From positions 893 to 64,892 of the forward strand of contig JBAYWE010000001.1 of NCBI GenBank assembly GCA_041674185.1: DNA of 64,000 nt, given 5' to 3'. The notes beneath the pieces are model-generated. The model saw only the letters and a program-made list of their open reading frames with translations, was not told the origin of the DNA and made no database searches. Positions 1 through 64,000 of the stretch are shown here, piece by piece. The stretch is from Minisyncoccota bacterium. Lineage in GTDB: Bacteria > Patescibacteriota > Minisyncoccia > UBA6257 > JAGOQP01. Positions within the stretch are counted from its first letter, which is position 1. Every line of letters starts with the position of its first letter. Both the position numbers and the translations under genes were made by a program.

Positions 1-577
1 TATTATCAGTTGCTAAACGAAGATTTTTTTCAGAAACTTCGATAAGAGTCCGCACAACTGTTTCTGGATTACTTCCTCTATAAAATTGATACGTATCAGG
101 GGCTAATAATCCCTCTAAATTTGTTGCATACGTACAAGGAGAACAAGAAGATCTTAATAAAGTAGGCATGATCGTTTGTAACAAACCAGCGGGGATAATA
201 CCCCGTTCAGAAAAGAGCGCATCTATTTCCCGCAAAGTCATACCAGGAACGATCGTAATACGAATTTCTTGAGGACCGAGTGAGAGCGCACGAGAAATAT
301 CACTGAGAGAAGTAGACGTTATTTCATATACCCCAGGTTTAAAAGCACTAAAATGACCAGAAAATAAAGCACGAACCACAAACCATAAAGGGGAACGAAT
401 AATCTGTTGCTCTGATAATCTATGAGCTATATTCCACACACTATCTCCCGACATAACTTCAAAGACAGTCGAATGAGTACGTACCATAGGAGTAGTAACG
501 TCCGCCAAAACGGCAACAGTACCCCCAACTAATATAATAAAAAGAATTGAAATAATAATAAAACGACGAGATAACAT
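1..577 (-). CDS. mltG: Endolytic murein transglycosylase MltG/YceG-like, N-terminal part (gene runs off window start)
   Basis: Minus-strand translation from ATG at 577: MLSRRFIIISILFIILVGG...GVYEITSTSLSDISRALS...IRITIVPGMTLREI. N-terminal TM anchor plus YceG-like core. Missing from the ORF track because it is truncated by the window edge. Confidence 0.55.
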   Translation of the reverse strand, partial: MLSRRFIIISILFIILVGGTVAVLADVTTPMVRTHSTVFEVMSGDSVWNIAHRLSEQQIIRSPLWFVVRALFSGHFSAFKPGVYEITSTSLSDISRALSLGPQEIRITIVPGMTLREIDALFSERGIIPAGLLQTIMPTLLRSSCSPCTYATNLEGLLAPDTYQFYRGSNPETVVRTLIEVSEKNLRLATDN

Positions 578-658
578 AATGAGGATAATTTCTAACAAGA
601 GAGATATATCAGATATTTCGATTGAATGCTAAAAATTAGATATAAAATATTTATACAA

Positions 659-1771
659 CTATTTCTTTACATAAAAAGACTGTACTAATCCAATAAGCAT
701 AAGATTAACTAGCATACTCGACCCTCCATAACTCACAAAAGGAAACGTGACTCCAATAACAGGAATAATACCAGTAACCGAACCAACATTACAAATAAAC
801 TGTATAAAAAATAATACCGCCGTTCCTAAACAAAGAAATTTAGCTATATTCCCATCAACTAACATACCCATACGCAATAATCGCATCATAAACCACAGAA
901 ACGCCACGAGTACAACACCCGCCCCCACCAACCCTCCCTCTTCGGTAATGGCAGCAAAAATAAAATCAGTTTGCGCTTCTGGTAAAAAACCAAGTTGTGT
1001 TTGAGTCCCCTGTCGAAAACCTTGTCCAAATACCCCTCCTGACCCAAGAGCTATACGTGATTGAATAACATTATAATTTGCCCCCAAAGGATCTTGTTGT
1101 GGTTGAAAGAGCCCGACAATACGATCTTTCTGATATTCCTGAAACACCGACGTCCAAAGAAGGACAAACGCAAACAAGAAAAATACTCCCGCAACAACAA
1201 GTCGTCGAATAGGAATACCAGATAACAACAAGAATCCAACCCAAATACCCAACACCATAAGAGCAGATCCCATATCTGGTTGGGCAGCAATAATTAAGAC
1301 AGGGATAAGCGCATATAAAAATGATCCAATAATAACTCTCCACCGTGCGATACCTACATGTCTCTTTGCAAAAAATACAGCCAACACACAAATAAGAGCG
1401 AGTTTTGCAAGCTCTGCTGGTTGAAATTGAAATGGCCCCATAAGTAACCAGGCACGGTTTCCATTAATACTGGGAGCAAAAATAAAGGTAATAAGTAATA
1501 AAATAATCGTCCCTATGTAAAAAAAGACGCTCACACTCGTGTGACTAAAAAATGATCTAAAATCTAAAAAGGAAAATACTATAATAAATATAAATCCAAT
1601 AGCAATCCATAATAATTGTTTATAAAAAAGCTCTGGGCGAGAACTCAATAAAGAAAGTAATCCAGCCGCCAAAAGAAGAGATAGAGAGACCCATAATTTC
1701 CAATCTATATTCCGAGAAAGTGTTTTAAATAAAGACATAAAAAAATAAAATTTCAGATTATCAATATCCAA
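659..1771 (-). CDS. SEDS-family peptidoglycan glycosyltransferase (FtsW/RodA/SpoVE)
   Basis: Polytopic membrane protein, 370 aa. Motifs GPFQFQPAELAKLALI and GGSSMLVNLMLIGL are typical of FtsW/RodA. Lies in a cell-wall gene neighbourhood (mltG, murC). True start may be the internal M (MSLFKTLS...). Confidence 0.75.
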   Translation of the reverse strand: MDIDNLKFYFFMSLFKTLSRNIDWKLWVSLSLLLAAGLLSLLSSRPELFYKQLLWIAIGFIFIIVFSFLDFRSFFSHTSVSVFFYIGTIILLLITFIFAPSINGNRAWLLMGPFQFQPAELAKLALICVLAVFFAKRHVGIARWRVIIGSFLYALIPVLIIAAQPDMGSALMVLGIWVGFLLLSGIPIRRLVVAGVFFLFAFVLLWTSVFQEYQKDRIVGLFQPQQDPLGANYNVIQSRIALGSGGVFGQGFRQGTQTQLGFLPEAQTDFIFAAITEEGGLVGAGVVLVAFLWFMMRLLRMGMLVDGNIAKFLCLGTAVLFFIQFICNVGSVTGIIPVIGVTFPFVSYGGSSMLVNLMLIGLVQSFYVKK

Positions 1772-1785
1772 TTACCATAGTATCA

Positions 1786-2883
1786 TTATATATTCATCGT
1801 TCCATCGGCTTTGAGAAGGTACGGCTTCCTTTTTGAGTTATACCGCATATACCCAGCCACCGCAATCATCGCGGCATTATCCTGACAATAGGCAAATGGA
1901 GGAACAACAACAGAGACATTAGCTTCCAGTTTATTTTCTAATAATTCAGGGAGTTTTTTGTTTGCCGCTACACCACCTCCAATACACACACTTCGTGCAC
2001 CATATTCCTGAACAGCACGAGAAACTTTTGCAACGAGGGGAGCAAATGCTGCCTCTTGAAAAGAAGCTGATAAATCTCTTTGTAATTGAGAAGATATTTT
2101 TGCTTTTTTTGCAACCGCACGCGGAGAAAAATTTTGAGAAACAATACCTTGCGATTTTAGGTAATATAATACTGCTGTTTTTAACCCCGCATAACTAAAA
2201 TTATAATTTTTTTGATGAATCATCGGATGAGGCAGCACAATCGCGTGCGCATCCCCCTCTTTCGCAAGTTGCTCAATTAATGGACCCCCAGGATACGGAA
2301 GATCAAGCAATCGTGCTACTTTATCAAATGACTCTCCAACAGCATCATCAAGCGTCTCTCCTAACTTTATGTATTTTGTGAATGACTCTAAAACACCTAA
2401 GATGGTATGTCCCCCACTCACCACTAAAGAAATCATCGGAAATATATCTTCAGTTTTCAGTTTTTTGTTTTCAGTTAATAAGAAGCTGTATAAGTGTCCC
2501 TCTAAGTGATTTACACCGACAAGAGGAATAGTTTCATTAAAATAATTTTTATGAATTTCTTGTGCAAATTGAATTCCTGTCCACAGCGCTGGTTCAAGTC
2601 CCGGACCAACCGTTACCACTAAAAGATCTATTTTTTTATCTCGTACCTCTGATACCCTCTGTATCTCCTTCCATAGGATAGGTAAATTCTTAATATGCTC
2701 TCGTTTTGCGAGCATAGGAACTACACCACCAAATGGGGCGTGAAGTGCTATTTGAGATGCCACAATGTTTTTTTCAACTGTTACTAAAGGAAATTTAGCT
2801 TGTTCCTTAATAGAAACAACCGCAAAAGAGGTCTCATCACAACTTGTTTCAATAGCCAAGATACGCATACACACAAGATACAA
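1786..2883 (-). CDS. tsaD: tRNA N6-adenosine threonylcarbamoyltransferase TsaD (Kae1/Gcp family)
   Basis: N-terminus MRILAIETSCDETSFAVV and GVNHLEGH metal-binding motif. Length ~365 aa. Confidence 0.85.
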   Translation of the reverse strand: MYLVCMRILAIETSCDETSFAVVSIKEQAKFPLVTVEKNIVASQIALHAPFGGVVPMLAKREHIKNLPILWKEIQRVSEVRDKKIDLLVVTVGPGLEPALWTGIQFAQEIHKNYFNETIPLVGVNHLEGHLYSFLLTENKKLKTEDIFPMISLVVSGGHTILGVLESFTKYIKLGETLDDAVGESFDKVARLLDLPYPGGPLIEQLAKEGDAHAIVLPHPMIHQKNYNFSYAGLKTAVLYYLKSQGIVSQNFSPRAVAKKAKISSQLQRDLSASFQEAAFAPLVAKVSRAVQEYGARSVCIGGGVAANKKLPELLENKLEANVSVVVPPFAYCQDNAAMIAVAGYMRYNSKRKPYLLKADGTMNI

Positions 2884-2942
2884 CGTAAAAGAAAAAACTC
2901 AAAACTAAAACAATTCAACGATTGACGCTCATCATTGAATAA

Positions 2943-2972
2943 ATAAAAAAAATCCCGGTCGTAACCGGGATT
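2943..2972 (-). terminator. Rho-independent terminator
   Basis: Hairpin aatcccggt-cgta-accgggatt. On the minus strand it is followed by a T8 run, directly downstream of the stop of the 2994..3578 gene. Confidence 0.6.
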
Positions 2973-2993
2973 CTTGGCTAAAGCTAACAAAAT

Positions 2994-3578
2994 CTAAAAT
3001 GTATGCTTTAGACCAAAGACAAATAAAGGTTGTTCCCCATCAACAGTATAACCAACTGATAGGGAATAATTCCAAGATGGATTCAGGTCTCCGTCGTATC
3101 GAAGCTCAGGAAGTTGATCGGCGTGACCGTTATCAAACTTACAAACGGCATATGTTGCTGAGAAACTACCAACTCTAAGAACAACAGCATTATATACAAT
3201 AAGAATATTTGCTGTAAAACTTGGTTGATCAGGATGTCCAGCAGAAATCCCGTACCAGTGAACTGTAGAAATGAATGGGAATGGTTTTACAACCACCATG
3301 GGACCAACCCAAGGGCAGTTTTTAAAGAACCCACCACTAGCTGAAGCAGATAACCACGAAGTTCCCGTCGGAATCGAAAAAGTACCATAGACCCTCTGAT
3401 GATTACCAACAATATTTAAATTGTTAGTTCCATTAGAGAACCCCAGATTAATGTCATATCCACTAGAAAGAGCCCCTTTTCCGATAGACGCCGCTACGGA
3501 CTTCAATCCAAAAGATTGGGCAAAAATACTACAAACAGATAAAAACATAATTACGATTATTGCACAAACAGATTTCAT
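2994..3578 (-). CDS. Small beta-barrel outer-membrane-protein-like secreted protein (OmpW/OmpA-like 8-strand barrel?)
   Basis: Signal peptide MKSVCAIIVIMFLSVCSIFAQSF. Alternating hydrophobic/polar beta-strand pattern. Aromatic-rich, with C-terminal ...FVFGLKHTF ending in Phe as in OMP beta-barrel signatures. Confidence 0.4.
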   Translation of the reverse strand: MKSVCAIIVIMFLSVCSIFAQSFGLKSVAASIGKGALSSGYDINLGFSNGTNNLNIVGNHQRVYGTFSIPTGTSWLSASASGGFFKNCPWVGPMVVVKPFPFISTVHWYGISAGHPDQPSFTANILIVYNAVVLRVGSFSATYAVCKFDNGHADQLPELRYDGDLNPSWNYSLSVGYTVDGEQPLFVFGLKHTF

Positions 3579-4686
3579 TTCCTTTCTCCTTATTATTGAT
3601 TATTGAATTGTTTAAATTAAAAAACGAATACAATAATCCAGAGAGAGGAATATGTTCAATCTTTTGTATAAACTCCTGCGGAACAGATTCGTGCTCCTCA
3701 TAAGAAAGCATAAACGGGAAATCAGAATAAATCTTAAACTCATTTACAGGAACAAGCGCACAGATCCCAACATCGTAATCTACAGAATGAAGTCCCCCAG
3801 AATCAGCAACGGTTTCATATGAAGTAACCGTATGATTTTGTATTTCCGAGAAAGTGGCTTGCGTAGTAGACAAAGAACAAAGGATGAATGCGACAAGCCC
3901 CAGAGCAAACGATCTCTTAAAAGAACTCGAAAGTGACGTATTCCATGTTTTTAAAGACAAATTGCTTTGAGCAAATAATCTTACCGCGGCAACTTCATCT
4001 TCAGAGAGAATAGACAAAAACTTATCTTTGGTTCTCCTCAATTGAGTCTCTGCATACATTTCTCTTCCTTTTTCTCTCGTCCATTGGAAAAATACAACGG
4101 AAAAGAATATAGGATAAGAAATAAGAGATAACAGAATACTCAAAGGATTTTTAAATCGTTTCTTTTCATACGCCCATAATAATATAAGCAAGAAAGCGGG
4201 GATAAGGCCTAAAACATATTGTTTTAAAAACCATAAAAAAGTAGGACATATAATCTCCATTATAGGAGTATGTTTTACTTCTTTAAAGAACTTCTCGCGA
4301 AAATAACTATTCTTATCAGCGAGGTTTCTTCGCGCACGATCTATGTCGGCGTGTGAATATTTACCCTTATCAATAGATGCAATAAGCAATGCCTGCAATT
4401 CACTTGTTACCGAAGGTAACGTAGTGAAAACAGACAAACTATCCTCAAGACGAGAGATTTTATTTATGTCTCGAAAATAATTATCTGGAGAATAAGCAAT
4501 TCCCCTTCGTACTTGCTCTCGCGCATGATCTGCAATCTCTATAGACAAACGATTTGCAACTGGAATGTTTCTCAAATTAACCTTCTTATCAGAGGCAATC
4601 CGAGAAGACATTTCAGAGATAATACCTGTATTTACAAAAAATATCGTAAACACAAGCAATTTCAGAAGAAATGTTAGTTTTTTCAC
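3529..4686 (-). CDS. Hypothetical membrane protein with signal peptide
   Basis: 385 aa. N-terminal signal/TM, internal TM helices, no recognisable catalytic motif. Overlaps the downstream OMP-like gene by 50 nt on the same strand. Confidence 0.45.
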   Translation of the reverse strand: MKKLTFLLKLLVFTIFFVNTGIISEMSSRIASDKKVNLRNIPVANRLSIEIADHAREQVRRGIAYSPDNYFRDINKISRLEDSLSVFTTLPSVTSELQALLIASIDKGKYSHADIDRARRNLADKNSYFREKFFKEVKHTPIMEIICPTFLWFLKQYVLGLIPAFLLILLWAYEKKRFKNPLSILLSLISYPIFFSVVFFQWTREKGREMYAETQLRRTKDKFLSILSEDEVAAVRLFAQSNLSLKTWNTSLSSSFKRSFALGLVAFILCSLSTTQATFSEIQNHTVTSYETVADSGGLHSVDYDVGICALVPVNEFKIYSDFPFMLSYEEHESVPQEFIQKIEHIPLSGLLYSFFNLNNSIINNKEKGNEICLCNNRNYVFICL

Positions 4687-4856
4687 GAATTACTCCTTCA
4701 ATTAGTTAACTTAATTCTATAATTTAAACCCTTATTTTCTATATAATAAATTTCAAGGTACAAATACATTATATCACCAAATACGCAAAATGTCAATTTA
4801 TATAAAAACCGCTGATTAAGCAGTTATATTTCATAATATTGTATCTTTTGCCCATT

Positions 4857-5960
4857 CTATTCAGTAATCACCCCTCCCCCAAGAACCACACCCCTCTTTG
4901 TATACAACACGACTGACTGACCCGCTGTAGGAAATAGTTTATAGGTGCGTGAGGGATAAATAGTTAGAATACCATCTTTCAAAGAAACACGCGCCTTAAA
5001 TAATAACTGACGATATCGCACTCGAGCGAGAACGGTCATCTCTTTCCCCTCTCGTAATTTTTTCTCAAAACGAGCATTAAGAAAATTTATCTGTTGAGCA
5101 TAAAACACATTCATTGAGAGAGCTGCGTCTCCTTCAGGAGCAACAACGAGTGTATTTGAAGTAATATCACGTTTTATGACAAACAGTTCATGTCCCGCAG
5201 TATTTATAAATCCATGCCGTTGACCAAGGGTATACAATAAAACCCCATCATGTGTCCCCACCTTTTTGCCGTTGATATCTAACACTTCTCCGGGACCATA
5301 CGGAATATGTTTTTTAAGAAAATCAACAAAAGAAAATTTTCCTAAGAAACAAACCCCTTGCGAATCCTTTTTAGTTGCGGTAAACAAACCAGCTTTTTTT
5401 GCAAGTGCACGTACGCGTGGTTTTGTGAGCCCCCCAATAGGAAATAATATTTTAGAGAATCTATCGTGAGGAATTTGCCATAAAAAATAGGATTGATCTT
5501 TATTATCATCTTTTCCTGCCTTCAGTGCATAGTTATTTCCTATTATAAGTTTTCTGTTTTTAGTTTTTAGTTTCGTTTGTGCGTAGTGTCCACTCGCCAC
5601 CGCATCTGCTCCCAATTTCATTGCCGCATCATAGAGTAGTCCAAACTTAATCTCTGAATTACACACCACATCAGGGTTAGGTGTAATTCCACACGCATAC
5701 CCATCTAATAAATATTGTACAACCCGATTATAATATTCTTGTTCAAAATCCAATACATAAAACGGTATACCCAATGTATCAGCCACACGGCGCGCATCAT
5801 GTGCTTCTCTATCTTGGCATCCATCCACATTATACCCGCGCACAAAAACACCAAACACCTCGTGCCCCTGTTTTTTAAGTACATACGCCGCAACAGACGA
5901 GTCAACTCCGCCCGAGAGAGCTACGCATATTTTCTTCTTTTTCTGAAAATGCTTAAACAT
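4857..5960 (-). CDS. mnmA: tRNA-specific 2-thiouridylase MnmA
   Basis: PP-loop CVALSGGVDSSVAAYVL, plus PNPDVVCN and a C-terminal beta-barrel. Start placed at the internal M (MFKHFQKKKKICVALSGG), which removes most of the overlap with murC. The ORF-track start is at 6017. Confidence 0.85.
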   Translation of the reverse strand: MFKHFQKKKKICVALSGGVDSSVAAYVLKKQGHEVFGVFVRGYNVDGCQDREAHDARRVADTLGIPFYVLDFEQEYYNRVVQYLLDGYACGITPNPDVVCNSEIKFGLLYDAAMKLGADAVASGHYAQTKLKTKNRKLIIGNNYALKAGKDDNKDQSYFLWQIPHDRFSKILFPIGGLTKPRVRALAKKAGLFTATKKDSQGVCFLGKFSFVDFLKKHIPYGPGEVLDINGKKVGTHDGVLLYTLGQRHGFINTAGHELFVIKRDITSNTLVVAPEGDAALSMNVFYAQQINFLNARFEKKLREGKEMTVLARVRYRQLLFKARVSLKDGILTIYPSRTYKLFPTAGQSVVLYTKRGVVLGGGVITE

Positions 5961-5967
5961 ACATGAT

Positions 5968-7278
5968 TTATTTCTTACCCAAGAATGCATCCCCCACACG
6001 ATATGCTTCTCCCGCACCCATAGTAATGAGCAGTGAATCTTTGTCTATGTGTTTATAAACTTCTCGTACCGCACGTTCACACGAATCAGCATACACAGTC
6101 ACCTTTTCTTTCCGTCTTGCGCGAAGGGCTACAACAAGTTTTTGCGAAGAAATGGAAGGATCTTTTTTCTCTCGCGCTGCATAAATAGGAAGAATAATGA
6201 GTACATCGGGAATCAAAAAATTCTTTACAAAATCTTTGAATAACAGTTTCGTGCGCGAATACAAATGTGGTTGAAACACACATATAATTTTCTTATCAAT
6301 AAAATGATTTCGTATTGCGCGTAGAGTTGCGATAACTTCAGTCGGATGATGCGCATAATCATCATATATAATCATCCCCTGTTTTGTTATGCCTTTATAT
6401 TCTAACCGTCGCGCAGTTCCCGAAAACGAAGCGAGTGCTTTATAAATAGTACCCTGGGGAATATGGAGGGTGCGTAATACGGCAGACGCCGCGCGCATAT
6501 TCATAGCATTATGATCACCTATTAATTTTGCATCCGCAGGAGTAATAAGAGAACTGTAATCAATCACATGGCACGAAACAGCATCTGCGATACGGGCACA
6601 CGCAGAATCTTTCAAATTTGTAATTAAATATCCATTCTGGGGAATCTTTTGTGCGAATGCAGTAAATGCCTTAACAAGATTTGCCTTCGTTTTATAGTAA
6701 TCCAAATGATCATTATCTATATTCGTAATGACGGCAATGCGAGGATTTAAGTCTAAGAAAGATTTCCCATATTCGCACGCCTCAACCACAAAATAATCGC
6801 TTTTCCCAGCAATAAAGTTGGTTGGAATATCAGTAAGAAGACTCCCCACAATTACTGTAGGATCCTTTTTTGCTTGGAGAAGTCCCCAGGCAATCATCCC
6901 CGTCGTCGTTGTTTTTCCATGAGATCCTGCAACTGCAATCGTGTACATATCCGCCGAAATAATTCCCAGTGCCTGCGAATACGTGAAAGTTGGAATCCCT
7001 AGTTCTTGCGCGCGTACTAATTCTGGATTGTCATTTGAAACTGCCTTCGTGTAGATAACCACATCCACATCCTTTGTTATATGAGAAACAGTGTGTCCTT
7101 GCCAAATCCGCGCTCCTAATGACTGAAGATCTTTTACTAATGGAGAAACAACCATATCAGATCCAGTAATAATCTTCTTTTCTAACAAAAACTTACGCGC
7201 AATAGCGGATACACCAATTCCCCCAATACCAATAAAATGAATATGTTTTGCCTGTAACAAATAAGATGATATATCCAT
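5968..7278 (-). CDS. murC: UDP-N-acetylmuramate--L-alanine ligase MurC
   Basis: N-terminal IHFIGIGGIGVSAIA Rossmann motif, Mur ligase central motif GSHGKTTTT, ~436 aa. Confidence 0.85.
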   Translation of the reverse strand: MDISSYLLQAKHIHFIGIGGIGVSAIARKFLLEKKIITGSDMVVSPLVKDLQSLGARIWQGHTVSHITKDVDVVIYTKAVSNDNPELVRAQELGIPTFTYSQALGIISADMYTIAVAGSHGKTTTTGMIAWGLLQAKKDPTVIVGSLLTDIPTNFIAGKSDYFVVEACEYGKSFLDLNPRIAVITNIDNDHLDYYKTKANLVKAFTAFAQKIPQNGYLITNLKDSACARIADAVSCHVIDYSSLITPADAKLIGDHNAMNMRAASAVLRTLHIPQGTIYKALASFSGTARRLEYKGITKQGMIIYDDYAHHPTEVIATLRAIRNHFIDKKIICVFQPHLYSRTKLLFKDFVKNFLIPDVLIILPIYAAREKKDPSISSQKLVVALRARRKEKVTVYADSCERAVREVYKHIDKDSLLITMGAGEAYRVGDAFLGKK

Positions 7279-7366
7279 AAATTCACCATATAAGAAAAGA
7301 TAATTTCGTGCAAATGTAAAATGCCCTCCTCAAAGAGGAAGGCATAATATAAACAGAAAACAAAAA

Positions 7367-7792
7367 TTAAAACGGCAAATCATCTTGTGAATCGAGATGA
7401 TTCGTCCCAGAACGCCATGTGCTTTCTGGATGATTTCTTTTTATGGAACAGAAGTACATACCAAACGATTTTGGAGACCATATAAAACAGACAGCATAAG
7501 AACAAATATCGAATATAGCATCTGTTTGATAACCACTCATAATTTGAGGCCCTTTATGAGGAAGCGTTGTTTCGGAAAAAGGAATTTTTATCTTAGCACT
7601 ATATACAACACCATCCCCTTCAATAAGATAGTGGACAACCTCATCAATAAAATAAGAACAAATTCCTCGAAGATCTTGTTTTTTCTTCATAGATACATCA
7701 AGGAGTATAATTCTTTTTTGAAACCATACTTCTAGTGCCATGTGAGTAAGACGAACACAGAGCATTTTTTGTTTTGAAAGTACTACTTTCAT
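7367..7792 (-). CDS. Hypothetical protein with SSB-like acidic C-terminal tip (..DSQDDLPF)
   Basis: 141-aa ORF. Chosen over the overlapping + strand ORF 7397..7735 because its C-terminus mimics the SSB DDDIPF tail. No other motif recognised. Confidence 0.3.
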   Translation of the reverse strand: MKVVLSKQKMLCVRLTHMALEVWFQKRIILLDVSMKKKQDLRGICSYFIDEVVHYLIEGDGVVYSAKIKIPFSETTLPHKGPQIMSGYQTDAIFDICSYAVCFIWSPKSFGMYFCSIKRNHPESTWRSGTNHLDSQDDLPF

Positions 7793-8058
7793 AAGTCCTC
7801 CAATTACTGAAGGTTTATCTACAAGGATATCTCATAGATAATTATCATTTCGATAACAAAAATATCATAAGACACAACAAGATAGAAAGTCAAGAGACTC
7901 ACCATTTTTATCATTATAAAAATAAAAAACAACTCCTCAAGCTGTTTTTTATTTTTACTCTCAATACCATATACTAATTCTATCTATCCTGATACAAGGT
8001 CGGGACTCTCGCTCATCAGTCTCTTTCAAAAGAGTATTGAAGCTATCCACGAAATTAT

Positions 8059-8625
8059 CTATTTCTGCACCCGTTCTACATATTCCCCTGTTTCCGTATT
8101 CACGCGTATCATATCTCCCTCATTCACAAACATCGGCGTATTAACCGTTGCACCCGTTTCCAAAGTGACTAGTTTATTCCCTCCTTGCGCAGTATTTCCC
8201 TTTATCGCTGGAGGCGCTTCGGTCACCAAAAATTCCATTTTAATAGGGAGCTGAACAGTAATAATCCTTTCTCCAAATTTCACCGTCGTTACTTCGCTAT
8301 TCGGTTTCAAAAATTGAGCAGAAACTCCTAAATCAGATTCGGAAAGCATAAATCTATTCTTTGGGTTTCCTTTTTCGCAAAACCAAAATTCTCCCTTTCC
8401 TTTATATAAGAAGGATGAAGGCACACGATCCAATTCAGCTTCTTCAAATTCATCACTTGATTGAAATGATGTTTCTTTTACCTTACCACTTGCCAACTCA
8501 CGCATTTTTACTTTCATAACTGGTTTGCGTTGTTGCATACGCAAAAAATCCGCTGATAAAATTTCGTATGCAGATCCTTCATACACAATCACGTGTCCTT
8601 TTCGTACTTCATTATATGCTAACAT
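8059..8625 (-). CDS. efp: Elongation factor P
   Basis: 188 aa. MLAYNEVRKGHVIVYEGSAYEIL... KOW-like N-domain and two OB domains, typical EF-P architecture. Confidence 0.9.
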   Translation of the reverse strand: MLAYNEVRKGHVIVYEGSAYEILSADFLRMQQRKPVMKVKMRELASGKVKETSFQSSDEFEEAELDRVPSSFLYKGKGEFWFCEKGNPKNRFMLSESDLGVSAQFLKPNSEVTTVKFGERIITVQLPIKMEFLVTEAPPAIKGNTAQGGNKLVTLETGATVNTPMFVNEGDMIRVNTETGEYVERVQK

Positions 8626-8643
8626 GAGATTTTTTGATTAAAA

Positions 8644-10215
8644 TTATTCTTGAGTTTCTTCTTCTGAGGTTTTAATTTCAGGAGATGGATCTATATGTGA
8701 ATCATGAGACTTTTGAAGAGAACCTCGAATTAAATCCTTTAATGCGTCCACATTCATTCGTTCTTCGATAGGCTTTCGCTCCCGTGGTGCCGACGAGACA
8801 TGACCATGGTCTCGTTTTTTCTGTATATCAGAAGACACATCTTTCTTAAGCACTTCGTGTAACGAACGTTCATCTCGACGAGATACCATTTCTCCCGCCT
8901 TATCTCCTACAGAGCCATAATAATCAGTACGAATCTTTTCGTCAACTCGTTCTTTAGAAATAGAGTATTTTGAACGTGACGATTGTAAAATAGCATCAAA
9001 AAGTGAGGGTGCGGGCAGTGGAGGTGGAGGAAGGGTTTTTGCAGAAAAAGGACGCGACGAAACACCATCTACCATAATACGCGCATAAATATGTGCGTTT
9101 GGTAAATTTACAAAATCACTTGCCAAAAATTCTTCAAAAAATTCTTTCTCCAAAAATTCTGCGTCATCCGCTCCCACCCGAAATGAAATCATAGTTCCCA
9201 CGTTTCCAAAAATAGCATCGCGCACTTTCGTATTTTTATCCTGTTCTAATTGAGCGATGTATTGATGCGCCACAATAAGAGAAAGACGATATTTACGAGC
9301 CTCAGAAAGAATTGTCGCGAATGATTCAGTTGCAAAGTTCTGAAATTCATCAACATAGAGAAAGAAATCCTTACGTTCCGCCATGGGAATATCTACACGA
9401 GACATAGCAGCTAACTGCAATTTCGTAATCAACATAGCTCCCAATAAATTAGAATTATCTTCTCCAATTTTTCCTTTAGACAAATTGATAATAATAATTT
9501 TTCCTTCATCCATTGCTTGCCGAAAATCAAAGGAAGATTTTACCTGTCCAACAATACTACGAATTAACGGGTTGGTAACAAATTGTCCAATCTTGTTTTG
9601 AATAGCGGCAACTCCTTCTGTTTCCAACTTCTGCGTATATTTTGCAAACTCATCAACCCAAAACGAACGGACGCTCGGATCTTGCAGATCATTCACAATT
9701 TTACGACGAAATTCTTTATCAGAATACATCTTCATAACCCCCAGTAACGTTGACCCAGGATATTCAAGGAGTGCCAACAAGGTATTATTGAGAATATATT
9801 CCATACGCGCAGACCATGCATCTGGCCATATTTTTTTAAAAACCGACATAAGCCCCGATGCCACCAAATGACGCATATCAAAATCAACCCGTTCTAGAGG
9901 ATTAAACGCAACAGGAAAATTAATATCTGCGGGGTTTATATAAATAACATCATCAACTCGATCTTCAGGAATAAAATGTAAAATTTCTTCAGCTGTTTCT
10001 CCATGAGGATCCACAAAACAGACACCGTGTCCCGCCTTCACATCAGAAATAACCATGTTTAAAAGAAGGGTGCTTTTCCCAGTACCTGATTTTCCAATAA
10101 TATACGTATGCTGACGACGATCTGCTAGTTTGATGCCAAACGTACGCTCTTGATTACGAAAATTAGTTTTTCCTAAATATAATATAGAATCTGCCATAAT
10201 AGTTTTCTCATTCAA
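8644..10215 (-). CDS. HerA/FtsK/VirD4-superfamily P-loop ATPase (DUF87 / T4SS coupling-protein-like), soluble
   Basis: Walker A IIGKSGTGKSTLL, then FVDPHGE (HerA/TraG-type motif), Walker B FFLYVDEFQNF, and a C-terminal Pro-rich/charged tail (LPPPPLPAPS...). No N-terminal TM segment. Confidence 0.6.
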   Translation of the reverse strand: MNEKTIMADSILYLGKTNFRNQERTFGIKLADRRQHTYIIGKSGTGKSTLLLNMVISDVKAGHGVCFVDPHGETAEEILHFIPEDRVDDVIYINPADINFPVAFNPLERVDFDMRHLVASGLMSVFKKIWPDAWSARMEYILNNTLLALLEYPGSTLLGVMKMYSDKEFRRKIVNDLQDPSVRSFWVDEFAKYTQKLETEGVAAIQNKIGQFVTNPLIRSIVGQVKSSFDFRQAMDEGKIIIINLSKGKIGEDNSNLLGAMLITKLQLAAMSRVDIPMAERKDFFLYVDEFQNFATESFATILSEARKYRLSLIVAHQYIAQLEQDKNTKVRDAIFGNVGTMISFRVGADDAEFLEKEFFEEFLASDFVNLPNAHIYARIMVDGVSSRPFSAKTLPPPPLPAPSLFDAILQSSRSKYSISKERVDEKIRTDYYGSVGDKAGEMVSRRDERSLHEVLKKDVSSDIQKKRDHGHVSSAPRERKPIEERMNVDALKDLIRGSLQKSHDSHIDPSPEIKTSEEETQE

Positions 10216-10248
10216 AATATATTATCCACACGGATGAAATATGTAAAA

Positions 10249-11484
10249 TTATTCAAGGGGTAAATTGGGAGGAGGACTACCGCGACGAGAATCAATTTTT
10301 TGCAAACGGGGTGCACGCGTTACATTCGCAGGAGCATGAAATAAAGTAGCAAGTTCTTCAGTATTTAACACAGGAAGTTTTTCATCAGCCGTTCTATTAG
10401 ACATACCAAAATAACGAGCAACATATGAATCATAAATCATACGCTTTTTTGAAAGAACGACTGATTTTTTATACCAAGGAAAAATTTTTCCCGGAATCCC
10501 CGCATAGAACGGCATAGAGGTAGGTTTTAATGCATTCATGGTTTGCGTATTAAATTGTTGAAATGCAGCCATAACAGTTCCCCAATTTTGACCATCAAAG
10601 GTATCTTTCTTATCAATATAAATAAAACGCATGGTCATTTCGAATATATGCTTCGAAACTTTATTCTCTACAGCTTTAATAATATCTTTCGTATTAGCAG
10701 AAACACCAGACATATTTAATATCCCCGCCTCATTTGCTTTCACCCCCTTTTTTTCTAATAATTCTTTTACTTCCTTTTCTGCTTCTTTTGCGATATCTAC
10801 GCCCGTTGGCTTTCCCGTAGGACTAACAAGAAGTTGAATCCAAATTTGTTCTTCTCCTTTTAATTTAGACATAATTTCAAATAACGGAGAAAGTGGGTCT
10901 ATTCCTTTTTCGTTCTTCATATCATTTCGCTCTTCAAAAAAATCATACGTACGAATGGGATAGGGATTTGCTTTTGCTAATTCAAACGCTGCGCCAAATA
11001 TATCATACGCATCATTCGGAAGAAGAGAGGGCATTTCCGCGGTATAGTCGGTCCCTGGAACAATTTCGGCCTCTGGGTATTGGGCATATAAAGCGGCTTC
11101 AACCATATTACGACGTGCGGTAGGAAGTCGTATAAAAAAATGAATACCATCAGCACGTCCTACGATTTCAAAAGAAATCCAGAGTTCAACTTTTCCATCT
11201 AAATATTTATCAAATGATTTAATACCAAACGAATAAATACCATAGAGCGTGGTAAATACATGTTCCATGGACTTTGGGGTGCGTACGTTATCAGCAGGAA
11301 ACCGTATCTCAAGCATTTCCCATTTTACATTCTTTAAAAATTCTCCTCGAATATAAAACAAGCGCACTTTCCAAAAAAGCGCAATAAAAAATACGGGAAC
11401 CATAAACCACGCAACCGTGGAAAGGGTCTGATTCAGACTCGAAAATGCAATTTGTATAAAGTCCACCATATCCGTATGAGACAT
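10249..11484 (-). CDS. Hypothetical single-pass membrane protein, ATPase partner
   Basis: 411 aa. N-terminal TM helix (VAWFMVPVFFIALFW) followed by a large soluble domain. 34 nt upstream of, and co-oriented with, the ATPase gene. Confidence 0.45.
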   Translation of the reverse strand: MSHTDMVDFIQIAFSSLNQTLSTVAWFMVPVFFIALFWKVRLFYIRGEFLKNVKWEMLEIRFPADNVRTPKSMEHVFTTLYGIYSFGIKSFDKYLDGKVELWISFEIVGRADGIHFFIRLPTARRNMVEAALYAQYPEAEIVPGTDYTAEMPSLLPNDAYDIFGAAFELAKANPYPIRTYDFFEERNDMKNEKGIDPLSPLFEIMSKLKGEEQIWIQLLVSPTGKPTGVDIAKEAEKEVKELLEKKGVKANEAGILNMSGVSANTKDIIKAVENKVSKHIFEMTMRFIYIDKKDTFDGQNWGTVMAAFQQFNTQTMNALKPTSMPFYAGIPGKIFPWYKKSVVLSKKRMIYDSYVARYFGMSNRTADEKLPVLNTEELATLFHAPANVTRAPRLQKIDSRRGSPPPNLPLE

Positions 11485-11577
11485 CAGTTTCGTAATAGAA
11501 ATATAGTACCATTTTTATAACAAAATAACACCCCCACACAAGATAAGAGAGTACGATCAGAAAAAAAGTACTTGTTA

Positions 11578-12606
11578 TTAAGCAAGGTGGTAATTACCGT
11601 TATTCTTTTTAAAGAATTTCTTGTTCTGTAAATTAAGAAAGATGGTATTGTGTTTTAACACCCGTTCACGTGAAACTAATTGTACTAATTGATCAAGTCC
11701 CATGGGACCGTTCTTTTTCAATAAACGAAGAAGAACATCTCTGGTGTTTCCTGGTTCAATACCAAATTCACGCAATGAATATAACCCACGTCCCACAAGA
11801 ACAAAACGATCACTCGCCTTAATAAGTTCATTATGAACTGTTTGTGGGTGAGCCTTCTTTGTATCAAATTTTACCTTATTAATTTCTTGCGCAATATCAC
11901 GAAAATGCATAGGAGCTTTTTGCTTCTTAAGCACGAGATATGCTTTATCACGAATCGTGCTGGGAGTTATTTCTGGCCACTTTGCTAATCCAAAATTACC
12001 ATAGGCATTCACACGAAATTCTTTAGAGTTAGAGATGAAGTTCAATGCAACAAATTCTTTCACGTTATGTTGTTTCGTGACTTGAGCAAATAACATATCA
12101 AATTCATTCCGTTCAATAAGAGCTTCCTTTTTATTTTTAAGAAAAAGAGCCATCTTCTGTATAAATGTTTTTACCTCTTTAAGAGCAGTTGTATCAGTAT
12201 ACCAAAACGCACACAACTCATCTGTCTCAGAAAAATAGAGCGGTGATTTAAAAAGAGAGAAAAGCAAGGTAAGATATGAACCACTTATTGTTTTATCTTT
12301 CAATACCACTTTTAAATCTTCAACCAAAAAATCAGCGCGACGAACACCTCCGAGTGAAACGACATGATTAACAGCCTCTTTCAGAATCCCCTGAATTTCT
12401 TTTTGTTCTTGCGCCACTTTTAAAAGAGTGCGTAATGAAGCAGCCTCAATCTGACGAACGCGTTCACGCGTAATACCATATTTTTCTCCGAGATACGCAA
12501 GCGTACGCACTTGATTTGATCCCAATCCAAATCGTTGTACGATAATATCTTTTTGACGCTTCGGAAGCGTTGCAACAATAGCATCTAATAAAACTTTAAG
12601 TGTCAT
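11578..12606 (-). CDS. Sigma-70 region-4-like HTH protein with unknown C-terminal domain
   Basis: N-terminus QKDIIVQRFGLGSNQVRTLAYLGEKYGITRERVRQIEAASLRTL matches the sigma-70 region 4 HTH. Regions 2/3 are absent and the remaining ~270 aa is uncharacterised. Confidence 0.5.
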   Translation of the reverse strand: MTLKVLLDAIVATLPKRQKDIIVQRFGLGSNQVRTLAYLGEKYGITRERVRQIEAASLRTLLKVAQEQKEIQGILKEAVNHVVSLGGVRRADFLVEDLKVVLKDKTISGSYLTLLFSLFKSPLYFSETDELCAFWYTDTTALKEVKTFIQKMALFLKNKKEALIERNEFDMLFAQVTKQHNVKEFVALNFISNSKEFRVNAYGNFGLAKWPEITPSTIRDKAYLVLKKQKAPMHFRDIAQEINKVKFDTKKAHPQTVHNELIKASDRFVLVGRGLYSLREFGIEPGNTRDVLLRLLKKNGPMGLDQLVQLVSRERVLKHNTIFLNLQNKKFFKKNNGNYHLA

Positions 12607-12692
12607 AACAATGTAATACGTTTAATGTATATAATAACCAATCCTTTCGTTATAGTATACCACAATACCAGGGTACACCGCAAGGTTTTTGA

Positions 12693-13607
12693 TTAATTCT
12701 TTATATCAAATTTATGCCAAAGAGTCAAGAGCGGACTCGCAAGAAAGATCGAGGAGTATGTTCCAAAGACGGTACCAATAAGTAAAACACCAGTAAATAC
12801 GCGCAAATTAGCGGGTCCAAAGATAATAAGGGCAACCAACATAAGAACGAGAGTGAGTGAGGTATTAATAGAACGAGCCATTGTTTGTGTAATGCTTTCA
12901 TTAACCGTGTAATCAAAAGACTGTTTTGTTGAACGATGTATTAATAGATTTTCACGAATACGATCAAACACAACGATAGTATCGTGAACAGAAAATCCTA
13001 TAATAACCAGTACCGCGACCACAAAGTTTGTATCTATTTCTATACCATGTGTCTTTCCTAGAACAGCTAATATTCCCACAGGAATAATTGCATCGTGAAA
13101 CAAAGCAATGAGTGTTGCAATACCATATTTCCAAGAAGGAACAGGGTGTGAAACTTTACGAAATGAGAAAGTAATATAAAGAGAAATTCCTAAGAGGACA
13201 AGAATAGATGCCCATATAGCCCGCGAACGCAATTGATCTCCTATGGTAGGACCAATAGATTGATATTGTATCTCCTCAACAGAAGAGAATTTATTTTTTA
13301 AGATTTCTAAAAGTCGTGCATGATCTACTTCACTCAAGGTCTGTGTTTTTATTAAGAAAGAGTCAGAGGTTAATTCTTTATATACAACAGGACTCTCTAC
13401 TCCCCCAACAGTGACAAGAACATCTTGAATATTTTGTTCCTGTACTATTTGTGTCTGATCACTGACACGCACTTGCCAAAGTGTTCCTCCCGTAAAATCA
13501 ATTGAGGGGCGAAATCCAAAAATAATAAGACACGCAATACTCGCAACAACTAACACAGCTGATACAGAAATAAATATTCCCCGATATTTTATAATATTCA
13601 TACCCAA
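12693..13607 (-). CDS. secF: Protein translocase subunit SecF
   Basis: 304 aa, 6-TM SecDF-type architecture, immediately downstream of secD. Confidence 0.85.
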   Translation of the reverse strand: MGMNIIKYRGIFISVSAVLVVASIACLIIFGFRPSIDFTGGTLWQVRVSDQTQIVQEQNIQDVLVTVGGVESPVVYKELTSDSFLIKTQTLSEVDHARLLEILKNKFSSVEEIQYQSIGPTIGDQLRSRAIWASILVLLGISLYITFSFRKVSHPVPSWKYGIATLIALFHDAIIPVGILAVLGKTHGIEIDTNFVVAVLVIIGFSVHDTIVVFDRIRENLLIHRSTKQSFDYTVNESITQTMARSINTSLTLVLMLVALIIFGPANLRVFTGVLLIGTVFGTYSSIFLASPLLTLWHKFDIKN

Positions 13608-13618
13608 TTTTTATAGTA

Positions 13619-14884
13619 TTAAATTTTATTTTTATTTTGAATTATCGACTTCCCTGGGAAAATAATCATAAGTGCGCGGGTAACCGTAATTGCCGTAAAC
13701 ATACTCACCAATACACCGAGTAAAAGTGTGAGAGCTAGTCCCTTTACAAATCCAGAGGTGAGATTGAAAAGAATAAGTGTTGTAATAATAGTACTCACAT
13801 TCGAATCTCGAATAGCAGACCACGCTCGATGAAATCCTTCTCGAATTGCGGCTGTCTTTTCTAATCCTTTCTTCATTTCCTCTTTTGTGCGTTCAAATAT
13901 AAGAATATTTGCATCTACTGCCATACCAATAGAAAGAAGAAATCCCGCGATACCAGCCAATGACATAGTCACAAATAATTTAAAGATAATAAGAGAAAGA
14001 ACAATATATACCAACAAAGCGATACAGGCTAAAAATCCGCGTTGATGATAATACGATATCATGAACAACATAATAATAATGGTACCTATAAGTCCCGCAA
14101 ACAATGAGGCGTTCAATGAATGAGTACCTAAACTTGCTCCCACAGTTTGCTGATTCACCAAAGTAATAGGAGCAGGAAGAGCACCTGCATTTATATTTTG
14201 AGCAAGAGATTTCGCCTCATCGATAGTAAATTGACCGTTAATAACCGCGCTTCCAGACGGAATTTTTTCATTTACCACGGGAGCACTAATAAGAACATTA
14301 TCAACGAATATACCGATTTGCTTTCCCACATTCTGTTCTGTTAATTGTGCAAAGATATCTCCTCCCTCAGTCGTGAATTGCAATTGTACCTGTGGTTGTG
14401 AGGTCTGTTGACCAAAAGAAAGAGAGGCGGATTTAATATATTGTCCTTTTAACTCAGTCGGAATCCACGCAGGAGTTCCTGAAGCATCAAGAGCACCCAC
14501 CGTTCTAAAATCTAAGAACGGAGTTTGTCCAATTTGTTGGATGGCCTCATTCACATCTGATATACCCGCTAAATCAACCATAAGAAATTGCTCCCCCGCT
14601 GATTGTGAAATAGCAATTTGTGGTTCTTTTACTCCAAAGGTATTCACTCGTTTTTCAATCACATCACGAAGACCCGCCAAAGTATCAGAGATTTGAGCTT
14701 GTTCAATTGCGGAAGTGTCTATTTTATAGGTGAGATGAGACCCTCCGACTAAATCTAATCCCAATTTCCAAGGAGACCATGAACTTATAGATGCTGACCA
14801 TGGTGCGGGATATACAAAAAATACTCCTGCGATAGTTATTGCGAAGACGACCGCTAACAAAAGTGACGCTTTTCGTTTATTCAT
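13619..14884 (-). CDS. secD: Protein translocase subunit SecD
   Basis: 421 aa. N-terminal TM, periplasmic domain and C-terminal 5-TM SecD block (GLALTLLLGVLVSMFTAITVTR). Confidence 0.85.
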   Translation of the reverse strand: MNKRKASLLLAVVFAITIAGVFFVYPAPWSASISSWSPWKLGLDLVGGSHLTYKIDTSAIEQAQISDTLAGLRDVIEKRVNTFGVKEPQIAISQSAGEQFLMVDLAGISDVNEAIQQIGQTPFLDFRTVGALDASGTPAWIPTELKGQYIKSASLSFGQQTSQPQVQLQFTTEGGDIFAQLTEQNVGKQIGIFVDNVLISAPVVNEKIPSGSAVINGQFTIDEAKSLAQNINAGALPAPITLVNQQTVGASLGTHSLNASLFAGLIGTIIIMLFMISYYHQRGFLACIALLVYIVLSLIIFKLFVTMSLAGIAGFLLSIGMAVDANILIFERTKEEMKKGLEKTAAIREGFHRAWSAIRDSNVSTIITTLILFNLTSGFVKGLALTLLLGVLVSMFTAITVTRALMIIFPGKSIIQNKNKI

Positions 14885-15046
14885 ATTAAAAATAACATAT
14901 CACAAAAAGCTGAAAAAGCAACAGATACAAAAAGAAAAAAGAGTGCGTAGGCACTCTTTCCTCTATAGTATCTTTGTTTCCTCACGAGACAAAGATTATA
15001 TGCACAGTATGAACTATTTTGTTTTTTTTCGCAAGAGATATCTCTT

Positions 15047-18000
15047 TTATTTTTTTCTTGCTCCCATCCATAAACGCTTCCCGTCTAATTTGGTATCTAT
15101 CTCTGCATCAAATTTTTCCATCTTTCCAATGGTAAGGACACGAGCCCCCACTTCCTTCTTAATAAATGCTTCGTGTATGCGTACCATTGCTTCAATATCC
15201 GAGGTACTTGAGAGTGCAAGAATAATACTATCCTTGGGTACGTATCCGGCATCTTGGCGTAATTCTTGTACTGCCCGAGTCAACTCACGCAATAATCCCT
15301 CCGTTTTTAACTCAGGAGTAATAGTAGTATCAAGAATAAACATCTCTCCATCAACAAGCTCTGAAGAGAAGGTAATTTCTTTTACATTCACTTCATCACG
15401 AATAATTTCAAGAATATCGGGAACAAAAGATCCTTTTGGTTTTTTACCTTGAAGAGTGAGTTTTGCAAGTGGTTGGCGTACTTTAATTTGTAATTCTGCT
15501 CGTTTTGCAAGAACACTACTCGCTATATCACGCGCCCACGACATAACCGATACTAATCCCTCATCAGAAGCTTTTATCTTAAATGTAGGAACAAGTTCTA
15601 AATGAACAGAATCCTTTTTTGAGAAACTATGATCTTTTTTAAGCGATTGATAAATACTCTCTGCAAAAAATGGAGTAAAGGGAGCAATTATTTTTGAAAA
15701 TTGAAGCAGTGTATAGGCTAAAACCTGAGAAGCACTTTGTAGATCTTTTATATTTTCTGGTTTTTGGAATCGACGACGTGAACGACGAATATACCATCGA
15801 GAAAGATCATCAATAAAAGATTCAATAGCAATAGTTGCCTTCGTAAGATCATACATATCCATGTTAGTAGTCACTTCACGCGTCATAAGAGCAAGACGCA
15901 CAAGAATCCATCTATCTAATACATACGGAGTAGAAGGCATATCAATAAGATTTCTTTTATCTAATCCATACATTTGCAAAAATGCAAACGAATTATAGAT
16001 AACCATAAGCGTACGACGAAATGCCTTTCCCACCTCCTCTTCATCAAAATTCTTTGGATCTCCTGGCGCATTGACGGTATAAAAATACCACCGAATAGAA
16101 TCCACTCCATATTTTTGTATTAAAGCCCACGGATCAACAATATTTCCTTTTGACTTAGACATTTTTTGTCCATGTTTATCATGAATAAGTCCCAAACAAA
16201 TAACATTTTTATACGGAGTAGGAAGATCTAATGCGGTCGCAACAGCAAGAAGCGTATAAAACCACCCTCGAGTTTGATCCACTGCTTCAGAAATATAATC
16301 AGCGGGATACAGTTCTGGTTTTGATATCTTCTGTGACTTTGAATTCTTTTGAGCAAAGGGAAAGTGTCCTTGTGCAAACGGCATGGATCCCGAATCAAAC
16401 CAAACGTCGGCAACTTCTTTTACTCGACGCATGGGCGCATGACATTTTTCACATGCAAAAGTAATCTCATCAATATACGGACGATGTAAATCCCCCAACC
16501 CCTGTTCATTTCGAGGAAAAGGAACAAAAGAAACATCCATACTCTGCGCAGTTTTTATAAAATCACCCCCTCTCTGTTTCTTATACGTAATGCTTTCTTC
16601 TTGACTCTTTCCCGAAAGAACTGACTCAAGCATCCATAATGGATACTCATGACTCACCACAAGAACATTTTTACCGGCATATTTCTTCTCAATATCTTTC
16701 ACAAAATCATACATACGTGCAGCAACAGCTATAAGCGCTTCTCCTTTTTCTGGGAATTTTAGAAATCGATCCTCGTAGGTAGGAAAGAGAGCATCATATC
16801 GATCAACCGACTGCCCCTCAAGTTCTCCTAGGTATATCTCCCGCAATCGTTTATCAAAAACTACTTTTGCTCCCGTGAACTGTGAGACAATTTCAGCAGT
16901 TTGATGAGTACGATAAAGATCAGAAGAAATAATAATATCAATATGCTTCTGTACAAGTTTCTGAGCAGTTCGCTTTACATCCCCTATTCCCTTTTTAGTA
17001 AGAGGAAATTGTACACTCTTTTTTACATCACCGCTAATAATGTGTTTCGTGTTATGGAGTGCTCCTCCATGACGCATCAGTATGAATCGAGTCATACTTT
17101 TAGGTTGTGTAGCAATTAATTCTTCTTTCGATCCCAAAACCTGAATGTGGGTACAGTGGGTGCATCGCCACACCGGGAGTGGAGTCCCCCAGTACCGTTC
17201 ACGAGAAAAATTCCAATCTTTTACCTCCTTGAGCCATTCTCCAAATCGCCCCTGCTTAATATGACTCGGAACCCAGTTCACAGACTCGTTTGAAGCAATA
17301 AGTTTCTTTTTCAGTTGAGTCATCTCCACAAACCATGAGGTGCGCGCATAATATAACAAGGGAGTTCCACAACGCCAACAATACGGATATTCATGTTCAT
17401 ATGGAACAGTAGATACGAGCCTCTTTTGTTTTTCAAGGTATTCAAAAATAATTTTCTCAGTTTCATTACTTTTCACAAACCGTCCTGCAAGATCAGGAAC
17501 ACCTTTTATAAATTTGCCCGCTTCATCTACGGTATGATACTGGGGTAATCCTATTTTTTTACCCAATGTATAGTCATCCTCTCCATACATAACTGCGGTA
17601 TGCACAACCCCTGTTCCATCAGTCGTAGTAACAAAATCAGCGCTATATACTTTATATGCGGTCTCTGATTTTTTGAATTCCGCAATATCAAACAAAGGTT
17701 CATATGAAAGACCCACAAGATTTTTTCCTAAAATATTCTTATGTATAGTTTCAATTTGTTCATGAGGAAACACAGCACGAACCAACTCTGACGCAATAAC
17801 ATATAATTCAGATTTTCCATCTACACGAATCACATCGTATGAAATATCCTCTCCCACAGCTAACGCAACATTTCCTGGAAGTGTCCACGGCGTTGTCGTC
17901 CACGAAAGAATATAGGTATTCTCTCCTATGTGAATTTGCTTGTTGTTTATTGCTTGTTGTTTGTTATTTACAAGAAGTTTAAACTTTATATATACCGATT

Positions 18001-18613
18001 TATCAGTCACTGTTTTATAACCCTGTGCGATTTCATGGGAAGAAAGAGCGGTTCCGCAACGAGGACACCACGGTACCACTTTATGTCCTTCATAAAGAAG
18101 CCCCTTGAGCGACAACTGTTTAATAATCCACCATAATGACTCTATATAGGTATTGTGATAGGTAACATACGGATCTTCCATATCTAACCAAAATCCAATA
18201 CGCTCAGTTAGTTTTTCAAACTCAGATTTATGCACCCCAGCCGATTCTCTGCACTTTTGATTAAAAGCAGAAATACCATACGCCTCAATATCTTTTTTAG
18301 AAGAAAGTTCTAATTGTTTTTCAACTTGTAATTCTACAGGAAGTCCATGAGTATCCCACCCAGCCTTACGGGGTACCACAAAACCTTGCATCGTTTTATA
18401 GCGGACAAAAACATCCTTAAAAACGCGCGCAAGAACATGGTGTATTCCCGGGCGTCCATTCGCCGTCGGAGGACCTTCCCAAAAATTAAACTGCTTTACT
18501 TTTTTTCCTTTTGCAGGAGTTATTGATTTTTTAAAAATCCCCCGCTCTTTCCAAAGTGCGAGTACTTTTTCCTCTATTTCAGGGAGGTTGAATGATTTGA
18601 TGTTTCGTAACAT
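15047..18613 (-). CDS. ileS: Isoleucine--tRNA ligase (type 2) with an inserted histidine-phosphatase (PGAM-like) domain
   Basis: Class I HIGH motif (PPTANGRPGIHHV), KMSKS (KMSKSKGN), CP1 editing region and C-terminal anticodon-binding region. Start placed at ATG 18613 (MLRNIKSFNLPEIEE), not the ORF-track 18784 whose first 57 codons are low-complexity. About 180 aa between VLGS..EEL and DLHRP carry the RHG...R...SHE histidine phosphatase motifs. Confidence 0.9.
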   Translation of the reverse strand: MLRNIKSFNLPEIEEKVLALWKERGIFKKSITPAKGKKVKQFNFWEGPPTANGRPGIHHVLARVFKDVFVRYKTMQGFVVPRKAGWDTHGLPVELQVEKQLELSSKKDIEAYGISAFNQKCRESAGVHKSEFEKLTERIGFWLDMEDPYVTYHNTYIESLWWIIKQLSLKGLLYEGHKVVPWCPRCGTALSSHEIAQGYKTVTDKSVYIKFKLLVNNKQQAINNKQIHIGENTYILSWTTTPWTLPGNVALAVGEDISYDVIRVDGKSELYVIASELVRAVFPHEQIETIHKNILGKNLVGLSYEPLFDIAEFKKSETAYKVYSADFVTTTDGTGVVHTAVMYGEDDYTLGKKIGLPQYHTVDEAGKFIKGVPDLAGRFVKSNETEKIIFEYLEKQKRLVSTVPYEHEYPYCWRCGTPLLYYARTSWFVEMTQLKKKLIASNESVNWVPSHIKQGRFGEWLKEVKDWNFSRERYWGTPLPVWRCTHCTHIQVLGSKEELIATQPKSMTRFILMRHGGALHNTKHIISGDVKKSVQFPLTKKGIGDVKRTAQKLVQKHIDIIISSDLYRTHQTAEIVSQFTGAKVVFDKRLREIYLGELEGQSVDRYDALFPTYEDRFLKFPEKGEALIAVAARMYDFVKDIEKKYAGKNVLVVSHEYPLWMLESVLSGKSQEESITYKKQRGGDFIKTAQSMDVSFVPFPRNEQGLGDLHRPYIDEITFACEKCHAPMRRVKEVADVWFDSGSMPFAQGHFPFAQKNSKSQKISKPELYPADYISEAVDQTRGWFYTLLAVATALDLPTPYKNVICLGLIHDKHGQKMSKSKGNIVDPWALIQKYGVDSIRWYFYTVNAPGDPKNFDEEEVGKAFRRTLMVIYNSFAFLQMYGLDKRNLIDMPSTPYVLDRWILVRLALMTREVTTNMDMYDLTKATIAIESFIDDLSRWYIRRSRRRFQKPENIKDLQSASQVLAYTLLQFSKIIAPFTPFFAESIYQSLKKDHSFSKKDSVHLELVPTFKIKASDEGLVSVMSWARDIASSVLAKRAELQIKVRQPLAKLTLQGKKPKGSFVPDILEIIRDEVNVKEITFSSELVDGEMFILDTTITPELKTEGLLRELTRAVQELRQDAGYVPKDSIILALSSTSDIEAMVRIHEAFIKKEVGARVLTIGKMEKFDAEIDTKLDGKRLWMGARKK

Positions 18614-18666
18614 ATAGAACTTCACTATACAAAAAAAAGGAGGAGAAGTGAAGTAAAATAAAAATA

Positions 18667-19749
18667 TTGACACATATAAATAAAAGATGTACGTTAAACA
18701 CACCAAAAAATAACGGAGGCACCTTGAAAATTTTAGTAGATGAAAAGAGAGCGGTTGAGGTCTTTTCAAAATTAGTAGAGGCATTTAAAAATAAACTGCC
18801 TCCCTATGATACTGCACCACTCCCTCAGATACTCACCCCCACACAGATACAAAAGAAATCCGCAGAACATGCACGATTTCTATTCTGTTGTTGTTACTAT
18901 ATGCGCGGAGGTATTCGAAGTGATACAGCTATGAAAAGTTTAGCGGTATTATACGAAAACCATCCTGAATATTTTGATTCAGCGTATGTCGCACAAGCAG
19001 ATGAAAAATCACTACTCCAGTCTTTAAAACAACATCTGCAGGAAGTGAAGCTGAATTATAACGCAAGTGTAATACCACAGTTTTGGATTGATAATTTCAA
19101 AAAAATCAATACATTTTGGGGTGATAATCCAGCACAACTCATTCAAGATGCGGATTATGAAGAAATCACAGAACGCATTATGAATAGCGGAAAAATAAAA
19201 TCAGAAAATCCACATGGATTCTTTGGTTTTAGAGAAAAAATGGTCAGTATGATCATTTATTTTCTCGTAGATGCGGAATTTATAGATCCTCTACATTTTC
19301 CTGTGCCCATTGATTTCCACGCATTGAGAATCATAACGGCACACGAAATTCTTGATACAGAAACAAATACCAAAACAAATATTCTTTCACCAGAATATTT
19401 ACAAGCGGCGCGAGATATATCAGTGAAATTCTGCTTAGAACACAATGAAAGCCCACTCGACTTATGTGGCGCATTGTGGCTTCTCTCACGTACGTGGTGT
19501 AGCCTTCACCCAGGAAATGCAAGTGAAGTTGGTATATATCACGGAAGGAAAACTCACATAGGAGTTTCAAAAAAAAGTAGGTGGACGCAGAAGAACGCAT
19601 TCACTTATGAGGCAACGTGTGGAAGATGTCCTATAGAAAAAACGTGTAAGTATCTCATACCAGCAGGATATTATTACCGACAAGGAAAGATAATTATCCG
19701 CGGAGAAAGAAATAACCATCCACAACTCAATCTCTTTTCAACAAAATAG
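18667..19749 (+). CDS. Hypothetical protein, possible HhH-GPD (endonuclease III-like) base-excision repair fold
   Basis: 360 aa. PVPIDFHALRI resembles the VDTHVxR catalytic segment of HhH-GPD glycosylases. Cys cluster near the C-terminus (CGRCPIEKTC). ORF-track start is TTG; start uncertain. Confidence 0.35.
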   Translation: MTHINKRCTLNTPKNNGGTLKILVDEKRAVEVFSKLVEAFKNKLPPYDTAPLPQILTPTQIQKKSAEHARFLFCCCYYMRGGIRSDTAMKSLAVLYENHPEYFDSAYVAQADEKSLLQSLKQHLQEVKLNYNASVIPQFWIDNFKKINTFWGDNPAQLIQDADYEEITERIMNSGKIKSENPHGFFGFREKMVSMIIYFLVDAEFIDPLHFPVPIDFHALRIITAHEILDTETNTKTNILSPEYLQAARDISVKFCLEHNESPLDLCGALWLLSRTWCSLHPGNASEVGIYHGRKTHIGVSKKSRWTQKNAFTYEATCGRCPIEKTCKYLIPAGYYYRQGKIIIRGERNNHPQLNLFSTK

Positions 19750-19750
19750 C

Positions 19751-19805
19751 CCGCCACACGCGTATCATATGAAAAACATGATACGCGTGTAGACGGGCTT
19801 TTATT
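19751..19805. terminator. Bidirectional terminator hairpin between convergent genes
   Basis: Nested perfect stem gcccg..acacgcgtatcat-atgaaaaac-atgatacgcgtgt..cgggc followed by ttttatttt. Sits between the convergent genes 18667..19749 (+) and 19806..20927 (-). Confidence 0.55.
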
Positions 19806-20927
19806 TTACAACGTCACTTGAACTTGAGAAACAAGGCTGTGTGTAGTCGTCACAACTTCTTTTCCATGAGCAACTATATACATACCCTTTTTATCATTAA
19901 TAACTCGCTGAAGGTGCGGAATAATTCTTTCTTCTAAAAGCACTATAAGCGATTGGAATGAGTTTAGTGGTCCTCGCAAAGAAAACGGCGAATCATCCAT
20001 TCCCAGAAATCCCTGGTCAAATAAATATAAAACCTTTAAAAAATAGCGGGATTGATAATGAAATGCCTCAGAAATTTTACTATCAATAATTCGTTTTCTA
20101 TGCTCTTTCTTAAATTCTTTATCATCCTCAAGTTTAAAGAGGTTAATAAGATCTCCTTGTGAATCACGTTCGCGAAGATGCTTCCTCACAAGATCTTGAA
20201 ATTTCTTAACCGGATAATCTTGTAAGACAGCAGACACAAACCAGTCACGCAATTCTTGTCCACGAATTCTATGATCACGCAACCTTCCTAATTCACAGGC
20301 AACGCCAAAAGAAATGACATTATTTTCAGTTGCGGTTTGAATATACCGAGGGACGTTTGTGAATCGTAATGCCTGTTTTATCGTCTCAGGGGATTTCATC
20401 ATTATCCGAGAAAATTCAGCAAGAGACATGTCCTTTCTTTTATAGAATCGAAAGCATCGCGTGATGAACAAAGCTTCTTCATCTGGACGGACTGGGTCAC
20501 GCACGTTTTCAGATATTTGTAACTTGATAGCCTCCTCAGCTGAAATACCCACGCATAAAACAGCTTTAATACGATTTCTAAATTCTTTATCGTATCTTCC
20601 TTGTTCAATAAGTAATCGGGTAGCTCGAAGACGTCGTTCTCCCGCGATTAAAAAACAGTATTGTCCCTGATACAAAACGAACTGAGAATCATCAAGGTGG
20701 GTCTTAAATATCTCGCTAAAATGAGCAATGTATTTTTTCATCTCACGATAGTCGAGACAAGCAACCGTAACAGCATTAATGAGTCCATGTTCAAAAATAT
20801 TTTCCGCAAGACTAGGGATATTTTCAAATATTTTACGTATTTGCGGAAGTACATTAATTTTGAATAGAGACAGAAAGACATCCTGAGTCTTATATTGCTT
20901 TGATTTGTACTCCATGAGTTCCTCCAC
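19806..20927 (-). CDS. ParB-like nuclease domain protein
   Basis: ParB/Srx N-domain motif LIAGERRLRATRLL. 373 aa with an uncharacterised C-terminal half. Confidence 0.55.
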   Translation of the reverse strand: MEELMEYKSKQYKTQDVFLSLFKINVLPQIRKIFENIPSLAENIFEHGLINAVTVACLDYREMKKYIAHFSEIFKTHLDDSQFVLYQGQYCFLIAGERRLRATRLLIEQGRYDKEFRNRIKAVLCVGISAEEAIKLQISENVRDPVRPDEEALFITRCFRFYKRKDMSLAEFSRIMMKSPETIKQALRFTNVPRYIQTATENNVISFGVACELGRLRDHRIRGQELRDWFVSAVLQDYPVKKFQDLVRKHLRERDSQGDLINLFKLEDDKEFKKEHRKRIIDSKISEAFHYQSRYFLKVLYLFDQGFLGMDDSPFSLRGPLNSFQSLIVLLEERIIPHLQRVINDKKGMYIVAHGKEVVTTTHSLVSQVQVTL

Positions 20928-21046
20928 GGAATTATTATGAATAAAATTTTCAATATTTACTGCCTATACTCTGAAATAAAAGTGGGGAAAAAGCAAGTCT
21001 TATACAATAAAAAAGCCGGGGGTTCCCGGCTCTATAAACTTTACCT

Positions 21047-21328
21047 CTATTTCTTATCGCGGAATGGAATATACCCAAAAACGTCTTCAACTAATTTTTT
21101 TACCCAATTTACAACGGCCATAGAAATAGTTTCACCGCCTGCTGAAACAAGGAGATGGTCCTGACGTCCATGGTGGGGAACATCTTTCCCAATTACCCAT
21201 CCTCCACGAGATCCATCATTATGTCCAAGCTCCAACTCTTCATGGATAAAATGCTGTACACCATCCATATTCGTTGGTGGAACTATTGGATTATCAGAAA
21301 CAATAAATAATACATACACTTTTTTCAT
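21047..21328 (-). CDS. Hypothetical small protein
   Basis: 93-aa ORF co-oriented with and upstream of the ParB-like gene. No motif recognised. Confidence 0.25.
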   Translation of the reverse strand: MKKVYVLFIVSDNPIVPPTNMDGVQHFIHEELELGHNDGSRGGWVIGKDVPHHGRQDHLLVSAGGETISMAVVNWVKKLVEDVFGYIPFRDKK

Positions 21329-21436
21329 ACAACCACCTTTCTTATTTAGTTATAGTTATAAAATAAAAGTCTGTTTAGCTTTGATTTACTAAAATAACGA
21401 TAACACCAAAATATAATTGTGTCAATATTTAAAACA

Positions 21437-21549
21437 GCGGGGAGATTGGTCTCACCTCTCGTCGCGCCGTCGCAAAACACGAAATGCGGGGAGATTTCAC
21501 GTCGTTACACCACTCTTCTTTAAAAATTAGGCGGGGAGATTTCACGTCG
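21437..21549. repeat. Three degenerate direct copies of the tmRNA 3'-end segment (att-like scars): gcggggagatt at 21437-21447, gcggggagatttcacgtcg at 21486-21504 and 21531-21549
   Basis: The 11-mer gcggggagatt is the reverse complement of the tmRNA T-arm/acceptor 3' half (AAUCUCCCCGC). A fourth, genuine copy lies inside ssrA at 21718-21728. The two 19-mers are identical and 26 nt apart. Confidence 0.5.
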
Positions 21550-21673
21550 CACTTCGTGCTCTTTAGAAACCCTCGGTTTCTAACATCCTTCGGATTGTTT
21601 TCCTACACGGTGAACTACAAGTTCCCCGACCCCCTCCGATTCAATCTCCCTAACACCGTCCACTTTATTACCA

Positions 21674-21710
21674 AACAAAAACACCCAACAAGTGGGTGTT
21701 TTTGTTTGGT
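21674..21710 (-). terminator. Perfect 16-bp stem hairpin immediately 3' of tmRNA
   Basis: ccaaacaaaaacaccc-aacaagt-gggtgtttttgtttgg, abutting the ssrA 3' end at 21713. Confidence 0.45.
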
Positions 21711-21712
21711 AG

Positions 21713-22037
21713 TGGAGGCGGGGAGATTGAACTCCCGTCCATAGATATCTTCAAAAACCGTCTACACGCTTAGTTGATAAACAACAATGATTTAGTTCTA
21801 TGTTTAACCATGATCTACGAACCACTCAACCATAGCGATTCTCATATATAACACCGGTAAAATCCCTATGAGAAATCGGGGACCGATGCCTTTCATAAAA
21901 GAAAGGATAACCCGTGTTCGTTCTTAGGCAAACGCGAGAGCCATAGGTTTGGCAATTATTGGTTTGATTGGTTTACAAGACAATCGGCTTGGCATGCAAG
22001 TTTTCAAAGGAGTACCTCTGTCAAAGCGTACGCCCCC
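21713..22037 (-). ncRNA. ssrA: tmRNA (SsrA), ~325 nt
   Basis: Minus-strand 5' end GGGGGCGUACGCUUUGACAGAGG...UUGCAUGCC (matches the conserved tmRNA GCAUGCC region). 3' end GGACGGGAGUUCAAUCUCCCCGCCUCCAC(U)A has a tRNA-like T-arm and an acceptor with G3-U. Internal tag ORF GCC AAA CCU AUG GCU CUC GCG UUU GCC UAA (AKPMALAFA*) at 21924-21953. smpB is immediately upstream on the same strand. Confidence 0.75.
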
Positions 22038-22064
22038 ATATATAATTCTCAATGTCCACAGTAT

Positions 22065-22526
22065 TTATCTGCTCTTAGTGAAACGATCTATATCACGTTT
22101 TGTTTCACGTTTTTTGATGGTTTCACGCTTATCACGCTGTTTTTTACCACGCGCTAATGCTACCTCAACTTTTATTCTACCACTTTTTTCACGTATCTGC
22201 AAGGGTATGAGTGAAAATCCCTTTTCGCGTGTTTTCTCAAGTAATTCCCCTATTTCCTTCTTGTGTAACAGTAGTTTACGAGCATGGAGCGGATCATATT
22301 CTGAAGTAGTATTTTTTTCTTGGTAGGGAGTAATATGCGCATTTACCAACCACGCCTCATCTCCATACACCTTTATATATGAACCAAGAAGAGACGCCTT
22401 ACCGGTACGTATGGACTTCACCTCTCCCCCAGACAATACTAACCCCGCCTGATACGTTTCAAGAATTTCATATTCCATGCGCGCCTTTCTATTCTGTATT
22501 GATTCCATAGAAGAAGTATATCTCAT
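22065..22526 (-). CDS. smpB: SsrA-binding protein SmpB
   Basis: IQNRKARMEYEILETYQAGLVLSGGEVKSIR...LLLHKKEIGEL, a canonical SmpB. Adjacent to ssrA. Confidence 0.85.
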   Translation of the reverse strand: MRYTSSMESIQNRKARMEYEILETYQAGLVLSGGEVKSIRTGKASLLGSYIKVYGDEAWLVNAHITPYQEKNTTSEYDPLHARKLLLHKKEIGELLEKTREKGFSLIPLQIREKSGRIKVEVALARGKKQRDKRETIKKRETKRDIDRFTKSR

Positions 22527-22618
22527 GTAGGAGATAAATTGCCAGAATCTTGCTTAAAAAATAAAAACTGTATACGATATCCTTAGAAATTTTAACAACA
22601 GCCAAAGAGGAAAATAAA

Positions 22619-23164
22619 ATGAATCACTTCTTCAACAAAGAAGACTTAGATTTAAAAACTGTATTTACCCAAAGCTTAAGCACCGTTCTTAAATGGGATA
22701 ACCACAGGAAAAACGGTACGTATATAGAAGAAATCTCGAAAACCAACCTTGTTTCGTTCAACTTCTTGAAAGAATTTTTAAAGACAGCCTTAGTAGGATT
22801 ATCAATATTAGAAAAATTCTCCCTACGAAACTCTTTTGAAGGAAGCCTTGAAGGAGGAGAACAGGAAATAAAAATTCTAAACACAGATCAGCAACATGCT
22901 ATTCTTGATCTATATGAACTAGTGGGAAAAGAAAGAGAAAAAGAATTGAATTATTACAGAGAAAAGATTATTAGTCTCCTCACTATAGTTCAAATTATCC
23001 ATACCCAAATCAGAACAAAAGAAATCCCAGATGTATCTCCTTTACTCGGCGGATTGTGGTTCTGTGTTGACGAAAAAGGATTTATAGAAACTATCTCGGG
23101 ACCACAGCTTCTAGAAAAAAACATTGAAAAATTAAAACATTTCTTAGCAAAAGAGGAATTATAA
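22619..23164 (+). CDS. Hypothetical protein
   Basis: 181-aa ORF with no recognisable motif. Sits between smpB and infC. Confidence 0.35.
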   Translation: MNHFFNKEDLDLKTVFTQSLSTVLKWDNHRKNGTYIEEISKTNLVSFNFLKEFLKTALVGLSILEKFSLRNSFEGSLEGGEQEIKILNTDQQHAILDLYELVGKEREKELNYYREKIISLLTIVQIIHTQIRTKEIPDVSPLLGGLWFCVDEKGFIETISGPQLLEKNIEKLKHFLAKEEL

Positions 23165-23279
23165 GACCTCTCCCCAATCCCCGGCTTGCCGGGGATTATT
23201 ATTACCCAAAAATAGAGGTGTGTTTGACTTTTACTCGCATAAAATGGTATTGTTTTGTGGTAAGTAACGTTTAAAACAT

Positions 23280-23792
23280 ATTATTATAAAACGAGTAAAC
23301 ATCAACGAGCAGATACGAGCAACGCAACTGCGCGTCATAGATGATCAAGGACAAAATATTGGCGTAATTTCACGTGAAGAAGCGCTTGCACTCGCGCGGG
23401 AAAAAGGACTCGATTTAATCGAAGTAACCGCAACCACGAATCCTCCGATCGCAAAACTGATTAGTTATGATAAGTTTCGCTATCAACAGGAAAAAGAGTA
23501 CAAAAAACAATACGCGAGTCAGAAACAAACTGATTTAAAACAAGTCCGCATCACTAATCGCGCTGCAGAAAACGATTTACGCATCAAAGCAAAAAAAGTT
23601 GATGATTTTCTTGAAAAAGGACATAAGGTTGAGATTATGCTTGCGCTCCGCGGACGCGAAAAAGCAAATGAGGCATGGGCATTTGAACGATTACGATTAT
23701 TTATAAGCATGATTACCCCAGAACACAAAGTAAGTGTTGCTCCTAAAAAGGGAGGGAGAGGTATCGTTATGCAAGTTATTAAGAACAAATAA
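23280..23792 (+). CDS. infC: Translation initiation factor IF-3, probable non-AUG (AUU/AUA) start
   Basis: Frame translation ...IIKRVNINEQIRATQLRVIDDQGQNIGVISREEALALAREKGLDLIEVTATTNPPIAKLISYDKFRYQ...RGREKANEAWAFERL matches IF-3 N- and C-domains. No in-frame ATG lies upstream of the conserved N-terminus. The frame opens after TAA at 23265-67 and has ATT ATT ATA at 23280-23288. Confidence 0.75.
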   Translation: MIIKRVNINEQIRATQLRVIDDQGQNIGVISREEALALAREKGLDLIEVTATTNPPIAKLISYDKFRYQQEKEYKKQYASQKQTDLKQVRITNRAAENDLRIKAKKVDDFLEKGHKVEIMLALRGREKANEAWAFERLRLFISMITPEHKVSVAPKKGGRGIVMQVIKNK

Positions 23793-23805
23793 TTATTTTA
23801 GAAAA

Positions 23806-23988
23806 ATGAAAAAATCAATCACCACACGATTTAAAATCACCAAAACAGGAAAAGGAATGCGTCGTAAGATGGCACAATGTCATTTCAGAGCAAAGAAAAC
23901 ATCCCTCCAACAACGTCGTAAAGATGGTAATTATGTAGCAGACAAAAACGTCACGAGACGCATAAAATCAAAACCCGGAACACTCTAA
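23806..23988 (+). CDS. rpmI: 50S ribosomal protein L35
   Basis: MKKSITTRFKITKTGKGMRRK..., basic and 60 aa. Canonical infC-rpmI-rplT order. Confidence 0.8.
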   Translation: MKKSITTRFKITKTGKGMRRKMAQCHFRAKKTSLQQRRKDGNYVADKNVTRRIKSKPGTL

Positions 23989-24021
23989 ACACTAATCACT
24001 ATTTACTAATCACTAATTCAT

Positions 24022-24369
24022 ATGACTAGAGTAAAACGAGGAACGATTGCTCATAAAAAACGAGAAAAAGTCCTCAAAAAAACAAAAGGATATAAGTGGG
24101 GTCGCAAATCAAAAGAAAAGGCAGCAAAAGAAGCTCTCTTACATGCGCAATCTCGCATGTTGCGTGGACGCAAAGAAAAGAAGCGCGACTATCGCCGTGT
24201 ATGGCAAGTGCGTATTAATGCCGCGGTACGCTTAGAAGGAACTACCTACAGCAAATTTATTGCTGCACTGAAAGCAAAGAAAATCGTCATCGATAGAAAA
24301 ATTCTTGCTGAACTCGCACAAAAACATCCCGCAGCATTTAAGATGGTATACACCATGGCAATGAAATAA
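24022..24369 (+). CDS. rplT: 50S ribosomal protein L20
   Basis: MTRVKRGTIAHKKREKVLKKTKGYKWGRKS...WQVRINAAVRLEGTTYSKFIAALKAKKIVIDRKILAELA matches L20 throughout. Confidence 0.9.
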   Translation: MTRVKRGTIAHKKREKVLKKTKGYKWGRKSKEKAAKEALLHAQSRMLRGRKEKKRDYRRVWQVRINAAVRLEGTTYSKFIAALKAKKIVIDRKILAELAQKHPAAFKMVYTMAMK

Positions 24370-24389
24370 CGTTTTAAAGATCACATATA

Positions 24390-24420
24390 AAAAAACCCCG
24401 CATAAAACGCGGGGTTTTTA
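24390..24420 (+). terminator. Rho-independent terminator after rplT
   Basis: aaaaaaccccgc-ataaaac-gcggggttttt: a GC stem, a U-tract, and an A-tract upstream, so it is bidirectional. Confidence 0.7.
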
Positions 24421-24450
24421 ATATAATAGATGAGATATGAGATATTTCCC

Positions 24451-25032
24451 CTATGCTCCCTCTGTATGCTTCTGAGGTGTATGAGTTACCCGAGGGGTAT
24501 GCGTGACAGATGAGGTTTGGTGTACCCGAGAGGGGGCTTTATTTTTGGCTCCCAGAAAATCATGGGCTTGTTTTAAAACTTTTCTATTTTCATTATTTTT
24601 AGGACCCACAAATATTTGCAATGCCTCCCGATAGGTAAACCAACCATATCCTTCAAAACTTGGTTCAATACGGGGGTGTTTTTTGCTCGTTTCTGCAAGA
24701 TAATAAATAATGGTTTTAAAAACTTTCTGTCCATTTTTAAGAAATGTCCAATTTTCGTATGCTTTAAAATGATCCGCAAAACGTAAGTCGGCACGAGTAA
24801 ATCCAGTTTCTTCACGCGTTTCTCGCAATGCTGCTACAAAACTTCTCTCCTCTGCCTCTATTTTACCCCGAGGAATCTCCCATTGGTTTCTACCATGATA
24901 CAACACCAAAAAACGAGCCTCATTATTCACGCGCCTATAAATAATAACCCCAGAAGATATTTCACGCCGCTCAACACGAGGGACATGCCCAGGAGTTTTT
25001 TCCCGTATGATTTTATGATTCGGAACCATCAT
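24451..25032 (-). CDS. NUDIX hydrolase
   Basis: Nudix box GKIEAEERSFVAALRETREETGF (GX5EX7REUXEEXGU). Confidence 0.75.
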   Translation of the reverse strand: MMVPNHKIIREKTPGHVPRVERREISSGVIIYRRVNNEARFLVLYHGRNQWEIPRGKIEAEERSFVAALRETREETGFTRADLRFADHFKAYENWTFLKNGQKVFKTIIYYLAETSKKHPRIEPSFEGYGWFTYREALQIFVGPKNNENRKVLKQAHDFLGAKNKAPSRVHQTSSVTHTPRVTHTPQKHTEGA

Positions 25033-25123
25033 ATACTATAGTACGAGACTAACATAAAAAAGACTTCTTCTCAAACTGAGAAAAAAGTATAGTAAAAAAG
25101 GTCACTATGCTATCCCTAATCAC

Positions 25124-27703
25124 TTACTGAAACACAAAAGTTCCCTGTGCATCAATATCTACTTGTATCGTTGCTCCCCGATGGATTTCTCCTGATAATA
25201 TTTTCTGAGCAAATACCGCTTTGAGAGAATTATCAATAACCTTGCGAAGAGGACGCGCTCCAAACGAGGGATCATATCCTAATTCTGCAATACGATGTAC
25301 CGCTGCATCACTTATTTCCATTTGGATACCATTCGTTTCCTGCAATAACTTCTGTAATGTAGCAAGATTAAGTCGGGCAATTTGTTCTATATGTTCTTGA
25401 GCAAGAGGGCGAAACACAACGATATCAGAGAAACGATTTAAAAATTCAGGTTTAAATAATTCTGTTAATTTCTTCTTGAGTGTATCACCAAACTGAGAAA
25501 CATGCTCCCCTGCTTGAATACGCTCCTGAATAAATACTGAGTGTGCATTCGATGTTGCAATGATAATCGTATTTTGAAAATCAACCACCCGTCCGAGTGA
25601 ATCGGTTAAACGGCCATCGTCCAAGACCTGTAAGAATAAGTTTAAAATATCCGGATGGGCTTTTTCTAATTCATCAAGCAATACAAGACTATACGGATGT
25701 GCGAGTACTGCTTCAGTAAGCGAACCAGAAACACGACCATCAGGAGAACCAATGAATCGAGTGATGGATTCTTTTTGTTGATATTCAGACATATCAAAAC
25801 GCGCCATTAAGGAATCCGATCCAAAATTGATCTTTGCAAGTAATTTAGAGAGTTCAGTTTTACCAACTCCTGTGGGGCCGACAAACAAGAACGAAGCAAT
25901 AGGACCTCCGCTGCGAGAAAGCCCGCTTCTATATTGACGCAATGCTTGAGAAACAGCGGTTACTGCTTCTTCTTGATCAATAAAATGTTTGTGTATTTCA
26001 TCTTCTAAATGCAATAATTTTTCAGCCTCAATTCCAGAAACTGCATGAATAGGAATTTGGACCCGTCGTTCGACAGTCGCAATAACATCAGACCCCTTCA
26101 CGACTCGCTCTCCTCGTTGTAATATACCCGAAATAACTTCAGCTAGTAACTCTTGAGCACTCGAGGGTAATGGTTTCGCGTGAAGATATTTTGCAGCCAA
26201 TACCGCCGCTTGACGAATCGCAGAAAAATAAATAGTTACTTTGTGTTTTTTCTCCATCACCAACGCATCATAACTTAATAAACGTACCGTATCGGAGACC
26301 GATAATTCTTGTATACGAATCGATTGGAAGAGTCCTGAAATAGCGGTGTTTGATTGTATATATTCTTTTTCTTCGCGAGGATAGGTAGATCCAACCACAG
26401 GGAATATATTATTACGCAGAATAGGCATAAGTATATCTACAAGAAGAACGCCTCCTATTTGCGGTTGTGCAAGAACATGAACATCAGAAATGTATAATAT
26501 AATATTTCCTGCTCGTAGAATTTCATCAGCAACACGAGAAAGTCTCCCTGAAACATCTTCAGCAGAGGCCCCTGCAATTAATTGACTCAACGAAAGAGAA
26601 ACGACACGCCTATCAAAGAGCGATCCAGGCACTGAATCAGAAATAATCTCAAAGGCGAGGTGATACAACAATGATTCCTTCCCAACTCCCTGTTCTCCCA
26701 CAAGAAGTACATTACGATTTGTAGATCCAGACAACATATCAACCATGCGTCGATACTCATCTTCATGACCAATAAGAAACCCCTCTAACCCCATACGAGC
26801 ATACTCAGTAATATCTTCGGAAAATTCATCAAGGGTTGGGGTGGGTCGAGAGGTAAGAGTTCGATTGACTCTATGCGCATGAACACGAGATTGAGCCTGG
26901 GCAAATCCACTTAAAGAAGCGGGAATAGATGATCGTGATATAAAACCACCAAAAGCTACGGCCTCAGAAATATCAGATCCGGTAATATGAAAGAGGTCTA
27001 ATATTTTAGTGATGCGCGGATGAGAGATGTTCATTAAAGCGGCGAAAAAAGATTCTTCGTCTACGATAGGTTTACGCAACATACGGGCAATCTGAACAGC
27101 TTCTATACACACAACTCCAATACGGTCCGTAAGTTGTGCTCGATATTCGTGCGGTGCCATAGTAGAAGTAGGAGCCGACGCTTGTGGTGCGGTTTTTGTT
27201 TTTTCATATTCCTGAGAAAGTTCACGAATAAATTCATCAAAAGATATATCAAGTCGTTCAATAATAACACGGATAGGATGACGCGTTACGGCAAGTTGAT
27301 GAGCAAGCCAACACCATAAATCCCCCCCTCGTGTTTCAGTACGTTCAAGAGCAGAAAGCGTTAAGCGAAGTGTTTTTCTATTCATACAGAGAGCCACATT
27401 ATTTTGAGGCACTTGCCCCGCATATAATTCATCAAGGGTATAATGAGCTCGTCGTATATGCACAATATAATCAAGAAAGAAACAAAACAATAACATACCA
27501 AACCACTGAATACGAGAAACATCAGAAAGAAGAAATGCTATGGTTGCCCCCCACCACACAATAAGAAAAATACTCGAAATAATACGTACAAGAGAACGAG
27601 CCATGGGAGACAAAAGAAAAAGACGCCTATGAAAAGTAAACTGAGAGGGATCAATAAATGAAAATTGTTTTTTAGAAAAAATATGCATATCGAAATATAT
27701 CAC
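25124..27703 (-). CDS. Membrane-anchored Hsp100/Clp-family AAA+ protein (ClpC/ClpB-like) with degenerate D1 ATPase
   Basis: Two N-terminal TM helices. D1 Walker A GEQGVGKE (K-E instead of K-T/S) and Walker B LYISDVH (no DE). D2 is intact: GPTGVGKT, LLDELEKAH, sensor-2 GARPLRK. No long M-domain coiled coil and no IGF/LGF loop seen. Confidence 0.7.
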   Translation of the reverse strand: MIYFDMHIFSKKQFSFIDPSQFTFHRRLFLLSPMARSLVRIISSIFLIVWWGATIAFLLSDVSRIQWFGMLLFCFFLDYIVHIRRAHYTLDELYAGQVPQNNVALCMNRKTLRLTLSALERTETRGGDLWCWLAHQLAVTRHPIRVIIERLDISFDEFIRELSQEYEKTKTAPQASAPTSTMAPHEYRAQLTDRIGVVCIEAVQIARMLRKPIVDEESFFAALMNISHPRITKILDLFHITGSDISEAVAFGGFISRSSIPASLSGFAQAQSRVHAHRVNRTLTSRPTPTLDEFSEDITEYARMGLEGFLIGHEDEYRRMVDMLSGSTNRNVLLVGEQGVGKESLLYHLAFEIISDSVPGSLFDRRVVSLSLSQLIAGASAEDVSGRLSRVADEILRAGNIILYISDVHVLAQPQIGGVLLVDILMPILRNNIFPVVGSTYPREEKEYIQSNTAISGLFQSIRIQELSVSDTVRLLSYDALVMEKKHKVTIYFSAIRQAAVLAAKYLHAKPLPSSAQELLAEVISGILQRGERVVKGSDVIATVERRVQIPIHAVSGIEAEKLLHLEDEIHKHFIDQEEAVTAVSQALRQYRSGLSRSGGPIASFLFVGPTGVGKTELSKLLAKINFGSDSLMARFDMSEYQQKESITRFIGSPDGRVSGSLTEAVLAHPYSLVLLDELEKAHPDILNLFLQVLDDGRLTDSLGRVVDFQNTIIIATSNAHSVFIQERIQAGEHVSQFGDTLKKKLTELFKPEFLNRFSDIVVFRPLAQEHIEQIARLNLATLQKLLQETNGIQMEISDAAVHRIAELGYDPSFGARPLRKVIDNSLKAVFAQKILSGEIHRGATIQVDIDAQGTFVFQ

Positions 27704-28062
27704 GAACCAAAAATTCCCCTATAGATAAGAATCGCAGGAAAAAGCGCCCATACAATATAGATCCCAAAGGTTACAATTCCAGTACCCACATATAAAATTC
27801 CCCCAAAGAGAATTTTTATAAAACGATATAAGAATCCAAGCACATACCCCACAATATTACGTTCTTGATACAGAGGCTGGAATAAAAATCGCACATTAAT
27901 ACGAATGGCGAGTTTTCGCTCACACATACGCAAAAAACGCATCCATACCCCATAGAAAGCGAAAAAGCCATCTACATACCAATGACGAAAAAAGACACCC
28001 ACACGAAACACGAACGTCTTTGAGAGATATATAACGACTTGCGAGACCATTTCCATATACAT
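27700..28062 (-). CDS. Hypothetical small membrane protein
   Basis: 120 aa, hydrophobic. Its stop overlaps the clp-like gene start by 4 nt (ATGA coupling). Confidence 0.4.
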   Translation of the reverse strand: MYMEMVSQVVIYLSKTFVFRVGVFFRHWYVDGFFAFYGVWMRFLRMCERKLAIRINVRFLFQPLYQERNIVGYVLGFLYRFIKILFGGILYVGTGIVTFGIYIVWALFPAILIYRGIFGS

Positions 28063-28135
28063 AAGTATATCAAAAAACAGATAAAAATGTTATCACAAAT
28101 ATAAAACTCCTCTCTGTTTCCAATTATACATGTAT

Positions 28136-28163
28136 AAAAGACCGCCATTAAAGGCGGTCTTTT
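28136..28163 (-). terminator. Rho-independent (bidirectional) terminator
   Basis: aaaagaccgcc-attaa-ggcggtctttt. On the minus strand it is followed by TTTTAT, just downstream of the small ORF 28202..28357. Confidence 0.6.
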
Positions 28164-28201
28164 ATACAATCTTGTAATGAGAACCTTCTCATATAGAGAG
28201 A

Positions 28202-28357
28202 CTAAACCTGTTCTGGAGTTTCCTCTTGAGGAACTGCATCTAAAGCCGGAGCTTCTGTAGTAGTTACTTCTTCTTCCTTTTTTTCTTCTGTTGAAGCCAC
28301 AACGGGTTCGGTTGAACCTACAATTTCGTCAGGTACTATGTTTGTATTTTGATCCAT
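28202..28357 (-). CDS. Small acidic protein (51 aa) or small-transcript unit
   Basis: MDQNTNIVPDEIVGSTEPVVASTEEKKEEEVTTTEAPALDAVPQEETPEQV*, with its own sigma70-like promoter and terminator. Below the ORF-track length cutoff. Confidence 0.3.
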   Translation of the reverse strand: MDQNTNIVPDEIVGSTEPVVASTEEKKEEEVTTTEAPALDAVPQEETPEQV

Positions 28358-28449
28358 AATAGTATTATGTAATTATTTAAGACGGCTTACGACGATCACC
28401 TAAGTAAGATTGACCATATCACACAGTTTACAGAAAGCAAGGGTATTTC

Positions 28450-28479
28450 ATTATACGGGCATCATGATGTTATGTTCAA
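28450..28479 (-). promoter_or_regulatory. Sigma-70-like promoter (TTGAAC-N18-TATAAT) reading toward the small acidic ORF
   Basis: Minus strand TTGAACataacatcatgatgcccgTATAAT. Directly abuts the 34-bp palindrome at 28483. Confidence 0.35.
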
Positions 28480-28482
28480 TTC

Positions 28483-28516
28483 TCCATATTTTTTCGCGAT
28501 CGCGAAAAAATATGGA
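28483..28516. repeat. Perfect palindrome copy 1: TCCATATTTTTTCGCGATCGCGAAAAAATATGGA
   Basis: 34-bp perfect inverted repeat. The same core recurs at 49382 and 50508. Confidence 0.8.
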
Positions 28517-28597
28517 AAGTTATCTACAGAGAAATTATAGCTAAAAAAGAAGCACCCCTCTCTCCCTTCCTACCCCTCATTCCTCACAACTCACGAC

Positions 28598-29518
28598 TCA
28601 CCTCAAAGTTTCGTATATATTAAGGATCGCCTTTACCGCATCTCCCGCGGCAGTGTTGTTTTGATGGTAGAGTCCGTCCGTACAATCACCAGCAGACCAA
28701 ATACCTTCACGAGAGGTTTGCATTGTTTTATGATCAACAACAATTTGTCCTCGTTCATTCAAAGTAACTAAGTCTTTTATCAAAGCAGTATTTGGATTAT
28801 ATCCAATCGCCACAAACGCCCCAGAAATAGCCATATCCTCTTCTTGTCCAGTACTCGTATTACGAAGATGCGCTTGTTGTAAGAAAACATCTCCGCTAAA
28901 CTCAGTCACCACGGTATTCATACGAATAGACACATGAGGATACGAAGTTATTTTCTCTTGATACACCGGATCACCCCTCAACACATCAGAGCGATTTAAC
29001 AACGTCACGTGTTGCGCATACGGAATCAAATCCAATACGGCTTCGAGTCCACTATTCCCCCCTCCCACAACAATAACGTCTTTTCCCTTCATAAGAGGTG
29101 CGTCACAAATAGAACAGTAGAATACTCCCTTCCCTTCAAATTGTTTTTCTCCAGGTATATCCAATCGTTTATAAGAACTTCCCAAAGCAACAAGAATTGT
29201 CTTTGTGGAAAAAACTTTTCCGGTATGTACCCGTACGTCAAATCCCCCTCCTTCATGAGTAGTAATCTCAGAAACCGTAGACCCGAGAAAAATATCAATA
29301 TCTTGTTGTGCGCGAAGATGTTTTTCTAGTTGTTGAGCAAAATCAAAACCAGATATAGTCTCAATGCCAATAAAATTTTCTATAGATCCCGAATTAACTG
29401 ATTGTCCCCCAATATCTTGGGATATAAGAGCTGTTTTTAATCGTTTTCGCGCAGCATAAATTCCTGCTGCAACACCCGCAGGACCTCCGCCGATAATAAT
29501 AAGATCATACATAATCAA
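28598..29518 (-). CDS. trxB: Thioredoxin-disulfide reductase
   Basis: FAD motif MYDLIIIGGGPAGVAAGIYAARKRL, redox CSICDAP, NADPH GxGxxG (VVGGGNSGLEA). 306 aa. Confidence 0.85.
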   Translation of the reverse strand: MIMYDLIIIGGGPAGVAAGIYAARKRLKTALISQDIGGQSVNSGSIENFIGIETISGFDFAQQLEKHLRAQQDIDIFLGSTVSEITTHEGGGFDVRVHTGKVFSTKTILVALGSSYKRLDIPGEKQFEGKGVFYCSICDAPLMKGKDVIVVGGGNSGLEAVLDLIPYAQHVTLLNRSDVLRGDPVYQEKITSYPHVSIRMNTVVTEFSGDVFLQQAHLRNTSTGQEEDMAISGAFVAIGYNPNTALIKDLVTLNERGQIVVDHKTMQTSREGIWSAGDCTDGLYHQNNTAAGDAVKAILNIYETLR

Positions 29519-29530
29519 TTTTTGAATAAA

Positions 29531-29998
29531 TTATTTTTCTGTAGGAGTGATCGGGTGAATACGAATACCCTTAAGAAGAAAAAGGAGTACCGTAATAAGA
29601 AATCCCGCAATCACCCCAAACCATAGTAACCCGATACCAATCAAAATTCCCACTCCCGCCGTTGCCCAAATCACAGCCGCGGTCGTAAGTCCATGCACTC
29701 TATTTTCATGTTTCATGATAATTCCTGCCCCCAAGAAACCAATACCCACCACCACATTCGCAATCACACTCAAAAAACCACTATTGCGCGCAATAATATC
29801 AGAAACACCCTCAGGAGAAAGAGCAACAAGATACGGCAAAGAAAGAGCAATTAAAGAAAAAAGAGCGGCTCCTCCCGAAACCAACATAGAAGTACGGATT
29901 CCAGCCTCTTTTCCAATATATTCACGCTCAAGCCCAATCAGACATCCGACCGCAAGTGCAATAATAAAGCGCAAAACCATTTCTTCAAGTGATAGCAT
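29531..29998 (-). CDS. MgtC/SapB family membrane protein
   Basis: RFIIALAVGCLIGLEREY... is the MgtC N-terminal signature. 155 aa, 4-5 TM. Confidence 0.7.
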   Translation of the reverse strand: MLSLEEMVLRFIIALAVGCLIGLEREYIGKEAGIRTSMLVSGGAALFSLIALSLPYLVALSPEGVSDIIARNSGFLSVIANVVVGIGFLGAGIIMKHENRVHGLTTAAVIWATAGVGILIGIGLLWFGVIAGFLITVLLFLLKGIRIHPITPTEK

Positions 29999-30103
29999 GT
30001 GTAAGTTAAAATTTAAAGTTAAAAAGTATAAAGTAAGTATAGATTAAATACCATAAAACTCAATGTATAAAACAACACTTTATAACGTGAGAATTTGATG
30101 GCT

Positions 30104-30331
30104 TTATGACTGTAGTGCCTCATCTATCGCCCCCCGATCAAAACCAACGATAATTTTCCCATCAATATCTAACACGGGAACTCCCATTTGACCCGATTTA
30201 CGGATCATTTCTGCTGCCGCCGCATCATCTTCTTGTACATTTACTTCTTTGTACGAAACCTTTTTTTCGTCTAAGTATGCCTTTGCTAATTTGCAGTAAG
30301 AACAAAATGTTGTTGAGTATATAGTAATCAT
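30104..30331 (-). CDS. Glutaredoxin-like protein (NrdH/YruB-type)
   Basis: 75 aa. CxxC CSYC at the N-terminus (TFCSYCKLAKAYL), GVPVL and a thioredoxin-fold pattern. Confidence 0.65.
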   Translation of the reverse strand: MITIYSTTFCSYCKLAKAYLDEKKVSYKEVNVQEDDAAAAEMIRKSGQMGVPVLDIDGKIIVGFDRGAIDEALQS

Positions 30332-30531
30332 GAATTTAAAGTTTTTAATTTTGTAATTTTATGAATAAATTCCAACTCTCAATTTTTAAATAGGTGCATT
30401 TGAAACATTATTTAAAAATTAGAAATTATTCTATCATCCCCCATCAGCTATTTTAAGAAAACATTTCATAAATAAGTATTTAAATAGTATGCATGAAGGA
30501 TGAAATCTCAAAAACAAAAATTGGAACTTGT

Positions 30532-31260
30532 TTATTGAATGAGTGCTTCGTATTCCTTCAGATCAAACGCATTTTCCAAACGGGTTCCATTAATAAATAT
30601 CGTGGGAGTCGAGATATTATTACCAAGAAGTACCTGAGCATCTTTCAAATATTCATCAGTTATAGAGGCGTACGAATCAGAGTCATAACATGTCGTGAAT
30701 GCAGGAATATTCAACCCCCCCTGTTCTGCAAATCCAATAAAAGTATCTCGTGTCAGATTGTTATTATTTTCATTATTCTTTTTCGCAATAATCTCAGAGC
30801 TCTCCACAGAAAGAATTGCATCATGCATGTTCCAAAAACCTTTTTGTTCTCGTGCACATTGTGCAGCACGCGCAGCAGCAAATGATTCTCCTCTCTTGCT
30901 GTATCCATCAATGAAAGAAAGTGTTTTAACAATCATTTTTGCTTTTCCGGTATCAATATACTGTGCCCGTATCTGGGGCTCTATCTGAGCAAAAAATATG
31001 GCACAGGCACTACATTGAAAATCTAAAAACCCTACAATAGTAGAAGATGCATCGGGGTTTCCGAGAACTTCCTCAGAGCGTATTTCGAGGCCAGTACGAC
31101 CATCAGTCACAGGGTCCCCACTCCCGTCAATAGGTTGAGGAGAAGAATTTTTTCCAAAAATAAGAGCTATACTTATAATAGCTATACCCAAAACAACCGC
31201 ACTTCCAATAATAATCCGTTCAAACGAAGATTCCTTTTTATTTGTATTTTTTTCTTGCAT
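30532..31260 (-). CDS. DsbA-like thiol:disulfide oxidoreductase, membrane-anchored
   Basis: TM anchor then FLDFQCSACAIF CxxC in a thioredoxin-like fold. Start placed at the internal M (MQEKNTNKK). The ORF-track start at 31326 would overlap the divergent PGT gene. Confidence 0.55.
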   Translation of the reverse strand: MQEKNTNKKESSFERIIIGSAVVLGIAIISIALIFGKNSSPQPIDGSGDPVTDGRTGLEIRSEEVLGNPDASSTIVGFLDFQCSACAIFFAQIEPQIRAQYIDTGKAKMIVKTLSFIDGYSKRGESFAAARAAQCAREQKGFWNMHDAILSVESSEIIAKKNNENNNNLTRDTFIGFAEQGGLNIPAFTTCYDSDSYASITDEYLKDAQVLLGNNISTPTIFINGTRLENAFDLKEYEALIQ

Positions 31261-31305
31261 AACATACGATATATATATTACCAAATCGACTAACCAAGAG
31301 TATAA

Positions 31306-32619
31306 ATGATCGTAAAAATAAAGCAAACATTGCTGGCAATAGGAGATATTATCGCATTATATCTCAGTTTAATAGCGGCGCTGCTCATGCGGTATGGGTA
31401 TATAAATGAAGAATATAGCCATGCACACCTCGGTCCATTTTCAATTATTTTCATACTATGGATTGCTATATTCTATATCGTAGGACTGTATGATATCCGC
31501 AATTTAAAAAATACGCTCTCATTTATGAGAAAATTTGGCGTCAGCATTCTCGCGGGTGCCGTAAGTTCCATAACATTATTTTATATCATTCCGTACTTCC
31601 ATATTTCTCCCAAAAGAAATCTCGCGCTATTTTTAGGTATATTTATTATAGTAGGAGGAATGTGGCGATTATTTTTTAATCGTACCATTCGCGTACCGCA
31701 ACGACGCGTCGTACTTATGGGAGAAGGAGAAGAATTAAATGAACTCGCTGTACATATGCGCGAAAATCCACAGATTGGATACCACGTAGTGCATCATATC
31801 ACCACCCTCCAAGAAAATCAGACGGCCCAAGAATTGAAAGCTATCCACCATCCAGATACCATTATCATCAGCGAAACACTGCACGCGCCAACCCTTATGA
31901 AAGAATTATCATCGGAGGCAATGCACGGAATAGAAATTATTGATAGCACGACCGCCTATCAAATAATATTTAAAAAACTACCTCTTTCACAAATGCACGA
32001 ATTGTGGATTATTACACGACTCTCTCGTGCAAAACGAGTACATGAAACCATGAAGCAGGTGTATGAGCCTATAGCCGCTCTATTACTTTGTATAGGACTC
32101 TCACCTCTCTTACTCGCTATCTACATACTTATTATAAGCACCTCTCGAGGACCAGGGATTTATAAACAAATACGAGTGGGAAAAGGAGAAGAAAAATTTT
32201 GGATATATAAATTCCGTACCATGCGCGTAGACGCAGAAAAGAATGGAGCGGTCTTTGCACAGAAAAATGACACACGTATTACGAAAGTCGGCACCTGGTT
32301 ACGGTTTTCTCACCTCGATGAACTCCCTCAAATTTTTAATGTGATACGCGGAGACCTATCTTTCGTAGGACCTCGTCCTGAACGTCCCGAGTTTATTATT
32401 CAGCTCAAAAAAGAAATTCCTCACTATGAGTTACGACATCTCGTGCGACCCGGTATCACCGGATGGGCACAGGTAAACTATCGAGCAAATGTAAATTTAG
32501 TAGAAGACACCTATCATAAATTGCAATACGACATGTTTTATATTCAAGAACGATCCTTTATATTTGATGTTCTCACCATATTAAAAACAATTAAAATGTT
32601 TCTCTTTAATTATAGATAG
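31306..32619 (+). CDS. Polyprenyl-phosphate sugar phosphotransferase (bacterial sugar transferase, WbaP/WecA-like initiating PGT)
   Basis: 4 N-terminal TMs plus C-terminal motifs ISTSRGPGIYKQIRVGKGEEKFWIYKFRTM and LDELPQIFNVIRGDLSFVGPRPERPEF (PF02397). Confidence 0.8.
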   Translation: MIVKIKQTLLAIGDIIALYLSLIAALLMRYGYINEEYSHAHLGPFSIIFILWIAIFYIVGLYDIRNLKNTLSFMRKFGVSILAGAVSSITLFYIIPYFHISPKRNLALFLGIFIIVGGMWRLFFNRTIRVPQRRVVLMGEGEELNELAVHMRENPQIGYHVVHHITTLQENQTAQELKAIHHPDTIIISETLHAPTLMKELSSEAMHGIEIIDSTTAYQIIFKKLPLSQMHELWIITRLSRAKRVHETMKQVYEPIAALLLCIGLSPLLLAIYILIISTSRGPGIYKQIRVGKGEEKFWIYKFRTMRVDAEKNGAVFAQKNDTRITKVGTWLRFSHLDELPQIFNVIRGDLSFVGPRPERPEFIIQLKKEIPHYELRHLVRPGITGWAQVNYRANVNLVEDTYHKLQYDMFYIQERSFIFDVLTILKTIKMFLFNYR

Positions 32620-32716
32620 ATAGGTATTACCTTACTTATTTTAAAATATGCCCTTGATTAGGGCGTATTTTTATGGTATCATATAGTCAGTTCATAATAA
32701 CAATTAGGAAGGAAAA

Positions 32717-33325
32717 ATGAAAACATGGATTAGGGAACATATCCTAGAAATGAGATTATCCATAGAAAAAAAGCGGGGGGCTATAGAACAGCAAAAAATA
32801 AAAATGAAAGGCTTTTTAAGAGGAGAATATATTGCCCTTAAAAAAGATTTTGGCGCAGGAGTAATACTCATCCTCACCATAGGAGTGATCCTATTGCTCA
32901 TCCAAGTAGTTATGAAAGTACTCGCACCAATCGTACTCATAACCAACAATGAATTATTTCAAATATTATTGTCTCTTGGTATAATACTCATTCTTGGACT
33001 TCTCTCACGGAAATTAAAGGAAAACGAGAAGACCGCATGGCTCGTTGACTTCTTGCCATCAAAATCAATGGATCAACCAGAGATGATCTTCTGGCATGAA
33101 GAAAAATATTGTTCTGGAATCTTAATAGGATATAGAGAAATTAAGACTCCAGGAGGAATCACTATAAAATTTGCGGAAATATCGGAGGTAAATATAGGAC
33201 CAACAGGAATAAGCATGTTATCTCCAAAATTTATTTCCGTGCTGTCGGAGGATTTACAGCCAACAGGAAGGAAACTAAAAGACGTAGCAAAGAGACTGGC
33301 TACATTAGGAACTATACCAAATTAA
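32717..33325 (+). CDS. Hypothetical membrane protein
   Basis: 202 aa, two TM helices. Good RBS AGGAAGGAAAAATG. Confidence 0.4.
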   Translation: MKTWIREHILEMRLSIEKKRGAIEQQKIKMKGFLRGEYIALKKDFGAGVILILTIGVILLLIQVVMKVLAPIVLITNNELFQILLSLGIILILGLLSRKLKENEKTAWLVDFLPSKSMDQPEMIFWHEEKYCSGILIGYREIKTPGGITIKFAEISEVNIGPTGISMLSPKFISVLSEDLQPTGRKLKDVAKRLATLGTIPN

Positions 33326-33344
33326 TTTTTCTAAAAACAAGTTC

Positions 33345-33369
33345 GGAGCGCAAAACGCTCCATTTTTTT
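33345..33369. terminator. Bidirectional terminator
   Basis: ggagcg-caaaa-cgctcc + attttttt, between the converging genes. Confidence 0.5.
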
Positions 33370-34855
33370 ATTCTATTTCAGTTTGAGGAACATTCCCTTT
33401 TCGCAATGCCATAGCCTTATTCCATACAAATATAACACTCTCTTCGCGCAACAGAAAAAGCGCAATAGCATAAACCACCATACTTATAAAAATATTTATA
33501 TATAAATTAATTTCCAACATACGGAACAATAAAAGTATGAGAGCCATAGCTACAGTTGCCCCAATCAATTTTTCAATTTGATGTAGAATACGAAATTGTA
33601 ACTCCTTGCGTAAGAAATGAATAAGATATAGCGTGAGAATAACCTGATTAAGTACGGTTGAAATCGCTGCTCCCTCAATACCAAATAATGGAATTAAGAG
33701 AAGATTAAATAGAAAGTTTCCAAAAATACCAATAAGAACATAGGCAATAAGCTTCTTTTCCTTATTAAGAGCAAAAAAGGCGTTACCAAACATAATAGCA
33801 ATAAAAGCAGGAACAAAAGTCAAACTCAATATACCAAACGGACCAGCGGCAGAGTAATATAGAGAACCATAGAGAAGCTGAATGATTTGTCGCGAAAGAA
33901 GAAATCCCCCAACCGTAAGAGGAATCGCAAATAACATCAATAATGAGACACCTCGTTCTAATAATTTTCTTAGTAGTTCGCTATCTTTAATAGCCCGAGA
34001 CATAGAAGGAAAAAAGGCGGTGGCAAGCAACGCGGGGATCATATAAATAATTTGTATGATGCGCTGAGCAGCACCATAGTATCCAACATCATCTATGGTA
34101 CCAAACCATCCAACCATAATCGTATCCGTGTTAAGCATAATCGCCCCCATAACTCCCAGCATACCAAACGGCCAACATGAAACTAATATTTTCTTCGCGA
34201 GTTTTTTATCAAAATTATTCCACAGATTCTTAAAATAAGATCGGTATGGATAAAATGCGACTATCATACCAAGCCCTGTGCCCGCAACATACCCCCACAC
34301 TAAAGAATATGCAGTACGAGAAATATATAAAGAAAGAAATCCAACAAGAGCAATTATTGCATTCGTAAAGACCTGAACGAATGACTCAACTTCCATACGA
34401 TCCCATGCACGAGAGAGAGTTGCTCCAAAATCCCGAAGTCCATCTAATCCAAGCATGAACAACGTAAGTGGAATAAGGATCAGCACCTCATGTTGTTTAA
34501 CAAAATATGGAGCACCGAGAACCACTGCACAAATAACAATAAAAAGAAATAGAATCTTTACTAAGAGAGCAGTAGAAAAATATTTATGCTGTAAACTAAT
34601 ATCACGAGCAGACTCTCTCGTGATAATCGCGTTAATACCAAAATCTACAAATATAGTGAATAGCGCCGCTAAACTAAGCACATAAGAAAACACCCCCCAT
34701 TCAGTAGTTCCCATAACCCGGGCGGCATATATTAGAATAACCGCCTTAAGAAAACGAGATAGAATAGATCCAAAAAACAGCCAAAAAGTATTTTTCGCTA
34801 TAGTCTGTCCAGTAGTTTTATTTTCTAAGAGGAAAGACTTTACACGCTGTATCAT
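33368..34855 (-). CDS. Polysaccharide flippase (Wzx/MOP superfamily)
   Basis: 495 aa, ~12-14 TM helices, typical oligosaccharide flippase composition. Confidence 0.65.
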   Translation of the reverse strand: MIQRVKSFLLENKTTGQTIAKNTFWLFFGSILSRFLKAVILIYAARVMGTTEWGVFSYVLSLAALFTIFVDFGINAIITRESARDISLQHKYFSTALLVKILFLFIVICAVVLGAPYFVKQHEVLILIPLTLFMLGLDGLRDFGATLSRAWDRMEVESFVQVFTNAIIALVGFLSLYISRTAYSLVWGYVAGTGLGMIVAFYPYRSYFKNLWNNFDKKLAKKILVSCWPFGMLGVMGAIMLNTDTIMVGWFGTIDDVGYYGAAQRIIQIIYMIPALLATAFFPSMSRAIKDSELLRKLLERGVSLLMLFAIPLTVGGFLLSRQIIQLLYGSLYYSAAGPFGILSLTFVPAFIAIMFGNAFFALNKEKKLIAYVLIGIFGNFLFNLLLIPLFGIEGAAISTVLNQVILTLYLIHFLRKELQFRILHQIEKLIGATVAMALILLLFRMLEINLYINIFISMVVYAIALFLLREESVIFVWNKAMALRKGNVPQTEIE

Positions 34856-34867
34856 ATATAAACCACA

Positions 34868-35986
34868 TTACATGGTTTTTAAATATTTTTCCACCTCATC
34901 AATAAATCGAGTATATATAAATAGAGCGTGAGCCTTCTGACATGCGGCTTGTGCATATTTCTCTCTTAATACATCGTCATTAAGAAGAGTTATTATTGCT
35001 TTAGCAAACCCCTCAACATCTCGTATAGCAACCGTAATGCCCGTCTCACCATCAACACTGACCTCAGGAACTCCTGTAGGAAGATTGGTATTTATCACAC
35101 ATTTACCACACATCATAGCTTCCGCTTGTGTGATACCAAACACCTCTCCATTTCCACAAGAAGGGAATGCGAAGATATCACACGCATAATAATATGGAAC
35201 GAGTTCATGCGAAGAAATGAGCGAAGGAATAATATGAACACGATCCGAAACACCAAGATGGATGGCAAGAGATATAAGCTTATCATGGAGAATCCCCGAT
35301 CCAATAATTAATACATGGACAGAAGGAACTGAAACGATTGATCTAATGAGATATTCAAATCCTTTATAATAAATAAGTCTTCCAACCCCTAAAATAAGAG
35401 GTGTTCCGTATATATTCCGAATATCCTGAGCTTTTTGTACGATCTCAGGGGTTTGGGCGTACGCCTCTGGCTTTAATCCAAAATAAATTATTCGGCATGA
35501 ATCAGAAAATTTTTTTAAAATGGGTGAATATGAAACAAGACGAGAATTTGAAACAAAAATATGACGAGCGCGACGCAACATAAACAATAAAAATGGCTGA
35601 AAAAATATTCGCGTTATTTTTTGTCGAATAATATCAGAATGATACCAAACAACAACTTGTTTTCGTCTTCCAAATAACCAATATGCAACACAGGCAAGGG
35701 GAAATGGATGATGTATAAGAATTACATCAAAATCCTGAGCCATTTTCCTAAATAAAGAAAAAAACTGTAAAGAAAGAGGCATCCCCATAAATACACCAAA
35801 ACTTTTTGCGCGATGAGTAACAACATCATCTATAATATCCCGAGCATACGAACCCCGCGACTGGCAAACTAAATTCTCTATGTATATACCGTCTTTCATA
35901 GACAAACCAGAGGCGATATCACGCGCCACAGTCTCGACTCCCCCAACCCAAGGAGCATATAATTTATTGATTTGAAGAATTTTCAT
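34868..35986 (-). CDS. Glycosyltransferase family 4
   Basis: EVFGITQAEAMMCGKCVINTNLPTGVPE is the GT4 E-x7-E region. Start placed at the internal M (MKILQINKLYAPWVGG). Confidence 0.7.
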   Translation of the reverse strand: MKILQINKLYAPWVGGVETVARDIASGLSMKDGIYIENLVCQSRGSYARDIIDDVVTHRAKSFGVFMGMPLSLQFFSLFRKMAQDFDVILIHHPFPLACVAYWLFGRRKQVVVWYHSDIIRQKITRIFFQPFLLFMLRRARHIFVSNSRLVSYSPILKKFSDSCRIIYFGLKPEAYAQTPEIVQKAQDIRNIYGTPLILGVGRLIYYKGFEYLIRSIVSVPSVHVLIIGSGILHDKLISLAIHLGVSDRVHIIPSLISSHELVPYYYACDIFAFPSCGNGEVFGITQAEAMMCGKCVINTNLPTGVPEVSVDGETGITVAIRDVEGFAKAIITLLNDDVLREKYAQAACQKAHALFIYTRFIDEVEKYLKTM

Positions 35987-37091
35987 GATTTGTGTGTGAT
36001 ATAAGTGAATTGTATACAACGTGGTATTGAGAAACCATACCTGAGATAGAATACCGTTCGGTCACCAGCTGGTATGCGCGCTGAACCATATACTCAGAGT
36101 CTTTAGGATGCTCTTGTATGAACCGTATACACCGAGCAAGAGCATTAAAATCTCCCCTTTCAAAAAGTAATCCAGTTTGATTATTATGTACTAATTCCAC
36201 CACTCCGTGAACTCGAGATGCTATGACTGGTTTTTTAAGAATCATGGATTCTAGTAGTGCTATGGGAAGACCCTCCCATCGAGTAGAAAGAACAGAAACA
36301 TCAAAAACTTCCTTAATAAAGAATAAAGTATTCTGCCCATCACCAAGAAAAAGAATGTTGGTTAAATGCAAATTATTTGCTTCTTTTTGTAACATATTCA
36401 AATCAGGACCAGAGCCAATAACAAGAAGACAAAACAGGTGTTGATCTAAAAGATTCATTGCACGAAGAAGCGTTTTTATATCTTTCTGATAATGCAATCG
36501 AGCAATAGTCCCAATAACAAATCTTTTTGAAATAAAATCTTTTATCTCTTTTCGGAGAATGTGAGGTAAAACAGCAGTATTTTTAACACCATTTTCTATA
36601 ACCTGCACTCGCTCAAGAGGAGCTAGGTTTTTTGATATCAACAATTTTCCATCATCTTGACCGACACAAATAATCCGATCGACACAGTAATTACTTATCT
36701 TCTCAAAAAGAAACAAACATCCGGTAATAATAGTTTTTCTGTGCAAAAAATGCAGTCCGTGAATGGTGTAAATGATGCGTGGCTTCTTTCCTCTTATAAG
36801 GAGAATGGGGGTGATTATTTTAATAAGAAAACCAGCCCGTACCCCATGTGCATGTACTATATCTGGAGATTCTCGAATAACGCAACGATAGAGGGTAAAC
36901 ACAGTAGTTAAAATATTTAACGAAGACGGAAAATAGGAAATGACACCCATGTCTTCTAAGAAAATAGCCCGCTGGGGAGAAAAAAATACAAAAGTAAAAA
37001 AAGAATGAAGCCCGTGGTAAATACTCAAAGAAACCCGCTCTCCCCCACTCAGAGAACCACTCGAATGTATAACAAAAATCTTAGGCTTCAT
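35964..37091 (-). CDS. Glycosyltransferase family 4
   Basis: WEGLPIALLESMILKKPVIASRVHGVVELV, GT4 motif. Confidence 0.7.
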   Translation of the reverse strand: MKPKIFVIHSSGSLSGGERVSLSIYHGLHSFFTFVFFSPQRAIFLEDMGVISYFPSSLNILTTVFTLYRCVIRESPDIVHAHGVRAGFLIKIITPILLIRGKKPRIIYTIHGLHFLHRKTIITGCLFLFEKISNYCVDRIICVGQDDGKLLISKNLAPLERVQVIENGVKNTAVLPHILRKEIKDFISKRFVIGTIARLHYQKDIKTLLRAMNLLDQHLFCLLVIGSGPDLNMLQKEANNLHLTNILFLGDGQNTLFFIKEVFDVSVLSTRWEGLPIALLESMILKKPVIASRVHGVVELVHNNQTGLLFERGDFNALARCIRFIQEHPKDSEYMVQRAYQLVTERYSISGMVSQYHVVYNSLISHTNHENSSNQ

Positions 37092-38058
37092 ATTTTTGAA
37101 TTATTGATTTGAAAATATTAAAAGATTCTGGAAAACGTATACGAAACGTATATAATCGAAATCTCCACAGAAGAGTCCTCTGAATAAATCTTAGAAGGCT
37201 TTCTATTACTAAGTATACACGAGTTCCAAAAAAAGAAATAAAGTAAAGTAATAACGAAAATATGGAAAACTTAACTCTAAGCGCTTTTTTAAAATAACAT
37301 CTTCCCATAGAAAGATCTCCGGTACGACTATAGAAATTTCCCAGACGAGAATAGAGTGAAACTGCGTCTTCCGGAAATAGAGTAGTATCGGAAAGATCAT
37401 TAAGTAGTGACTGAATACGTTGTATAAATATTTTATTGTGGATTAAATCAATGTGAGAATTTTGCTTTCGATGTCGATTATAAATAGTAAGTGGCTCAGT
37501 ATATATAGCTATATGTGTTTTCGTTTTTTTCTGTTGTGTATCTCGAATTAACAGTCCAATTTCATCAACACCATTCTGGTCTGCTTTAAAAAATTGACCA
37601 GACACAAGAACGTCCTTCTTCATCATAAGATTAAGCGGAACAAATGTCGCACAATCAATAAATTTTCTGGTATCTAAATCAAAAACCCAACTGAAACCAC
37701 TTAAAATAGTAATGTGTGGATGATCTTTAAAAAATTGTAGCTTCTTGGCAATATACTCGGGAAAGAAGAGATCGTCTTGATCTATAAACGCAATAAAATC
37801 CCCTCGCGCAATTTTGCACCCCTGCGTTCGAGGAATTGCAGGACCACCCATATTCGAATCTAAAAAAATGGTCTGGATCCGTTGATCAGTAAAAGATGAG
37901 ATAATATTTCTTGTTGTGTCAGATGAATTATCGTCAATAATAATAAGCTCAAAATTAGAAAAAGTTTGAGCAAGAACACTCCGAATAGTGCGGGCAACAG
38001 TACGCTCGCCATTATATGTGGGCAATATCACCGAAACAGTAGCATGTGAAGTTTCCAT
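37081..38058 (-). CDS. Glycosyltransferase family 2
   Basis: VSVILPTYNGERTVARTIRSVLAQTFSNFELIIIDDNSSD, GT2 DxD context. Confidence 0.75.
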   Translation of the reverse strand: METSHATVSVILPTYNGERTVARTIRSVLAQTFSNFELIIIDDNSSDTTRNIISSFTDQRIQTIFLDSNMGGPAIPRTQGCKIARGDFIAFIDQDDLFFPEYIAKKLQFFKDHPHITILSGFSWVFDLDTRKFIDCATFVPLNLMMKKDVLVSGQFFKADQNGVDEIGLLIRDTQQKKTKTHIAIYTEPLTIYNRHRKQNSHIDLIHNKIFIQRIQSLLNDLSDTTLFPEDAVSLYSRLGNFYSRTGDLSMGRCYFKKALRVKFSIFSLLLYFISFFGTRVYLVIESLLRFIQRTLLWRFRLYTFRIRFPESFNIFKSIIQKYEA

Positions 38059-38077
38059 AAAGAGTGTGTTGATTATA

Positions 38078-39244
38078 TCACTCTTTCAAGAAAGGACGTA
38101 AAGCATCAAATACGATTTCTGGTTGTATATTTTTCATGTGCGGACAAGGATATGTACACGTGACAAGAGAACACTGGTGAGAGGTGTCCGTGCCATGTAA
38201 AGTAACGACGTGGTGTCCTAGAGCATAGCAACTTTGAACAGAAGTACCCCCGTTCAGAAGCTGAACTGTCGGAATATCATATGAAGCGGCAAAATGAGCA
38301 AGAACAGAATCATTTCCCACAAACAAAGAAGCATATTTTAAAAATGCATAACATAAACGTAAAGAAAGACTCCCCGTCATATCTTTTATGGGGATTGTAG
38401 GACATAACGATATAACAGTTTTTGCAAATTTCTTATCAGAGGCAGATCCACACAATACAATGTCATACCCACGACCATACAGTGTATGAGCTAAATGAGA
38501 AAAATAATCAAGTGGCCACATTTTGAAATAGTGTCCTGCGGATATATGAAAAGCCACAAAATGTCTTGGGGTGATATCTGTAATAAGAGATGAGATTTGT
38601 TTGCTTTCTTCTTGAGTAAGAAATATTTGCGGCTTCCATGTGGAAATCTTTATCCCTAAAAGGGCAAGCATATTTCGATAACGATGCCATGCGGGATCCT
38701 GTAGATGATATCGAATAACATGAGTATATAAGAAAGAAAGAACCTCCTCATACAAAATACCCACTCTATAACGAGCCCCTATACATATTCCTAAAAAACT
38801 AATAAACGGCTCTCCCCGTGGATCAATATATACATCATACGATCCTTTTCGAAGTGTGCGTATCAACTGCCATATATTTTTAAAAGATGCCTCAACACGC
38901 CGAGAAGGAGACGTCCTTCCTTGATTAAATCGAGTATATGGAAATGTGTGTATAGTATGTATGTACGGGTTGTGAGAATAAATGGGCCGTGTGGCTTCTG
39001 TACACAGAACATCAATTTCGGCCTGAGGAAATTTTTCCTTTAGGTGAAAGAATATGGGGGAAATATAAAATGCGTCGCCCAACTGATCAAATCGGACAAC
39101 GAGAATTCTTTTAACCAATTGAGTATTAATAGGTACATTTTTCCTTATGCAGAAGAATAAAAAACTTCCCACACTATCAATAATGCGAGCAATAATACGA
39201 AACACAGGATTCTGATATACATAATAATTAAGGCTATCTTTCAT
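38078..39244 (-). CDS. Glycosyltransferase family 9 (heptosyltransferase-like)
   Basis: ILVVRFDQLGDAFYISPIFFHLKEKFPQAEIDVLCTE, the GT9 N-terminal signature. Confidence 0.6.
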   Translation of the reverse strand: MKDSLNYYVYQNPVFRIIARIIDSVGSFLFFCIRKNVPINTQLVKRILVVRFDQLGDAFYISPIFFHLKEKFPQAEIDVLCTEATRPIYSHNPYIHTIHTFPYTRFNQGRTSPSRRVEASFKNIWQLIRTLRKGSYDVYIDPRGEPFISFLGICIGARYRVGILYEEVLSFLYTHVIRYHLQDPAWHRYRNMLALLGIKISTWKPQIFLTQEESKQISSLITDITPRHFVAFHISAGHYFKMWPLDYFSHLAHTLYGRGYDIVLCGSASDKKFAKTVISLCPTIPIKDMTGSLSLRLCYAFLKYASLFVGNDSVLAHFAASYDIPTVQLLNGGTSVQSCYALGHHVVTLHGTDTSHQCSLVTCTYPCPHMKNIQPEIVFDALRPFLKE

Positions 39245-40565
39245 ATGTAGTGGAAAATAAAATGGAAGAAGGAATATGAGAGGTTGTGTGCGAAAGAAGT
39301 TCGTCTACTCGAGCACACACATCTGTACTCGCAATAGAGGCCACGCAAGGAGATGCAGTAGATACCCCCCAACCACATAACCAATTATCTCCCAAACAAG
39401 AAGCGTGAGCATCATACACCCACATAGTATACGATGGATACCCATATAAGGAACATCTTCCTATATGCCCTCCTCCTACAACACAAACCGTAGGAACGCG
39501 CAGCGCTATAGCCAAATGAACAAAGGATGTTTCGTTACTAATACACATACAAGCTCCCTGTATAAGAGCACACACATCCAATAAGGAGGTCTTATTTACA
39601 TGATTCTGTACAAAAGGAGCTTTTTGCACAATATACTGAGATAAAGCAAGCTCTTGTTCACCGGAACCAATAAGAATAACAGTACATCCCTTTTTATATA
39701 TATGGTGTATAACCTCAAGAAATCTATCTACGGGCCATTGTCTATACATAACAGCAGCACCACATCCCAGAACCACATACGGAGTCTGAGGAATTGTATA
39801 CGAGGAAATAATTTTAATATGGGTACTATAGTCCAATTCTTCTTTGTGGGTAACCGTCTCATAAAAAGAGATAAGGTGTTTAAAAATTGATGTTATGGGA
39901 ACAGTTCTAGGCGCACATGAATCAATACTCGAAACACAGGTTGATAACGCACGACGATACATAGGAAAAAGGACCGAGATAAGATATCGATTATATACAG
40001 TATTCACCGCAGCATCAAAAAATATTTTTTCCCCCTCATATCCAATAATTTCTTTTGCAGAGATATTTGAAACGATACCGAAATATTCCACAAAAGAAAG
40101 TTGATTTGTACTATGGTAAATCACTCGCGAAAAACCCTCTTGATGTATATTTTTTAGAACCCCCACACTATAAAAAATATTCCATAAAAACTTATTTCGG
40201 TTAATATATATAACACGATCAAAGAACGATTCACACAATCCTCGTACAGATCGATGGGCTAGTAAAACAATTTCACACCCAGGAAATGCATTCCGATAAT
40301 GTTTGAATACAGAAGTTGAGCAAACTACATCACCCACATTATCAAGTTGTATAATAAGAATTTTTTTATCTTGAGGCTGAACAATGACAAAGCGACGATA
40401 TAAAAATAAAGATACCTTTCGTAAGAATTGAAACAGACCAAAAAAAATAACTGTTTTAAAAACTATTTTTACAATATCAGAAATGAGACCAATAATAACA
40501 TTATATATGCGCATATATCGTATTTTTTCTAAAAGAAGACACGGTATACGTAGGCACCAGATCAT
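39234..40565 (-). CDS. Glycosyltransferase family 9 (heptosyltransferase-like), Cys-rich C-terminus
   Basis: KILIIQLDNVGDVVCSTSVFKHYRNAFPGCEIVLLAH. Start uncertain; the internal M at ~40514 is also possible. Confidence 0.55.
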   Translation of the reverse strand: MIWCLRIPCLLLEKIRYMRIYNVIIGLISDIVKIVFKTVIFFGLFQFLRKVSLFLYRRFVIVQPQDKKILIIQLDNVGDVVCSTSVFKHYRNAFPGCEIVLLAHRSVRGLCESFFDRVIYINRNKFLWNIFYSVGVLKNIHQEGFSRVIYHSTNQLSFVEYFGIVSNISAKEIIGYEGEKIFFDAAVNTVYNRYLISVLFPMYRRALSTCVSSIDSCAPRTVPITSIFKHLISFYETVTHKEELDYSTHIKIISSYTIPQTPYVVLGCGAAVMYRQWPVDRFLEVIHHIYKKGCTVILIGSGEQELALSQYIVQKAPFVQNHVNKTSLLDVCALIQGACMCISNETSFVHLAIALRVPTVCVVGGGHIGRCSLYGYPSYTMWVYDAHASCLGDNWLCGWGVSTASPCVASIASTDVCARVDELLSHTTSHIPSSILFSTTYER

Positions 40566-41439
40566 GTATGGTGCTAGAAATCACATTATAATCATGGGGA
40601 AAATGGTACGTTCGAATGGCAAGTGTTGGAAGAAATTTCTGTATAACGGATTTACTCCCTAATAATAAATCATTTTCTGCGCCCTCTATGTCTGCTTTTA
40701 TAAAATCTATTCTTTCTATTGCATAACTGGAAACAAAAGAATCAAGTTTCGTTTGAATAATGGTTCTCGTCACGCCCGAGCGACGTATATATTTTGAAGA
40801 TCCCTCAAAAGAATCTGCGAGGTCAATACTCATGGAAATATCTGTGTCTTTTTCTCCAAGCGCTTGAGAGATAAACTGTACATTCTGTAAATCATTGACA
40901 TGAACGTTGCGCTGAGCATATGAAAGAACTTCTGCGATAGGATCAAACGCAAATACTTTTCCAGAGGGCCCCGTGAGTTTCGCCGCAACAACAGAAAATA
41001 AGCCAATATTACAGCCAGCATCAATAACATAATCTCCATTTCGTAACATCTCTAAAGAAGTAATATAGGGGCCATCAAAAAAGTCTCCAAAGTTTATGTG
41101 ATAATATTTTTCAAACACATCCCCCTCCTTCTCTATAGAAACAAGATAGGGAACGATAATATCAAAAAAGTCACCCTGCTCCAATCCATGCAAGGGAGCA
41201 TAGAATGTTAACCCACGTATAACAATACAAATTTCTGTTTCTGTTTTCGTAATTGATCCAATGGGAAATTTCTTAAAAAAACGATGTATCAGAAAATATT
41301 CCCCAAAAAATCTATTGCGTAAAGACCCCACACAAAGAAAAAACAGCATACTCCCCCAATCAAAAACAGTACTAGTAAGAGATCGATACACCGACTTAAA
41401 TACATATATTATTCTCCAGATAATTCCTTTCATATTCAT
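40501..41439 (-). CDS. FkbM-family SAM-dependent methyltransferase
   Basis: YVIDAGCNIGLFSVVAA...KVFAFDPIAEVLSYAQRNV. Confidence 0.7.
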   Translation of the reverse strand: MNMKGIIWRIIYVFKSVYRSLTSTVFDWGSMLFFLCVGSLRNRFFGEYFLIHRFFKKFPIGSITKTETEICIVIRGLTFYAPLHGLEQGDFFDIIVPYLVSIEKEGDVFEKYYHINFGDFFDGPYITSLEMLRNGDYVIDAGCNIGLFSVVAAKLTGPSGKVFAFDPIAEVLSYAQRNVHVNDLQNVQFISQALGEKDTDISMSIDLADSFEGSSKYIRRSGVTRTIIQTKLDSFVSSYAIERIDFIKADIEGAENDLLLGSKSVIQKFLPTLAIRTYHFPHDYNVISSTIHDLVPTYTVSSFRKNTIYAHI

Positions 41440-42590
41440 GTGATATATACTCGCTTTATAGCCTGTTCATAGGCTCGTACAGACTTTTCTATAGAGAAGG
41501 ATTCTACAATATCTTTCTGAACGGAAGATGGGCTAGGGAGTGTCCGTGGACAAGACAGGACGGCTAGTAACTTTTCACCCATAAGCATACCATCACCCAC
41601 AGGAATAAGAAATCCGTTTAAACCGTCACGAATAGATTCCCGCGGACCAAAATCACAATCGGTTGCTACCACAGGAATTCCACAGGCAAGTGCTTCTGTA
41701 ATAACACGAGGATTTCCTTCATACCGAGAAGCAAATGAAAAAACATCACTTTGAGCAATATACTTTATGGGGTTATCCTTAAATCCAAACAAAAAAACAT
41801 CTTTTTGTAAAATAAGATTATATTTTTCAAGTAAGGGGGAAATAATACGAGGATCTCCTGACCCCAACAATACCAAAACAGCTGACACATTTTTCCTAAC
41901 AAAATCAAAGGCAGTAAATAATGTATCAAAATCCTTATCTGCACGACTAAGACGCATACTACTAATAACAATCTTATATTCTCTTTTTGCATCGAAAACA
42001 GCCTCGGAAACAGGCTCTCTCATATACAATGGAAATTTTTCAGCATCAATAACGGGAGAATGAATGGTTATTATGTTTCGTGAATGAATACAAAATTCTT
42101 CCTGCATTCTTGTGAGAGCTTCTTGGTTATTCACTATGGTGAGTTTTAATTTCGGAAAGTATCTTTTTGCTAAATGAAAATATATTGCAGAAAATTGTGA
42201 AGCAGAAAAAAATTTAAAAATATTAGTATACTCAATACGAATTATTGGAGTGTGTAGACACAACCGTGAAATATATAACAAAATGAGAATTGCAAGATCA
42301 ATACTCGGACTTGCACTTAAAATAACACCATCATACGCGTGTTTTTTAAAAAAACAAAAACAACGATACAATAAATTAATTATACCCGAGACAGAAATAC
42401 TATGTAGGGGAACATTTTCTCCCAGCACAGTGCGTCGATCTAACTGAGGAGAAGATGTATGTAATTCAAAATTGAGTACAGAAACAGAGAAATCGCTTTT
42501 TGCAAGATGTGTAATAATGTGAGCTGAATCTATACCCTTTCCACCAAAATCGCTCATCCAATCGTATGTGATCCAAATAAGTTTCTTCAT
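41436..42590 (-). CDS. Glycosyltransferase family 4
   Basis: YEGNPRVITEALACGIPVVATDCDFGPRE. 4-nt overlap with the upstream gene. Confidence 0.7.
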   Translation of the reverse strand: MKKLIWITYDWMSDFGGKGIDSAHIITHLAKSDFSVSVLNFELHTSSPQLDRRTVLGENVPLHSISVSGIINLLYRCFCFFKKHAYDGVILSASPSIDLAILILLYISRLCLHTPIIRIEYTNIFKFFSASQFSAIYFHLAKRYFPKLKLTIVNNQEALTRMQEEFCIHSRNIITIHSPVIDAEKFPLYMREPVSEAVFDAKREYKIVISSMRLSRADKDFDTLFTAFDFVRKNVSAVLVLLGSGDPRIISPLLEKYNLILQKDVFLFGFKDNPIKYIAQSDVFSFASRYEGNPRVITEALACGIPVVATDCDFGPRESIRDGLNGFLIPVGDGMLMGEKLLAVLSCPRTLPSPSSVQKDIVESFSIEKSVRAYEQAIKRVYIT

Positions 42591-43528
42591 TTTATAAAGA
42601 TAATATTATCAAAATCAGAAACATCACCAATACGATCATACTGCGTCTGAATAAGCAAAAAATATTTTGAAATTTGAGAATACTCAATTTGTTGCAAAGA
42701 ACCATCGTGAGAAATAGAGAACATAGAAAATCCATTCTTCTGCATAAATTCCAACACCGTACTATAATTTTCTGAAAATGGTCTAAAACGAATTTCTATA
42801 CAAGCAACAAGATGCTCCTGCGCCAGAATATGTTCCGCACCACGCAGCACTAATGATTCGGCGCCCTCAACATCTATCTTAATAAGTGTAGGTTGTATTA
42901 CATGATCAGAAGAAAAAGAATCGAGGGTTACTGACGATGTATGTATTTCTTCAAAGGGGGCATCCTCATTCTGAGTGCCATCAAAATTATCAAGAACTAG
43001 AGTAGAAATCCACGACCCAGAAAGAGGGCGAGAAAAGAAAGACACTACATCATTCTTCTCAGAAACAGCCTTCTCAACAATAGTCATATTGTCCCTTTTG
43101 TTCTTTCTTAAATACACTAATGTGTGTGGATCTGGTTCAAATGCATATACACGGGAGTCTTTTGATATCTCTGCAATTAAACATGAGTAATATCCAATAT
43201 GCGCCCCCACATCAAAAAATATCTCATTGTCCTTCACTTGATGTAAAAGAAACTTAGTTAGTCGAATCTCTGGATCGGTCAAAAGAAAGGCTCCAAATTT
43301 CCACATATCAGCACACAATGGAACGGGGATTGTCATCGTCGAGCCAAAAAACATTTTTCTTTTTTGAGGAAAAATAAAATCACCTCCATAAAAAATATTG
43401 GAAATTCTTCCTACGCACGAAGCCATGAAAACACGTACAGGATTATACATAAGTTGAGACCATCTCCCTCGACGCCAAATAGTTTCTATCTTTTCAAATT
43501 TCTTTATTAAAAAATCTTTGTGTATCAT
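42587..43528 (-). CDS. FkbM-family methyltransferase
   Basis: FFDVGAHIGYYSCLIAE...RVYAFEPDPHTLVYLRKN. Confidence 0.7.
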   Translation of the reverse strand: MIHKDFLIKKFEKIETIWRRGRWSQLMYNPVRVFMASCVGRISNIFYGGDFIFPQKRKMFFGSTMTIPVPLCADMWKFGAFLLTDPEIRLTKFLLHQVKDNEIFFDVGAHIGYYSCLIAEISKDSRVYAFEPDPHTLVYLRKNKRDNMTIVEKAVSEKNDVVSFFSRPLSGSWISTLVLDNFDGTQNEDAPFEEIHTSSVTLDSFSSDHVIQPTLIKIDVEGAESLVLRGAEHILAQEHLVACIEIRFRPFSENYSTVLEFMQKNGFSMFSISHDGSLQQIEYSQISKYFLLIQTQYDRIGDVSDFDNIIFIK

Positions 43529-44412
43529 ATGTTCTTTTTAAAGACAATAAATCCATCGGATGTGCTATCCACCACACACAATCCTCCCTGAGAATCTATA
43601 AAAGACGGTGCATATCCTACCTGTTCTAAATATGCTCGTGCCTCTTGGTGCATAGGAAGATCAGGATTATATTCCATAACAATAATAGGATTGTGTGATG
43701 AAAGCAACCGGTGAGCTCCTTGTAATATCCTAAATTCAGCACCCTCAGCATCTATTTTTATTACATACGGAGCAATATTATATTTTTGTATAATACCGTC
43801 AAGAGTAAATGATGGTACCCATATCTCTTCCTGAATACTTCTAAACTGCTCGTTAAGGTCAACAATGCTTTGTTCTGTACTACTATTTTCAGAATAAAGA
43901 AGGGGGAGTTTAATAAAAGACTCACCTTCTTCATGAGAAGAAACAGTCCCACAAAAAAGTGAAATATTATCGTGAGATTTCTTATTAATATTTAAATATT
44001 CCCAAGCCTCTACATTTGGTTCAAATGATAAGACGCGTCCTTTTTTACCAACAAGAAAACTAGCTAATAAAGAATAGAATCCAAAATGAGCACCTACATC
44101 AAAAAACACAGCTCCCTCGGTAAGGGTGTTTAATAAAAATCTTGCAAGACGAATCTCAGACGGATGCGCCTTCGCCCCATATAGATAATATTCTAAGCCA
44201 ATGGGAGCAGGAATACACATGCGCCACCCAAAAAACAAAGGACCCGATATCAACGTTACCTTTTTAGAAAACCTATATCTAACCTTACTATATATACCCA
44301 CAACAAATCTGATGGGATGTTTTAAAAATACAGAAAATAACCGCCCTATTCTATTTTTAACAGTTGTGTGCTCCACCGCATCAAGAATCAAAGAAAAATT
44401 ATCTGCATACAT
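43525..44412 (-). CDS. FkbM-family methyltransferase
   Basis: VFFDVGAHFGFYSLLASF...RVLSFEPNVEAWEYL. Confidence 0.7.
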   Translation of the reverse strand: MYADNFSLILDAVEHTTVKNRIGRLFSVFLKHPIRFVVGIYSKVRYRFSKKVTLISGPLFFGWRMCIPAPIGLEYYLYGAKAHPSEIRLARFLLNTLTEGAVFFDVGAHFGFYSLLASFLVGKKGRVLSFEPNVEAWEYLNINKKSHDNISLFCGTVSSHEEGESFIKLPLLYSENSSTEQSIVDLNEQFRSIQEEIWVPSFTLDGIIQKYNIAPYVIKIDAEGAEFRILQGAHRLLSSHNPIIVMEYNPDLPMHQEARAYLEQVGYAPSFIDSQGGLCVVDSTSDGFIVFKKNI

Positions 44413-44420
44413 AAAGAAAT

Positions 44421-46652
44421 CTATTGAAAATTAATGGGCTGCCATATTTTATCGTCTATGTTCTTGATAATCATATCAAGTGCATCTTTCTTCTCAGGAA
44501 CCATTATTTGTAGTGCTTCGGCGCATATCTTTGCTCGTTTGTCGTGTATTTTATAATAGTGCTGTAACAATATATAGTATCCAGACACCATCCCTTGTTC
44601 TTGTTGATAAATACCAGGACTAAGTTTTCGAACAAATTCTAACGAATCAAATCCATCATCATAATAGATTTCTCCTGCGGATATCTGAACTAAGGCAAGA
44701 TATAGATGAGATTGAGCCACTTTATCATCAAGCACAACCACATCCTTTAAGACAGTAATGGCTTCGTTATATCTCTTCTGAAATCCAAGATTATACGCGC
44801 GCATATAATATAAATCTTGACGCTGAGGAGATAATTCTTGCGCTTTTTGATACGCCTCTTGTGCCAAAGGAAGATATTCAGTTAATCCCCCTTTCCCCAA
44901 CGCATCATATCCACCCCCTAAATTAGCCCAGTAGCGAGGATTGTAGGGTTCACGCACAAGTAAATCTTTTATTTGATCAATAGCAAAGAGTACTAATTGT
45001 TTTTCACTTTCTTTTCCTTTATACAAATCCTTTACATTATCCAACATATTAGTACGAATAACATCCTGCGCATATGTATAAGGATGGAGTGCTGAATCCA
45101 TATTTTCTTTAAATTCATCTAAAGAGACTGATGCTTGTGAATTACGAATAAGAGAAAGGTACGAACTCATTTGAGAAAACGGAATAACAGTCCAAAAGAT
45201 AAGAGTATAGAAGAAGAAGATTGCGACGACACTAAAAACAGTGGTTAGAGCGTAGTAATTAGTATTAAGTGAAGAAGTCTTCTTTCCTGAATTTTTGCTC
45301 GTTCTCAAGCCCCTATCTCTAATATCTCCTTCTTCCCCTCGTTCCTTGTTTCTCGTCACTTCAGCTACTACATAACCGAGGAATCCAAACCATAAAATAT
45401 AGGTAATAATTGAGTCAAATACCGTAAGGTTTTGTATAAAATAAGCGGTTCCAAAAAACAAAATCATCGCTTTTACAAAAGAGAAGGCACGACCTCGAAT
45501 ACAATACCACAATAGAAGTCCCCATATACTCAGATAAATGAGTAATCCGATGACTCCATTCATAACCAATACATCAAAAATCTTGTTGTGAGCTCTATCA
45601 AACCACTTATTTTCAAATTCAAAATATCGAGGATTATAGTTTGCATTGTAGGCAATATTAAAATTCTCAGGACCCCAACCCAATAAGAACTTCTGTACTC
45701 CATACTCAGAAGGATTTACCGCATCCAAACTCACCCCCGCGGAGATCAAACGAGTCTGAGTGCTGTTGTCTTGAAGAGTAAACTGGGCAAGACGATCAAA
45801 TCCAGGAATTTTCTGCCAAAATTGAGCATTTTTTGTTGAAAAGAAAAATACTCCACAAAAAACTAGAATAAGCAGTATATATCCTGCAATACGTGAAAGT
45901 GAACGAGAACTAATATGTACGTTCTTTCCTGAATACCACACATATAAAAATACAAGAATAATACCAACCCCCACACCTACAATAACACCACGCGTTTCAG
46001 TAATAAAAATACCAAAAAACGAAGTTATGCCGACAACAATAGATGCAATAATCCAAAACAAGCGTACACCTGTTTTATTTTCTTTTTGTCGATAGTATTC
46101 CCAAAAAACAATTCCCGCCGAAAATAAAGCAAATAAAAATACCTCCGCAAGATAAATGGGATTTCCGGTAAATGAGGTGGGGCGTATCACACCACGGGAA
46201 AAATCAACAAGCGCATCAAAAAATAAAACAAAACTCACACCTAAAGAAATCTGAAAAAAACGAACCCAATCTTTATATTCAAATAAAAGATATGAAAACA
46301 CAAAAAATCCAAAAAAGAAAAGAAGCCCCAAAAGTCCCTCCCCTCGTTCAATGTCTCCAAAAAAAGCACGATATGAATCAAAAGCAAAAAGAGTACTCAC
46401 CACATTAAGAGCAATAAAAGAAAAAATCGCAATACCCAAAGGATTCTTTAATAACGTATGCACCTTACGACCAATATCTTCACGAAACTCTCTGTTATAC
46501 CATAGATAGCCCCCAACTAACAAGACAACAATAGTAACAATCCAACGAATTAATAAATTCTTCCCACTAATATAGGGGAAAAAATATGACTTCGCAATGA
46601 CCAAGGGGATAAACGCCAATACATACAGAAAATACTTTATAATATTTTTCAT
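44421..46652 (-). CDS. Wzy_C (O-antigen ligase/polymerase-like) membrane protein with C-terminal TPR repeats; candidate O-oligosaccharyltransferase
   Basis: ~12 TM helices with an O-antigen-ligase-like core (RAHNKIFDVLVMNGVIGLLIYLSIWGLLLWY), then a ~250-aa soluble TPR-like tail (AYQKAQELSPQRQDLYYMRAYNLGFQKRYNEAI). Confidence 0.6.
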   Translation of the reverse strand: MKNIIKYFLYVLAFIPLVIAKSYFFPYISGKNLLIRWIVTIVVLLVGGYLWYNREFREDIGRKVHTLLKNPLGIAIFSFIALNVVSTLFAFDSYRAFFGDIERGEGLLGLLFFFGFFVFSYLLFEYKDWVRFFQISLGVSFVLFFDALVDFSRGVIRPTSFTGNPIYLAEVFLFALFSAGIVFWEYYRQKENKTGVRLFWIIASIVVGITSFFGIFITETRGVIVGVGVGIILVFLYVWYSGKNVHISSRSLSRIAGYILLILVFCGVFFFSTKNAQFWQKIPGFDRLAQFTLQDNSTQTRLISAGVSLDAVNPSEYGVQKFLLGWGPENFNIAYNANYNPRYFEFENKWFDRAHNKIFDVLVMNGVIGLLIYLSIWGLLLWYCIRGRAFSFVKAMILFFGTAYFIQNLTVFDSIITYILWFGFLGYVVAEVTRNKERGEEGDIRDRGLRTSKNSGKKTSSLNTNYYALTTVFSVVAIFFFYTLIFWTVIPFSQMSSYLSLIRNSQASVSLDEFKENMDSALHPYTYAQDVIRTNMLDNVKDLYKGKESEKQLVLFAIDQIKDLLVREPYNPRYWANLGGGYDALGKGGLTEYLPLAQEAYQKAQELSPQRQDLYYMRAYNLGFQKRYNEAITVLKDVVVLDDKVAQSHLYLALVQISAGEIYYDDGFDSLEFVRKLSPGIYQQEQGMVSGYYILLQHYYKIHDKRAKICAEALQIMVPEKKDALDMIIKNIDDKIWQPINFQ

Positions 46653-46844
46653 TCAAGAAAATTAATAGCGGTCTTCTATAACCGATATTATAAAAATTAA
46701 TAATATGAAGCAGTATAACCTAATTTAAGTATAATGGAAAGATAGTAAATAAGATTTTTGCCAACAAAAAACAGCCCCGAAGGGCTGTTTTTTGTTTTTA
46801 CCTCTTATGTGAAATCAAAAGATAACACACGAATAGTTAAACTA

Positions 46845-48701
46845 TTAAGGTAAGGTTACACCAGCTCCTGTGGTCTTATACACACTTGAATCAAGTGATG
46901 TAGTGACAGGAGAAGCTAAAGCAGAATCTGTGCTCCAAATGATATTTTTAACAAACATCATGTAAGAACCAGAAGTTACTGTTGAAGGAATTTCTCCCTT
47001 TACAGTAATGCTTGCAGTAGTATCCTTTGAAACTTTGTAAACTCCACCAGTGTACGCATTGTATCCGGTTACAACCAAGCTGTTATTAGCAGTTGATGAA
47101 CCAGTTGCACCTGCGCTGACTGAAGTTGCATAGGTAAGATTCGTTGAGGTTGAATCGCTCAAGTAGATATCTCCACCTGCTGCGGTTACGCTCAATACGA
47201 AGGTTGCCATACCTTTATAGGTAGGAGTTGCATTTGCTCCTGCAGTGTTCTGAGTAGTGATACCAGAAGCTGAGGTCAATGATACAACCAAACCTTTGCT
47301 CAATACAGTCATGGTGTCAGACAAAGCTGAACCACTCAAGTATCCTCCAGTGACTGAATCGCCACGTGAGTTTTCTGCTACGAATCCTGCTGCAGAATCC
47401 AAGCTTGCGGTTGAAGTTGCTGCAGTGGTGGTAGCACCAGTGTAGTCAGCTTTAATCGTAATGGTCTTGGTTGAATCTGCTGGTACATAGAGGGTCATGC
47501 TGGTAAAGGTTGCACGATTGCTTGAAACAGTCGCTGAACCCAACAAGGTTGATCCATCATATGCATATACAGTTGATTCTGAAGCATTTCCTCCCAAGGT
47601 TACTACAAAGTCAGTAACTTTGATTTGATCCTTTTCAGAGCGCAAATCAACAGCCAATAAGGTTGCTTCTTTTACATCTCCGTTAGTATCAGACACAATG
47701 TTTGCTGCCTTTGGTGAATTTCCGTTCTTGGAAACAGTCAAAGTAGCATTGGTAACTTGGCTCTTTTCAGGATTGAATGTGCGGCTGATAGCTGAAGCTG
47801 GGCCGTATTGATCAATTCCCAAACCATCCTTTCCACGTACTCCGTTTGCAGGAACAGTAACGGTGCGATTTGCTGCGTTTGCATCTGCAGTATCAATGGT
47901 GCTGTACAAATCACCAGCTACAGTAAGAACTTTGTATTCACCTGCTTTTACAAGGAATGAAAGTCCACTAACAGTAACATAGTAATTGGTTCCATCTTTA
48001 ACCACAGTGTTTGAATTCAAAGCAGATGATGACAAGACGGTTGAACCATCCATGACATACAAGGTGCTCAAAATTTTGTTGTAAAGCGCAGTTGAGCTAC
48101 CAAGATCAATCTTGACGCGCTCTACGTTTACATCACCATTGGTTGCCTTAAGTTTCAAACCAATTAAGGCAAACTTGGTTGCTCCTTCATAAGCCTTCTG
48201 TCCATCGGCTGGAGTTGGGTTCAACTCAACAGTCAAAGTTCCTTCGGTTTTGGTCATTCCGGTAGGAGTGGTTGGAGTAGTAGGGGTAGTAGGAGTGGTT
48301 GGGGTAGTAGGGGTCGTAACAACACTCATTGAATTGAAGTGTGCGCGAGTTACTGCTCCAAAGTATCCAACAGCAGGAGAGATTCCTACTGATTTTTGAT
48401 AAGCGGCCAACGCAGCTTTAGTCATAGGACCAAAGAATCCGGTTGGTGCTACTGACAAGAATCCTTTTGAATTAAGGAATCCTTGCAAAGCGGTTACTTC
48501 TGCTCCCTTTGAACCAACAGTGAGGTTGCTGGTGTAAGTTGCTGAAGTTGCTGGGGTTGTACCTGCTTGTGCCTGTAATGCTTGAATCTGAGCCAAGAGG
48601 GCTTGGATTTGAGCGTTGATGTCAGTCTGCGCGGACGCTGACGGAGCAACAATTGCTACAGCCAACAAAGCAAATACGAAAATTTTTGAAAATTTATTCA
48701 T
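46845..48701 (-). CDS. Secreted Thr/Ser-rich surface (S-layer-like) protein with PG_binding_1 domain and (TTP)n linker
   Basis: Signal peptide. Coiled AQIQALLAQIQALQAQ. Peptidoglycan-binding motif GSKGAEVTALQGFLNSKGF...FGPMTKAALAAYQKSVGI. (TTP)x5 linker. ~450 aa beta-rich, T/S/G/A-dominated domain. Confidence 0.6.
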   Translation of the reverse strand: MNKFSKIFVFALLAVAIVAPSASAQTDINAQIQALLAQIQALQAQAGTTPATSATYTSNLTVGSKGAEVTALQGFLNSKGFLSVAPTGFFGPMTKAALAAYQKSVGISPAVGYFGAVTRAHFNSMSVVTTPTTPTTPTTPTTPTTPTGMTKTEGTLTVELNPTPADGQKAYEGATKFALIGLKLKATNGDVNVERVKIDLGSSTALYNKILSTLYVMDGSTVLSSSALNSNTVVKDGTNYYVTVSGLSFLVKAGEYKVLTVAGDLYSTIDTADANAANRTVTVPANGVRGKDGLGIDQYGPASAISRTFNPEKSQVTNATLTVSKNGNSPKAANIVSDTNGDVKEATLLAVDLRSEKDQIKVTDFVVTLGGNASESTVYAYDGSTLLGSATVSSNRATFTSMTLYVPADSTKTITIKADYTGATTTAATSTASLDSAAGFVAENSRGDSVTGGYLSGSALSDTMTVLSKGLVVSLTSASGITTQNTAGANATPTYKGMATFVLSVTAAGGDIYLSDSTSTNLTYATSVSAGATGSSTANNSLVVTGYNAYTGGVYKVSKDTTASITVKGEIPSTVTSGSYMMFVKNIIWSTDSALASPVTTSLDSSVYKTTGAGVTLP

Positions 48702-49381
48702 ATCGAATTTTTGTTTGTTCTGAATTAAGTGATTTTTGTAATTGTTAGAAAATTCTTGCAGCGGTGACTACCCTTATTACCGACCCACTACTCCATCGGT
48801 GAGGACGAATAAGTAAGTTAATAATAGTGATCACGCTTGTGTGCGAGAATCTTGACTTCCCATAAGGAAGCCACGCGCTTGTATAATAGACAAGTATTAT
48901 ACCAGCGCGCGAATCCCCTATTTAGTTTTAGTCCGGATGAGATAAAGAAAAACCTCATAGAGATGAGGCGTTAAAAACAACAGTATACAATACTGAATCA
49001 TACAATATATATACAGAGCTCGTATTCCGCCTCACACGGAAAAACTTTTATTGATTTATATAGTACAAAGATAGTATAGCAAGTATTGGCATAAATGTCC
49101 AATAAACCTTTTATACTTATCTCTACCCCGTCACATATCTGTCTTCGTCAGGGCTTATTATAAGAAACGAGCAACCCTCCAAAACGTTACAAGAATACAT
49201 CTCAAGGGAGTTCTGGGGGATATTATTCTGCTTATACATACCCACATATACCCTCATTTTACACTTTCACGCACACAATGAAGCGCACCATACACACATA
49301 AAATATACACATAATATCTATATCCGCACACATCCATATATATATAACAGATACCCCTCGCACACACACCCTGTACACAAC

Positions 49382-49417
49382 TTTCCATATTTTTTCGCGA
49401 TCGCGAAAAAATATGGA
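49382..49417. repeat. Perfect palindrome copy 2: TTCCATATTTTTTCGCGATCGCGAAAAAATATGGAA
   Basis: 36-bp perfect inverted repeat, ~90 nt downstream of the stop of the HTH gene. Confidence 0.8.
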
Positions 49418-49508
49418 AGTCTTACCCAAAGAGGAAAAACCAACCAAAAACGCCCCTATAATGGCGTTTTATCTATATATTCTATATATAATCGTATATA
49501 AAAGCTTA

Positions 49509-50384
49509 TTATTGCTCTTTTTTTCGTAGTCTTAAAAACGAATTCGGCCCCCCATTCCCCACACGCTCAACAATCTTACTATCCACCAAGGTTTTAATAT
49601 CATATCGCACCGTGCGATCACTCACCTTCGGAAGACGTTCTAAAATGTCATTAATATTACAAAAATTCTTACTCTTCAATATAGAAACGATCCGCTCCTT
49701 ACGCTCTGCAGAAGAAAGGACAACGCGATCATTTTGAGCTGTTTCTCTCGATATTTCATTGCCAGTATTTCCGGAAATAGAACCCCTATTTTTTTCCGAC
49801 TTATTTCCGGAAAACACATTGCCAGACTCAGTAATATCGTTTGCCGGACTTTTTCCGGAAAATGATAGGGCATTGTAAGAATCAGTAAAAGAGCCATTTT
49901 GGGTGGCTTTTCCGGAAAGGACTTTGCCAGACTCGGAAATATCGTTTGCCGGATTAACGTCTATATGAGAACTCTCACCATGGGGATATATCTCGCTTGT
50001 GTTGGCATCAGAATGTATCATCTGGGCGAAGTCGGAAAAAAGCACAGGGGGTTCGGAAAACATATGTTCTATTGATTCCTGTTCAAGGATTCCAGAGTTT
50101 TCTTCAAGAGTTTGTTTGGCTTCTATAAGAAGTACCTGTAAGGCACCTATTTCTCTCAAGAGCACCGCAGAATTTATTGCGGTAATATCTCCCAATTTTG
50201 AACCAAGCTGAACTACCTCCTCAAGAGCATCTAACGTCTCACTATTTTTGTGAGAAAAATACTGTAAAGCACGGTCTTCGAGAAGTTGTTTGAGACCTAC
50301 ATGCGGAACAACCTGAGCCACACGAAACACAGCCCATACCACCTCAAAAGAACGCTTTTTTATAAATTCACTTGGGTAGTTCAT
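49509..50384 (-). CDS. Winged-helix (DeoR/HTH_11-like) DNA-binding protein with internally repeated low-complexity middle region
   Basis: C-terminal ERKERIVSILKSKNFCNINDILERLPKVSDRTVRYDIKTLVDSKIVERVGNGG is an HTH_11/DeoR-type wHTH. The middle has two ~35-aa repeats (ANDISESGKVLSGK / ANDITESGNVFSGNK) encoded by a ~105-bp imperfect tandem DNA duplication carrying 4 TTCCGGAA palindromes. Confidence 0.55.
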   Translation of the reverse strand: MNYPSEFIKKRSFEVVWAVFRVAQVVPHVGLKQLLEDRALQYFSHKNSETLDALEEVVQLGSKLGDITAINSAVLLREIGALQVLLIEAKQTLEENSGILEQESIEHMFSEPPVLFSDFAQMIHSDANTSEIYPHGESSHIDVNPANDISESGKVLSGKATQNGSFTDSYNALSFSGKSPANDITESGNVFSGNKSEKNRGSISGNTGNEISRETAQNDRVVLSSAERKERIVSILKSKNFCNINDILERLPKVSDRTVRYDIKTLVDSKIVERVGNGGPNSFLRLRKKEQ

Positions 50385-50400
50385 AACGTGTAATTGACTT

Positions 50401-50430
50401 AAAAATATACCACCCCACCCAAGGAGTCAA
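50401..50430 (-). promoter_or_regulatory. Candidate sigma-70 promoter for the HTH gene (TTGACT-N17-TATTTT)
   Basis: Minus strand TTGACTccttgggtggggtggtaTATTTT, ~20 nt upstream of ATG 50384. Confidence 0.25.
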
Positions 50431-50507
50431 GTGAAGATATCATTCCTACTGTTTTCGTGTTTTTATCATTTTTACTAAAATCACTGTTATAAAAAACCTC
50501 CCAACCT

Positions 50508-50545
50508 TTTCCATATTTTTTCGCGATCGCGAAAAAATATGGAAA
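50508..50545. repeat. Perfect palindrome copy 3: TTTCCATATTTTTTCGCGATCGCGAAAAAATATGGAAA (38 bp)
   Basis: Same core as copies 1 and 2, ~125 nt upstream of the HTH gene start. The flank GGAAAGTTAT[C/A][T/C]ACAGA is shared with copy 1. Confidence 0.8.
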
Positions 50546-50903
50546 GTTATACACAGATAAAAAAATATCAAAAAATAAGAATGATATAATAAAAACCATA
50601 CGAGAGAGATACTATAAAAAAACAAAAGAATAAGAAAAATAAAAAAATCTATTTCTCTCAAATCATACAATTTATTTTCTCTCCTCTGCGTCACAGCCCT
50701 CTCTCTCAGTCCTCATCTACACCTCTCGTGAGGATAACCGGAAGAATCTTCCCTCATCATACACGCCGACCTATTGCTACGACTTTTATAGCACCATACT
50801 TACACTGCATAAGTGAGTGGTTCTTTTTTATAATATACCCGGTACCCCACCCAAAAACAAAACTATTTTAAAAAATAAATATAATTTAATTAAAACATAA
50901 CAC

Positions 50904-51149
50904 ATGGACGAACCTATTATACAAACAATCCCCCAAGACCCCACACCCACTCGTCATCAAACACCGTGGTGGAAATTTGCGATTGGATTTTTAGTTATTA
51001 TCGCACTCGGCATTATTGTAGATGCTATTTGGGTACAGTACTTTAGCCCCGCCGCCCAAGACACAAAACAAATGGAGGAACAATACGCGGCGTACGAACA
51101 ACAACAAAAAGAATATGAAGAGGCAATGCAACAAGACACTCCACAATAA
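50904..51149 (+). CDS. Hypothetical small membrane protein
   Basis: 81 aa, one TM (WWKFAIGFLVIIALGIIV), Gln/Glu-rich tail. Followed by a terminator. Confidence 0.3.
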   Translation: MDEPIIQTIPQDPTPTRHQTPWWKFAIGFLVIIALGIIVDAIWVQYFSPAAQDTKQMEEQYAAYEQQQKEYEEAMQQDTPQ

Positions 51150-51221
51150 ATAAATTCTCTCGCACAAATAACACAAAACATCTATTACGAAAAATTTACT
51201 TATTATATACACCTTCTTCCT

Positions 51222-51246
51222 AAAACCCCGCATCCGCGGGGTTTTA
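51222..51246. terminator. Bidirectional rho-independent terminator
   Basis: aaaaccccgc-atcc-gcggggtttt, between the small + ORF and the convergent clpP. Confidence 0.65.
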
Positions 51247-51280
51247 GAAAACTTTATTCAAAGAATACTACATTAAAAAC

Positions 51281-51868
51281 TTATTTTGCTTTCGTTTTGA
51301 TGATATTATCAATAACTCCATACGCTTTTGCATCTTCAGCAGAAAGGAAAAAATCTCTATCTGTATCTTTCTCGATACGAGATACTGGTTGACCTGTATG
51401 CTTTACTAAAATTTGATTTAAACGATCTTTTAATTTCAATAAATGTTTGGTCGCAATTTCAATGTCGGTTGCTTGTCCTTCAGTACCTCCCATAATCTGG
51501 TGAAGCATCACCTCAGCGTTGGGAAGCGCAAACCGCTTTCCTTTTGCCCCTGAGGCCAAGAGAACCGCCCCCATAGAAGCCGCCATACCCACACAGATTG
51601 TAGAAACATCTGGTTTAATGTGTTGCATGGTATCATAAATAGCTAATCCTGCCGTCACCGATCCTCCGGGACTATTAATATAGAGTTGAATATCTTTTTT
51701 GGGGTCTTCATGATCTAAAAAGAGCAATTGGGCCACGATGGAATTTGCTTCTTCATCAGTAATCACTCCGCCTAAAAAGACAATACGTTCTTTCAATAAT
51801 CGCGAATAAATATCGTAGGCACGTTCACCATATTGTGAACGATCTATAACCATAGGTACTAAATTCAT
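51281..51868 (-). CDS. clpP: ATP-dependent Clp protease proteolytic subunit
   Basis: 195 aa, [25 protein letters not shown]...[19 protein letters not shown]...[11 protein letters not shown]. The Ser-His-Asp triad context is present. Confidence 0.9.
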
Positions 51869-51928
51869 ACAAGTATATATATTAAAAATAATACTAATTG
51901 TATATATTCGATAGTATACACATCTATT

Positions 51929-53155
51929 TTATTCTTCCTCTGTTTCATCAGAAATAGGAGTAACCTCTTCAGCATCAACAACCCCCCCTTCCTGTGCTTG
52001 ATCAGGATTAGATTGTGAACGAACATCTATACGAAAATGAGTCAATAAAGCAGCTAAACGCACATTCTGACCCCCTTTTCCAATCGCCAAACTAATTTGA
52101 TCTTCAGGAACTAATACCCGAGCTTCACGCTGACCCGTTAATTCTACACTCGTTACCGTCGCGGGAGAAAGAGACGCTCCTACAAATTTTTCCATATCCT
52201 CTGACCACTCAATAATATCTATTTTTTCATTTCCCAATTCACTATTCACCGCAAGTACACGCGCACCTCGCTGTCCGACACAAGATCCCACGGGATCAAC
52301 TCCATCTGCAGTTGAAGCAACTGCAATCTTCGTGCGACTTCCTGCTTCTCGCACAATTCCTTTTATTTGCACGGTTCCATCTCCCACCTCTGGAACTTCT
52401 AATTCAAATAATTTCGCAACAAAACGAGGGTGTGAGCGTGAAAGCACTAAATTAGGACCACGCATATTATCCTGTACGGATAGCAAAAAGAATTTTAAGC
52501 GCTCACCAATACGATAATGTTCTCCCGGAATAGATTCGGTGCGGAACATAATACCCGACGCCTTACCCATGTCCACAAATATATTTCCTCGTTCAATGCG
52601 TTGAACAATACCAAACACAAGACCGCCTATTTTACTCTCATACTCTTTACGCATAGAATCTTTCTCAATTTCACGTAATTTTTGCAAGATAACTTGTTTT
52701 GCAGTTTGTGCCGCAATACGTCCAAACTCTGACGAGGGAGATTCTAAATCAAATTCAATTTCATCTCCCACCTTCGCATCAGATTTTATAAGCTGTGCTT
52801 CAGCTAATAATAAATGACGTTCGGGACTATACAAAGGCAATAAAGGCTCTCCCTCTTCTTCTGTGTGCGTTATACGATCAGAAGAACGCCGATCGGAATA
52901 TTCAGGATTTTCTTCTTCTCCCTCTTGTTTAAAACGCACCGTCGTTTCATCTACTACTGTTTTTATTTGCACAAATTGAGTTGAACCATCTTTCATATTC
53001 AACGCACAACGCACCACTTCACCACGTTTGTTGTATTCTTTTTTATATGCCGAAGCAAGTGCAGCTTCTATTGCTTCAATAATTTGTGCTGCATCGAGTT
53101 CTTTTTCTGAGGCTAATTGTTCAATTGCCTTTTGTAATACTTTTATATCAAACAT
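51929..53155 (-). CDS. nusA: Transcription termination/antitermination factor NusA
   Basis: N-terminal domain MFDIKVLQKAIEQLASEKELDAAQIIEAIEAALASAYKK, an S1 domain, and two KH domains (VGSCVGQRGARV; IGKGGQNVRLAALLT). 408 aa, no AR repeats. Confidence 0.85.
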   Translation of the reverse strand: MFDIKVLQKAIEQLASEKELDAAQIIEAIEAALASAYKKEYNKRGEVVRCALNMKDGSTQFVQIKTVVDETTVRFKQEGEEENPEYSDRRSSDRITHTEEEGEPLLPLYSPERHLLLAEAQLIKSDAKVGDEIEFDLESPSSEFGRIAAQTAKQVILQKLREIEKDSMRKEYESKIGGLVFGIVQRIERGNIFVDMGKASGIMFRTESIPGEHYRIGERLKFFLLSVQDNMRGPNLVLSRSHPRFVAKLFELEVPEVGDGTVQIKGIVREAGSRTKIAVASTADGVDPVGSCVGQRGARVLAVNSELGNEKIDIIEWSEDMEKFVGASLSPATVTSVELTGQREARVLVPEDQISLAIGKGGQNVRLAALLTHFRIDVRSQSNPDQAQEGGVVDAEEVTPISDETEEE

Positions 53156-53351
53156 ATTTTTTGATCTTGAACACGGTACTAAATTTATACCCCATTCATA
53201 TTTTTCTCTATTTAGTTTTATAATAAAATCCGCTCAAGGCGGATATAACAGATGCTTATAGTATACTCTCGGGAGCATATTTGTCAAACGACGTACTTTA
53301 TGGAAGGATTTAACTAGAACCCACCACAAAAACTATGAAGGAGATACTATA

Positions 53352-53558
53352 ATGACAATACCCGTTTTAGAAAAAGACGACCATTTGCTTAATTTTAAGC
53401 TCGCCATGAAAGATCTCGTTAACATAAGCGAGACAGACGCAGAACAAGTTTTTCTAAAAACAGAGATAACATCACAAGAAGATATTGCAACCGTAGTAGA
53501 TTATCTAAAACAATATCGCCCCAATCTGTACAAAAAATATGTGGGTAAGATCCATTAA
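53352..53558 (+). CDS. Hypothetical small protein
   Basis: 68 aa. Strong RBS GAAGGAGAT 8 nt upstream of ATG. Preferred over the overlapping minus ORF 53419..53712. Confidence 0.4.
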   Translation: MTIPVLEKDDHLLNFKLAMKDLVNISETDAEQVFLKTEITSQEDIATVVDYLKQYRPNLYKKYVGKIH

Positions 53559-53629
53559 CCCCTACAAGATATAAAAAGAGCGGATTTCTCCGCTCTTTCA
53601 TATTCATATTATATTGAAGAGAATTATCG

Positions 53630-54310
53630 TTATTCAACTCTCTCTCGTAATTTTTTAAGCAAATCCGCCGCATAATCTTTTCCCCCCAATCCAAAAGCAA
53701 TACCACCCGCAAGGGAAATCATGGCTATAGCACCCATAATAATAGATTCAACAATTTGCGTTGCGACTCCCAATTGGAGAAGAGACGCAAGAATACCAAA
53801 GATAACAGTCACCCACCACACAAGAGTTCCTAAGAAATGGGCCGCGTGTAACTTTGCGCCCTTAACTGAACCGCGCACCAATGAACGTAAGAAATTTCCT
53901 GCGATCACCGCAATCAACACAATAAATGCAGCTACAATGATATTAGGAAGGAACAAGAGAACCTGACTCAAAAATGAAGAAAGTCCCCATAAACCAAGAA
54001 TGTCTGACGCCGCAAGTACCAAAACGATAACAAAAAACCAATATACGATACCCCCAATAAACACGCCACTATTCAAAGAAAACCCTCCTCGCTGTGCAAA
54101 TTCGGCAATACCCATTCTTTTGAGCGCCGCATCAAGCTTGATCGCTGAAATAAATCGCTCAACAACCAAACGAAAGAGCGAAGCAATAAATAATCCGACC
54201 AACAACACAATAATCGCCGCAATGAGCGACGGAATAAAACTCGCCACAAGCATCCACGCATTACTAAATGCATGTTCAATGCTTTGAGTCCACAATAATG
54301 AATAACTCAT
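53630..54310 (-). CDS. Hypothetical polytopic membrane protein (conserved-TM-helix repeat, MscS-N-terminal-like)
   Basis: 226 aa, ~6 TM helices with repeated A/G/I/L-rich helices. Confidence 0.45.
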   Translation of the reverse strand: MSYSLLWTQSIEHAFSNAWMLVASFIPSLIAAIIVLLVGLFIASLFRLVVERFISAIKLDAALKRMGIAEFAQRGGFSLNSGVFIGGIVYWFFVIVLVLAASDILGLWGLSSFLSQVLLFLPNIIVAAFIVLIAVIAGNFLRSLVRGSVKGAKLHAAHFLGTLVWWVTVIFGILASLLQLGVATQIVESIIMGAIAMISLAGGIAFGLGGKDYAADLLKKLRERVE

Positions 54311-54512
54311 ATACTATGATGTTAAATTAATAGTACTCTTAGTATATCGCTAATATCCCTCAAAATCTACTACTATTACATTTGACATATTACATATATA
54401 AGTGTACAATATAAACAGAAACTTAACACCCTTGAATTACTCATATAGATCACCTTTTTGGCTATTTATGTGAGTAATTCAAACTAATCTCAAATTGAAA
54501 GTGGAGTAGAAG

Positions 54513-54926
54513 ATGAAAACTGCATTATTAATATTTTTACTCGTTATTGTTGGACTTTTATTCGTCATATATTTAAGACCGTCCTCAAAAGAACCCGAGG
54601 GAAAGAAGATAGCTCTTATAAATACACCCGACTCATTGGTGATTCTGTACGAAGGAGTTATTGTAAAGTCGGAATCAGAAAATTTTTCTGGATCATCATT
54701 TCTGTCTTGTAGATATAAGATGGAAAACGATCGGATATCGGACATTACTGTTATTACCCCCATGGCAATCGCGATGAACATGCGCATTGGAGATACTATA
54801 TATTTTCAGAGAACAAGTGTATCATCCTTGTCACAACACGGAACACATCACACAACATTTATTGGCGCCTTCTACGACACAGAGAGTTTGAGAGAGCCAA
54901 AGCACATTCAGAGATTTAAAGAGTAG
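54513..54926 (+). CDS. Hypothetical secreted/anchored protein
   Basis: 137 aa. N-terminal signal/TM (MKTALLIFLLVIVGLLFVIYL). RBS GGAG 9 nt upstream. Confidence 0.4.
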   Translation: MKTALLIFLLVIVGLLFVIYLRPSSKEPEGKKIALINTPDSLVILYEGVIVKSESENFSGSSFLSCRYKMENDRISDITVITPMAIAMNMRIGDTIYFQRTSVSSLSQHGTHHTTFIGAFYDTESLREPKHIQRFKE

Positions 54927-55025
54927 ACAAACCGCCGTAGCCCCCCTCAAGGGGGCATTTGCTTTTTATAAACAACTTTACCCACCCCTATTTATGCCGT
55001 ATACTTATATATATCCTCTATATAT

Positions 55026-55400
55026 ATGCATTTCTTAACACGCATCATAATCCTTTTCATATGTAACGCGATCGCACTCTTTGCGGCGGTATACTTTGTA
55101 AATGGGTTCAGTATCGCTCCTGGGTGGGAGTCATATGCAAAAGTCGCTCTTATTTTAACTATAATCAATATATTCATCCGTCCGCTTCTCAAAGCTATCC
55201 TAAGCCCACTCATATTTATTACTCTGGGTATAGGTGTTTTAGTCGTGAATGCAGTCATTTTATATGCCGTTGATTCATTTTCTCCAGAACTCACCGTTGC
55301 TGGACTTTATCCGCTCGTCTATGCTACGTTACTCATTAGTGTTGTGAATGCAATTCTCTCGGTTATCTCAAAAAAGGTCCGTGAAGATGAAAATGCATAA
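55026..55400 (+). CDS. Phage-holin-family / DUF360 small membrane protein
   Basis: MHFLTRIIILFICNAIALFAAVYFV...NIFIRPLLKAILSPLIFITLGIGVLVVNAVILYAV is the PF04020-like pattern. 124 aa, 4 TM. Confidence 0.5.
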   Translation: MHFLTRIIILFICNAIALFAAVYFVNGFSIAPGWESYAKVALILTIINIFIRPLLKAILSPLIFITLGIGVLVVNAVILYAVDSFSPELTVAGLYPLVYATLLISVVNAILSVISKKVREDENA

Positions 55401-55468
55401 ATCACAAAAGAATATATACCATCTAACTAAGAGAAAAATCTCTTAATAAGACATAATTTCTTAATCTT

Positions 55469-55690
55469 ATGAAAAACATTATTTCAATTGCACAAGTAGT
55501 TATTGCCTGTATTATCGTTGTCCTCGTCGTTATACAAGGGAATGGATCGGGTATGGGAGAAGCACTCGGAGGAGACACCTCTGGTTTTAGTCATCAACGT
55601 CGTGGCGTAGAACGAGGAGTTTTTGTTCTCACCTTAGTAGCACTCGCACTCTTCATTGCAACCTCTCTTGCAAATCTATTAGTACGATAA
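55469..55690 (+). CDS. secG: Preprotein translocase subunit SecG-like
   Basis: 73 aa, two TM helices flanking the Gly-rich loop VIQGNGSGMGEALGGDTSGF. Confidence 0.5.
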   Translation: MKNIISIAQVVIACIIVVLVVIQGNGSGMGEALGGDTSGFSHQRRGVERGVFVLTLVALALFIATSLANLLVR

Positions 55691-55723
55691 CATCGTTTTT
55701 CTTAATTATTAGCATCACCTGTT

Positions 55724-57385
55724 ATGCTTACATCTATACAAAAAACGTTAAAAACGTTTATTCGCATCCTTCTCGCTTTTTCAAAAAGAGAACGTCTTAT
55801 ATTTGGTATTTGTGTAGGAGCGCTCCTTATTTCTGGATTTTTCATAGGAACCTCAATTATACAATCCGTTACTATAGTCGTTCCTGATTCTGGGGGTGAT
55901 TACAGCGAAGGTATTGTGGGGCAAATATCATATGTAAATCCAATTCTTGCAAAAGATGGATCATCAGATAAAGATTTAATAGCGCTTCTCTTCGCAAATA
56001 CTATTGACCTTGCAGAAACAATCAAGAACAGCACCGATTTTAAAAAATGGAATATACGCATAAAAGAGGGGGCGGTGTGGCATGATAACAAACCTATTAC
56101 CAGTGATGATTTCGTATTCACCGTAGAAACCATACAAAACCCAGACACACTTTCCCCTCTATATCCAGATTGGCAACACATAACCATATCTCGAGTCAGC
56201 GAACGTGAAATAGCCTTTCAATTAGAACAACCCTATGCTTCATTTGAAACGGTCTTAGCTGAATTACGCCCCATTCCTAAACACATATTTGAATCAATCT
56301 CGCCCGCAAATATGCGTCTCTCAAAATATAACTTCGAACCAATTGGAAGTGGACCCTTCTCAATTGTGGGATCAGAAGTAGAAGATACCGGATTTGTAAG
56401 ATCATACGAAGTACAACGAAATAATCTCTACACACCCATTGGACACCTTGCGTATCTAGATACCATTACTCTTAAATTTTTTGAAGATGAGGAAGGATTG
56501 ATCGAAGCATATAATAAGGGACGTATTGATGGTATTTGCACTACAAATCCAACACTAAAAGACGCCATAACACTCCGTACACAAGAATATGCTATCCCCA
56601 GTATGAAATACTACGCAGTATTCTTAAACCAAAATTCAAGCTCATTATTACGATACCCAGAAGTACGCAAAGCACTCGCACAAGCACTTAATAAAGATAC
56701 TCTTATAGAAGAAATCTTTCATGGACAAGCAACTTCTATGAAAGGACCCCTTCCAGACGCACTTACTATTGAGCAAAGAAATAATCCCACAGGATCTCCC
56801 GAATCAACACTCTCACAGGCGGGATGGAAACAAAATGAAACTACAGGCATATGGGAAAAAGGCTCAATCTCATTATCGGCAATACTTAGTATCCCCAACA
56901 GTGAACCGCTACAAACACTCGCAAAAAAAATAGTACAACAATGGCAAGATGTAGGAATGAATATTACTATAGACGCACGTGACCCAAAGACACTTGCTGA
57001 TGAAATAATAAAAACGCGCAATTATCAAATGTTACTCTTCGGAAATATTTTACTTTCTCATCCAGATCTTTTTCATTTTTGGGATTCAAGCGAAAAATTT
57101 TATCCCGGATTAAATTATTCACTCTATGAAAATAAAGCTGTTGATGGAAGCATTACCGCTCTGAAACGCATCGGTATCCACGATACAAGACGAACACAAT
57201 ATTTAGAAAACATCGCCTCCCAAATTAATACAGACATTCCCGCAATCTTTTTGATCTCACCGTATTATACGTATATCACTAAAACATCACTTGAGGGTAT
57301 TATACAAGAAGCCATTTCTCTTCCCGACGAACGCTTTAAAAATATTACTGACTGGCATATCAAAACGAAAAGAGTATTGAAATAA
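55724..57385 (+). CDS. Solute-binding protein family 5-like (peptide/nickel ABC SBP-like), N-terminally anchored
   Basis: 553 aa, N-terminal TM anchor, size and composition of SBP_bac_5. No permease or ATPase genes adjacent. Confidence 0.45.
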   Translation: MLTSIQKTLKTFIRILLAFSKRERLIFGICVGALLISGFFIGTSIIQSVTIVVPDSGGDYSEGIVGQISYVNPILAKDGSSDKDLIALLFANTIDLAETIKNSTDFKKWNIRIKEGAVWHDNKPITSDDFVFTVETIQNPDTLSPLYPDWQHITISRVSEREIAFQLEQPYASFETVLAELRPIPKHIFESISPANMRLSKYNFEPIGSGPFSIVGSEVEDTGFVRSYEVQRNNLYTPIGHLAYLDTITLKFFEDEEGLIEAYNKGRIDGICTTNPTLKDAITLRTQEYAIPSMKYYAVFLNQNSSSLLRYPEVRKALAQALNKDTLIEEIFHGQATSMKGPLPDALTIEQRNNPTGSPESTLSQAGWKQNETTGIWEKGSISLSAILSIPNSEPLQTLAKKIVQQWQDVGMNITIDARDPKTLADEIIKTRNYQMLLFGNILLSHPDLFHFWDSSEKFYPGLNYSLYENKAVDGSITALKRIGIHDTRRTQYLENIASQINTDIPAIFLISPYYTYITKTSLEGIIQEAISLPDERFKNITDWHIKTKRVLK

Positions 57386-57632
57386 GAACTCTTACTAGAG
57401 TACACCCTTTACTTTAAATCTTAGGTATGCTATAGTACCAGTACTTTAATTCTCTTACTTTACTTAACGCATGTGAGGCGCTCGTTTACTATTTTTGCAC
57501 CCATAGATAGAACGTCTATTTACTGAACGATATCTCATATAAGACCAGAACAGCATACATGAAACTGAAGGAGCGAAATTGATAAATACCCCCCCACAAC
57601 AATACAGTTTATATACAGGAAAAACTTTGTAC

Positions 57633-57716
57633 GCCGAGGTGGCGAAATTGGTAGACGCACTAGCTTCAGATGCTAGCGACCGAAAGGTTGTGCAGGTTCA
57701 AATCCTGTCCTCGGCA
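57633..57716 (+). tRNA. tRNA-Leu (anticodon CAG), class II with long variable arm
   Basis: GCCGAGG acceptor paired with CCTCGGC. D-arm TGGCGAAATTGGTAGACGCA. Anticodon stem-loop CTAGC-TTCAGAT-GCTAG. Long variable arm CGACCGAAAGGTTGTG. T-arm CAGGTTCAAATCCTG. Discriminator A. CCA not encoded. Confidence 0.85.
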
Positions 57717-57856
57717 CAAAAAAATAAAAGAAATATAAAGTAAATAATAGTACTTATAACACGAGAATAAGTTCTGTTAGAAAATTATAAAATTGATAAA
57801 AATAAATTCGTGAATAGAGATATATTTAAATTATCTCATACACAAAAAAATACATT

Positions 57857-59692
57857 ATGGAACAAATACAAAAAACAAAAGGACGCCCAAGCGTTTCTAC
57901 GACTCGTCGTGCAGTCACATCGACGACCTCTCGTCGTACACCCACACGATCAACAGGACACAACCCACATACAGTTCATCAAGGATACTCCGCTCAACAT
58001 TCAGTGCGTAGTACTTCAAACGAACAAGAGAAGACGGTAAAATTTACTCCTTTAGGAGGATTAGAAGAGATAGGACGCAATATGTCTGTCTTTGAATATG
58101 AGAATGAAATTCTTATTGTTGATATGGGACTACAATTCCCCGAAGAAGAGACACCGGGAATAGATTTTATCATTCCCAATATCACCAGCCTTATCCCTAA
58201 AAAGAAAAATATTAAAGGAATTGTTATCACCCATGGTCACTTTGACCATATTGGGGCAATACCCTATTTGATATCAAAACTAGGAAACGATATCCCTATT
58301 TACACAGCCGCTTTTAGTAAAGCTATTATTACCAAACGACAAGATGAATTTAACAATGGAGGAAAATTACATATTATAGTCGTAAAACCGGGAGAAAAAA
58401 TTCGTATATCTGAACACTTCAACGCAGAATTTTTTGACGCCGATCATACAATCCCCGATTCACTCTCTATGGTACTACAAACGCCCGTAGGAAATATGGT
58501 GTATTGTTCTGATCTTAAAATCACGCGTGATATTGATGGAGAACCACACCACACAGATTTATATAAATATGTAGGAGAAAAAAATATCCATACCTTATTC
58601 CTCGAAAGCACAAACGCATGGAAGCCAGGAAAGTCTGTATCAGAAGAAACAGTTATAAAGAATCTAGATGATTTCTTCATACACGCAAAAGGACGTATCA
58701 TCATTGGACTCTTCTCATCTTTGATTACGCGCGTCGTAGATATATTCCGTCTTGCAGAACAACATGGACGCAAAGTAGTTCTGAGTGGATTTTCGTTAAA
58801 AAATAACGTACAAATAGCTCAAAATCTTGGATATTTAAAAGCAAAAAAAGATACTATTGTTCCTATGGAAAGTATCCATAAATATAAAGATGACAATATT
58901 CTCGTACTCAGTACAGGCGCACAGGGAGAAGCACGTGCCAGTTTAAATAAAATTGTTAGTGGAGAAAATAAAAACATTACCATTAAAAAAGGTGACACCA
59001 TCATCTTCTCCTCTTCGGTCATTCCAGGAAATGAGCGTCCCATTCAAACACTCAAGGATAATCTCACACGCCAGGGGGCCCGTGTGTATCAGACACAACA
59101 TATTGATATTCATGCAAGTGGGCATGGTCCCGCAGAAGACCTAAAATTAGTTATCCAATTAATCAAACCGAAATTCTTTGTACCGATTCATGGTATGTAT
59201 TTTATGCGCGCTGCAAATGCAGACCTCGCACAAGAAACGGGAGTTCCTGAACAAAATACACTCCTTCTCGATAACGGACAGGTACTTGCACTCACCTCAA
59301 CAAAAGCAGTTATAACTCACGAAACAGCCCTCACCTCATATGTTATGGTAGATGGTCTCGGTGTAGGAGATGTTGAAGAGGTGGTCGTACGTGACCGCGT
59401 AGCCCTTTCTCAGGAAGGAATGTTTGTGATGATTCTCACGCTTGATAGACGTACGGGACGATTCTTAAAAAATCCAGATATTATTTCCCGAGGATTTATT
59501 TATCTAAAGGAAAATAAAGATATTATAGAAGAAGTGCGTAAGAAAATTAAAGCCATTATCGGCCGCATCCCTCATTTTCAGTCAGTAGAATCAGACTACT
59601 TAAAATCAATGCTACGAGATCAAATAGGACAATATATTTATCGTATCACGAAACGTCGTCCTATGATTATTCCCGTTATTATTGAAGTCTAG
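57857..59692 (+). CDS. rnj: Ribonuclease J with ~55-aa basic Ser/Thr/Arg-rich N-terminal extension
   Basis: VKFTPLGGLEEIGRNM..., MBL motif VITHGHFDHIGAIPYL, beta-CASP motif IDIHASGHG, and a C-terminal domain. The N-terminus MEQIQKTKGRPSVSTTRRAVTSTTSRRTPTRSTGHNPHTVHQ precedes the conserved core. Confidence 0.85.
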   Translation: MEQIQKTKGRPSVSTTRRAVTSTTSRRTPTRSTGHNPHTVHQGYSAQHSVRSTSNEQEKTVKFTPLGGLEEIGRNMSVFEYENEILIVDMGLQFPEEETPGIDFIIPNITSLIPKKKNIKGIVITHGHFDHIGAIPYLISKLGNDIPIYTAAFSKAIITKRQDEFNNGGKLHIIVVKPGEKIRISEHFNAEFFDADHTIPDSLSMVLQTPVGNMVYCSDLKITRDIDGEPHHTDLYKYVGEKNIHTLFLESTNAWKPGKSVSEETVIKNLDDFFIHAKGRIIIGLFSSLITRVVDIFRLAEQHGRKVVLSGFSLKNNVQIAQNLGYLKAKKDTIVPMESIHKYKDDNILVLSTGAQGEARASLNKIVSGENKNITIKKGDTIIFSSSVIPGNERPIQTLKDNLTRQGARVYQTQHIDIHASGHGPAEDLKLVIQLIKPKFFVPIHGMYFMRAANADLAQETGVPEQNTLLLDNGQVLALTSTKAVITHETALTSYVMVDGLGVGDVEEVVVRDRVALSQEGMFVMILTLDRRTGRFLKNPDIISRGFIYLKENKDIIEEVRKKIKAIIGRIPHFQSVESDYLKSMLRDQIGQYIYRITKRRPMIIPVIIEV

Positions 59693-59698
59693 TAATCT

Positions 59699-59727
59699 AA
59701 AAAATTCCACATATGTGGAATTTTTTA
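59699..59727. terminator. Bidirectional terminator (perfect 20-bp palindrome flanked by A6/T6)
   Basis: aaaaaattccacatatgtggaatttttt, between the convergent rnj (+) and pilin (-) genes. Confidence 0.65.
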
Positions 59728-59740
59728 GATTCATAATCAA

Positions 59741-60820
59741 TTAATACATAGGACGAACAATAACATTATCCAAATAAAATTCACTGGGAATGGAGGTTGG
59801 TTGTGAAAAATAGGCCGCATTCACATTCGTAGTACCAGTAGTATCATCAACATATGTTTTCTTTTTCCAGTCGGTGCTACTGATACCAACTGAATGAAAC
59901 AACCAGCAACAAGATGTATTACTACACTCACAATTCCATCCAAATGTCTTCGTAGGAGCAGTCTTATAGTATAATTGAACAAATATTTTTTTACTCACTG
60001 GATTTAATATCGAACCAAATCCATAATAAACTCCCTCATTCAGGGTTGTACTATCAGTAATAATATGTAGCGCATACCCCCCACCAACACCATCAAAAAC
60101 CTTCTCAACAAGAAGAGGAGTACTATAATCAGACCAAGAACCCCGTCCTACTACCTCCATATCTCCATCGCGTACCAAATTTTCATTATCAAGGAACACC
60201 GTAAGATTTGATCCCACCTCATACAAATAGTCATTATTTCCTCCATCAGAAGACGGCTTCCCGGAAAAATCTTCCTTAAATCCATATTTTGAAGAGCTCA
60301 ATCGTGCATTTAATTCCCACGCATTATTCACCGTCGTATACATATAATACGAACCAGACGAGGTTGTATTAGTTGGATCAACGGGGAGCGTAGAAAGGAG
60401 TGTTCCCGCAGAAGATTGAGTTACAACGAGAGGGATCCAACCTGTACCATCGATATCTCTATAAGAATCAGGAGAATGACATTCATAATTCCACCCAAAA
60501 GGAGGAGGAAGTAATCCCAAACTCCCACACGTAGAGGTTGCATTACCGACAAGAGTGGTGTCGGGTATTGATATATAGATAACATTATTCACTCCTATAG
60601 AAGACACAGACTGTTCAAGTTGTAATAGTGAAATAGCTTTATGGAGAACAGCAAGATCAGTCATGCGTGATGAGTCTCTACTTTGTTGTAATAATTCAGA
60701 GGGATTAAGCACTACAACCACCGCTGCGGTTAGAATAGCAAGAATACCAATAACAATCAGTAATTCAATAAGAGTAAATGATTGAGTATTTCTTGTAAAC
60801 ATACACAAAATGACTTTCAA
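59741..60820 (-). CDS. Type IV pilin-like protein (prepilin-type N-terminal cleavage/methylation domain), large 359-aa form
   Basis: N-terminus ...QSFTLIELLIVIGILAILTAAVVVVL is the class III signal peptide plus N-methylation motif. Large Cys-containing C-terminal globular domain. Confidence 0.7.
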   Translation of the reverse strand: MKVILCMFTRNTQSFTLIELLIVIGILAILTAAVVVVLNPSELLQQSRDSSRMTDLAVLHKAISLLQLEQSVSSIGVNNVIYISIPDTTLVGNATSTCGSLGLLPPPFGWNYECHSPDSYRDIDGTGWIPLVVTQSSAGTLLSTLPVDPTNTTSSGSYYMYTTVNNAWELNARLSSSKYGFKEDFSGKPSSDGGNNDYLYEVGSNLTVFLDNENLVRDGDMEVVGRGSWSDYSTPLLVEKVFDGVGGGYALHIITDSTTLNEGVYYGFGSILNPVSKKIFVQLYYKTAPTKTFGWNCECSNTSCCWLFHSVGISSTDWKKKTYVDDTTGTTNVNAAYFSQPTSIPSEFYLDNVIVRPMY

Positions 60821-60825
60821 AAAAT

Positions 60826-62190
60826 CTACACAAGATCAACTACCTCCCCTGCTTTTGGGATAATAGCTTGTATTTTTAACTCTTTTATAACCACATCCTG
60901 AAGCGCCTTCTGCTCTTCACTATCTCCCTGTACCACAAACAAAGTCTTGGGTGCTGGTTGTATTGCTTGTATCCATTTTAAAAGCAGTGGTTGATCAGCG
61001 TGTGCACTATATCCCCCTAATACTTCTACCCGCGCACGCACAGAAACAACGTCTCCCATAATAGATACCTCTTGAGCACCGTCTATAATACGCCTCCCAA
61101 TAGAATGATCGGGTTGATACCCCACAAAAATAATAGTGCTTTGCGGATCAGATAAATATCGTAATTCATGATGAAGCACGCGACCTCCATTCGACATACC
61201 TGAACCAGCAATAATAATTTTAGGAGGAGGTACTGAATTTATTTTCTTCGATTCCTCTGTGGTTACCGTAAAATTCAATCCCGTAAAATCAAAAATTTCA
61301 TCTCCTGATTTTACCAGGCCGCGCGTTTCACTATCCACAAACGATGGATTATTTAAATATTTTTTATATACCGACGTCATTTTTATGGCGAGTGGACTAT
61401 CAATAAAAATAGGTACTTCAGGAATACGTTTATGTTCCACTAATTCATTTAATTCATACAATAACTCCTGAGTACGCTCCATCGCAAAAGCAGGAATTAG
61501 CACGGTACCCCCAACCGCAACAGTTTCTTGAATAATCGTGCGTAATTTTTCTTTTCGTTCTCCGATAAGAGGATGAAGCCGCCCCCCATAGGTTGATTCT
61601 ATAAGTGCATAATCAACGGCAGGAAGGTATTCAGTATCCTTTACCAAGGGCGCAGGAACATTCCCCAAATCACCAGAAAAACCAACTCGTACACCCCCAG
61701 CCTGCACAACCACAGAAGCAGATCCCAATATATGCCCCGCATCATAATACGTAACCTCAAAGGGACCAACGTGTATGGTTTGGTGATACGCTATAACATC
61801 CCATTGAGTCATCGCATCATCAATATCAGATATTTCAAACAACGGTTTTGGAGGATTAATATCTCCCTTATATTTATGCGTCATGAGTGTATACGCATCA
61901 AGCAACAATTCATATGCCTCATCTTTGGCCGGAGCCGTTGAATAAATAGATCGATGATATCCATTTTTGACCAATAAAGGAACTCGTCCAATATGGTCTA
62001 TATGTGCGTGAGTGATAAACACCGCATCAATGGTATGCACATCAAAAGGAAGTGGCTCTGCATTTTTCTGTTCTAATGTTTCATCTCCTTGAAACATCCC
62101 GCAATCAATCAAAATACGTTTCCCTTCATGTTCTAATAAATAATTCGATCCCGTGACACTTTCAGCCCCTCCTAAAAAATGTAGTTTCAT
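60826..62190 (-). CDS. MBL-fold beta-CASP family hydrolase (CPSF/RNase J-like RNA-metabolising enzyme)
   Basis: HAHIDHIGRVPLL (HxHxDH), ...YSAHADQPLLLKWIQ (beta-CASP motif C). 454 aa. Confidence 0.7.
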   Translation of the reverse strand: MKLHFLGGAESVTGSNYLLEHEGKRILIDCGMFQGDETLEQKNAEPLPFDVHTIDAVFITHAHIDHIGRVPLLVKNGYHRSIYSTAPAKDEAYELLLDAYTLMTHKYKGDINPPKPLFEISDIDDAMTQWDVIAYHQTIHVGPFEVTYYDAGHILGSASVVVQAGGVRVGFSGDLGNVPAPLVKDTEYLPAVDYALIESTYGGRLHPLIGERKEKLRTIIQETVAVGGTVLIPAFAMERTQELLYELNELVEHKRIPEVPIFIDSPLAIKMTSVYKKYLNNPSFVDSETRGLVKSGDEIFDFTGLNFTVTTEESKKINSVPPPKIIIAGSGMSNGGRVLHHELRYLSDPQSTIIFVGYQPDHSIGRRIIDGAQEVSIMGDVVSVRARVEVLGGYSAHADQPLLLKWIQAIQPAPKTLFVVQGDSEEQKALQDVVIKELKIQAIIPKAGEVVDLV

Positions 62191-62278
62191 ATGAACAAGT
62201 ATACTGTATTAGGTAGTAAGTATAAACCCCCATAACTATACATAAAAACGGAAAGGTAGAAATATGAAATTTTAATAA

Positions 62279-62310
62279 AAGCCTCAATTACCTGAGGCTT
62301 TTATTTTTTA
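62279..62310 (-). terminator. Rho-independent terminator downstream of gyrA
   Basis: gcctca-attacc-tgaggc followed by a T-rich run on both strands. Confidence 0.6.
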
Positions 62311-62342
62311 TTCGTTACAAACCACTCACAATTTGCGGCTCA

Positions 62343-64000
62343 TTACAGGCACGTACTTGAAACAATAGTATCTTTTTCTTCAACGCGCATGACACGAACC
62401 CCACTCGTGGCGCGAGAACTCTGACGAATATCAGCAAGTTTTGCACGAATTACTTGTCCTTTTGCTGAAAGCACAATCACTTCTTCTTCGTCAGCAATAA
62501 TTTTAAAGGATACAATATTTCCGGTTTTAGGAGTTATTTTTGCCGTCTTGATCCCCTGACCTCCTCGTGATTGAGTCTTGTACTCATTTATAGAGGTTTG
62601 TTTTGCAAAACCCTTTCCCATAACAACAAGGAGTAGTTGTTTCTTATCCGCATTTTGTTTCACAATATCGATACCCACCACCTCATCATTTTTTTTCAGT
62701 TTAATACCTCGTACTCCTGCGGCGGTACGTCCCATAGGACGTAATTGACTCTCTTTAAAACGAATTGCTTGTCCAAGTGCAGTAATCATAATAACCTCAT
62801 CCTTTCCTGACGAAGGCATAACCCACTTCAGAGAATCTCCTTTTTTAAGATTCAACGCGATAATGCCATTTCTGCGTACATTTTCAAAGTCTGCAATAGG
62901 TGTTTTTTTAATCACCCCATCTTTTGTTGCCATAACCAAAAACTTAATATCAGAATCTTTGGCATTATACGTCACAAACGCACGTACATTTTCTGAAGCG
63001 GGAATATCAAGGAAATTATGGATAATCTTTCCCTTGGAGGTACGTGATCCTTGTGGAATTTCATGTACTTTTGTTTGAAAAACTTTTCCCGAATCGGTAA
63101 AGAAGAGGGCATTATCATGCGTCTGTGCATTCTTCAGATGAGTAAGGAAATCGTCATCCCCCACATCAGATCCTATAAGTCCCTTTCCGCCACGGTGCTG
63201 CACCTTAAATATAGTAGGGCTAATACGCTTGATATATCCTCCCGCAGACATAGTTACTATTGCATCTTCTTGTGCAATAAGATCCTCATCAGTAAAGGTA
63301 GAAAGTCCACTATCGACAAGTTTGGTACGACGCGCATCTCCATACGATTCTTTCATATCAACTAATTCTTTTTCAACCACAAGAAGAATATTCTTTACGG
63401 AAGATAAAATACGTTCTAATTCTTTAATAAGCTTTCTTTTTTCTGCTAACTCATCATCAATCTTCTGACGTTCCAAAGAAGCAAGTGTTTGGAGACGTAT
63501 TTCCAAAATCGCAGTTGCTTGTAAATCAGAAAGTCCAAATTTCTTCTTCAAATTAGTATGCGCCTCTTCTCTATCTTTTGACTTTTTGATAGTAGTAATA
63601 ACCGCATCAATATGATCGAGGGCAGTAACCAATCCTTCCAAGATGTGTTCTCTGTCTCTTGCTTTCCCTAAATCAAATTCAGTACGACGACGAATAACTA
63701 TCTGTCTATGAGCAATATAATTTTCTAAAACATCTTTAATGGAAAGTTCTTGAGGTTGCGTACCACCCTGAACTAACCCGATCATATTCAAATTAAAGTT
63801 CTTCTGTAATTCAGTAAGCTTAAACAGTTGATTTAAGATTTTTTGAGGCGCGGCATCATTCTTTAGTTCAATCACAATAGAGAGCCCATCTTTATCACTT
63901 TCGTCACGCAAATCTTTAATACCCTCTAATTTTTTATCTGTTACCAACGCAGCAATTTTCTGAATTAACTCAGATTTATTTACTCGGTACGGAATTTCAG
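62343..64000 (-). CDS. gyrA: DNA gyrase subunit A, C-terminal portion (gene continues beyond window end)
   Basis: GyrA C-terminal beta-pinwheel repeats (QRGGKGL, GRTAAGVRGIKL, SRATSGVRVM). The reading frame stays open to position 64000, so the ORF-track M at 63947 is internal. Confidence 0.75.
   Translation of the reverse strand, partial: EIPYRVNKSELIQKIAALVTDKKLEGIKDLRDESDKDGLSIVIELKNDAAPQKILNQLFKLTELQKNFNLNMIGLVQGGTQPQELSIKDVLENYIAHRQIVIRRRTEFDLGKARDREHILEGLVTALDHIDAVITTIKKSKDREEAHTNLKKKFGLSDLQATAILEIRLQTLASLERQKIDDELAEKRKLIKELERILSSVKNILLVVEKELVDMKESYGDARRTKLVDSGLSTFTDEDLIAQEDAIVTMSAGGYIKRISPTIFKVQHRGGKGLIGSDVGDDDFLTHLKNAQTHDNALFFTDSGKVFQTKVHEIPQGSRTSKGKIIHNFLDIPASENVRAFVTYNAKDSDIKFLVMATKDGVIKKTPIADFENVRRNGIIALNLKKGDSLKWVMPSSGKDEVIMITALGQAIRFKESQLRPMGRTAAGVRGIKLKKNDEVVGIDIVKQNADKKQLLLVVMGKGFAKQTSINEYKTQSRGGQGIKTAKITPKTGNIVSFKIIADEEEVIVLSAKGQVIRAKLADIRQSSRATSGVRVMRVEEKDTIVSSTCL

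What the first reader, a model, noticed from the sequence alone, without database searches (positions are those of the whole stretch)
21437..22037. tmRNA gene followed by four degenerate copies of its own 3' end: stacked integration scars at an ssrA att hotspot
ssrA (21713-22037, minus) is recognisable by its 5' GGGGGCG...GCAUGCC and 3' GGACGGGAGUUCAAUCUCCCCGCCUCCA ends, with smpB directly upstream. Within 280 nt downstream, the 11-mer gcggggagatt from the T-arm/acceptor 3' half recurs three more times (21437, 21486, 21531). Two of those are extended identical 19-mers 26 nt apart. Partial direct repeats of a tmRNA 3' end are the classic footprint of tyrosine-integrase elements that integrate into ssrA. 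Several tandem copies suggest repeated integration and excision. No integrase remains, so the adjacent genes may be remnant cargo.
Basis: partly seen in the sequence, partly recalled or inferred. Interest (0 to 1): 0.55.

Follow-up and report, generated by a model that had tools for sequence, protein, structure and literature searches.

The report
Mobile mini-cassettes stacked behind a tmRNA gene
A genuine tmRNA gene in a Paceibacteria (CPR) genome is followed by one intact and two truncated gene-less cassettes of about 190 bases that each end in a copy of the tmRNA 3' end; relatives show these cassettes insert, swap and spread at exactly this spot, although no integrase is found anywhere nearby.

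Summary
ssrA lies at 21712-22037 (-), called by both ARAGORN and Rfam (109 bits). The 11-mer AATCTCCCCGC from its 3' end recurs exactly three times within 275 nt and nowhere else in 64 kb (about 0.6 expected).

In 14 related genomes the copies are right ends of two families of gene-less ~190-nt cassettes, X and Y. Each cassette has:
- a bidirectional terminator;
- an inverted copy of the tmRNA 3' end, giving a 96-nt palindrome over the ssrA end;
- a body of about 100 nt;
- a direct copy of the tmRNA end, starting mid-T-loop.

X and Y occur in either order, bounded by perfect 17-18-nt repeats, and are swapped between close relatives. Y is 97% identical in two hosts whose SmpB is 68% identical. 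These are mobile units, not neutrally decaying scars. The window holds one intact X plus two truncated right ends.

No recombinase is encoded in the window or beside ssrA in any relative, so the enzyme is inferred to act in trans. The adjacent gene block is variably present but not att-bounded, so "remnant cargo" is unproven.

Verdict: a new variant (miniature, integrase-less) of the known ssrA integration hotspot.

The parts
22065..22508 (-). smpB (SsrA-binding protein), directly upstream of ssrA
   Evidence: Pfam SmpB 3.6e-52. The 147-aa product is on record as SmpB of a Candidatus Paceibacterota MAG.
21712..22037 (-). ssrA, a one-piece tmRNA gene with tag peptide AKPMALAFA*
   Evidence: ARAGORN. 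Rfam RF00023, 109.4 bits, full-length.
21712..21728 (-). att0: the last 17 nt of tmRNA (AATCTCCCCGCCTCCAC), from T-loop position 4 to the 3' end. This is the sequence duplicated at cassette ends.
   Evidence: It is identical in all relatives fetched by the metagenome pattern scan.
21669..21711 (-). T_X: an A-tract / GC core / U-tract hairpin (19-nt arms) immediately after tmRNA. It looks like a bidirectional intrinsic terminator supplied by cassette X.
   Evidence: I1, 100% complementary arms. Conserved in L004, L053 and L046.
21638..21664 (-). anti-att: an inverted copy of the tmRNA 3' end (aGTGGAcGGTGttaGGGAGATTGAAtc). Together with att0 and T_X it forms a 96-nt near-perfect palindrome (21638-21733).
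   Evidence: I2. Duplex -30.9 kcal/mol, 0 of 200 shuffles as good. Hairpin -58.9 kcal/mol, z -10.6. The Wolfebacteria relative L064 has compensating changes in both the T-arm and the anti-att.
21529..21711 (-). Cassette X, intact (183 nt): T_X, anti-att, a body with two conserved hairpins, the right-end motif TGCGACGTGA, and att1
   Evidence: nhmmer E 1.2e-60 against the X profile. 81-84% identical to X in L004 and L053, against 74-86% for tmRNA.
21529..21541 (-). att1: a 13-nt direct copy (AATCTCCCCGCCT) at the right end of X
   Evidence: The same truncation point and the same downstream context occur in L003.
21484..21526 (-). Truncated second X-type right end (…aacgacgtga + att2, 11-mer at 21486-21496)
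   Evidence: nhmmer hit to X profile positions 147-189, E 2.6e-5. Fuzzy match to the X end with 2 of 21 mismatches.
21437..21483 (-). Truncated cassette right end with a Y-type junction (…gagaCCAATCTCCCCGC; att3, 12 nt at 21437-21448). Homologous to the att2-att3 module of L003.
   Evidence: Alignment of W with L003. The CCAATC junction matches that of Y cassettes. The nhmmer Y profile itself did not hit here, so the assignment to Y is tentative.
21397..21425 (-). Promoter-like site (TTGACA-17-TATCGT with TG) for the 93-aa gene, starting 12 nt after att3
   Evidence: Conserved in L003.
21047..21328 (-). 93-aa ORF of unknown function. It lies right behind the att array in W, L003 and L068.
   Evidence: No match in Pfam, PHROGs or PDB. 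Only one homologue cluster among 5.8 billion proteins.
19806..20927 (-). ParB-like protein (373 aa). It belongs to the variable block but is probably a chromosomal gene.
   Evidence: PHROGs ParB-like 3.5e-9 and weak Pfam HTH_ParB. 38-49% identical in L003 and L004. Distant homologues lie in housekeeping contexts.
18667..19749 (+). 360-aa ORF of unknown function. Present in W and L004; absent in L003, L053 and L055.
   Evidence: No family or PDB match.

Best explanation

Each cassette carries a copy of the tmRNA 3' end from the T-loop onward. On insertion the cassette supplies the new 3' end of tmRNA, its own bidirectional terminator and an inverted copy of the tmRNA end. The previous 3' end copy is pushed downstream. 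Serial insertion, replacement and partial deletion gave the window's array: one intact X cassette (21529-21711), then a truncated X-type end (21484-21526), then a truncated end with a Y-type junction (21437-21483).

Shown: the cassette anatomy, precise occupied/empty sites with 17-18-nt direct repeats, both stacking orders, cassette exchange between close relatives, recent horizontal spread of Y, and absence of any recombinase in cis.

Inferred: that the reaction is site-specific recombination by an enzyme supplied in trans (a host or element recombinase encoded elsewhere), in the manner of cis-mobilizable elements.
For: (1) The att copies are embedded in longer homologous cassette ends, not isolated motifs.

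(2) L004 reads tmRNA-[T_X-X-17-nt DR]-T_Y. L046 reads tmRNA-[T_Y-Y-18-nt DR]-T_X-X'. L003 reads tmRNA-T_Y-Y. L049 reads tmRNA-[Y-like-18-nt DR]-terminator. Each family is therefore found precisely inserted in front of the other's terminator.

(3) W and L003 (SmpB 91% identical) share the same truncated att1 and the att2-att3 module, but W has X and L003 has Y in front of it.

(4) Y in L003 and L046 differs at 5 of 165 positions outside one hairpin (97% identity). Their SmpB is 68% identical and their tmRNA 71%. That pattern indicates recent horizontal transfer.

(5) X is 81-84% identical among W, L004 and L053, where tmRNA is 74-86% identical and smpB third codon positions are 55-60%. It is not neutral debris.

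(6) X and Y are found only directly downstream of ssrA in 0.76 Mb of held sequence. The tRNA-Leu control is negative.

(7) Precedent: Dehalococcoides ssrA islands insert mid-T-loop, leave tandem 20-bp repeats, and include integrase-less units that the authors interpret as cis-mobilizable elements (PMC3146451). The CIME/accretion concept is reviewed in PMC5704250.
Against: - No integrase or recombinase domain occurs in any of the 43 window ORFs of 170 aa or more, nor next to ssrA in any relative.
- No integrase-bearing element or circular form with X or Y ends was found in IMG/VR.
- A duplex circle of about 190 bp would be a stiff recombination substrate.
- All observed arrangements could formally derive from an ancestral X-Y-X array by differential deletion. 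Only the 97% identity of Y across distant hosts argues strongly against purely vertical descent.
- L064 has the terminator and anti-att but no direct repeat, so part of the cassette may be an ssrA-linked functional structure rather than a mobility feature.
- The sample is small: three or four X copies and three Y copies.
Confidence: 0.58

Rival explanations
1. Functional 3'-trailer modules of the ssrA locus. On this view the terminator, the anti-att and the structured body are selected RNA (or DNA) structures serving tmRNA expression or processing, for example a long precursor stem that sequesters the 3' end, or insulation of ssrA. The direct copies would arise from unequal or illegitimate recombination among modules, not from a mobile-element life cycle.
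For: - The anti-att pairs with the last 21 nt of tmRNA in a 96-nt hairpin (-58.9 kcal/mol, z -10.6).
- It is present in X, in Y and in the Wolfebacteria locus L064, which has no direct repeats. There it tracks that lineage's own T-arm variant with two compensating pair changes.
- The internal Y hairpin shows compensatory double changes at 6 of 9 pairs across three sequences.
- X and Y are conserved as well as tmRNA.
- The region is G-rich on the tmRNA-sense strand only, with forward-only GCGAS repeats.
Against: - The anti-att lies beyond a strong terminator, so it should rarely be transcribed with tmRNA.
- No conserved promoter precedes the cassette bodies.
- The X body alone does not fold better than shuffles (z -1.6).
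- There is no Rfam match.
- Several relatives with the identical tmRNA 3' end lack any such trailer (L047, L048, L050, L056, L068).
- This view does not explain the precise 17-18-nt direct-repeat-bounded reciprocal insertions, or 97% Y identity between hosts with 68% identical SmpB.
Confidence: 0.15
2. Homing-type spread driven by a small GIY-YIG nuclease. An autonomous cassette (terminator, GIY-YIG ORF, X-type right end, att copy) cuts cassette-free ssrA 3' ends. Repair copies the cassette, using the tmRNA gene as the left homology arm and the att copy as a portable right arm. X and Y would then be ORF-less derivatives mobilised in trans.
For: - In L068 an 89-aa GIY-YIG ORF (Pfam 5.6e-16) lies between the tmRNA 3' end and an X-type right end (gcgatgTGAaatctccccgc). 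Its stop codon is at the att boundary.
- A 37%-identical GIY-YIG ORF follows ssrA in the distant L048/L051.
- These are the only two lineages with such ORFs in 758 kb held.
- PHROGs labels both as homing-endonuclease-like.
- Precedent: T4 SegB, a free-standing GIY-YIG homing endonuclease in a tRNA gene cluster (PMC2330249).
- It would explain the absence of integrases.
Against: - The window has no GIY-YIG ORF at ssrA.
- The proteins are catalytic-domain-only (79-89 aa) with no DNA-binding domain.
- L048/L051 have no direct repeat.
- The X and Y bodies show no similarity to the ORF beyond chance: 74 to 437 of 500 shuffles score at least as high.
- 17 nt is short for a homology arm.
- Homing does not normally create direct repeats.
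Confidence: 0.12
3. Classical reading. Each copy is the attR scar of a large integrase-bearing island or prophage whose interior was later deleted, and the neighbouring 93-aa / ParB-like / 360-aa genes are left-over cargo.
For: - Tandem 3'-end fragments are the known footprint of ssrA islands (PMC3146451).
- Viral contigs do carry tmRNA 3'-end att sites, though of other taxa.
- The gene block between ssrA and ileS is variable: absent in L053 and L055, and different in L003, L004 and L068.
- In L068 the homologue of the 93-aa gene is flanked by an X-type end and a degenerate second one.
- Dehalococcoides integration modules include a parB homologue.
Against: - Independent deletions would not leave the same ~190-nt unit with identical internal architecture in W, L004 and L053 (X) and in L003, L046 and L049 (Y).
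- No large element or integrase was seen in any relative.
- There is no distal att copy beyond 21437 in the window.
- Distant homologues of the ParB-like protein sit among housekeeping genes.
Confidence: 0.1
4. The repeats are protein-binding sites (operators, iterons or parS-like sites) for the downstream 93-aa / ParB-like operon, and resemble the tmRNA end only by coincidence.
For: - The copies lie just upstream of the promoter of the 93-aa gene.
- L003 has four copies in the same place.
- A ParB-like gene follows.
Against: - Identity to the tmRNA end extends to 17-18 nt in relatives.
- The copies are embedded in cassette-end homology.
- L004 has the ParB-like gene but only the single attR copy followed by a terminator.
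- L053 has copies but no downstream genes.
Confidence: 0.03

Closest known systems
Dehalococcoides ssrA-specific genomic islands (ssrA-GIs; McMurdie et al. 2011, PMC3146451)
   Same: Insertion in the middle of the tmRNA T-loop. Tandem arrays bounded by direct repeats of the ssrA 3' end (20 bp there, 17-18 nt here). A conserved motif immediately upstream of each repeat. Some units lack an integration module and were interpreted by the authors as cis-mobilizable. A parB homologue is nearby.
   Different: Those islands span kilobases to tens of kilobases, carry cargo genes, and typically carry a serine recombinase (DsiB) module. Here the units are about 190 nt, gene-less and structured, carry an inverted copy of the att, and no recombinase is seen in any of about 14 loci. 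Homology between the two parB genes was not tested.
Cis-mobilizable elements (CIMEs) and accretion at ICE/IME att sites (reviewed in PMC5704250)
   Same: Elements flanked by attL and attR that encode no recombination or transfer functions. Tandem accumulation at one att site.
   Different: CIMEs are recognised as deletion derivatives of a known ICE or IME that supplies the integrase. No parent element or integrase is known here, and the size is one to two orders of magnitude smaller.
tRNA/tmRNA-gene integration by integrases (Williams' sublocation scheme; from my own knowledge and as cited in PMC3146451)
   Same: The element carries the 3' part of the target gene, so the gene is restored. The displaced 3' fragment marks the far end.
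   Different: The defining integrase gene adjacent to att is absent.
Folded single-strand att sites: CTXphi attP(+) used by XerCD (PMC3442271), and integron attC sites (attC from my own knowledge)
   Same: Two inverted copies of the recombination sequence, separated by a spacer, can fold into an imperfect hairpin that mimics the duplex target. After integration both arms lie together at one end of the element. Small, even ORF-less, cassettes stack in tandem.
   Different: The target here is ssrA, not dif or attI. There is no IntI, attI or Pc, and no R''/R' core motifs. Single-strand recombination is pure conjecture here.
Free-standing GIY-YIG homing endonucleases at tRNA genes (T4 SegB, PMC2330249)
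   Same: A small GIY-YIG ORF sits immediately beside a conserved tRNA-like gene in two relatives (L068 and L048/L051).
   Different: There is no such ORF in the window. The proteins lack a DNA-binding domain. Homing normally leaves no direct repeats.

Membership tests
tmRNA (ssrA), Rfam RF00023 | Covariance-model match above the gathering score over the full model | tested here: met
   109.4 bits against 47, model positions 1-374.
tmRNA (ssrA), Rfam RF00023 | tRNA-like domain plus an internal tag reading frame ending in hydrophobic residues | tested here: met
   ARAGORN tag AKPMALAFA*. The G3-U pair and T-arm can be read directly in the sequence.
Integrase-borne genomic island at a tRNA/tmRNA gene | Inserted DNA bounded by the gene and a direct repeat of its 3' end | tested here: met
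   13-nt direct repeat in the window. Perfect 17-18-nt direct repeats in L004, L046 and L049.
Integrase-borne genomic island at a tRNA/tmRNA gene | Occupied versus empty site among relatives | tested here: met
   L003 and L046 have tmRNA followed by T_Y, whereas L004 has tmRNA-X-DR-T_Y. The reciprocal holds for Y in L046.
Integrase-borne genomic island at a tRNA/tmRNA gene | Tyrosine or serine recombinase gene inside the element next to att | tested here: not met
   No recombinase domain in 43 window ORFs. None between ssrA and ileS in any relative.
Cis-mobilizable element (CIME) | Flanked by attL and attR, with no recombination or transfer genes | tested here: met
   X and Y have no ORFs (translations) and are bounded by direct repeats.
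Cis-mobilizable element (CIME) | Related autonomous element using the same att and supplying the integrase | tested here: not met
   None found in the loci fetched from genome, metagenome and viral collections. The search was limited by exact-pattern scans.
Cis-mobilizable element (CIME) | Demonstrated excision or mobilisation | not testable with these tools
   Needs reads or experiments. The indirect evidence is 97% Y identity across hosts whose SmpB is 68% identical.
Integron gene cassette / attC | IntI integrase, attI and Pc platform | tested here: not met
   No integrase in the window.
Integron gene cassette / attC | Imperfect-palindrome recombination site at the cassette boundary | tested here: inconclusive
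   The att0-terminator-anti-att palindrome exists, but it lacks the RYYYAAC/GTTRRRY cores (read).
IMEX (Xer-exploiting elements, CTXphi type) | Integration at dif by XerC/D | tested here: not met
   The target is the ssrA T-loop and 3' end, not dif.
Free-standing GIY-YIG homing endonuclease cassette | GIY-YIG ORF within the inserted unit | tested here: not met
   Absent in the window. Present only in L068 and L048/L051.
MITE / IS200-IS605 PATE | Terminal inverted repeats or subterminal hairpins, a short target duplication or none, and multiple dispersed genomic copies | tested here: not met
   Inverted ends exist, but the flanking repeat is 17-18 nt of the target gene. No copies occur away from ssrA.

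The most novel reading that the evidence does not exclude
X and Y may be a previously undescribed class of miniature, gene-less mobile cassette specific to the ssrA T-loop of Paceibacteria and other CPR bacteria. Their recombination site would be the long att / terminator / anti-att palindrome. They would be inserted either as a folded single strand (in the manner of CTXphi or attC) by a host recombinase, or by GIY-YIG-nuclease-driven gene conversion. A hypervariable 6-bp stem would act as a specificity or compatibility module.
Probability: 0.17. Interest if true: 0.8.

Novelty: new variant of a known kind. Interest (0 to 1): 0.55.

Why it matters
Integration at ssrA with leftover 3'-end repeats is textbook. 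What is unusual here is the scale and autonomy. The units are about 190 nt, encode nothing, are conserved as well as the tmRNA gene, and have moved between CPR lineages whose SmpB proteins are only 68% identical. No recombinase appears at any of the loci examined.

If confirmed, they would be the smallest att-bounded integrative units described at a tRNA-type gene. They would also give a handle on how DNA moves among ultra-small, host-dependent Patescibacteria, whose mobilome is poorly known.

The conserved 96-nt palindrome that includes the mature tmRNA 3' end is also a testable candidate for a role in tmRNA 3' processing or in structure-specific recombination.

For annotation purposes, the finding warns that tmRNA 3'-end fragments need not mark large islands or cargo.

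Tried and rejected
- **X as a decayed GIY-YIG gene.** This was suggested by 'tagggagat' and the shared right end. Local alignment of the X and Y bodies against the L068 ORF scored no better than shuffles (74 to 437 of 500 shuffles at least as high). Rejected. Only the 10-nt right-end motif plus att is shared.
- **Known RNA families.** Rfam at gathering score gave only tmRNA and tRNA-Leu. Relaxed E-value scans of the W and L003 arrays gave only generic hairpin (miRNA-type) noise and sub-threshold tmRNA_permuted hits of 12-14 bits.
- **Integrase-bearing elements in IMG/VR.** Six exact-pattern scans were run. The 19-mer, the X core, the Y core and both right-end junctions gave 0 hits. The 17-mer att gave 31 hits, all with other T-loops (ttcgaatc or tgcgaatc), many looking like permuted tmRNA genes of other taxa. 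These were uninformative for the anti-att question.
- **ParB-like gene as an island marker.** Only 4 homologue clusters were found. The distant ones lie beside hisS, rpmE and prfA, so it is not an island marker.
- **The 93-aa and 360-aa proteins.** No Pfam, PHROGs or PDB match, and almost no homologues. Structure prediction was not attempted because no usable alignment was available.
- **Antisense ORF 21484-21744 (+), 86 aa.** It spans tmRNA, the terminator and the repeats, and indels in L004 break the frame. Treated as spurious.
- **Distal att copy bounding the gene block.** None found between 21437 and ileS at up to 5 mismatches.
- **tRNA-Leu control.** No repeats and no complementary trailer.
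- **Strand of function from G-U versus A-C pairs in the palindrome.** The counts were mixed and not decisive (read).
- **Logan contig break inside X.** Noted but not interpretable without reads.
Full report
**1. Observation**

On the minus strand the window contains smpB (22065-22508; Pfam SmpB 3.6e-52), followed after 27 nt by a one-piece tmRNA gene. ARAGORN places it at 21712-22037 with tag AKPMALAFA*. Rfam RF00023 matches at 109.4 bits against a gathering score of 47, full length.

The 11-mer AATCTCCCCGC covers the 3' part of the T-loop, the 3' strand of the T-stem and the start of the acceptor 3' strand. It is exact at 21718 (in ssrA), 21531, 21486 and 21437, and occurs nowhere else in the 64 kb. 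With one mismatch allowed, shuffles give a mean of 0.64 and never reach 5. The two identical 19-mers, 26 nt apart, are real.

The title's "four" copies are in fact three direct copies (13, 11 and 12 nt of identity) plus this inverted one. Independent Logan contigs carry the same sequence. A control, the window's tRNA-Leu gene, has nothing comparable.

**2. Source and relatives**

The SmpB protein is on record from a Candidatus Paceibacterota MAG. I assembled about 14 related ssrA loci from three sources: a genome-collection scan with SmpB, one metagenome scan with a degenerate tmRNA-end/attR pattern, and exact-protein look-ups of SmpB homologues. SmpB identity to the window ranges from 93% down to about 60%.

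Synteny in the clade is clpB-nudix-rplT-rpmI-infC, then in the opposite direction smpB-ssrA-[variable]-ileS-secDF. All loci fetched by the metagenome pattern scan share the identical last 29 nt of tmRNA.

**3. Anatomy**

The DNA after ssrA is modular, with two families of gene-less cassettes. X occurs in the window, L004, L053/L054, probably L052 (contig ends 7 nt past the tmRNA) and, degenerate, in L046. Y occurs in L003, L046 and L049, and as a partial copy in L053. Each cassette starts immediately after ...CCTCCAC and consists of four parts.

(i) An A-tract / GC core / U-tract hairpin that looks like a bidirectional terminator. T_X is at window 21669-21711, with 19-nt perfect arms.

(ii) An "anti-att", an inverted and slightly bulged copy of the last ~20 nt of tmRNA (window 21638-21664).

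(iii) A G-rich body of about 100 nt with a few hairpins.

In the window, X is intact (21529-21711; nhmmer E 1e-60) and ends in a 13-nt copy. Behind it lies a second X right-end fragment (21484-21526, E 2.6e-5). After that comes a fragment ending in CCAATCTCCCCGC (21437-21483), which aligns with the corresponding module of L003. The promoter-like site of the 93-aa gene follows 12 nt later.

The tmRNA end, T_X and the anti-att form a 96-nt near-perfect hairpin (-58.9 kcal/mol, z -10.6). The X body alone (z -1.6) and the distal fragments (z +0.8) are not unusually structured.

**4. Evidence that the cassettes are inserted, exchanged and spread**

(a) Reciprocal occupied/empty sites. L003 and L046 have tmRNA followed directly by T_Y. 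L004 has tmRNA, then T_X-X, then a perfect 17-nt repeat, then T_Y. Conversely, L046 has tmRNA, then T_Y-Y, then a perfect 18-nt repeat, then T_X-X'. L049 has a diverged Y bounded by an 18-nt repeat and followed by another terminator.

(b) Exchange. The window and L003 (SmpB 91% identical) share the same truncated att1 (AATCTCCCCGCCT followed by AT-rich sequence) and the downstream att2-att3 module. The window has X in front of it and L003 has Y.

(c) Horizontal spread. Y of L003 and Y of L046 differ at only 5 of 165 positions outside one hairpin, terminator included. Their SmpB proteins are 68% identical and their tmRNAs 71%.

(d) Constraint. X is 81-84% identical among the window, L004 and L053, where tmRNA is 74-86% identical and smpB third codon positions are 55-60%.

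(e) Site specificity. In 0.76 Mb of held sequence, X and Y are found only directly after ssrA.

These points make "neutrally decaying scars" untenable for the proximal unit. They support discrete mobile units that recombine within the shared AATCTCCCCGCCT.

**5. What is missing**

No integrase, resolvase or transposase domain occurs in any of the 43 non-overlapping ORFs of 170 aa or more in the window. None occurs between ssrA and ileS in any relative. Six IMG/VR scans found no element carrying X or Y cores or junctions. The 31 hits to the bare 17-mer belong to other taxa. The recombination enzyme is therefore inferred, not shown.

**6. Odd features that any mechanism must explain**

The anti-att is present in X, in Y and in the Wolfebacteria locus L064, which has no direct repeats at all. 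In L064 the T-arm reads TTCAATCCTCC and the anti-att reads GGAGGATTGAA. In the window the pair is TTCAATCTCCC and GGGAGATTGAA. That is two compensating pair changes. Other relatives with the same tmRNA end lack any anti-att (L047, L048, L050, L056, L068).

The Y hairpin between the two halves of the anti-att keeps its loop (CTGC or TTGC) and flanks, but its 6-bp stem is entirely different in L003, L046 and L049. Six of 9 pairs show compensatory double changes. This holds even between the otherwise 97% identical L003 and L046 copies.

GCGAS pentamers are enriched, and only on the tmRNA-sense strand: 8 in L003 and 6 in L046 against about 1.2 expected, with 0 of 500 shuffles reaching those counts.

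In L068 a cassette bounded by the tmRNA end and an X-type right end contains an intact 89-aa GIY-YIG ORF whose stop codon abuts the att copy. A 37%-identical ORF follows ssrA in the distant L048/L051. These are the only two occurrences in 758 kb.

**7. Mechanism**

Most likely (about 0.58): conservative site-specific recombination at the mid-T-loop att, with the enzyme supplied in trans, in the manner of cis-mobilizable elements. Each incoming cassette restores the tmRNA 3' end, brings a terminator that insulates ssrA in both directions, and displaces the previous copy. Later deletions leave right-end fragments.

Rivals:
- Functional ssrA-trailer RNA or DNA modules, duplicated by illegitimate recombination (0.15).
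- GIY-YIG-driven homing, with the att copy as a portable homology arm (0.12).
- Deletion remnants of classical large islands, with neighbouring genes as cargo (0.10).
- Operator or parS-like sites (0.03). This is contradicted by L004 and L053.

The most novel reading not excluded is that the att-terminator-anti-att palindrome is itself the recombination site, used as a folded single strand as in CTXphi (PMC3442271) or integron attC sites.

**8. The neighbouring genes**

The 93-aa ORF follows the array in the window, L003 and L068. In L068 it is flanked by an X-type end and a degenerate second one.

The ParB-like gene is present in the window, L003 and L004 but is only 38-49% identical among them. 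It is absent from this position in L053, L055, L064 and L068. Its distant homologues lie in housekeeping neighbourhoods.

The 360-aa ORF is present in the window and L004 only.

It has no distal att copy in the window, so its status as island cargo is unproven.

**9. Comparison with known systems**

The closest precedent is the Dehalococcoides ssrA genomic islands. They share mid-T-loop insertion, tandem 20-bp repeats, a conserved motif upstream of each repeat, integrase-less units interpreted as cis-mobilizable, and a parB homologue in the integration module (PMC3146451). The present case differs in unit size (about 190 nt against kilobases), the absence of any gene or recombinase, the inverted att copy, and the host phylum.

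It fails the defining integrase criterion for a classical island. It meets the structural criteria for a CIME, but no parent element is known. It is not an integron, an IMEX or a MITE by their defining features.

I rate it a new variant of a known kind, with interest 0.55.

Noticed in passing
window 15047-18784 (-): The isoleucyl-tRNA synthetase carries a histidine-phosphatase (His_Phos_1, 1.6e-32) domain inserted between the two halves of the class-I catalytic core. The same fusion occurs in relatives L055, L060 and L064, so it is clade-wide.
   Followed up: partly
window 8644-11481 (-): A type IV secretion coupling-protein-like ATPase (T4SS-DNA_transf / TrwB domains) lies next to a 410-aa ORF with no Pfam match here. 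Its counterpart in the Logan contig is annotated DUF8128. This could be DNA-uptake or transfer machinery.
   Followed up: no
L068 1074-1343; L048 5763-5999 (-); L051 6085-6321: Small GIY-YIG nuclease ORFs (79-89 aa, 37% identical to each other) lie within 150 nt downstream of ssrA in two distant lineages, and nowhere else in 758 kb held. In L068 the ORF lies inside an att-bounded cassette.
   Followed up: partly
L003 10730-10765; L048/L051 ssrA trailer: A 15-nt loop, GTAGCTTTATGC(G/A)AA, closed by different compensated stems, occurs once as an insertion inside the L003 tmRNA and once in the L048/L051 trailer just upstream of the GIY-YIG ORF. It may be a mobile or protein-binding hairpin.
   Followed up: partly
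L052 2135-2175; L068 785-825: The tmRNAs of two relatives carry an extra ~33-nt hairpin (gttccgcctt.gc...ggcgagacaagc) in the pseudoknot region. It is absent from the window and L004.
   Followed up: no
L003 10859-11140; L046 Y; window 21437-21668: GCGAC/GCGAG pentamers are enriched 5- to 6-fold and occur only on the tmRNA-sense strand of the cassettes. They could be arm-type protein-binding sites or an RNA motif.
   Followed up: partly
L053 11400-11500: The partial Y copy has two extra hairpins inserted. One (aaaagcaaa-taat-tttgctttt) resembles the variable hairpin of the L049 Y cassette, which suggests the hairpins themselves move or are exchanged.
   Followed up: no
window ~21615-21641 (L001 end / L002 start): The two Logan contigs from SRR6484325 break inside X just after the anti-att, overlapping by 27 nt. 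L001 also differs from the window by one base within tmRNA. This could be a strain bubble or an alternative junction in that population.
   Followed up: no
L015-L045 (viral contigs): Many IMG/VR hits to AATCTCCCCGCCTCCAC are followed about 75 nt later by GGGGGCGAA..., a sequence that looks like a tmRNA 5' end. They look like permuted (two-piece) tmRNA genes or tmRNA starts on viral or proviral contigs of other taxa.
   Followed up: no
window 22619-23164 (+): A 181-aa ORF with no family match lies between smpB and the infC-rpmI-rplT cluster. It has no tblastn match in L003 or L004, so it appears lineage-specific.
   Followed up: no

What the first reader, a model, noticed from the sequence alone, without database searches (positions are those of the whole stretch)
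28483..50545. A 34-38-bp perfect palindrome (TCCATATTTTTTCGCGATCGCGAAAAAATATGGA core) occurs three times in intergenic DNA
Exact copies lie at 28483-28516, 49382-49417 and 50508-50545, extended to TTCC...GGAA in copies 2 and 3 and to TTTCC...GGAAA in copy 3. A perfect 34-mer recurring three times in 64 kb of AT-rich sequence cannot be chance. All copies are in the three unusually long intergenic regions of the window. Copy 1 abuts the -35 of a TTGAAC-N18-TATAAT promoter driving a tiny acidic ORF. Copies 2 and 3 bracket the winged-HTH gene 49509..50384. Copy 2 is also the nearest upstream landmark of the S-layer-like gene. Copies 1 and 3 share an extra 17-nt flank (GGAAAGTTAT[C/A][T/C]ACAGA). 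A long dyad centred on CGATCG fits an operator for a dimeric regulator, a dispersed REP/MITE-like structural repeat, or an intrinsic-terminator-like RNA hairpin.
Basis: seen in the sequence. Interest (0 to 1): 0.65.

Follow-up and report, generated by a model that had tools for sequence, protein, structure and literature searches.

The report
Orphan operator-like palindromes of CPR mini-PaaX
The three identical 34-bp palindromes are real and belong to a family of long CGATCG-centred palindromes found across Patescibacteria (CPR), which elsewhere flank the gene of a small winged-helix/Cas2-like (PaaX-type) regulator, so they are most likely binding sites for that regulator rather than for the neighbouring HTH protein.

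Summary
The exact 34-mer occurs three times (28483, 49384, 50510), against none expected. The window is a Paceibacterota (CPR) chromosome segment.

The 22-bp core T6CGCGATCGCGA6 recurs in unrelated CPR genomes. Orthologous loci carry their own perfect 40-48-bp palindromes with the same CGATCG centre but different arms.

Of 18 arm pairs, 17 show double-sided changes (94.9% paired, against 61% in shuffles). Positions ±1-10 are shared across CPR. Positions ±12-18 are fixed within a genome but differ between lineages.

In 11 independent loci, three of them found by DNA motif alone, the palindromes flank a 175-200-aa winged-helix plus PaaX-middle/Cas2-like gene ('mini-PaaX'). The best fold match is E. 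coli PaaX, whose operator is TGATTC-N27-GAATCA.

The window holds no such gene. Its adjacent DeoR-type HTH has an invariant recognition helix that does not track the arms.

Best reading (about 0.45): these are orphan operators of a mini-PaaX encoded elsewhere in the genome. The terminator reading is rejected, because canonical terminators sit beside the palindromes and no U-tract follows. A REPtron-like dispersed element remains a live rival: copies occur at convergent junctions and one lies inside prmC. Binding has not been tested.

The parts
28483..28516 (.). Palindrome copy 1 (34 bp perfect; one-mismatch extension 28481-28518)
   Evidence: Exact match; palindrome scan. It lies between the trxB stop (28598) and the ORF51 promoter.
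28517..28529 (+). Asymmetric flank of copy 1 (AAGTTATCTACAG)
   Evidence: Shared with copy 3, and with copy 2 in inverted orientation (I1/I3).
28450..28479 (-). Promoter-like TTGAAC-N18-TATAAT abutting copy 1; the palindrome centre is about 44 nt upstream of the -10 box (~-56)
   Evidence: Consensus scan, 10/12 matches. The same spacing (45 nt) is seen at the L015 pilin promoter. A consensus match only.
28202..28357 (-). ORF51, a tiny acidic ORF downstream of that promoter, followed by the bidirectional terminator-like palindrome 28131-28168
   Evidence: ORF list; palindrome scan. No homolog in the loci held. Its status as a gene is not established.
49383..49418 (.). Palindrome copy 2 (36 bp perfect, TTCC..GGAA)
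   Evidence: It lies 30 nt downstream of the HTH gene's own terminator and about 680 nt upstream of the S-layer-like gene start.
49371..49383 (-). Asymmetric flank of copy 2, inverted relative to copies 1 and 3 (CTGTACACAACTT on +)
   Evidence: I1 (47 nt, 96%) and I2 (48 nt, 94%).
49447..49470 (-). Canonical intrinsic terminator of the HTH gene (AAAACGCC..GGCGTTTT + T-rich tail)
   Evidence: It shows that copy 2 is not needed as the terminator.
49509..50384 (-). DeoR-type HTH gene (291 aa), bracketed by copies 2 and 3; a conserved neighbour or target rather than the likely reader
   Evidence: Pfam HTH_DeoR at aa 228-278. 43 homologs, and 100% identical to a Candidatus Paceibacterota MAG protein. 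Recognition helix invariant across orthologs.
50402..50430 (-). HTH promoter-like TTGACT-N17-TATTTT, conserved in the 68%-identical ortholog locus L027; copy 3 is centred about 130 nt upstream of it
   Evidence: L027 sequence, compared by eye.
50508..50545 (.). Palindrome copy 3 (38 bp perfect, TTTCC..GGAAA) in the divergent region between the HTH gene and ORF81; positionally orthologous to the palindromes of L021, L023, L025, L028 and L030
50544..50556 (+). Asymmetric flank of copy 3 (AAGTTATACACAG)
   Evidence: D2, I2.
50904..51149 (+). ORF81, a truncated homolog of the 189-aa first gene of the [189 aa - LTD/SNase giant protein - mini-PaaX] operon of relatives
   Evidence: tblastn 57% identity over 73 aa, E = 4e-25. 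The window lineage has lost the rest of that operon, including its mini-PaaX gene.
46845..48701 (-). S-layer-like/PG_binding_1 surface protein gene downstream of copy 2; HTH -> long spacer -> this gene -> Wzy_C is conserved synteny
   Evidence: Pfam. 67% identical to the L021 633-aa protein. Synteny.

Best explanation
The three copies belong to a family of long, almost perfect DNA palindromes centred on CGATCG and spread across Patescibacteria (CPR).

The family is bipartite. A common core (about ±1-10 from the dyad; here T6CGCGA|TCGCGA6) is shared across CPR lineages. Distal half-sites (about ±12-18; here TCCATA...TATGGA, i.e. TCCATA-N22-TATGGA) are constant within a genome but differ between lineages.

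Elsewhere in CPR the palindromes flank, usually on both sides, the gene of a 175-200-aa protein. That protein has an N-terminal winged helix and a C-terminal PaaX-middle/Cas2-like domain ('mini-PaaX'). It is a short relative of E. coli PaaX, an autorepressor whose operator, TGATTC-N27-GAATCA, has similarly wide-spaced half-sites.

I infer that a mini-PaaX dimer binds these sites. The variable winged helices would read the distal half-sites, and the conserved Cas2-like dimer core would sit over the conserved centre. The three window copies would then be operators of a mini-PaaX encoded outside the window.

They would control three units: the ORF51 unit (copy 1, centre about -56); the divergent HTH/ORF81 region (copy 3); and the surface-protein gene downstream of copy 2. 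Copies 2 and 3 lie 1.1 kb apart, which would allow a repression loop around the HTH gene.

The exact symmetry outside the protein-read positions is probably kept by hairpin-templated 'quasi-palindrome correction' during replication, or by a need for extrusion.

Shown: the sequence facts, the gene association, the covariation and the fold similarity. Inferred: binding, regulation, looping and the symmetry mechanism.
For: (1) The core is specific to CPR. All 5 GTDB hits to the 22-mer are CPR MAGs. There are 15 metagenome hits and none in viral contigs.

(2) Of 11 independent mini-PaaX genes examined, 10 carry a palindrome of this family on both sides and one on the upstream side only. They are L021, L025, L028, L030, L004, L016, L008+L019, L031, L033 (centre CGGCCG), L034 and L032. 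L004, L016 and L019 were found by the DNA motif alone.

(3) Palindrome presence tracks the gene. Loci with a full gene have 3 copies; L023, with a truncated gene, has 1; L029, with no gene, has 0.

(4) Position profile: ±1-10 are identical within and between genomes. ±12-18 are identical within 6-10 of 11 genomes but show 3-4 different bases between genomes. L021 and L028 mini-PaaX share the recognition-helix sequence and also share the distal CCCAAATT, although their inner parts differ.

(5) The mini-PaaX model (pLDDT 80) best matches E. coli PaaX 8a39 and Rv0674, then Cas2 proteins. The PaaX operator is TGATTC-N27-GAATCA, and PaaX represses its own promoter (PMC9493321).

(6) At mini-PaaX genes a -10-like box lies 0-25 nt after the upstream palindrome (L033 TGcTATAAT, L031 TGgTACAAT, L008 TATAAT, L025 TAGAAT). 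The site therefore overlaps the -35 region (read from sequence).

(7) Copy 3 is positionally conserved in orthologous loci, while its arms change in concert with the other copies of each genome.

(8) The exact 34-mer is also kept in at least 9 copies in another population (Ga0172380), although the flanks have diverged.
Against: No mini-PaaX gene lies in the 64-kb window (hmmsearch). The rest of the genome could not be searched, so the cognate protein is assumed.

The copies are all-or-none. There are three perfect copies and no degenerate ones, which is unlike ordinary regulons.

Symmetry is kept by compensatory changes even between copies within one genome (L004, L016, L030, L034). Protein reading alone does not explain that.

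Some solo copies sit where no promoter is expected: prfB><murG in L006, tmRNA><PHP in L005, the convergent junction in L001, and inside prmC in L003.

In the window, copies 2 and 3 are 130-700 nt from the nearest plausible promoters.

In L028 the upstream copy ends 9 nt before the start codon, which fits an RNA-level role better.

No binding data exist.
Confidence: 0.45

Rival explanations
1. A REPtron-like system. The palindromes would be a dispersed, copy-and-paste repeat family. The flanked single-copy gene (winged helix + Cas2-like domain with an invariant Asp, as in the Cas2 active-site position) would be the domesticated enzyme that recognises, cuts or spreads them, as RAYT does for REPs.
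For: The gene is flanked by copies of a genome-specific palindrome, and further copies are dispersed in intergenic DNA.

Copies within a genome are near-identical over 34-44 bp and carry a conserved asymmetric flank.

Copies occur at convergent junctions and in a ~16-aa segment of prmC that is absent from solved HemK structures.

D130, E133, R139, R143 and Q155-S157 of the Cas2-like domain are invariant or nearly so.

Assemblies break at the copies.
Against: Copy number is low. There are 3 per 64 kb here. In the 20-kb loci of L021, L025, L028 and L030 the only copies are the three operon-linked ones.

The copy upstream of the HTH gene is positionally conserved over deep divergence, which points to function rather than transient insertion.

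The protein has no HUH/Y1 motif and folds like a transcription factor.

No presence/absence polymorphism was observed.
Confidence: 0.2
2. An RNA-level hairpin. The palindrome would be transcribed and form a ~17-19-bp stem with a GAUC loop. It would act as a 5' or 3' stabiliser, an RNase III processing site or a protein-dependent attenuator, possibly bound by the Cas2-like domain.
For: The predicted hairpin is stable, at -21 to -25 kcal/mol on either strand.

Covariation is strong.

Copies lie 9-70 nt before the start codons and 0-45 nt after the stop codons of mini-PaaX genes.

Five imperfect copies have G.U-compatible mismatches on the sense strand of the neighbouring gene.

A TATAAT lies 17 nt upstream of copy 1 on the - strand and about 24 nt upstream of the L013/L014/L020 copies.
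Against: The arms are almost strictly Watson-Crick: only 4 G.U against 8 other non-pairs in the inner 14 pairs x 35 sequences. Two wobble cases are on the wrong strand.

No U-tract follows, and canonical terminators sit next to several copies.

An RNA structure would not need identical sequence among copies, nor genome-specific ±12-18 positions.

No Rfam family matches.
Confidence: 0.12
3. An operator of the adjacent DeoR-type HTH protein (49509-50384), which would autoregulate through copies 2 and 3.
For: Copies 2 and 3 bracket the gene. In 7 of 8 ortholog loci a CGATCG-centred palindrome lies 90-330 nt upstream of the gene. The window has no other candidate DNA-binding gene next to the copies.
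Against: The recognition helix and wing (VSDRTxRYD..ERxGxGGPNSF) are nearly invariant in 8 orthologs, whereas the arms differ entirely. L029 has the gene but no palindrome.

Palindromes with the same core occur in loci with no such gene: L004, L016, L019 and L031-L034.

In relatives the upstream palindrome is explained by the divergent mini-PaaX operon.
Confidence: 0.08
4. A methylation-sensitive switch. The central GATC/CGATCG would be a methyltransferase target, so that protein binding and methylation compete. This would give phase-variable expression of pilins and surface proteins, as in Pap or Agn43. It is a variant of the operator model.
For: The invariant centre is CGATCG in 34 of 35 distinct copies. 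Copies lie upstream of six pilin-like genes and an S-layer-like gene.
Against: No methyltransferase for this site was found in the window. L033 has CGGCCG instead. CGATCG is not otherwise enriched or avoided: 9 sites against 10.6 expected. This reading is purely inferential.
Confidence: 0.05

Closest known systems
E. coli PaaX repressor and its operator TGATTC-N27-GAATCA
   Same: The regulator has a winged helix plus a Cas2-like middle domain, and PaaX is the best fold match. The inverted half-sites are separated by about 2-3 helical turns, giving a 34-40-bp site. PaaX represses its own promoter.
   Different: The CPR protein is half the size and lacks the PaaX C-terminal ligand domain. The spacer is itself a conserved palindrome (A/T tracts + CGATCG). 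The whole site is perfectly symmetric. Copies flank the regulator gene on both sides. There is no phenylacetate pathway.
REP sequences with RAYT genes (REPtrons)
   Same: A single-copy gene is flanked by inverted copies of a genome-specific palindrome that also occurs dispersed in intergenic DNA. Gene and repeat evolve together.
   Different: The protein is not an HUH/Y1 transposase. Copy number is low. The palindromes are perfect and longer. There is no GTAG-type 5' tetranucleotide.
Multi-operator looping repressors (DeoR, LacI, GalR)
   Same: Several identical operators lie hundreds of bp apart and bracket a gene or promoter.
   Different: Those operators are 16-21 bp and degenerate. Looping is only inferred here.
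HIP1 (GCGATCGC) of cyanobacteria
   Same: The octamer GCGATCGC, with GATC/CGATCG methylation targets, lies at the centre.
   Different: HIP1 is hyper-abundant genome-wide, including in coding DNA. Here it occurs 4 times in 64 kb, 3 of them inside the palindromes.
Rickettsia palindromic elements / in-frame palindromic insertions
   Same: One copy (L003) lies in frame inside prmC, in a segment missing from homologs.
   Different: This is a single case. The element is only 30-48 bp, and no family of genic insertions was seen.

Membership tests
PaaX-family operator | Inverted half-sites separated by a long (~27 bp) spacer, ~39 bp in all | tested here: met
   TCCATA-N22-TATGGA. The genome-specific positions are ±12-18. 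Literature value from PMC9493321.
PaaX-family operator | A cognate PaaX-family regulator is encoded with or near the sites | tested here: inconclusive
   Met in 11 related loci. Not met inside the window. The rest of the genome was not available.
PaaX-family operator | The site overlaps the promoter, so that the repressor competes with RNA polymerase | tested here: inconclusive
   At mini-PaaX genes a -10-like box follows within 0-25 nt. In the window copy 1 abuts a -35, but copies 2 and 3 are far from predicted promoters. These are consensus matches only.
PaaX-family operator | The protein binds the site specifically | not testable with these tools
   Needs EMSA, DAP-seq or footprinting.
REP/RAYT (REPtron) | The flanked gene encodes an HUH/Y1 (IS200-like) transposase | tested here: not met
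   The flanked gene is a winged helix + PaaX_M/Cas2-like protein.
REP/RAYT (REPtron) | Tens to hundreds of extragenic copies per genome | tested here: inconclusive
   3 copies in 64 kb; at least 9 on 8 contigs of Ga0172380; only operon-linked copies in four 20-kb loci. No complete genome was available.
Intrinsic (Rho-independent) terminator | A G+C-rich stem followed directly by a U-tract at the end of a transcription unit | tested here: not met
   No T-run follows any copy, and the scan does not call them. A separate canonical terminator lies at 49470-49447.
MITE | Terminal inverted repeats around an internal segment, with target-site duplications | tested here: not met
   The arms meet at the dyad with no internal segment. 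The flanks of the three copies show no direct duplication.
HIP1 | The octamer is strongly over-represented throughout the genome | tested here: not met
   4 GCGATCGC in 64 kb, 3 of them inside the palindromes. The organism is CPR, not a cyanobacterium.
CRISPR repeat / Cas2 adaptation module | Repeat-spacer array with cas1 next to cas2 | tested here: not met
   The copies are isolated, not arrayed. The loci examined have no cas1 neighbour. Cas2 similarity is partial and near the cut-off.
DeoR-type operator of the adjacent HTH | Site specificity co-varies with the regulator's recognition helix, and the site is present wherever the regulator is | tested here: not met
   The helix is invariant while the arms differ. 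L029 has the gene without a site.

The most novel reading that the evidence does not exclude
The palindromes and the flanked winged-helix/Cas2-like gene could form a new kind of REPtron-like system in CPR bacteria. A domesticated Cas2-fold protein would recognise a conserved CGATCG hairpin or cruciform tip and maintain, symmetrise or spread its own palindromes. The sites would then be co-opted as regulatory or insulating elements next to pilin and surface-protein genes.
Probability: 0.2. Interest if true: 0.85.

Novelty: new variant of a known kind. Interest (0 to 1): 0.6.

Why it matters
Almost nothing is known about transcriptional control in Patescibacteria.

This finding links a phylum-wide, easily searchable DNA motif to a large protein family: 5066 clusters at 50% identity with E <= 1e-10. 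Members of that family are often mis-named 'Cas2' or left unnamed.

If the pairing is a regulator and its operator, it defines a testable regulon. That regulon would touch pilins, an S-layer-like protein and an extracellular nuclease operon, which are the genes thought to mediate the epibiotic lifestyle.

The strict symmetry kept by compensatory change, and the split between a conserved core and lineage-specific distal half-sites, give a natural system for studying co-evolution of protein and DNA specificity. If the rival is right, it would be a non-HUH route to palindrome dispersal.

There are also two practical points. The motif breaks short-read assemblies, and it explains false 'Cas2' annotations in CPR MAGs.

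Tried and rejected
Chance or assembly artefact: rejected (0 expected; independent assemblies).

Known RNA family: none at gathering thresholds. Only sub-threshold generic hairpin hits to miRNA precursor models appeared.

Phage origin: the 20-mer core is absent from 2.9 million viral contigs.

HIP1-type over-representation: rejected.

CGATCG avoidance or enrichment as a restriction-site signature: none.

Heat-shock operators (CIRCE, CtsR box, HAIR) were considered, because ClpB-like and ClpP genes are neighbours. The sequences do not match from memory, and the association with clp genes is not conserved in relatives.

A site-specific recombination or invertible-segment reading (13-bp arms + 8-bp spacer, like loxP): no recombinase gene in the window, and most related copies are single.

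The search for the window genome's own mini-PaaX failed. Accession look-ups gave no genome link. The last contig look-up returned a different 5-kb contig. P0152/P0154, the nearest candidates, carry a different palindrome class (GACGATCGTC).

Literature searches for the motif, PaaX+Cas2 and PaaX+CPR found nothing relevant.

The single-sequence homolog search for mini-PaaX found only 2 proteins. An alignment query was needed.

Full report
OBSERVATION. The 34-mer TCCATATTTTTTCGCGATCGCGAAAAAATATGGA occurs exactly three times, at 28483-28516, 49384-49417 and 50510-50543. None is expected in shuffles, and no degenerate relatives appear at up to 3 mismatches. Perfect symmetry extends to 49383-49418 in copy 2 and to 50508-50545 in copy 3.

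Copies 1 and 3 share the right-hand flank AAGTTAT[C/A][T/C]ACAG. Copy 2 has the same flank inverted on its left side (CTGTACACAACTT, 49371-49383). The repeat is therefore an oriented ~47-nt unit: copy 1 +, copy 2 -, copy 3 + (I1/I2). Either strand can fold into a 17-19-bp hairpin with a GAUC loop, at -21 to -25 kcal/mol.

CONTEXT IN THE WINDOW. The window is bacterial, with 37% G+C and a tmRNA gene. Its HTH protein is 100% identical to a 'Candidatus Paceibacterota' MAG protein on a 69-kb contig. Almost all nearby genes are on the - strand.

Copy 1 lies between the trxB stop and a TTGAAC-N18-TATAAT promoter-like site (28479-28450). That site precedes a 51-aa acidic ORF, which is followed by a terminator-like palindrome (28131-28168), a membrane ORF and a ClpB-like gene.

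Copy 2 lies 30 nt after the canonical terminator of the DeoR-type HTH gene (49470-49447). It is about 680 nt before an S-layer-like PG_binding_1 gene.

Copy 3 lies in the divergent region between the HTH gene and a small + strand ORF (ORF81, 50904-51149). A bidirectional terminator shared with clpP follows. The window has no transposase, recombinase or DNA methyltransferase gene.

THE MOTIF ELSEWHERE. The 22-mer core T6CGCGATCGCGA6 gave 5 hits in one-genome-per-species GTDB. All are CPR MAGs: Saccharibacteria, Moraniibacteriota and Parcubacteria. It gave 15 hits in JGI metagenome contigs and none in viral contigs.

In every hit but one, the sequence outside the core is again palindromic, with different arms (2-13 further pairs; the exception is a one-base variant). 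Nine copies on eight contigs of one sample (Ga0172380) have exactly the window's TCCATA/TATGGA arms. Six of these lie 90-160 nt upstream of type IV pilin-like genes.

ORTHOLOGOUS LOCI. The HTH protein has 43 full-length homologs. Their loci keep the synteny NusA-ClpP ... HTH - long spacer - S-layer-like gene - Wzy_C.

Most relatives also have a divergent operon next to the HTH gene. It comprises a 189-aa gene, a giant LTD/SNase protein, and a 196-200-aa gene with Pfam PaaX_M and a weak Cas2 match. ORF81 of the window is a truncated homolog of the 189-aa gene, so the window lineage has lost the rest of that operon.

Each of these loci has its own perfect palindromes of 32-48 bp centred on CGATCG, with arms unlike the window's. 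Examples:
- L021: AATTGCCCAAATTTTTTACGATCGTGAAAAATTTGGGCAATT
- L025: TTTGTCCAGGTTATTTCACGATCGTGAAATAACCTGGACAAA
- L028: TCCAAATTCAGAGCGATCGCTCTGAATTTGGA
- L030: CAACTCAACATTTTCATACGATCGTATGAAAATGTTGAGTTG
- L023: a 48-mer rich in G+C

In each locus one copy sits in the HTH/189-aa divergent region, the position of window copy 3. Two more flank the PaaX_M gene. L023 has only a truncated, winged-helix-only remnant of that gene and one palindrome. L029 has neither the gene nor a palindrome.

THE ASSOCIATED PROTEIN. tblastn with the PaaX_M protein hit ORFs directly next to the palindromes in L004/L007, L016 and L019. Those loci had been retrieved only through the DNA 22-mer. Each of these genes has a second palindrome on its other side, with the same core but different outer arms.

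Three further family members were chosen from a profile search (155 hits):
- L034 has a copy on each side.
- L033 has a copy on each side, with centre CGGCCG, and both copies abut TGnTATAAT boxes.
- L032 has one upstream copy.

A paralog next to type IV secretion genes (L031) has three imperfect copies of a GACGATCGTC class. In total 11 independent genes were examined, and all have the element.

The family is large: 5066 clusters at 50% identity with E <= 1e-10. It is sometimes labelled 'CRISPR-associated endonuclease Cas2' or 'PaaX'. It scores near the cut-off for cas2 and weakly for PaaX. Its AlphaFold model (pLDDT 80) best matches E. coli PaaX (8a39) and Rv0674, and then Cas2 proteins. I call it mini-PaaX. 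No mini-PaaX gene lies in the window.

COVARIATION AND ANATOMY. I aligned 35 distinct 52-mers without gaps. The 18 arm pairs are 94.9% Watson-Crick or G.U, against 61.3% in shuffles and 37-53% when the partner is slid. Of the 18 pairs, 17 show double-sided changes. The covariation score is 0.83, against 0.18 in shuffles. My site filter required 12 of the inner 16 pairs, so the percentage is somewhat inflated; the slid controls and positions 17-20 are not affected.

Compensatory differences also occur between copies of one genome: L030 T-A to C-G, L034 ACAT/ATGT against ATCT/AGAT, and L004 and L016 with wholly different outer arms.

A position profile over 11 genomes gives three zones:
- ±1-10: identical within nearly all genomes and nearly the same between genomes.
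- ±12-18: identical within 6-10 of 11 genomes, but 3-4 different bases between genomes.
- ±20 and beyond: not conserved.

L021 and L028 mini-PaaX share the presumed recognition helix (IKNYYSCI[R/K]RLE). They also share the distal CCCAAATT, while their inner spacers differ. G.U pairs are rare: 4, against 8 other non-pairs, in the inner 14 pairs.

INTERPRETATION. E. coli PaaX binds TGATTC-N27-GAATCA and represses its own promoter (PMC9493321). The CPR sites have the same geometry (TCCATA-N22-TATGGA in the window) and belong to a PaaX-fold protein. At mini-PaaX genes a -10-like box follows the upstream copy within 0-25 nt, so the site overlaps the -35 region (read from sequence).

I therefore take the palindromes to be operators of mini-PaaX dimers. 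The variable winged helices would read ±12-18. The conserved Cas2-like core (invariant D130, R143, S157; near-invariant E133, R139, Q155) would lie over the conserved centre. This last point is inference.

The window copies would be operators of a mini-PaaX encoded elsewhere. Copy 1 is centred about 44 nt before the -10 box. The spacing at the L015 pilin promoter is the same (45 nt), and the L011-type promoters have it 40 nt further away. Copies 2 and 3 could loop out the HTH gene.

The adjacent DeoR-type HTH is an unlikely reader. Its recognition helix and wing are nearly invariant across 8 orthologs whose palindromes differ, and L029 lacks the site.

WHAT THIS DOES NOT EXPLAIN. Protein reading does not account for perfect symmetry at positions that vary within a genome. 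It does not account for the all-or-none copies. It does not account for solo copies at convergent junctions (L006 prfB><murG, L005 tmRNA><PHP, L001), or for a copy inside a ~16-aa prmC segment absent from solved HemK proteins.

Some copy-and-paste or symmetrising process must exist. Hairpin-templated template switching (quasi-palindrome correction, established in E. coli; from my own knowledge) could keep and extend the symmetry without selection. Alternatively the system is REPtron-like, with the Cas2-fold protein acting on the DNA.

An RNA-hairpin role is weakened by four things: the scarcity of G.U pairs; the genome-specific ±12-18 positions; the lack of U-tracts; and canonical terminators next to copies in the window, L001, L015 and L028. 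The L028 copy 9 nt before the start codon, and five sense-strand wobble cases, keep that role possible.

VERDICT. The operator idea is the best supported, but the likely binder is a mini-PaaX encoded outside the window, not the neighbouring HTH. The terminator idea is rejected. A REP-like mechanism remains open.

I found no description of this motif or of the mini-PaaX pairing in the searchable literature. That library is incomplete. I rate it a new variant of a known kind (a PaaX-type regulator and its operator), with interest 0.6.

Noticed in passing
window 15047-18784 (-): The isoleucyl-tRNA synthetase-like protein of 1245 aa carries a histidine-phosphatase (His_Phos_1) domain at aa 568-730, between two tRNA-synt_1 stretches. 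This is an unusual insertion or fusion.
   Followed up: no
window 50904-51149 (+): ORF81 is a truncated homolog (57% identity over 73 aa) of the 189-aa first gene of the [189 aa - LTD/SNase giant protein - mini-PaaX] operon of relatives. The window lineage has lost the rest of the operon.
   Followed up: yes
window 49804-49848 and 49909-49953: A 45-nt direct repeat (89%) lies inside the HTH gene. It encodes a repeated SG..ANDI(T/S)ESG linker. This linker is hypervariable between orthologs, while the N-terminal domain and the C-terminal wHTH are nearly invariant.
   Followed up: partly
window 48702-49382: The spacer between the HTH gene and the S-layer-like gene is long (650-880 nt) in all orthologous loci. 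In the window it holds a CA-rich tract (49200-49380), a TGGACA-N17-TATACT promoter-like site (49101-49073) and a hairpin + T-run (48969-48952). This could be a long leader or an ncRNA.
   Followed up: no
window 28131-28168, 59694-59731, 21667-21713, 51217-51250: The other perfect or near-perfect 34-47-bp palindromes of the window are ordinary A-tract/stem/T-tract bidirectional terminators. They lie after ORF51, between RNase J and the pilin gene, after tmRNA, and between ORF81 and clpP.
   Followed up: partly
L027 (whole contig, 1113 nt); contig lengths: Many contigs carrying the HTH gene or mini-PaaX genes are only 0.6-1.5 kb. L027 ends inside a palindrome at both ends. Short-read assemblies break at these repeats, so the genes are often stranded on tiny contigs.
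   Followed up: partly
L003 5524-5553 (inside ORF 5367-6284, -): The 22-mer core with TGAC/GTCA arms lies in frame inside prmC (peptide FFRDREK). It sits in a segment about 16 aa longer than in T. maritima and E. coli HemK, and the alignment to the solved structures stops just before it.
   Followed up: partly
L017 1069-1110: One copy of the 22-mer core, with G+C-rich arms (GGCCCTTCGG), comes from a high-GC contig next to an NAD-kinase-like ORF. It does not look like CPR. This could be horizontal spread or convergence.
   Followed up: no
L031 9438-10001: A mini-PaaX paralog sits next to a type IV secretion-like cluster (VirB4/TraC/TraG-like) and several tRNA genes. It has its own imperfect palindrome class (CTACTATTTTAGACGATCGTCAATTTTGGTAG), and the upstream end of L027 resembles that class. 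One genome may therefore hold two palindrome classes.
   Followed up: partly
window 25124-28062 (-): The ClpB-like AAA+ protein (859 aa) has an unannotated ~300-aa N-terminal part with predicted membrane segments. A 120-aa hydrophobic ORF precedes it and overlaps it by 4 nt.
   Followed up: no
window 11578-12606 (-) and 8644-10215 (-): A protein combines Sigma70 region 4 with a HARE-HTH domain, and there is a VirD4/TraG-like coupling protein. Both lie among housekeeping genes.
   Followed up: no

What the first reader, a model, noticed from the sequence alone, without database searches (positions are those of the whole stretch)
31306..48701. ~17-kb surface glycan locus ending at a Wzy_C-TPR protein and a Thr/Ser-rich PG-binding surface protein: candidate protein O-glycosylation (S-layer glycosylation) system
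Gene order on the minus strand is: flippase, GT4, GT4, GT2, GT9, GT9, FkbM, GT4, FkbM, FkbM, Wzy_C+TPR membrane protein, then the 618-aa secreted protein. The initiating phosphoglycosyltransferase is divergent at the other end. Several junctions have 4-nt ATGA overlaps, indicating an operon. Wzy_C-domain proteins are O-antigen ligases but also the PglL/PilO-type O-oligosaccharyltransferases. The adjacent protein has a signal peptide, a PG_binding_1 domain, a (TTP)5 linker and a ~450-aa beta-rich domain dominated by Thr/Ser, which is an ideal O-glycan acceptor. The arrangement suggests the locus builds a lipid-linked oligosaccharide that is transferred en bloc onto this surface protein.
Basis: inference. 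Interest (0 to 1): 0.6.

Follow-up and report, generated by a model that had tools for sequence, protein, structure and literature searches.

The report
Candidate surface-protein O-glycosylation locus in Paceibacteria
An ultra-small, LPS-less CPR bacterium carries a swappable sugar-building gene cassette, and beside it a WaaL-like membrane enzyme that probably attaches the finished sugar chain to the neighbouring wall-anchored surface protein; this is predicted from sequence, not shown.

Summary
The organism is a Candidatus Paceibacterota (CPR) bacterium.

- **Synteny:** in 54 of 68 species genomes with enough flank, a homolog of the 618-aa wall-binding, Thr-rich, three-Ig-domain protein lies directly upstream. 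In two Wolfebacteria loci, type IV pilins take that place.
- **Cassette swapping:** the nearest relative keeps the surface protein (87%), the Wzy_C-TPR enzyme (74%) and Wzx (69%), but its glycosyltransferases are unrelated. This fits a conserved ligase better than a repeat-specific polymerase.
- **Precedent:** the predicted Gram-positive S-layer O-oligosaccharyltransferases have the same layout (WsfB; WsaB plus WsaA).

Caveats: the surface gene has its own terminator, and a large sister clade keeps it without the glycan island. No direct evidence identifies the acceptor, and S-layer status is untested.

Verdict: a plausible new member of the O-oligosaccharyltransferase kind, with moderate confidence.

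The parts
31306..32619 (+). Initiating polyprenyl-phosphate glycosylphosphotransferase (437 aa), divergent from the rest of the locus
   Evidence: Pfam Bac_transf at E 9e-61. NCBIfam TIGR03025 EPS_sugtrans scores 344 bits, above its 295.55 cut-off.
32717..33325 (+). 202-aa protein with two hydrophobic segments and no family match. It is a conserved neighbour of Wzx.
   Evidence: No Pfam or NCBIfam hit. Homologs sit next to Wzx in L002 (66%) and L004 (39%). Sequence shown.
33368..34855 (-). Wzx-type (MOP family) flippase, 495 aa
   Evidence: Polysacc_synt at E 4e-39, plus Polysacc_synt_3 and MurJ. 69% identical to the L002 flippase although the glycosyltransferases differ.
34868..36019 (-). GT4 glycosyltransferase (383 aa)
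   Evidence: Glycos_transf_1 at 2.8e-30 and Glyco_transf_4.
35964..37091 (-). GT4 glycosyltransferase (375 aa)
   Evidence: Glycos_transf_1 at 2.8e-27 and Glyco_transf_4.
37081..38058 (-). GT2 glycosyltransferase (325 aa)
   Evidence: Glycos_transf_2 at 5.7e-31.
38078..39244 (-). GT9 (heptosyltransferase-family) glycosyltransferase (388 aa)
   Evidence: Glyco_transf_9 at 4.6e-27. Its matches to LPS heptosyltransferase equivalogs are all below their cut-offs.
39234..40565 (-). Second GT9-family glycosyltransferase (443 aa)
   Evidence: Glyco_transf_9 at 1.4e-15.
40501..41439 (-). FkbM-type methyltransferase (312 aa)
   Evidence: Methyltransf_21 at 9.5e-15. ATGA overlap with the upstream gene.
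41436..42590 (-). GT4-type glycosyltransferase (384 aa)
   Evidence: Glycos_transf_1 at 4.3e-25.
42587..43528 (-). FkbM-type methyltransferase (313 aa)
   Evidence: Methyltransf_21 at 4.6e-18. ATGA overlaps on both sides.
43525..44412 (-). FkbM-type methyltransferase (295 aa)
   Evidence: Methyltransf_21 at 1.3e-22.
44421..46652 (-). Wzy_C-TPR enzyme (743 aa): a 12-TM WaaL-fold core (residues 1-433), a cytoplasmic linker, TM13 (472-490) and an extracytoplasmic TPR domain (about 491-743). Candidate en bloc glycan transferase (O-OTase or ligase).
   Evidence: - Wzy_C scores 51.9 bits.
- AF2 model: pLDDT 90, pTM 0.86.
- Topology follows the positive-inside rule.
- R220, R286, R300 and H354 are invariant, and H354 aligns with E. 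coli WaaL H338.
- The external loop 274-366 is the best conserved part, 63% on average.
46763..46796 (-). Intrinsic terminator hairpin followed by a U-run, between the surface-protein gene and the Wzy_C-TPR gene
   Evidence: 15-bp stem with a UUCG loop, -23 kcal/mol, z = -6.4, matched by 0 of 200 shuffles. Sequence shown.
46845..48701 (-). 618-aa secreted surface protein and candidate glycan acceptor. Order of parts: signal sequence, short coiled coil, PG_binding_1 domain, disordered (TTP)5 linker, three Ig-like beta-sandwich domains.
   Evidence: - PG_binding_1 at 2.6e-9.
- AF2 pLDDT 82, with a disordered linker at residues 127-144.
- Foldseek hits to adhesin and integrin Ig-like stalks such as PrgB and AgI/II.
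- 27% Ser+Thr.
- Family of about 610-690-aa proteins in Paceibacteria.
- Directly upstream of Wzy_C-TPR in 54 of 68 species.
49509..50384 (-). 291-aa protein with a C-terminal DeoR-like HTH domain. Conserved upstream neighbour of the surface-protein gene and a possible regulator.
   Evidence: HTH_DeoR at 4.2e-7. Homologs occupy the same place in L009 (68%), L008 (59%), L003 (50%), L004 and others.

Best explanation
The locus builds a lipid-linked, methylated oligosaccharide and transfers it in one piece to a cell-surface protein.

1. The Bac_transf enzyme starts the chain on polyprenyl phosphate at the cytoplasmic face.
2. Six glycosyltransferases (three GT4, one GT2, two GT9) and three FkbM methyltransferases extend and decorate it.
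3. Wzx flips it to the outer face of the membrane.
4. The Wzy_C-TPR protein, a WaaL-fold enzyme, has its conserved Arg/His loop and its TPR domain both facing outward. It transfers the glycan en bloc to an acceptor.
5. The most likely acceptor is Ser/Thr of the neighbouring peptidoglycan-anchored protein, probably in its Thr-Pro linker and Thr/Ser-rich Ig-like domains. Type IV pilins may also be acceptors. The TPR domain would recruit the protein substrate.

**Shown here:** gene content, fold, topology, invariant catalytic-type residues, conserved gene pairing, and cassette swapping around a conserved enzyme.

**Inferred:** the donor lipid, en bloc transfer, the protein acceptor, and the role of the TPR domain.
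For: 2. No lipid A-core acceptor is expected. The organism is Candidatus Paceibacterota, and CPR genomes are reported to lack lipid A/LPS genes (PMC5220378).
3. The TPR domain is external. There are 12 TM helices with both ends inside, then TM13. The TPR profile matches the OGT TPR at 1e-26.
4. Precedents for a TPR domain on O-OTases: WsfB and PglL carry a C-terminal TPR, WsaB has the separate TPR protein WsaA (PMC2943079), and TfpW has a periplasmic TPR and lies next to pilA (bioRxiv 10.1101/2020.04.19.049825). In the CPR loci, second paralogs are split the same way, into a Wzy_C ORF of about 440-490 aa and a TM+TPR ORF of about 190 aa.
5. Enzyme-substrate-like linkage. A surface-protein homolog lies directly upstream on the same strand in 54 of 68 species genomes, with a median gap of 135 nt and enzyme identity down to about 30%. 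In L005 and L015 the upstream genes are 380-aa type IV pilins. Substrate genes are closely linked to TfpO, TfpM and PglS (PMC12645811).
6. The enzyme is inherited with the surface protein, not with the cassette. Window versus L002: surface protein 87%, enzyme 74%, Wzx 69%, all glycosyltransferases 33% or less or absent. Cassettes differ in every locus examined.
7. Tandem copies. Two or three full-length copies follow the surface gene in some loci, such as L053 and L057. This resembles the paired PglL and TfpO of Acinetobacter more than a set of polymerases.
8. The acceptor looks suitable. It is secreted, wall-bound, has a disordered Thr-Pro linker and is 27% Ser+Thr. Its gene is monocistronic and next to the cluster, as with sgsE beside the slg cluster (PMC2943079).
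Against: - There is no direct evidence of glycosylation or of the acceptor.
- PglL_A and Wzy_C_2, the motifs used to tell PglL/PglS apart from WaaL, are absent in all 46 members. They are also absent from the proven OTases TfpO and TfpM (PMC12645811).
- The reverse linkage is weak. Only 7 of 47 surface-protein loci from metagenomes have a Wzy_C gene downstream. A large clade keeps the surface gene in the same FtsK/RecA/EF-P context with no glycan island. That sample is dominated by related contigs from a few sites.
- Thr-rich linkers are equally present in surface proteins with and without the adjacent enzyme.
- This is the only Wzy_C-family protein in a locus that has a Wzx, so it could be the polymerase.
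- The alignment of H354 to WaaL H338 is short and has low hhalign probability. The Arg equivalences rest on spacing only.
Confidence: 0.5

Rival explanations
1. The Wzy_C-TPR protein is the Wzy-type polymerase of a Wzx/Wzy-dependent cell-wall or capsular polysaccharide. It joins flipped repeat units into a polymer, which other enzymes then attach. The surface protein is merely a neighbouring envelope gene.
For: - The locus has a PGT, a Wzx and only one Wzy_C-family membrane protein. A classical Wzx pathway needs a polymerase.
- Pfam Wzy_C also covers proposed Gram-positive polymerases such as TuaE (my own knowledge, not tested here).
- Many surface-protein genes have no adjacent enzyme.
Against: - Polymerases normally co-vary with the repeat unit. 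Here the enzyme is 74% identical between loci whose glycosyltransferases are unrelated, and its identity tracks that of the surface protein.
- No Wzz/PCP chain-length regulator and no LCP ligase were found among the genes annotated in the window.
- Two or three tandem full-length copies occur in some loci.
- One related locus ends in an ABC_tran/Wzt_C exporter gene, a pathway that needs no polymerase. This is a single truncated case.
- No NCBIfam polymerase model is matched.
- About seven sugars plus three methylations is long for a repeat unit (inference).
Confidence: 0.2
2. The enzyme is a ligase, but its acceptor is not a protein. It would attach the flipped glycan to peptidoglycan or to a membrane glycolipid anchor, making a wall polysaccharide or lipoglycan. 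The TPR domain would bind wall material.
For: - WaaL fold with conserved Arg/His residues.
- The canonical WaaL acceptor is a glycolipid.
- TPR domains can also bind polysaccharide-export partners (PMC2943079 ref. 99; bioRxiv 10.1101/2020.04.19.049825).
- CPR envelopes are poorly understood (PMC5220378).
- The surface protein is retained in a clade that lacks the island.
Against: - Known wall-polymer attachment in monoderm bacteria uses LCP enzymes, not WaaL-like ones (my own knowledge).
- The recurrent same-strand pairing with a secreted Thr-rich protein, or with pilins, is the pattern seen for protein-specific O-OTases (PMC12645811).
- The fused or split TPR layout matches the predicted S-layer O-OTases (PMC2943079).
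Confidence: 0.2
3. The enzyme is a classical WaaL that ligates O-antigen to lipid A-core in an LPS-producing diderm.
For: - WaaL is the best structural match.
- Two GT9 heptosyltransferase-family genes lie in the cassette.
- One paper casually refers to Patescibacteria LPS (PMC12911398).
Against: - The organism is Paceibacterota, and CPR genomes lack lpxC/kdsA and lipid A synthesis (PMC5220378).
- No lipid A, Kdo or outer-membrane genes are among the genes annotated in the 64-kb window.
- The GT9 matches to LPS heptosyltransferase equivalogs all fall below their cut-offs.
- The extra TM13 and TPR domain are not part of WaaL.
Confidence: 0.02

Closest known systems
S-layer glycosylation (slg) clusters of Paenibacillus alvei and Geobacillus stearothermophilus, with the predicted O-OTases WsfB and WsaB (+WsaA)
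   Same: - Monoderm-type envelope.
- The cluster has a Bac_transf/WbaP-like initiating enzyme, several glycosyltransferases, a methyltransferase activity and an exporter.
- The predicted transferase has a Wzy_C domain with a C-terminal TPR (WsfB), or a separate small TPR protein (WsaA, 168 aa). Both layouts occur in the CPR loci.
- The target surface-protein gene is monocistronic and next to the cluster (sgsE, sgtA).
- Genes are tightly packed with overlapping stop and start codons (PMC2943079).
   Different: - Those clusters export through an ABC transporter (Wzm/Wzt) and make long polymers. This one uses Wzx and has no polymerase candidate other than the enzyme itself.
- Their targets are SLH-anchored S-layer proteins. 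This target is a PG_binding_1-anchored protein with three Ig-like domains, and whether it forms a lattice is unknown.
- Sequence relatedness to WsfB/WsaB could not be tested here.
Substrate-linked pilin O-OTases TfpO/PilO, TfpM and PglS (Pseudomonas, Acinetobacter, Moraxella)
   Same: - Wzy_C/WaaL-like enzymes encoded directly beside, and in the same orientation as, their protein substrate.
- TfpO and TfpM likewise lack PglL_A and Wzy_C_2.
- They transfer glycans borrowed from variable O-antigen or capsule loci (PMC12645811, PMC3643930).
- In Wolfebacteria loci the CPR enzyme lies next to type IV pilin genes.
   Different: - Those are Gram-negative periplasmic systems acting on pilins.
- They lack the extra TM13 and the roughly 250-aa TPR domain.
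- In the window the neighbour is not a pilin.
PglL general O-OTase (Neisseria, Burkholderia and others)
   Same: - Wzy_C core with the shared Arg, Arg and His residues.
- En bloc transfer from Und-PP-glycan flipped by a Wzx-like flippase, with no polymerase.
- Preference for low-complexity Ser/Ala/Pro-rich regions (PMC3643930).
   Different: - The PglL_A (PF15864) and Wzy_C_2 motifs are not detected in any of the 46 family members.
- PglL is usually not linked to its substrates.
WaaL O-antigen ligase (structures 7TPG and 7TPJ)
   Same: Best structural match: 12-TM fold, an external loop carrying the conserved His, and Arg residues at the outer membrane face.
   Different: - No lipid A-core acceptor is expected in CPR.
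- Extra TM13 and external TPR domain.
- About 15% sequence identity.
- Lies in a surface-protein and glycan locus, not a core-LPS locus.
TfpW (Pseudomonas aeruginosa group IV pilin arabinosyl-OTase)
   Same: A membrane glycosyltransferase with a large periplasmic C-terminal TPR domain, encoded immediately downstream of its protein substrate pilA (bioRxiv 10.1101/2020.04.19.049825).
   Different: TfpW is an ArnT/Emb-like GT-C enzyme with a DDX motif. It is not a Wzy_C/WaaL-fold protein.

Membership tests
Wzy_C / WaaL-like ligase superfamily (PF04932) | Pfam Wzy_C match above the gathering score | tested here: met
   51.9 bits against a 31.7 cut-off. All 46 of 46 family members match.
Wzy_C / WaaL-like ligase superfamily (PF04932) | WaaL-type 12-TM fold with a large external loop | tested here: met
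Wzy_C / WaaL-like ligase superfamily (PF04932) | Conserved Arg, Arg and His (E. coli WaaL R215, R288, H338; PglL R224, R298, H349) | tested here: inconclusive
   H354 is invariant and aligns with H338, but the alignment is short and of low probability. R220 and R300 (or R286) are invariant and similarly spaced, but their equivalence is inferred rather than aligned.
WaaL O-antigen ligase proper (LPS) | The organism makes lipid A-core as the acceptor | not testable with these tools
   Only 64 kb of the genome is available. No lipid A or Kdo genes are among those annotated. The literature reports that CPR lack them (PMC5220378).
PglL / PglS O-OTases | PglL_A (PF15864) and Wzy_C_2 motifs flanking Wzy_C | tested here: not met
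   Neither family appears at E <= 0.01 for the window protein or among the listed families for the 46 members.
Substrate-linked O-OTases (TfpO, TfpM, PglS) | Enzyme gene directly beside its protein-substrate gene, in the same orientation | tested here: met
   A surface-protein homolog lies directly upstream in 54 of 68 species, with a median gap of 135 nt. Pilin genes lie upstream in L005 and L015. That this protein is the substrate is an assumption.
Substrate-linked O-OTases (TfpO, TfpM, PglS) | The substrate is a type IV pilin | tested here: not met
   The window neighbour is a Sec-type secreted PG_binding_1 protein with no N_methyl motif. The window's pilin-like gene lies 11 kb away, at 59741-60820.
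Gram-positive slg clusters (WsfB, WsaB+WsaA) | Wzy_C enzyme with a C-terminal TPR, or an adjacent small TPR protein | tested here: met
   The window enzyme is the fused form. Paralogs in L034, L038, L049, L051, L056, L066 and L082 are the split form. The comparison comes from PMC2943079.
Gram-positive slg clusters (WsfB, WsaB+WsaA) | Sequence homology to WsfB/WsaB beyond the shared Pfam domain | not tested
The top homologs are all CPR.
Gram-positive slg clusters (WsfB, WsaB+WsaA) | The target protein forms a 2D S-layer lattice and is glycosylated | not testable with these tools
   The model shows three Ig-like domains resembling adhesin stalks and no match to a known S-layer protein. S-layers have been seen on some CPR cells (PMC13293708; bioRxiv 10.1101/2022.04.20.488981).
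Wzy repeat-unit polymerase | Sequence co-varies with the repeat-unit (glycosyltransferase) cassette | tested here: not met
   74% identity to L002, while the glycosyltransferases are 33% identical or less, or absent. Enzyme identity tracks surface-protein identity across 12 loci.
Wzy repeat-unit polymerase | Accompanied by a Wzz/PCP co-polymerase | tested here: not met
   No Wzz/GNVR or tyrosine-kinase hit among the genes scanned in the window. ORFs shorter than about 110 aa, and the rest of the genome, were not examined.

The most novel reading that the evidence does not exclude
The Wzy_C-TPR family would be the protein O-oligosaccharyltransferase of Paceibacteria and related CPR lineages. 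At least 4,000 clusters at 50% identity match its profile at E <= 1e-30. It would decorate the main peptidoglycan-anchored envelope protein (possibly the S-layer seen by cryo-EM) and type IV pilins with glycans from a hypervariable, horizontally swapped cassette. The 'O-antigen-like' glycans of these LPS-less episymbionts would then be carried on proteins, and would shape host attachment and phage susceptibility.
Probability: 0.4. Interest if true: 0.7.

Novelty: new member of a known kind. Interest (0 to 1): 0.5.

Why it matters
CPR/Patescibacteria are a large part of bacterial diversity. They live attached to host cells, and their envelope is still described as unclear (PMC5220378, PMC13293708).

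Their genomes and their phages carry many 'O-antigen' sugar genes (PMC12911398), yet they have no LPS to carry an O-antigen. What those glycans are attached to is therefore an open question.

This locus offers a concrete, testable answer: a conserved WaaL-fold/TPR enzyme paired with a conserved wall-anchored surface protein (or with pilins), next to a swappable glycan cassette. If confirmed, it would:
- identify a major surface glycoprotein of Paceibacteria;
- explain strain-level surface variation relevant to host and phage specificity;
- add a TPR-bearing O-OTase with apparently relaxed donor specificity to the glycoengineering toolbox.

Tried and rejected
- **PDB sequence searches.** Both the single sequence and the family profile returned only TPR proteins.
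- **hhalign against E. coli K-12 WaaL.** Only a 36-column match around the His-Asn motif (probability 3.7%, E 0.012). This is useful for H354 only.
- **NCBIfam.** No hit for the enzyme.
- **ABC exporters in the related loci.** A regex scan for ABC ATPases downstream of the enzyme found none in 86 loci. The one ABC/Wzt_C case (L007) is cut off by the end of the locus, so the argument that an ABC pathway needs no polymerase rests on a single example.
- **Thr/Ser content and linker length.** Comparing surface proteins with and without an adjacent enzyme showed no useful difference: S/T 0.23 versus 0.25, with Thr-rich linkers in both.
- **Rfam scan of the 807-nt region upstream of the surface gene.** Only chance-level hits.
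- **Literature.** Searches for a CPR/Patescibacteria O-OTase, O-antigen ligase or S-layer glycosylation found no description of this family.
- **Classical LPS WaaL.** Considered and rejected (see rival explanations).
- **The window's own contig.** Its copy in the contig index added nothing beyond the window.

Full report
**1. The observation**

- On the plus strand there is a divergent Bac_transf phosphoglycosyltransferase (PGT) at 31306-32619. It also scores above the cut-off for NCBIfam TIGR03025.
- On the minus strand, in order: Wzx, GT4, GT4, GT2, GT9, GT9, FkbM, GT4-type, FkbM, FkbM, a 743-aa Wzy_C protein, and a 618-aa PG_binding_1 protein.
- Three junctions are exact ATGA overlaps.
- The 618-aa protein has a Sec-type signal sequence, a (TTP)5 run and 27% Ser+Thr. 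That is the highest value in the window, where the median is 12%.

One correction is needed. A strong terminator hairpin (-23 kcal/mol, z -6.4) separates the surface-protein gene from the Wzy_C gene. The surface gene is therefore its own transcription unit, and the glycan operon starts at the Wzy_C gene.

**2. The organism**

An identical Wzy_C protein is named in NCBI as coming from a Candidatus Paceibacterota MAG. All close relatives are Patescibacteria/CPR. CPR genomes are reported to lack lipid A/LPS synthesis, and their envelope is described as unclear (PMC5220378). None of the roughly 45 window genes scanned is an LPS, outer-membrane, Wzz or LCP gene.

**3. The enzyme**

With a 46-sequence alignment, AlphaFold2 gives pLDDT 90 and pTM 0.86.
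- *Topology.* Hydropathy and the positive-inside rule give 12 TM helices with both ends in the cytoplasm. There is a 93-residue external loop (274-366) and a Lys/Arg-rich cytoplasmic linker. A 13th TM helix then places the C-terminal 250 residues outside the cell.
- *TPR domain.* That C-terminal region is a genuine TPR array. The family profile matches the TPR region of O-GlcNAc transferase (OGT) at E 1e-26.
- *Conserved residues.* R220, R286, R300 and H354 are among the invariant residues. H354 aligns with E. coli WaaL H338 in a short match around the 'HN' motif. R215, R288 and H338 are the residues shared by WaaL and PglL (PMC3643930).
- *Conservation by region.* The external loop is the best conserved part, 63% mean identity against 33% for the TPR domain.
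- *Classification.* The motifs used to separate PglL/PglS from WaaL (PglL_A and Wzy_C_2) are absent from all 46 members. They are also absent from the proven OTases TfpO and TfpM (PMC12645811). In an organism without LPS this does not decide the function.
- *Family size.* At least 4,016 clusters at 50% identity match the profile at E <= 1e-30.

**4. The surface protein**

The model (pLDDT 82) has these parts in order:
- a signal sequence;
- a short helix;
- the three-helix PG_binding_1 domain;
- a disordered Thr-Pro linker (residues 127-144);
- three beta-sandwich domains.

The beta-sandwich domains resemble the Ig-like stalks of Gram-positive adhesins and integrins. No known S-layer fold was matched. 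Homologs of 610-690 aa are common in Paceibacteria, and longer forms of about 1,100 aa also exist. Family members examined, whether or not the enzyme is adjacent, mostly have a Thr-rich low-complexity linker after the PG-binding domain.

**5. Synteny**

I fetched 80 loci from one-genome-per-species collections using the enzyme family, plus six from contig look-ups. ORFs were then scanned with HMMs for both families.
- Of 68 loci with at least 2.5 kb upstream, 54 (79%) have a surface-protein homolog directly upstream on the same strand. The median gap is 135 nt. This holds down to about 30% enzyme identity and across record titles that include Paceibacter, Colwell-, Nomura-, Jorgensen-, Harrison- and Wolfebacteria and a Microgenomatus bin.
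- In L005 and L015 (Wolfebacteria) the genes upstream are 380-aa type IV pilin-like proteins. In three other Wolfebacteria loci they are sugar-metabolism genes. The short non-CPR homologs lack the TPR domain.
- Downstream, the cassette content differs in every locus examined.
- Against the closest relative (L002), the surface protein is 87% identical, the enzyme 74%, Wzx 69% and the 202-aa protein 66%. The glycosyltransferases are 33% identical or less, or absent. Across 12 loci, enzyme identity tracks surface-protein identity.
- Some loci carry two or three full-length enzyme copies in tandem.
- Many loci carry a second copy split into a Wzy_C ORF of about 440-490 aa and a TM+TPR ORF of about 190 aa.

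**6. Evidence that cuts the other way**

Starting from the surface protein, only 7 of 47 metagenome loci with room downstream have a Wzy_C gene there. These loci are dominated by one clade of 650-690-aa proteins. That clade keeps the gene in the same EF-P/RecA/FtsK context but has no glycan island.

The surface protein is therefore a core gene. The enzyme and cassette form an island that usually, but not always, sits beside it. Whether those genomes carry the enzyme elsewhere could not be checked.

**7. Interpretation**

The fold, the invariant residues and the lack of an LPS acceptor point to a ligase-type enzyme acting on a flipped lipid-linked glycan.

Four features favour a protein acceptor:
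- the external TPR domain;
- the recurrent pairing with a secreted Thr-rich protein or with pilins;
- conservation of the enzyme across cassette swaps;
- tandem paralogs.

The closest precedent is the Gram-positive S-layer glycosylation cluster. The predicted O-OTase WsfB is Wzy_C with a C-terminal TPR. WsaB lacks the TPR but is preceded by the 168-aa TPR protein WsaA. The S-layer genes sgsE and sgtA lie next to their clusters and are transcribed on their own (PMC2943079). TfpW shows that an unrelated pilin OTase also carries a periplasmic TPR domain next to pilA (bioRxiv 10.1101/2020.04.19.049825).

I put about 0.5 on protein O-glycosylation of the neighbouring protein and/or pilins. A Wzy polymerase role gets 0.2, ligation to a non-protein acceptor 0.2, and classical LPS ligation close to zero.

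**8. Novelty**

I found no paper describing this family or a CPR O-OTase. The literature only speculates about a 'glycosylated S-layer' (PMC5220378) and notes O-antigen sugar genes in CPR phages (PMC12911398). The mechanism would be of a known kind, so I class the finding as a new member of a known kind. It is of moderate interest because it makes the question of what carries the surface glycans of CPR bacteria directly testable.

Noticed in passing
window 15047-18784 (-): A 1245-aa class I aminoacyl-tRNA synthetase (tRNA-synt_1 plus Anticodon_1, IleRS-like) has a histidine-phosphatase (His_Phos_1) domain inserted at residues 568-730.
   Followed up: no
window 59741-60820 (-): A 359-aa type IV pilin-like protein (N_methyl motif) with 21% Ser+Thr, the second highest in the window. 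It is a possible second acceptor, because similar pilins of about 380 aa sit directly upstream of the Wzy_C-TPR gene in Wolfebacteria loci L005 and L015.
   Followed up: partly
window 48702-49508: An 807-nt non-coding stretch lies upstream of the surface-protein gene, with a promoter-like site (TGGACA-17-TATACT, preceded by TG) at 49101-49073. This would give a 5' leader of about 370 nt. No Rfam family matches.
   Followed up: partly
L034, L038, L049, L051, L056, L066, L082, L151 (for example L049 12453-13919 and 13926-14507): Downstream of the fused enzyme, a second paralog is split into a Wzy_C ORF of about 440-490 aa and an ORF of about 190 aa with one TM helix plus TPR. This mirrors WsaB and WsaA of Geobacillus.
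   Followed up: partly
L053 4920-11833; L057 9980-16889: Three full-length Wzy_C-TPR genes lie in tandem directly after the surface-protein gene.
   Followed up: no
L168 and L169 (contigs Ga0209542_10000366 and Ga0210057_1000160): A large clade of 645-690-aa surface-protein homologs keeps the EF-P/RecA/FtsK upstream context but has no Wzy_C gene or glycan cassette downstream. PKD-domain and HHH-domain proteins follow instead.
   Followed up: partly
window 32717-33325 (+): A 202-aa protein with two hydrophobic segments and no family match is conserved between Wzx and the divergent PGT in L002 (66%) and L004 (39%). Its role is unknown.
   Followed up: no
window 38078-40565 (-): Two GT9 (LPS-heptosyltransferase-family) genes occur in an organism not expected to make LPS. 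L002 also has two GT9 genes, only 25-29% identical to these. No ADP-heptose synthesis genes were seen in the window.
   Followed up: no
window 8644-10215 (-): A VirD4/TrwB-like type IV coupling ATPase (T4SS-DNA_transf, TrwB_AAD_bind) lies beside proteins of unknown function.
   Followed up: no
window 21710-22037 (-): A tmRNA gene (109 bits) encoding the tag peptide AKPMALAFA.
   Followed up: no
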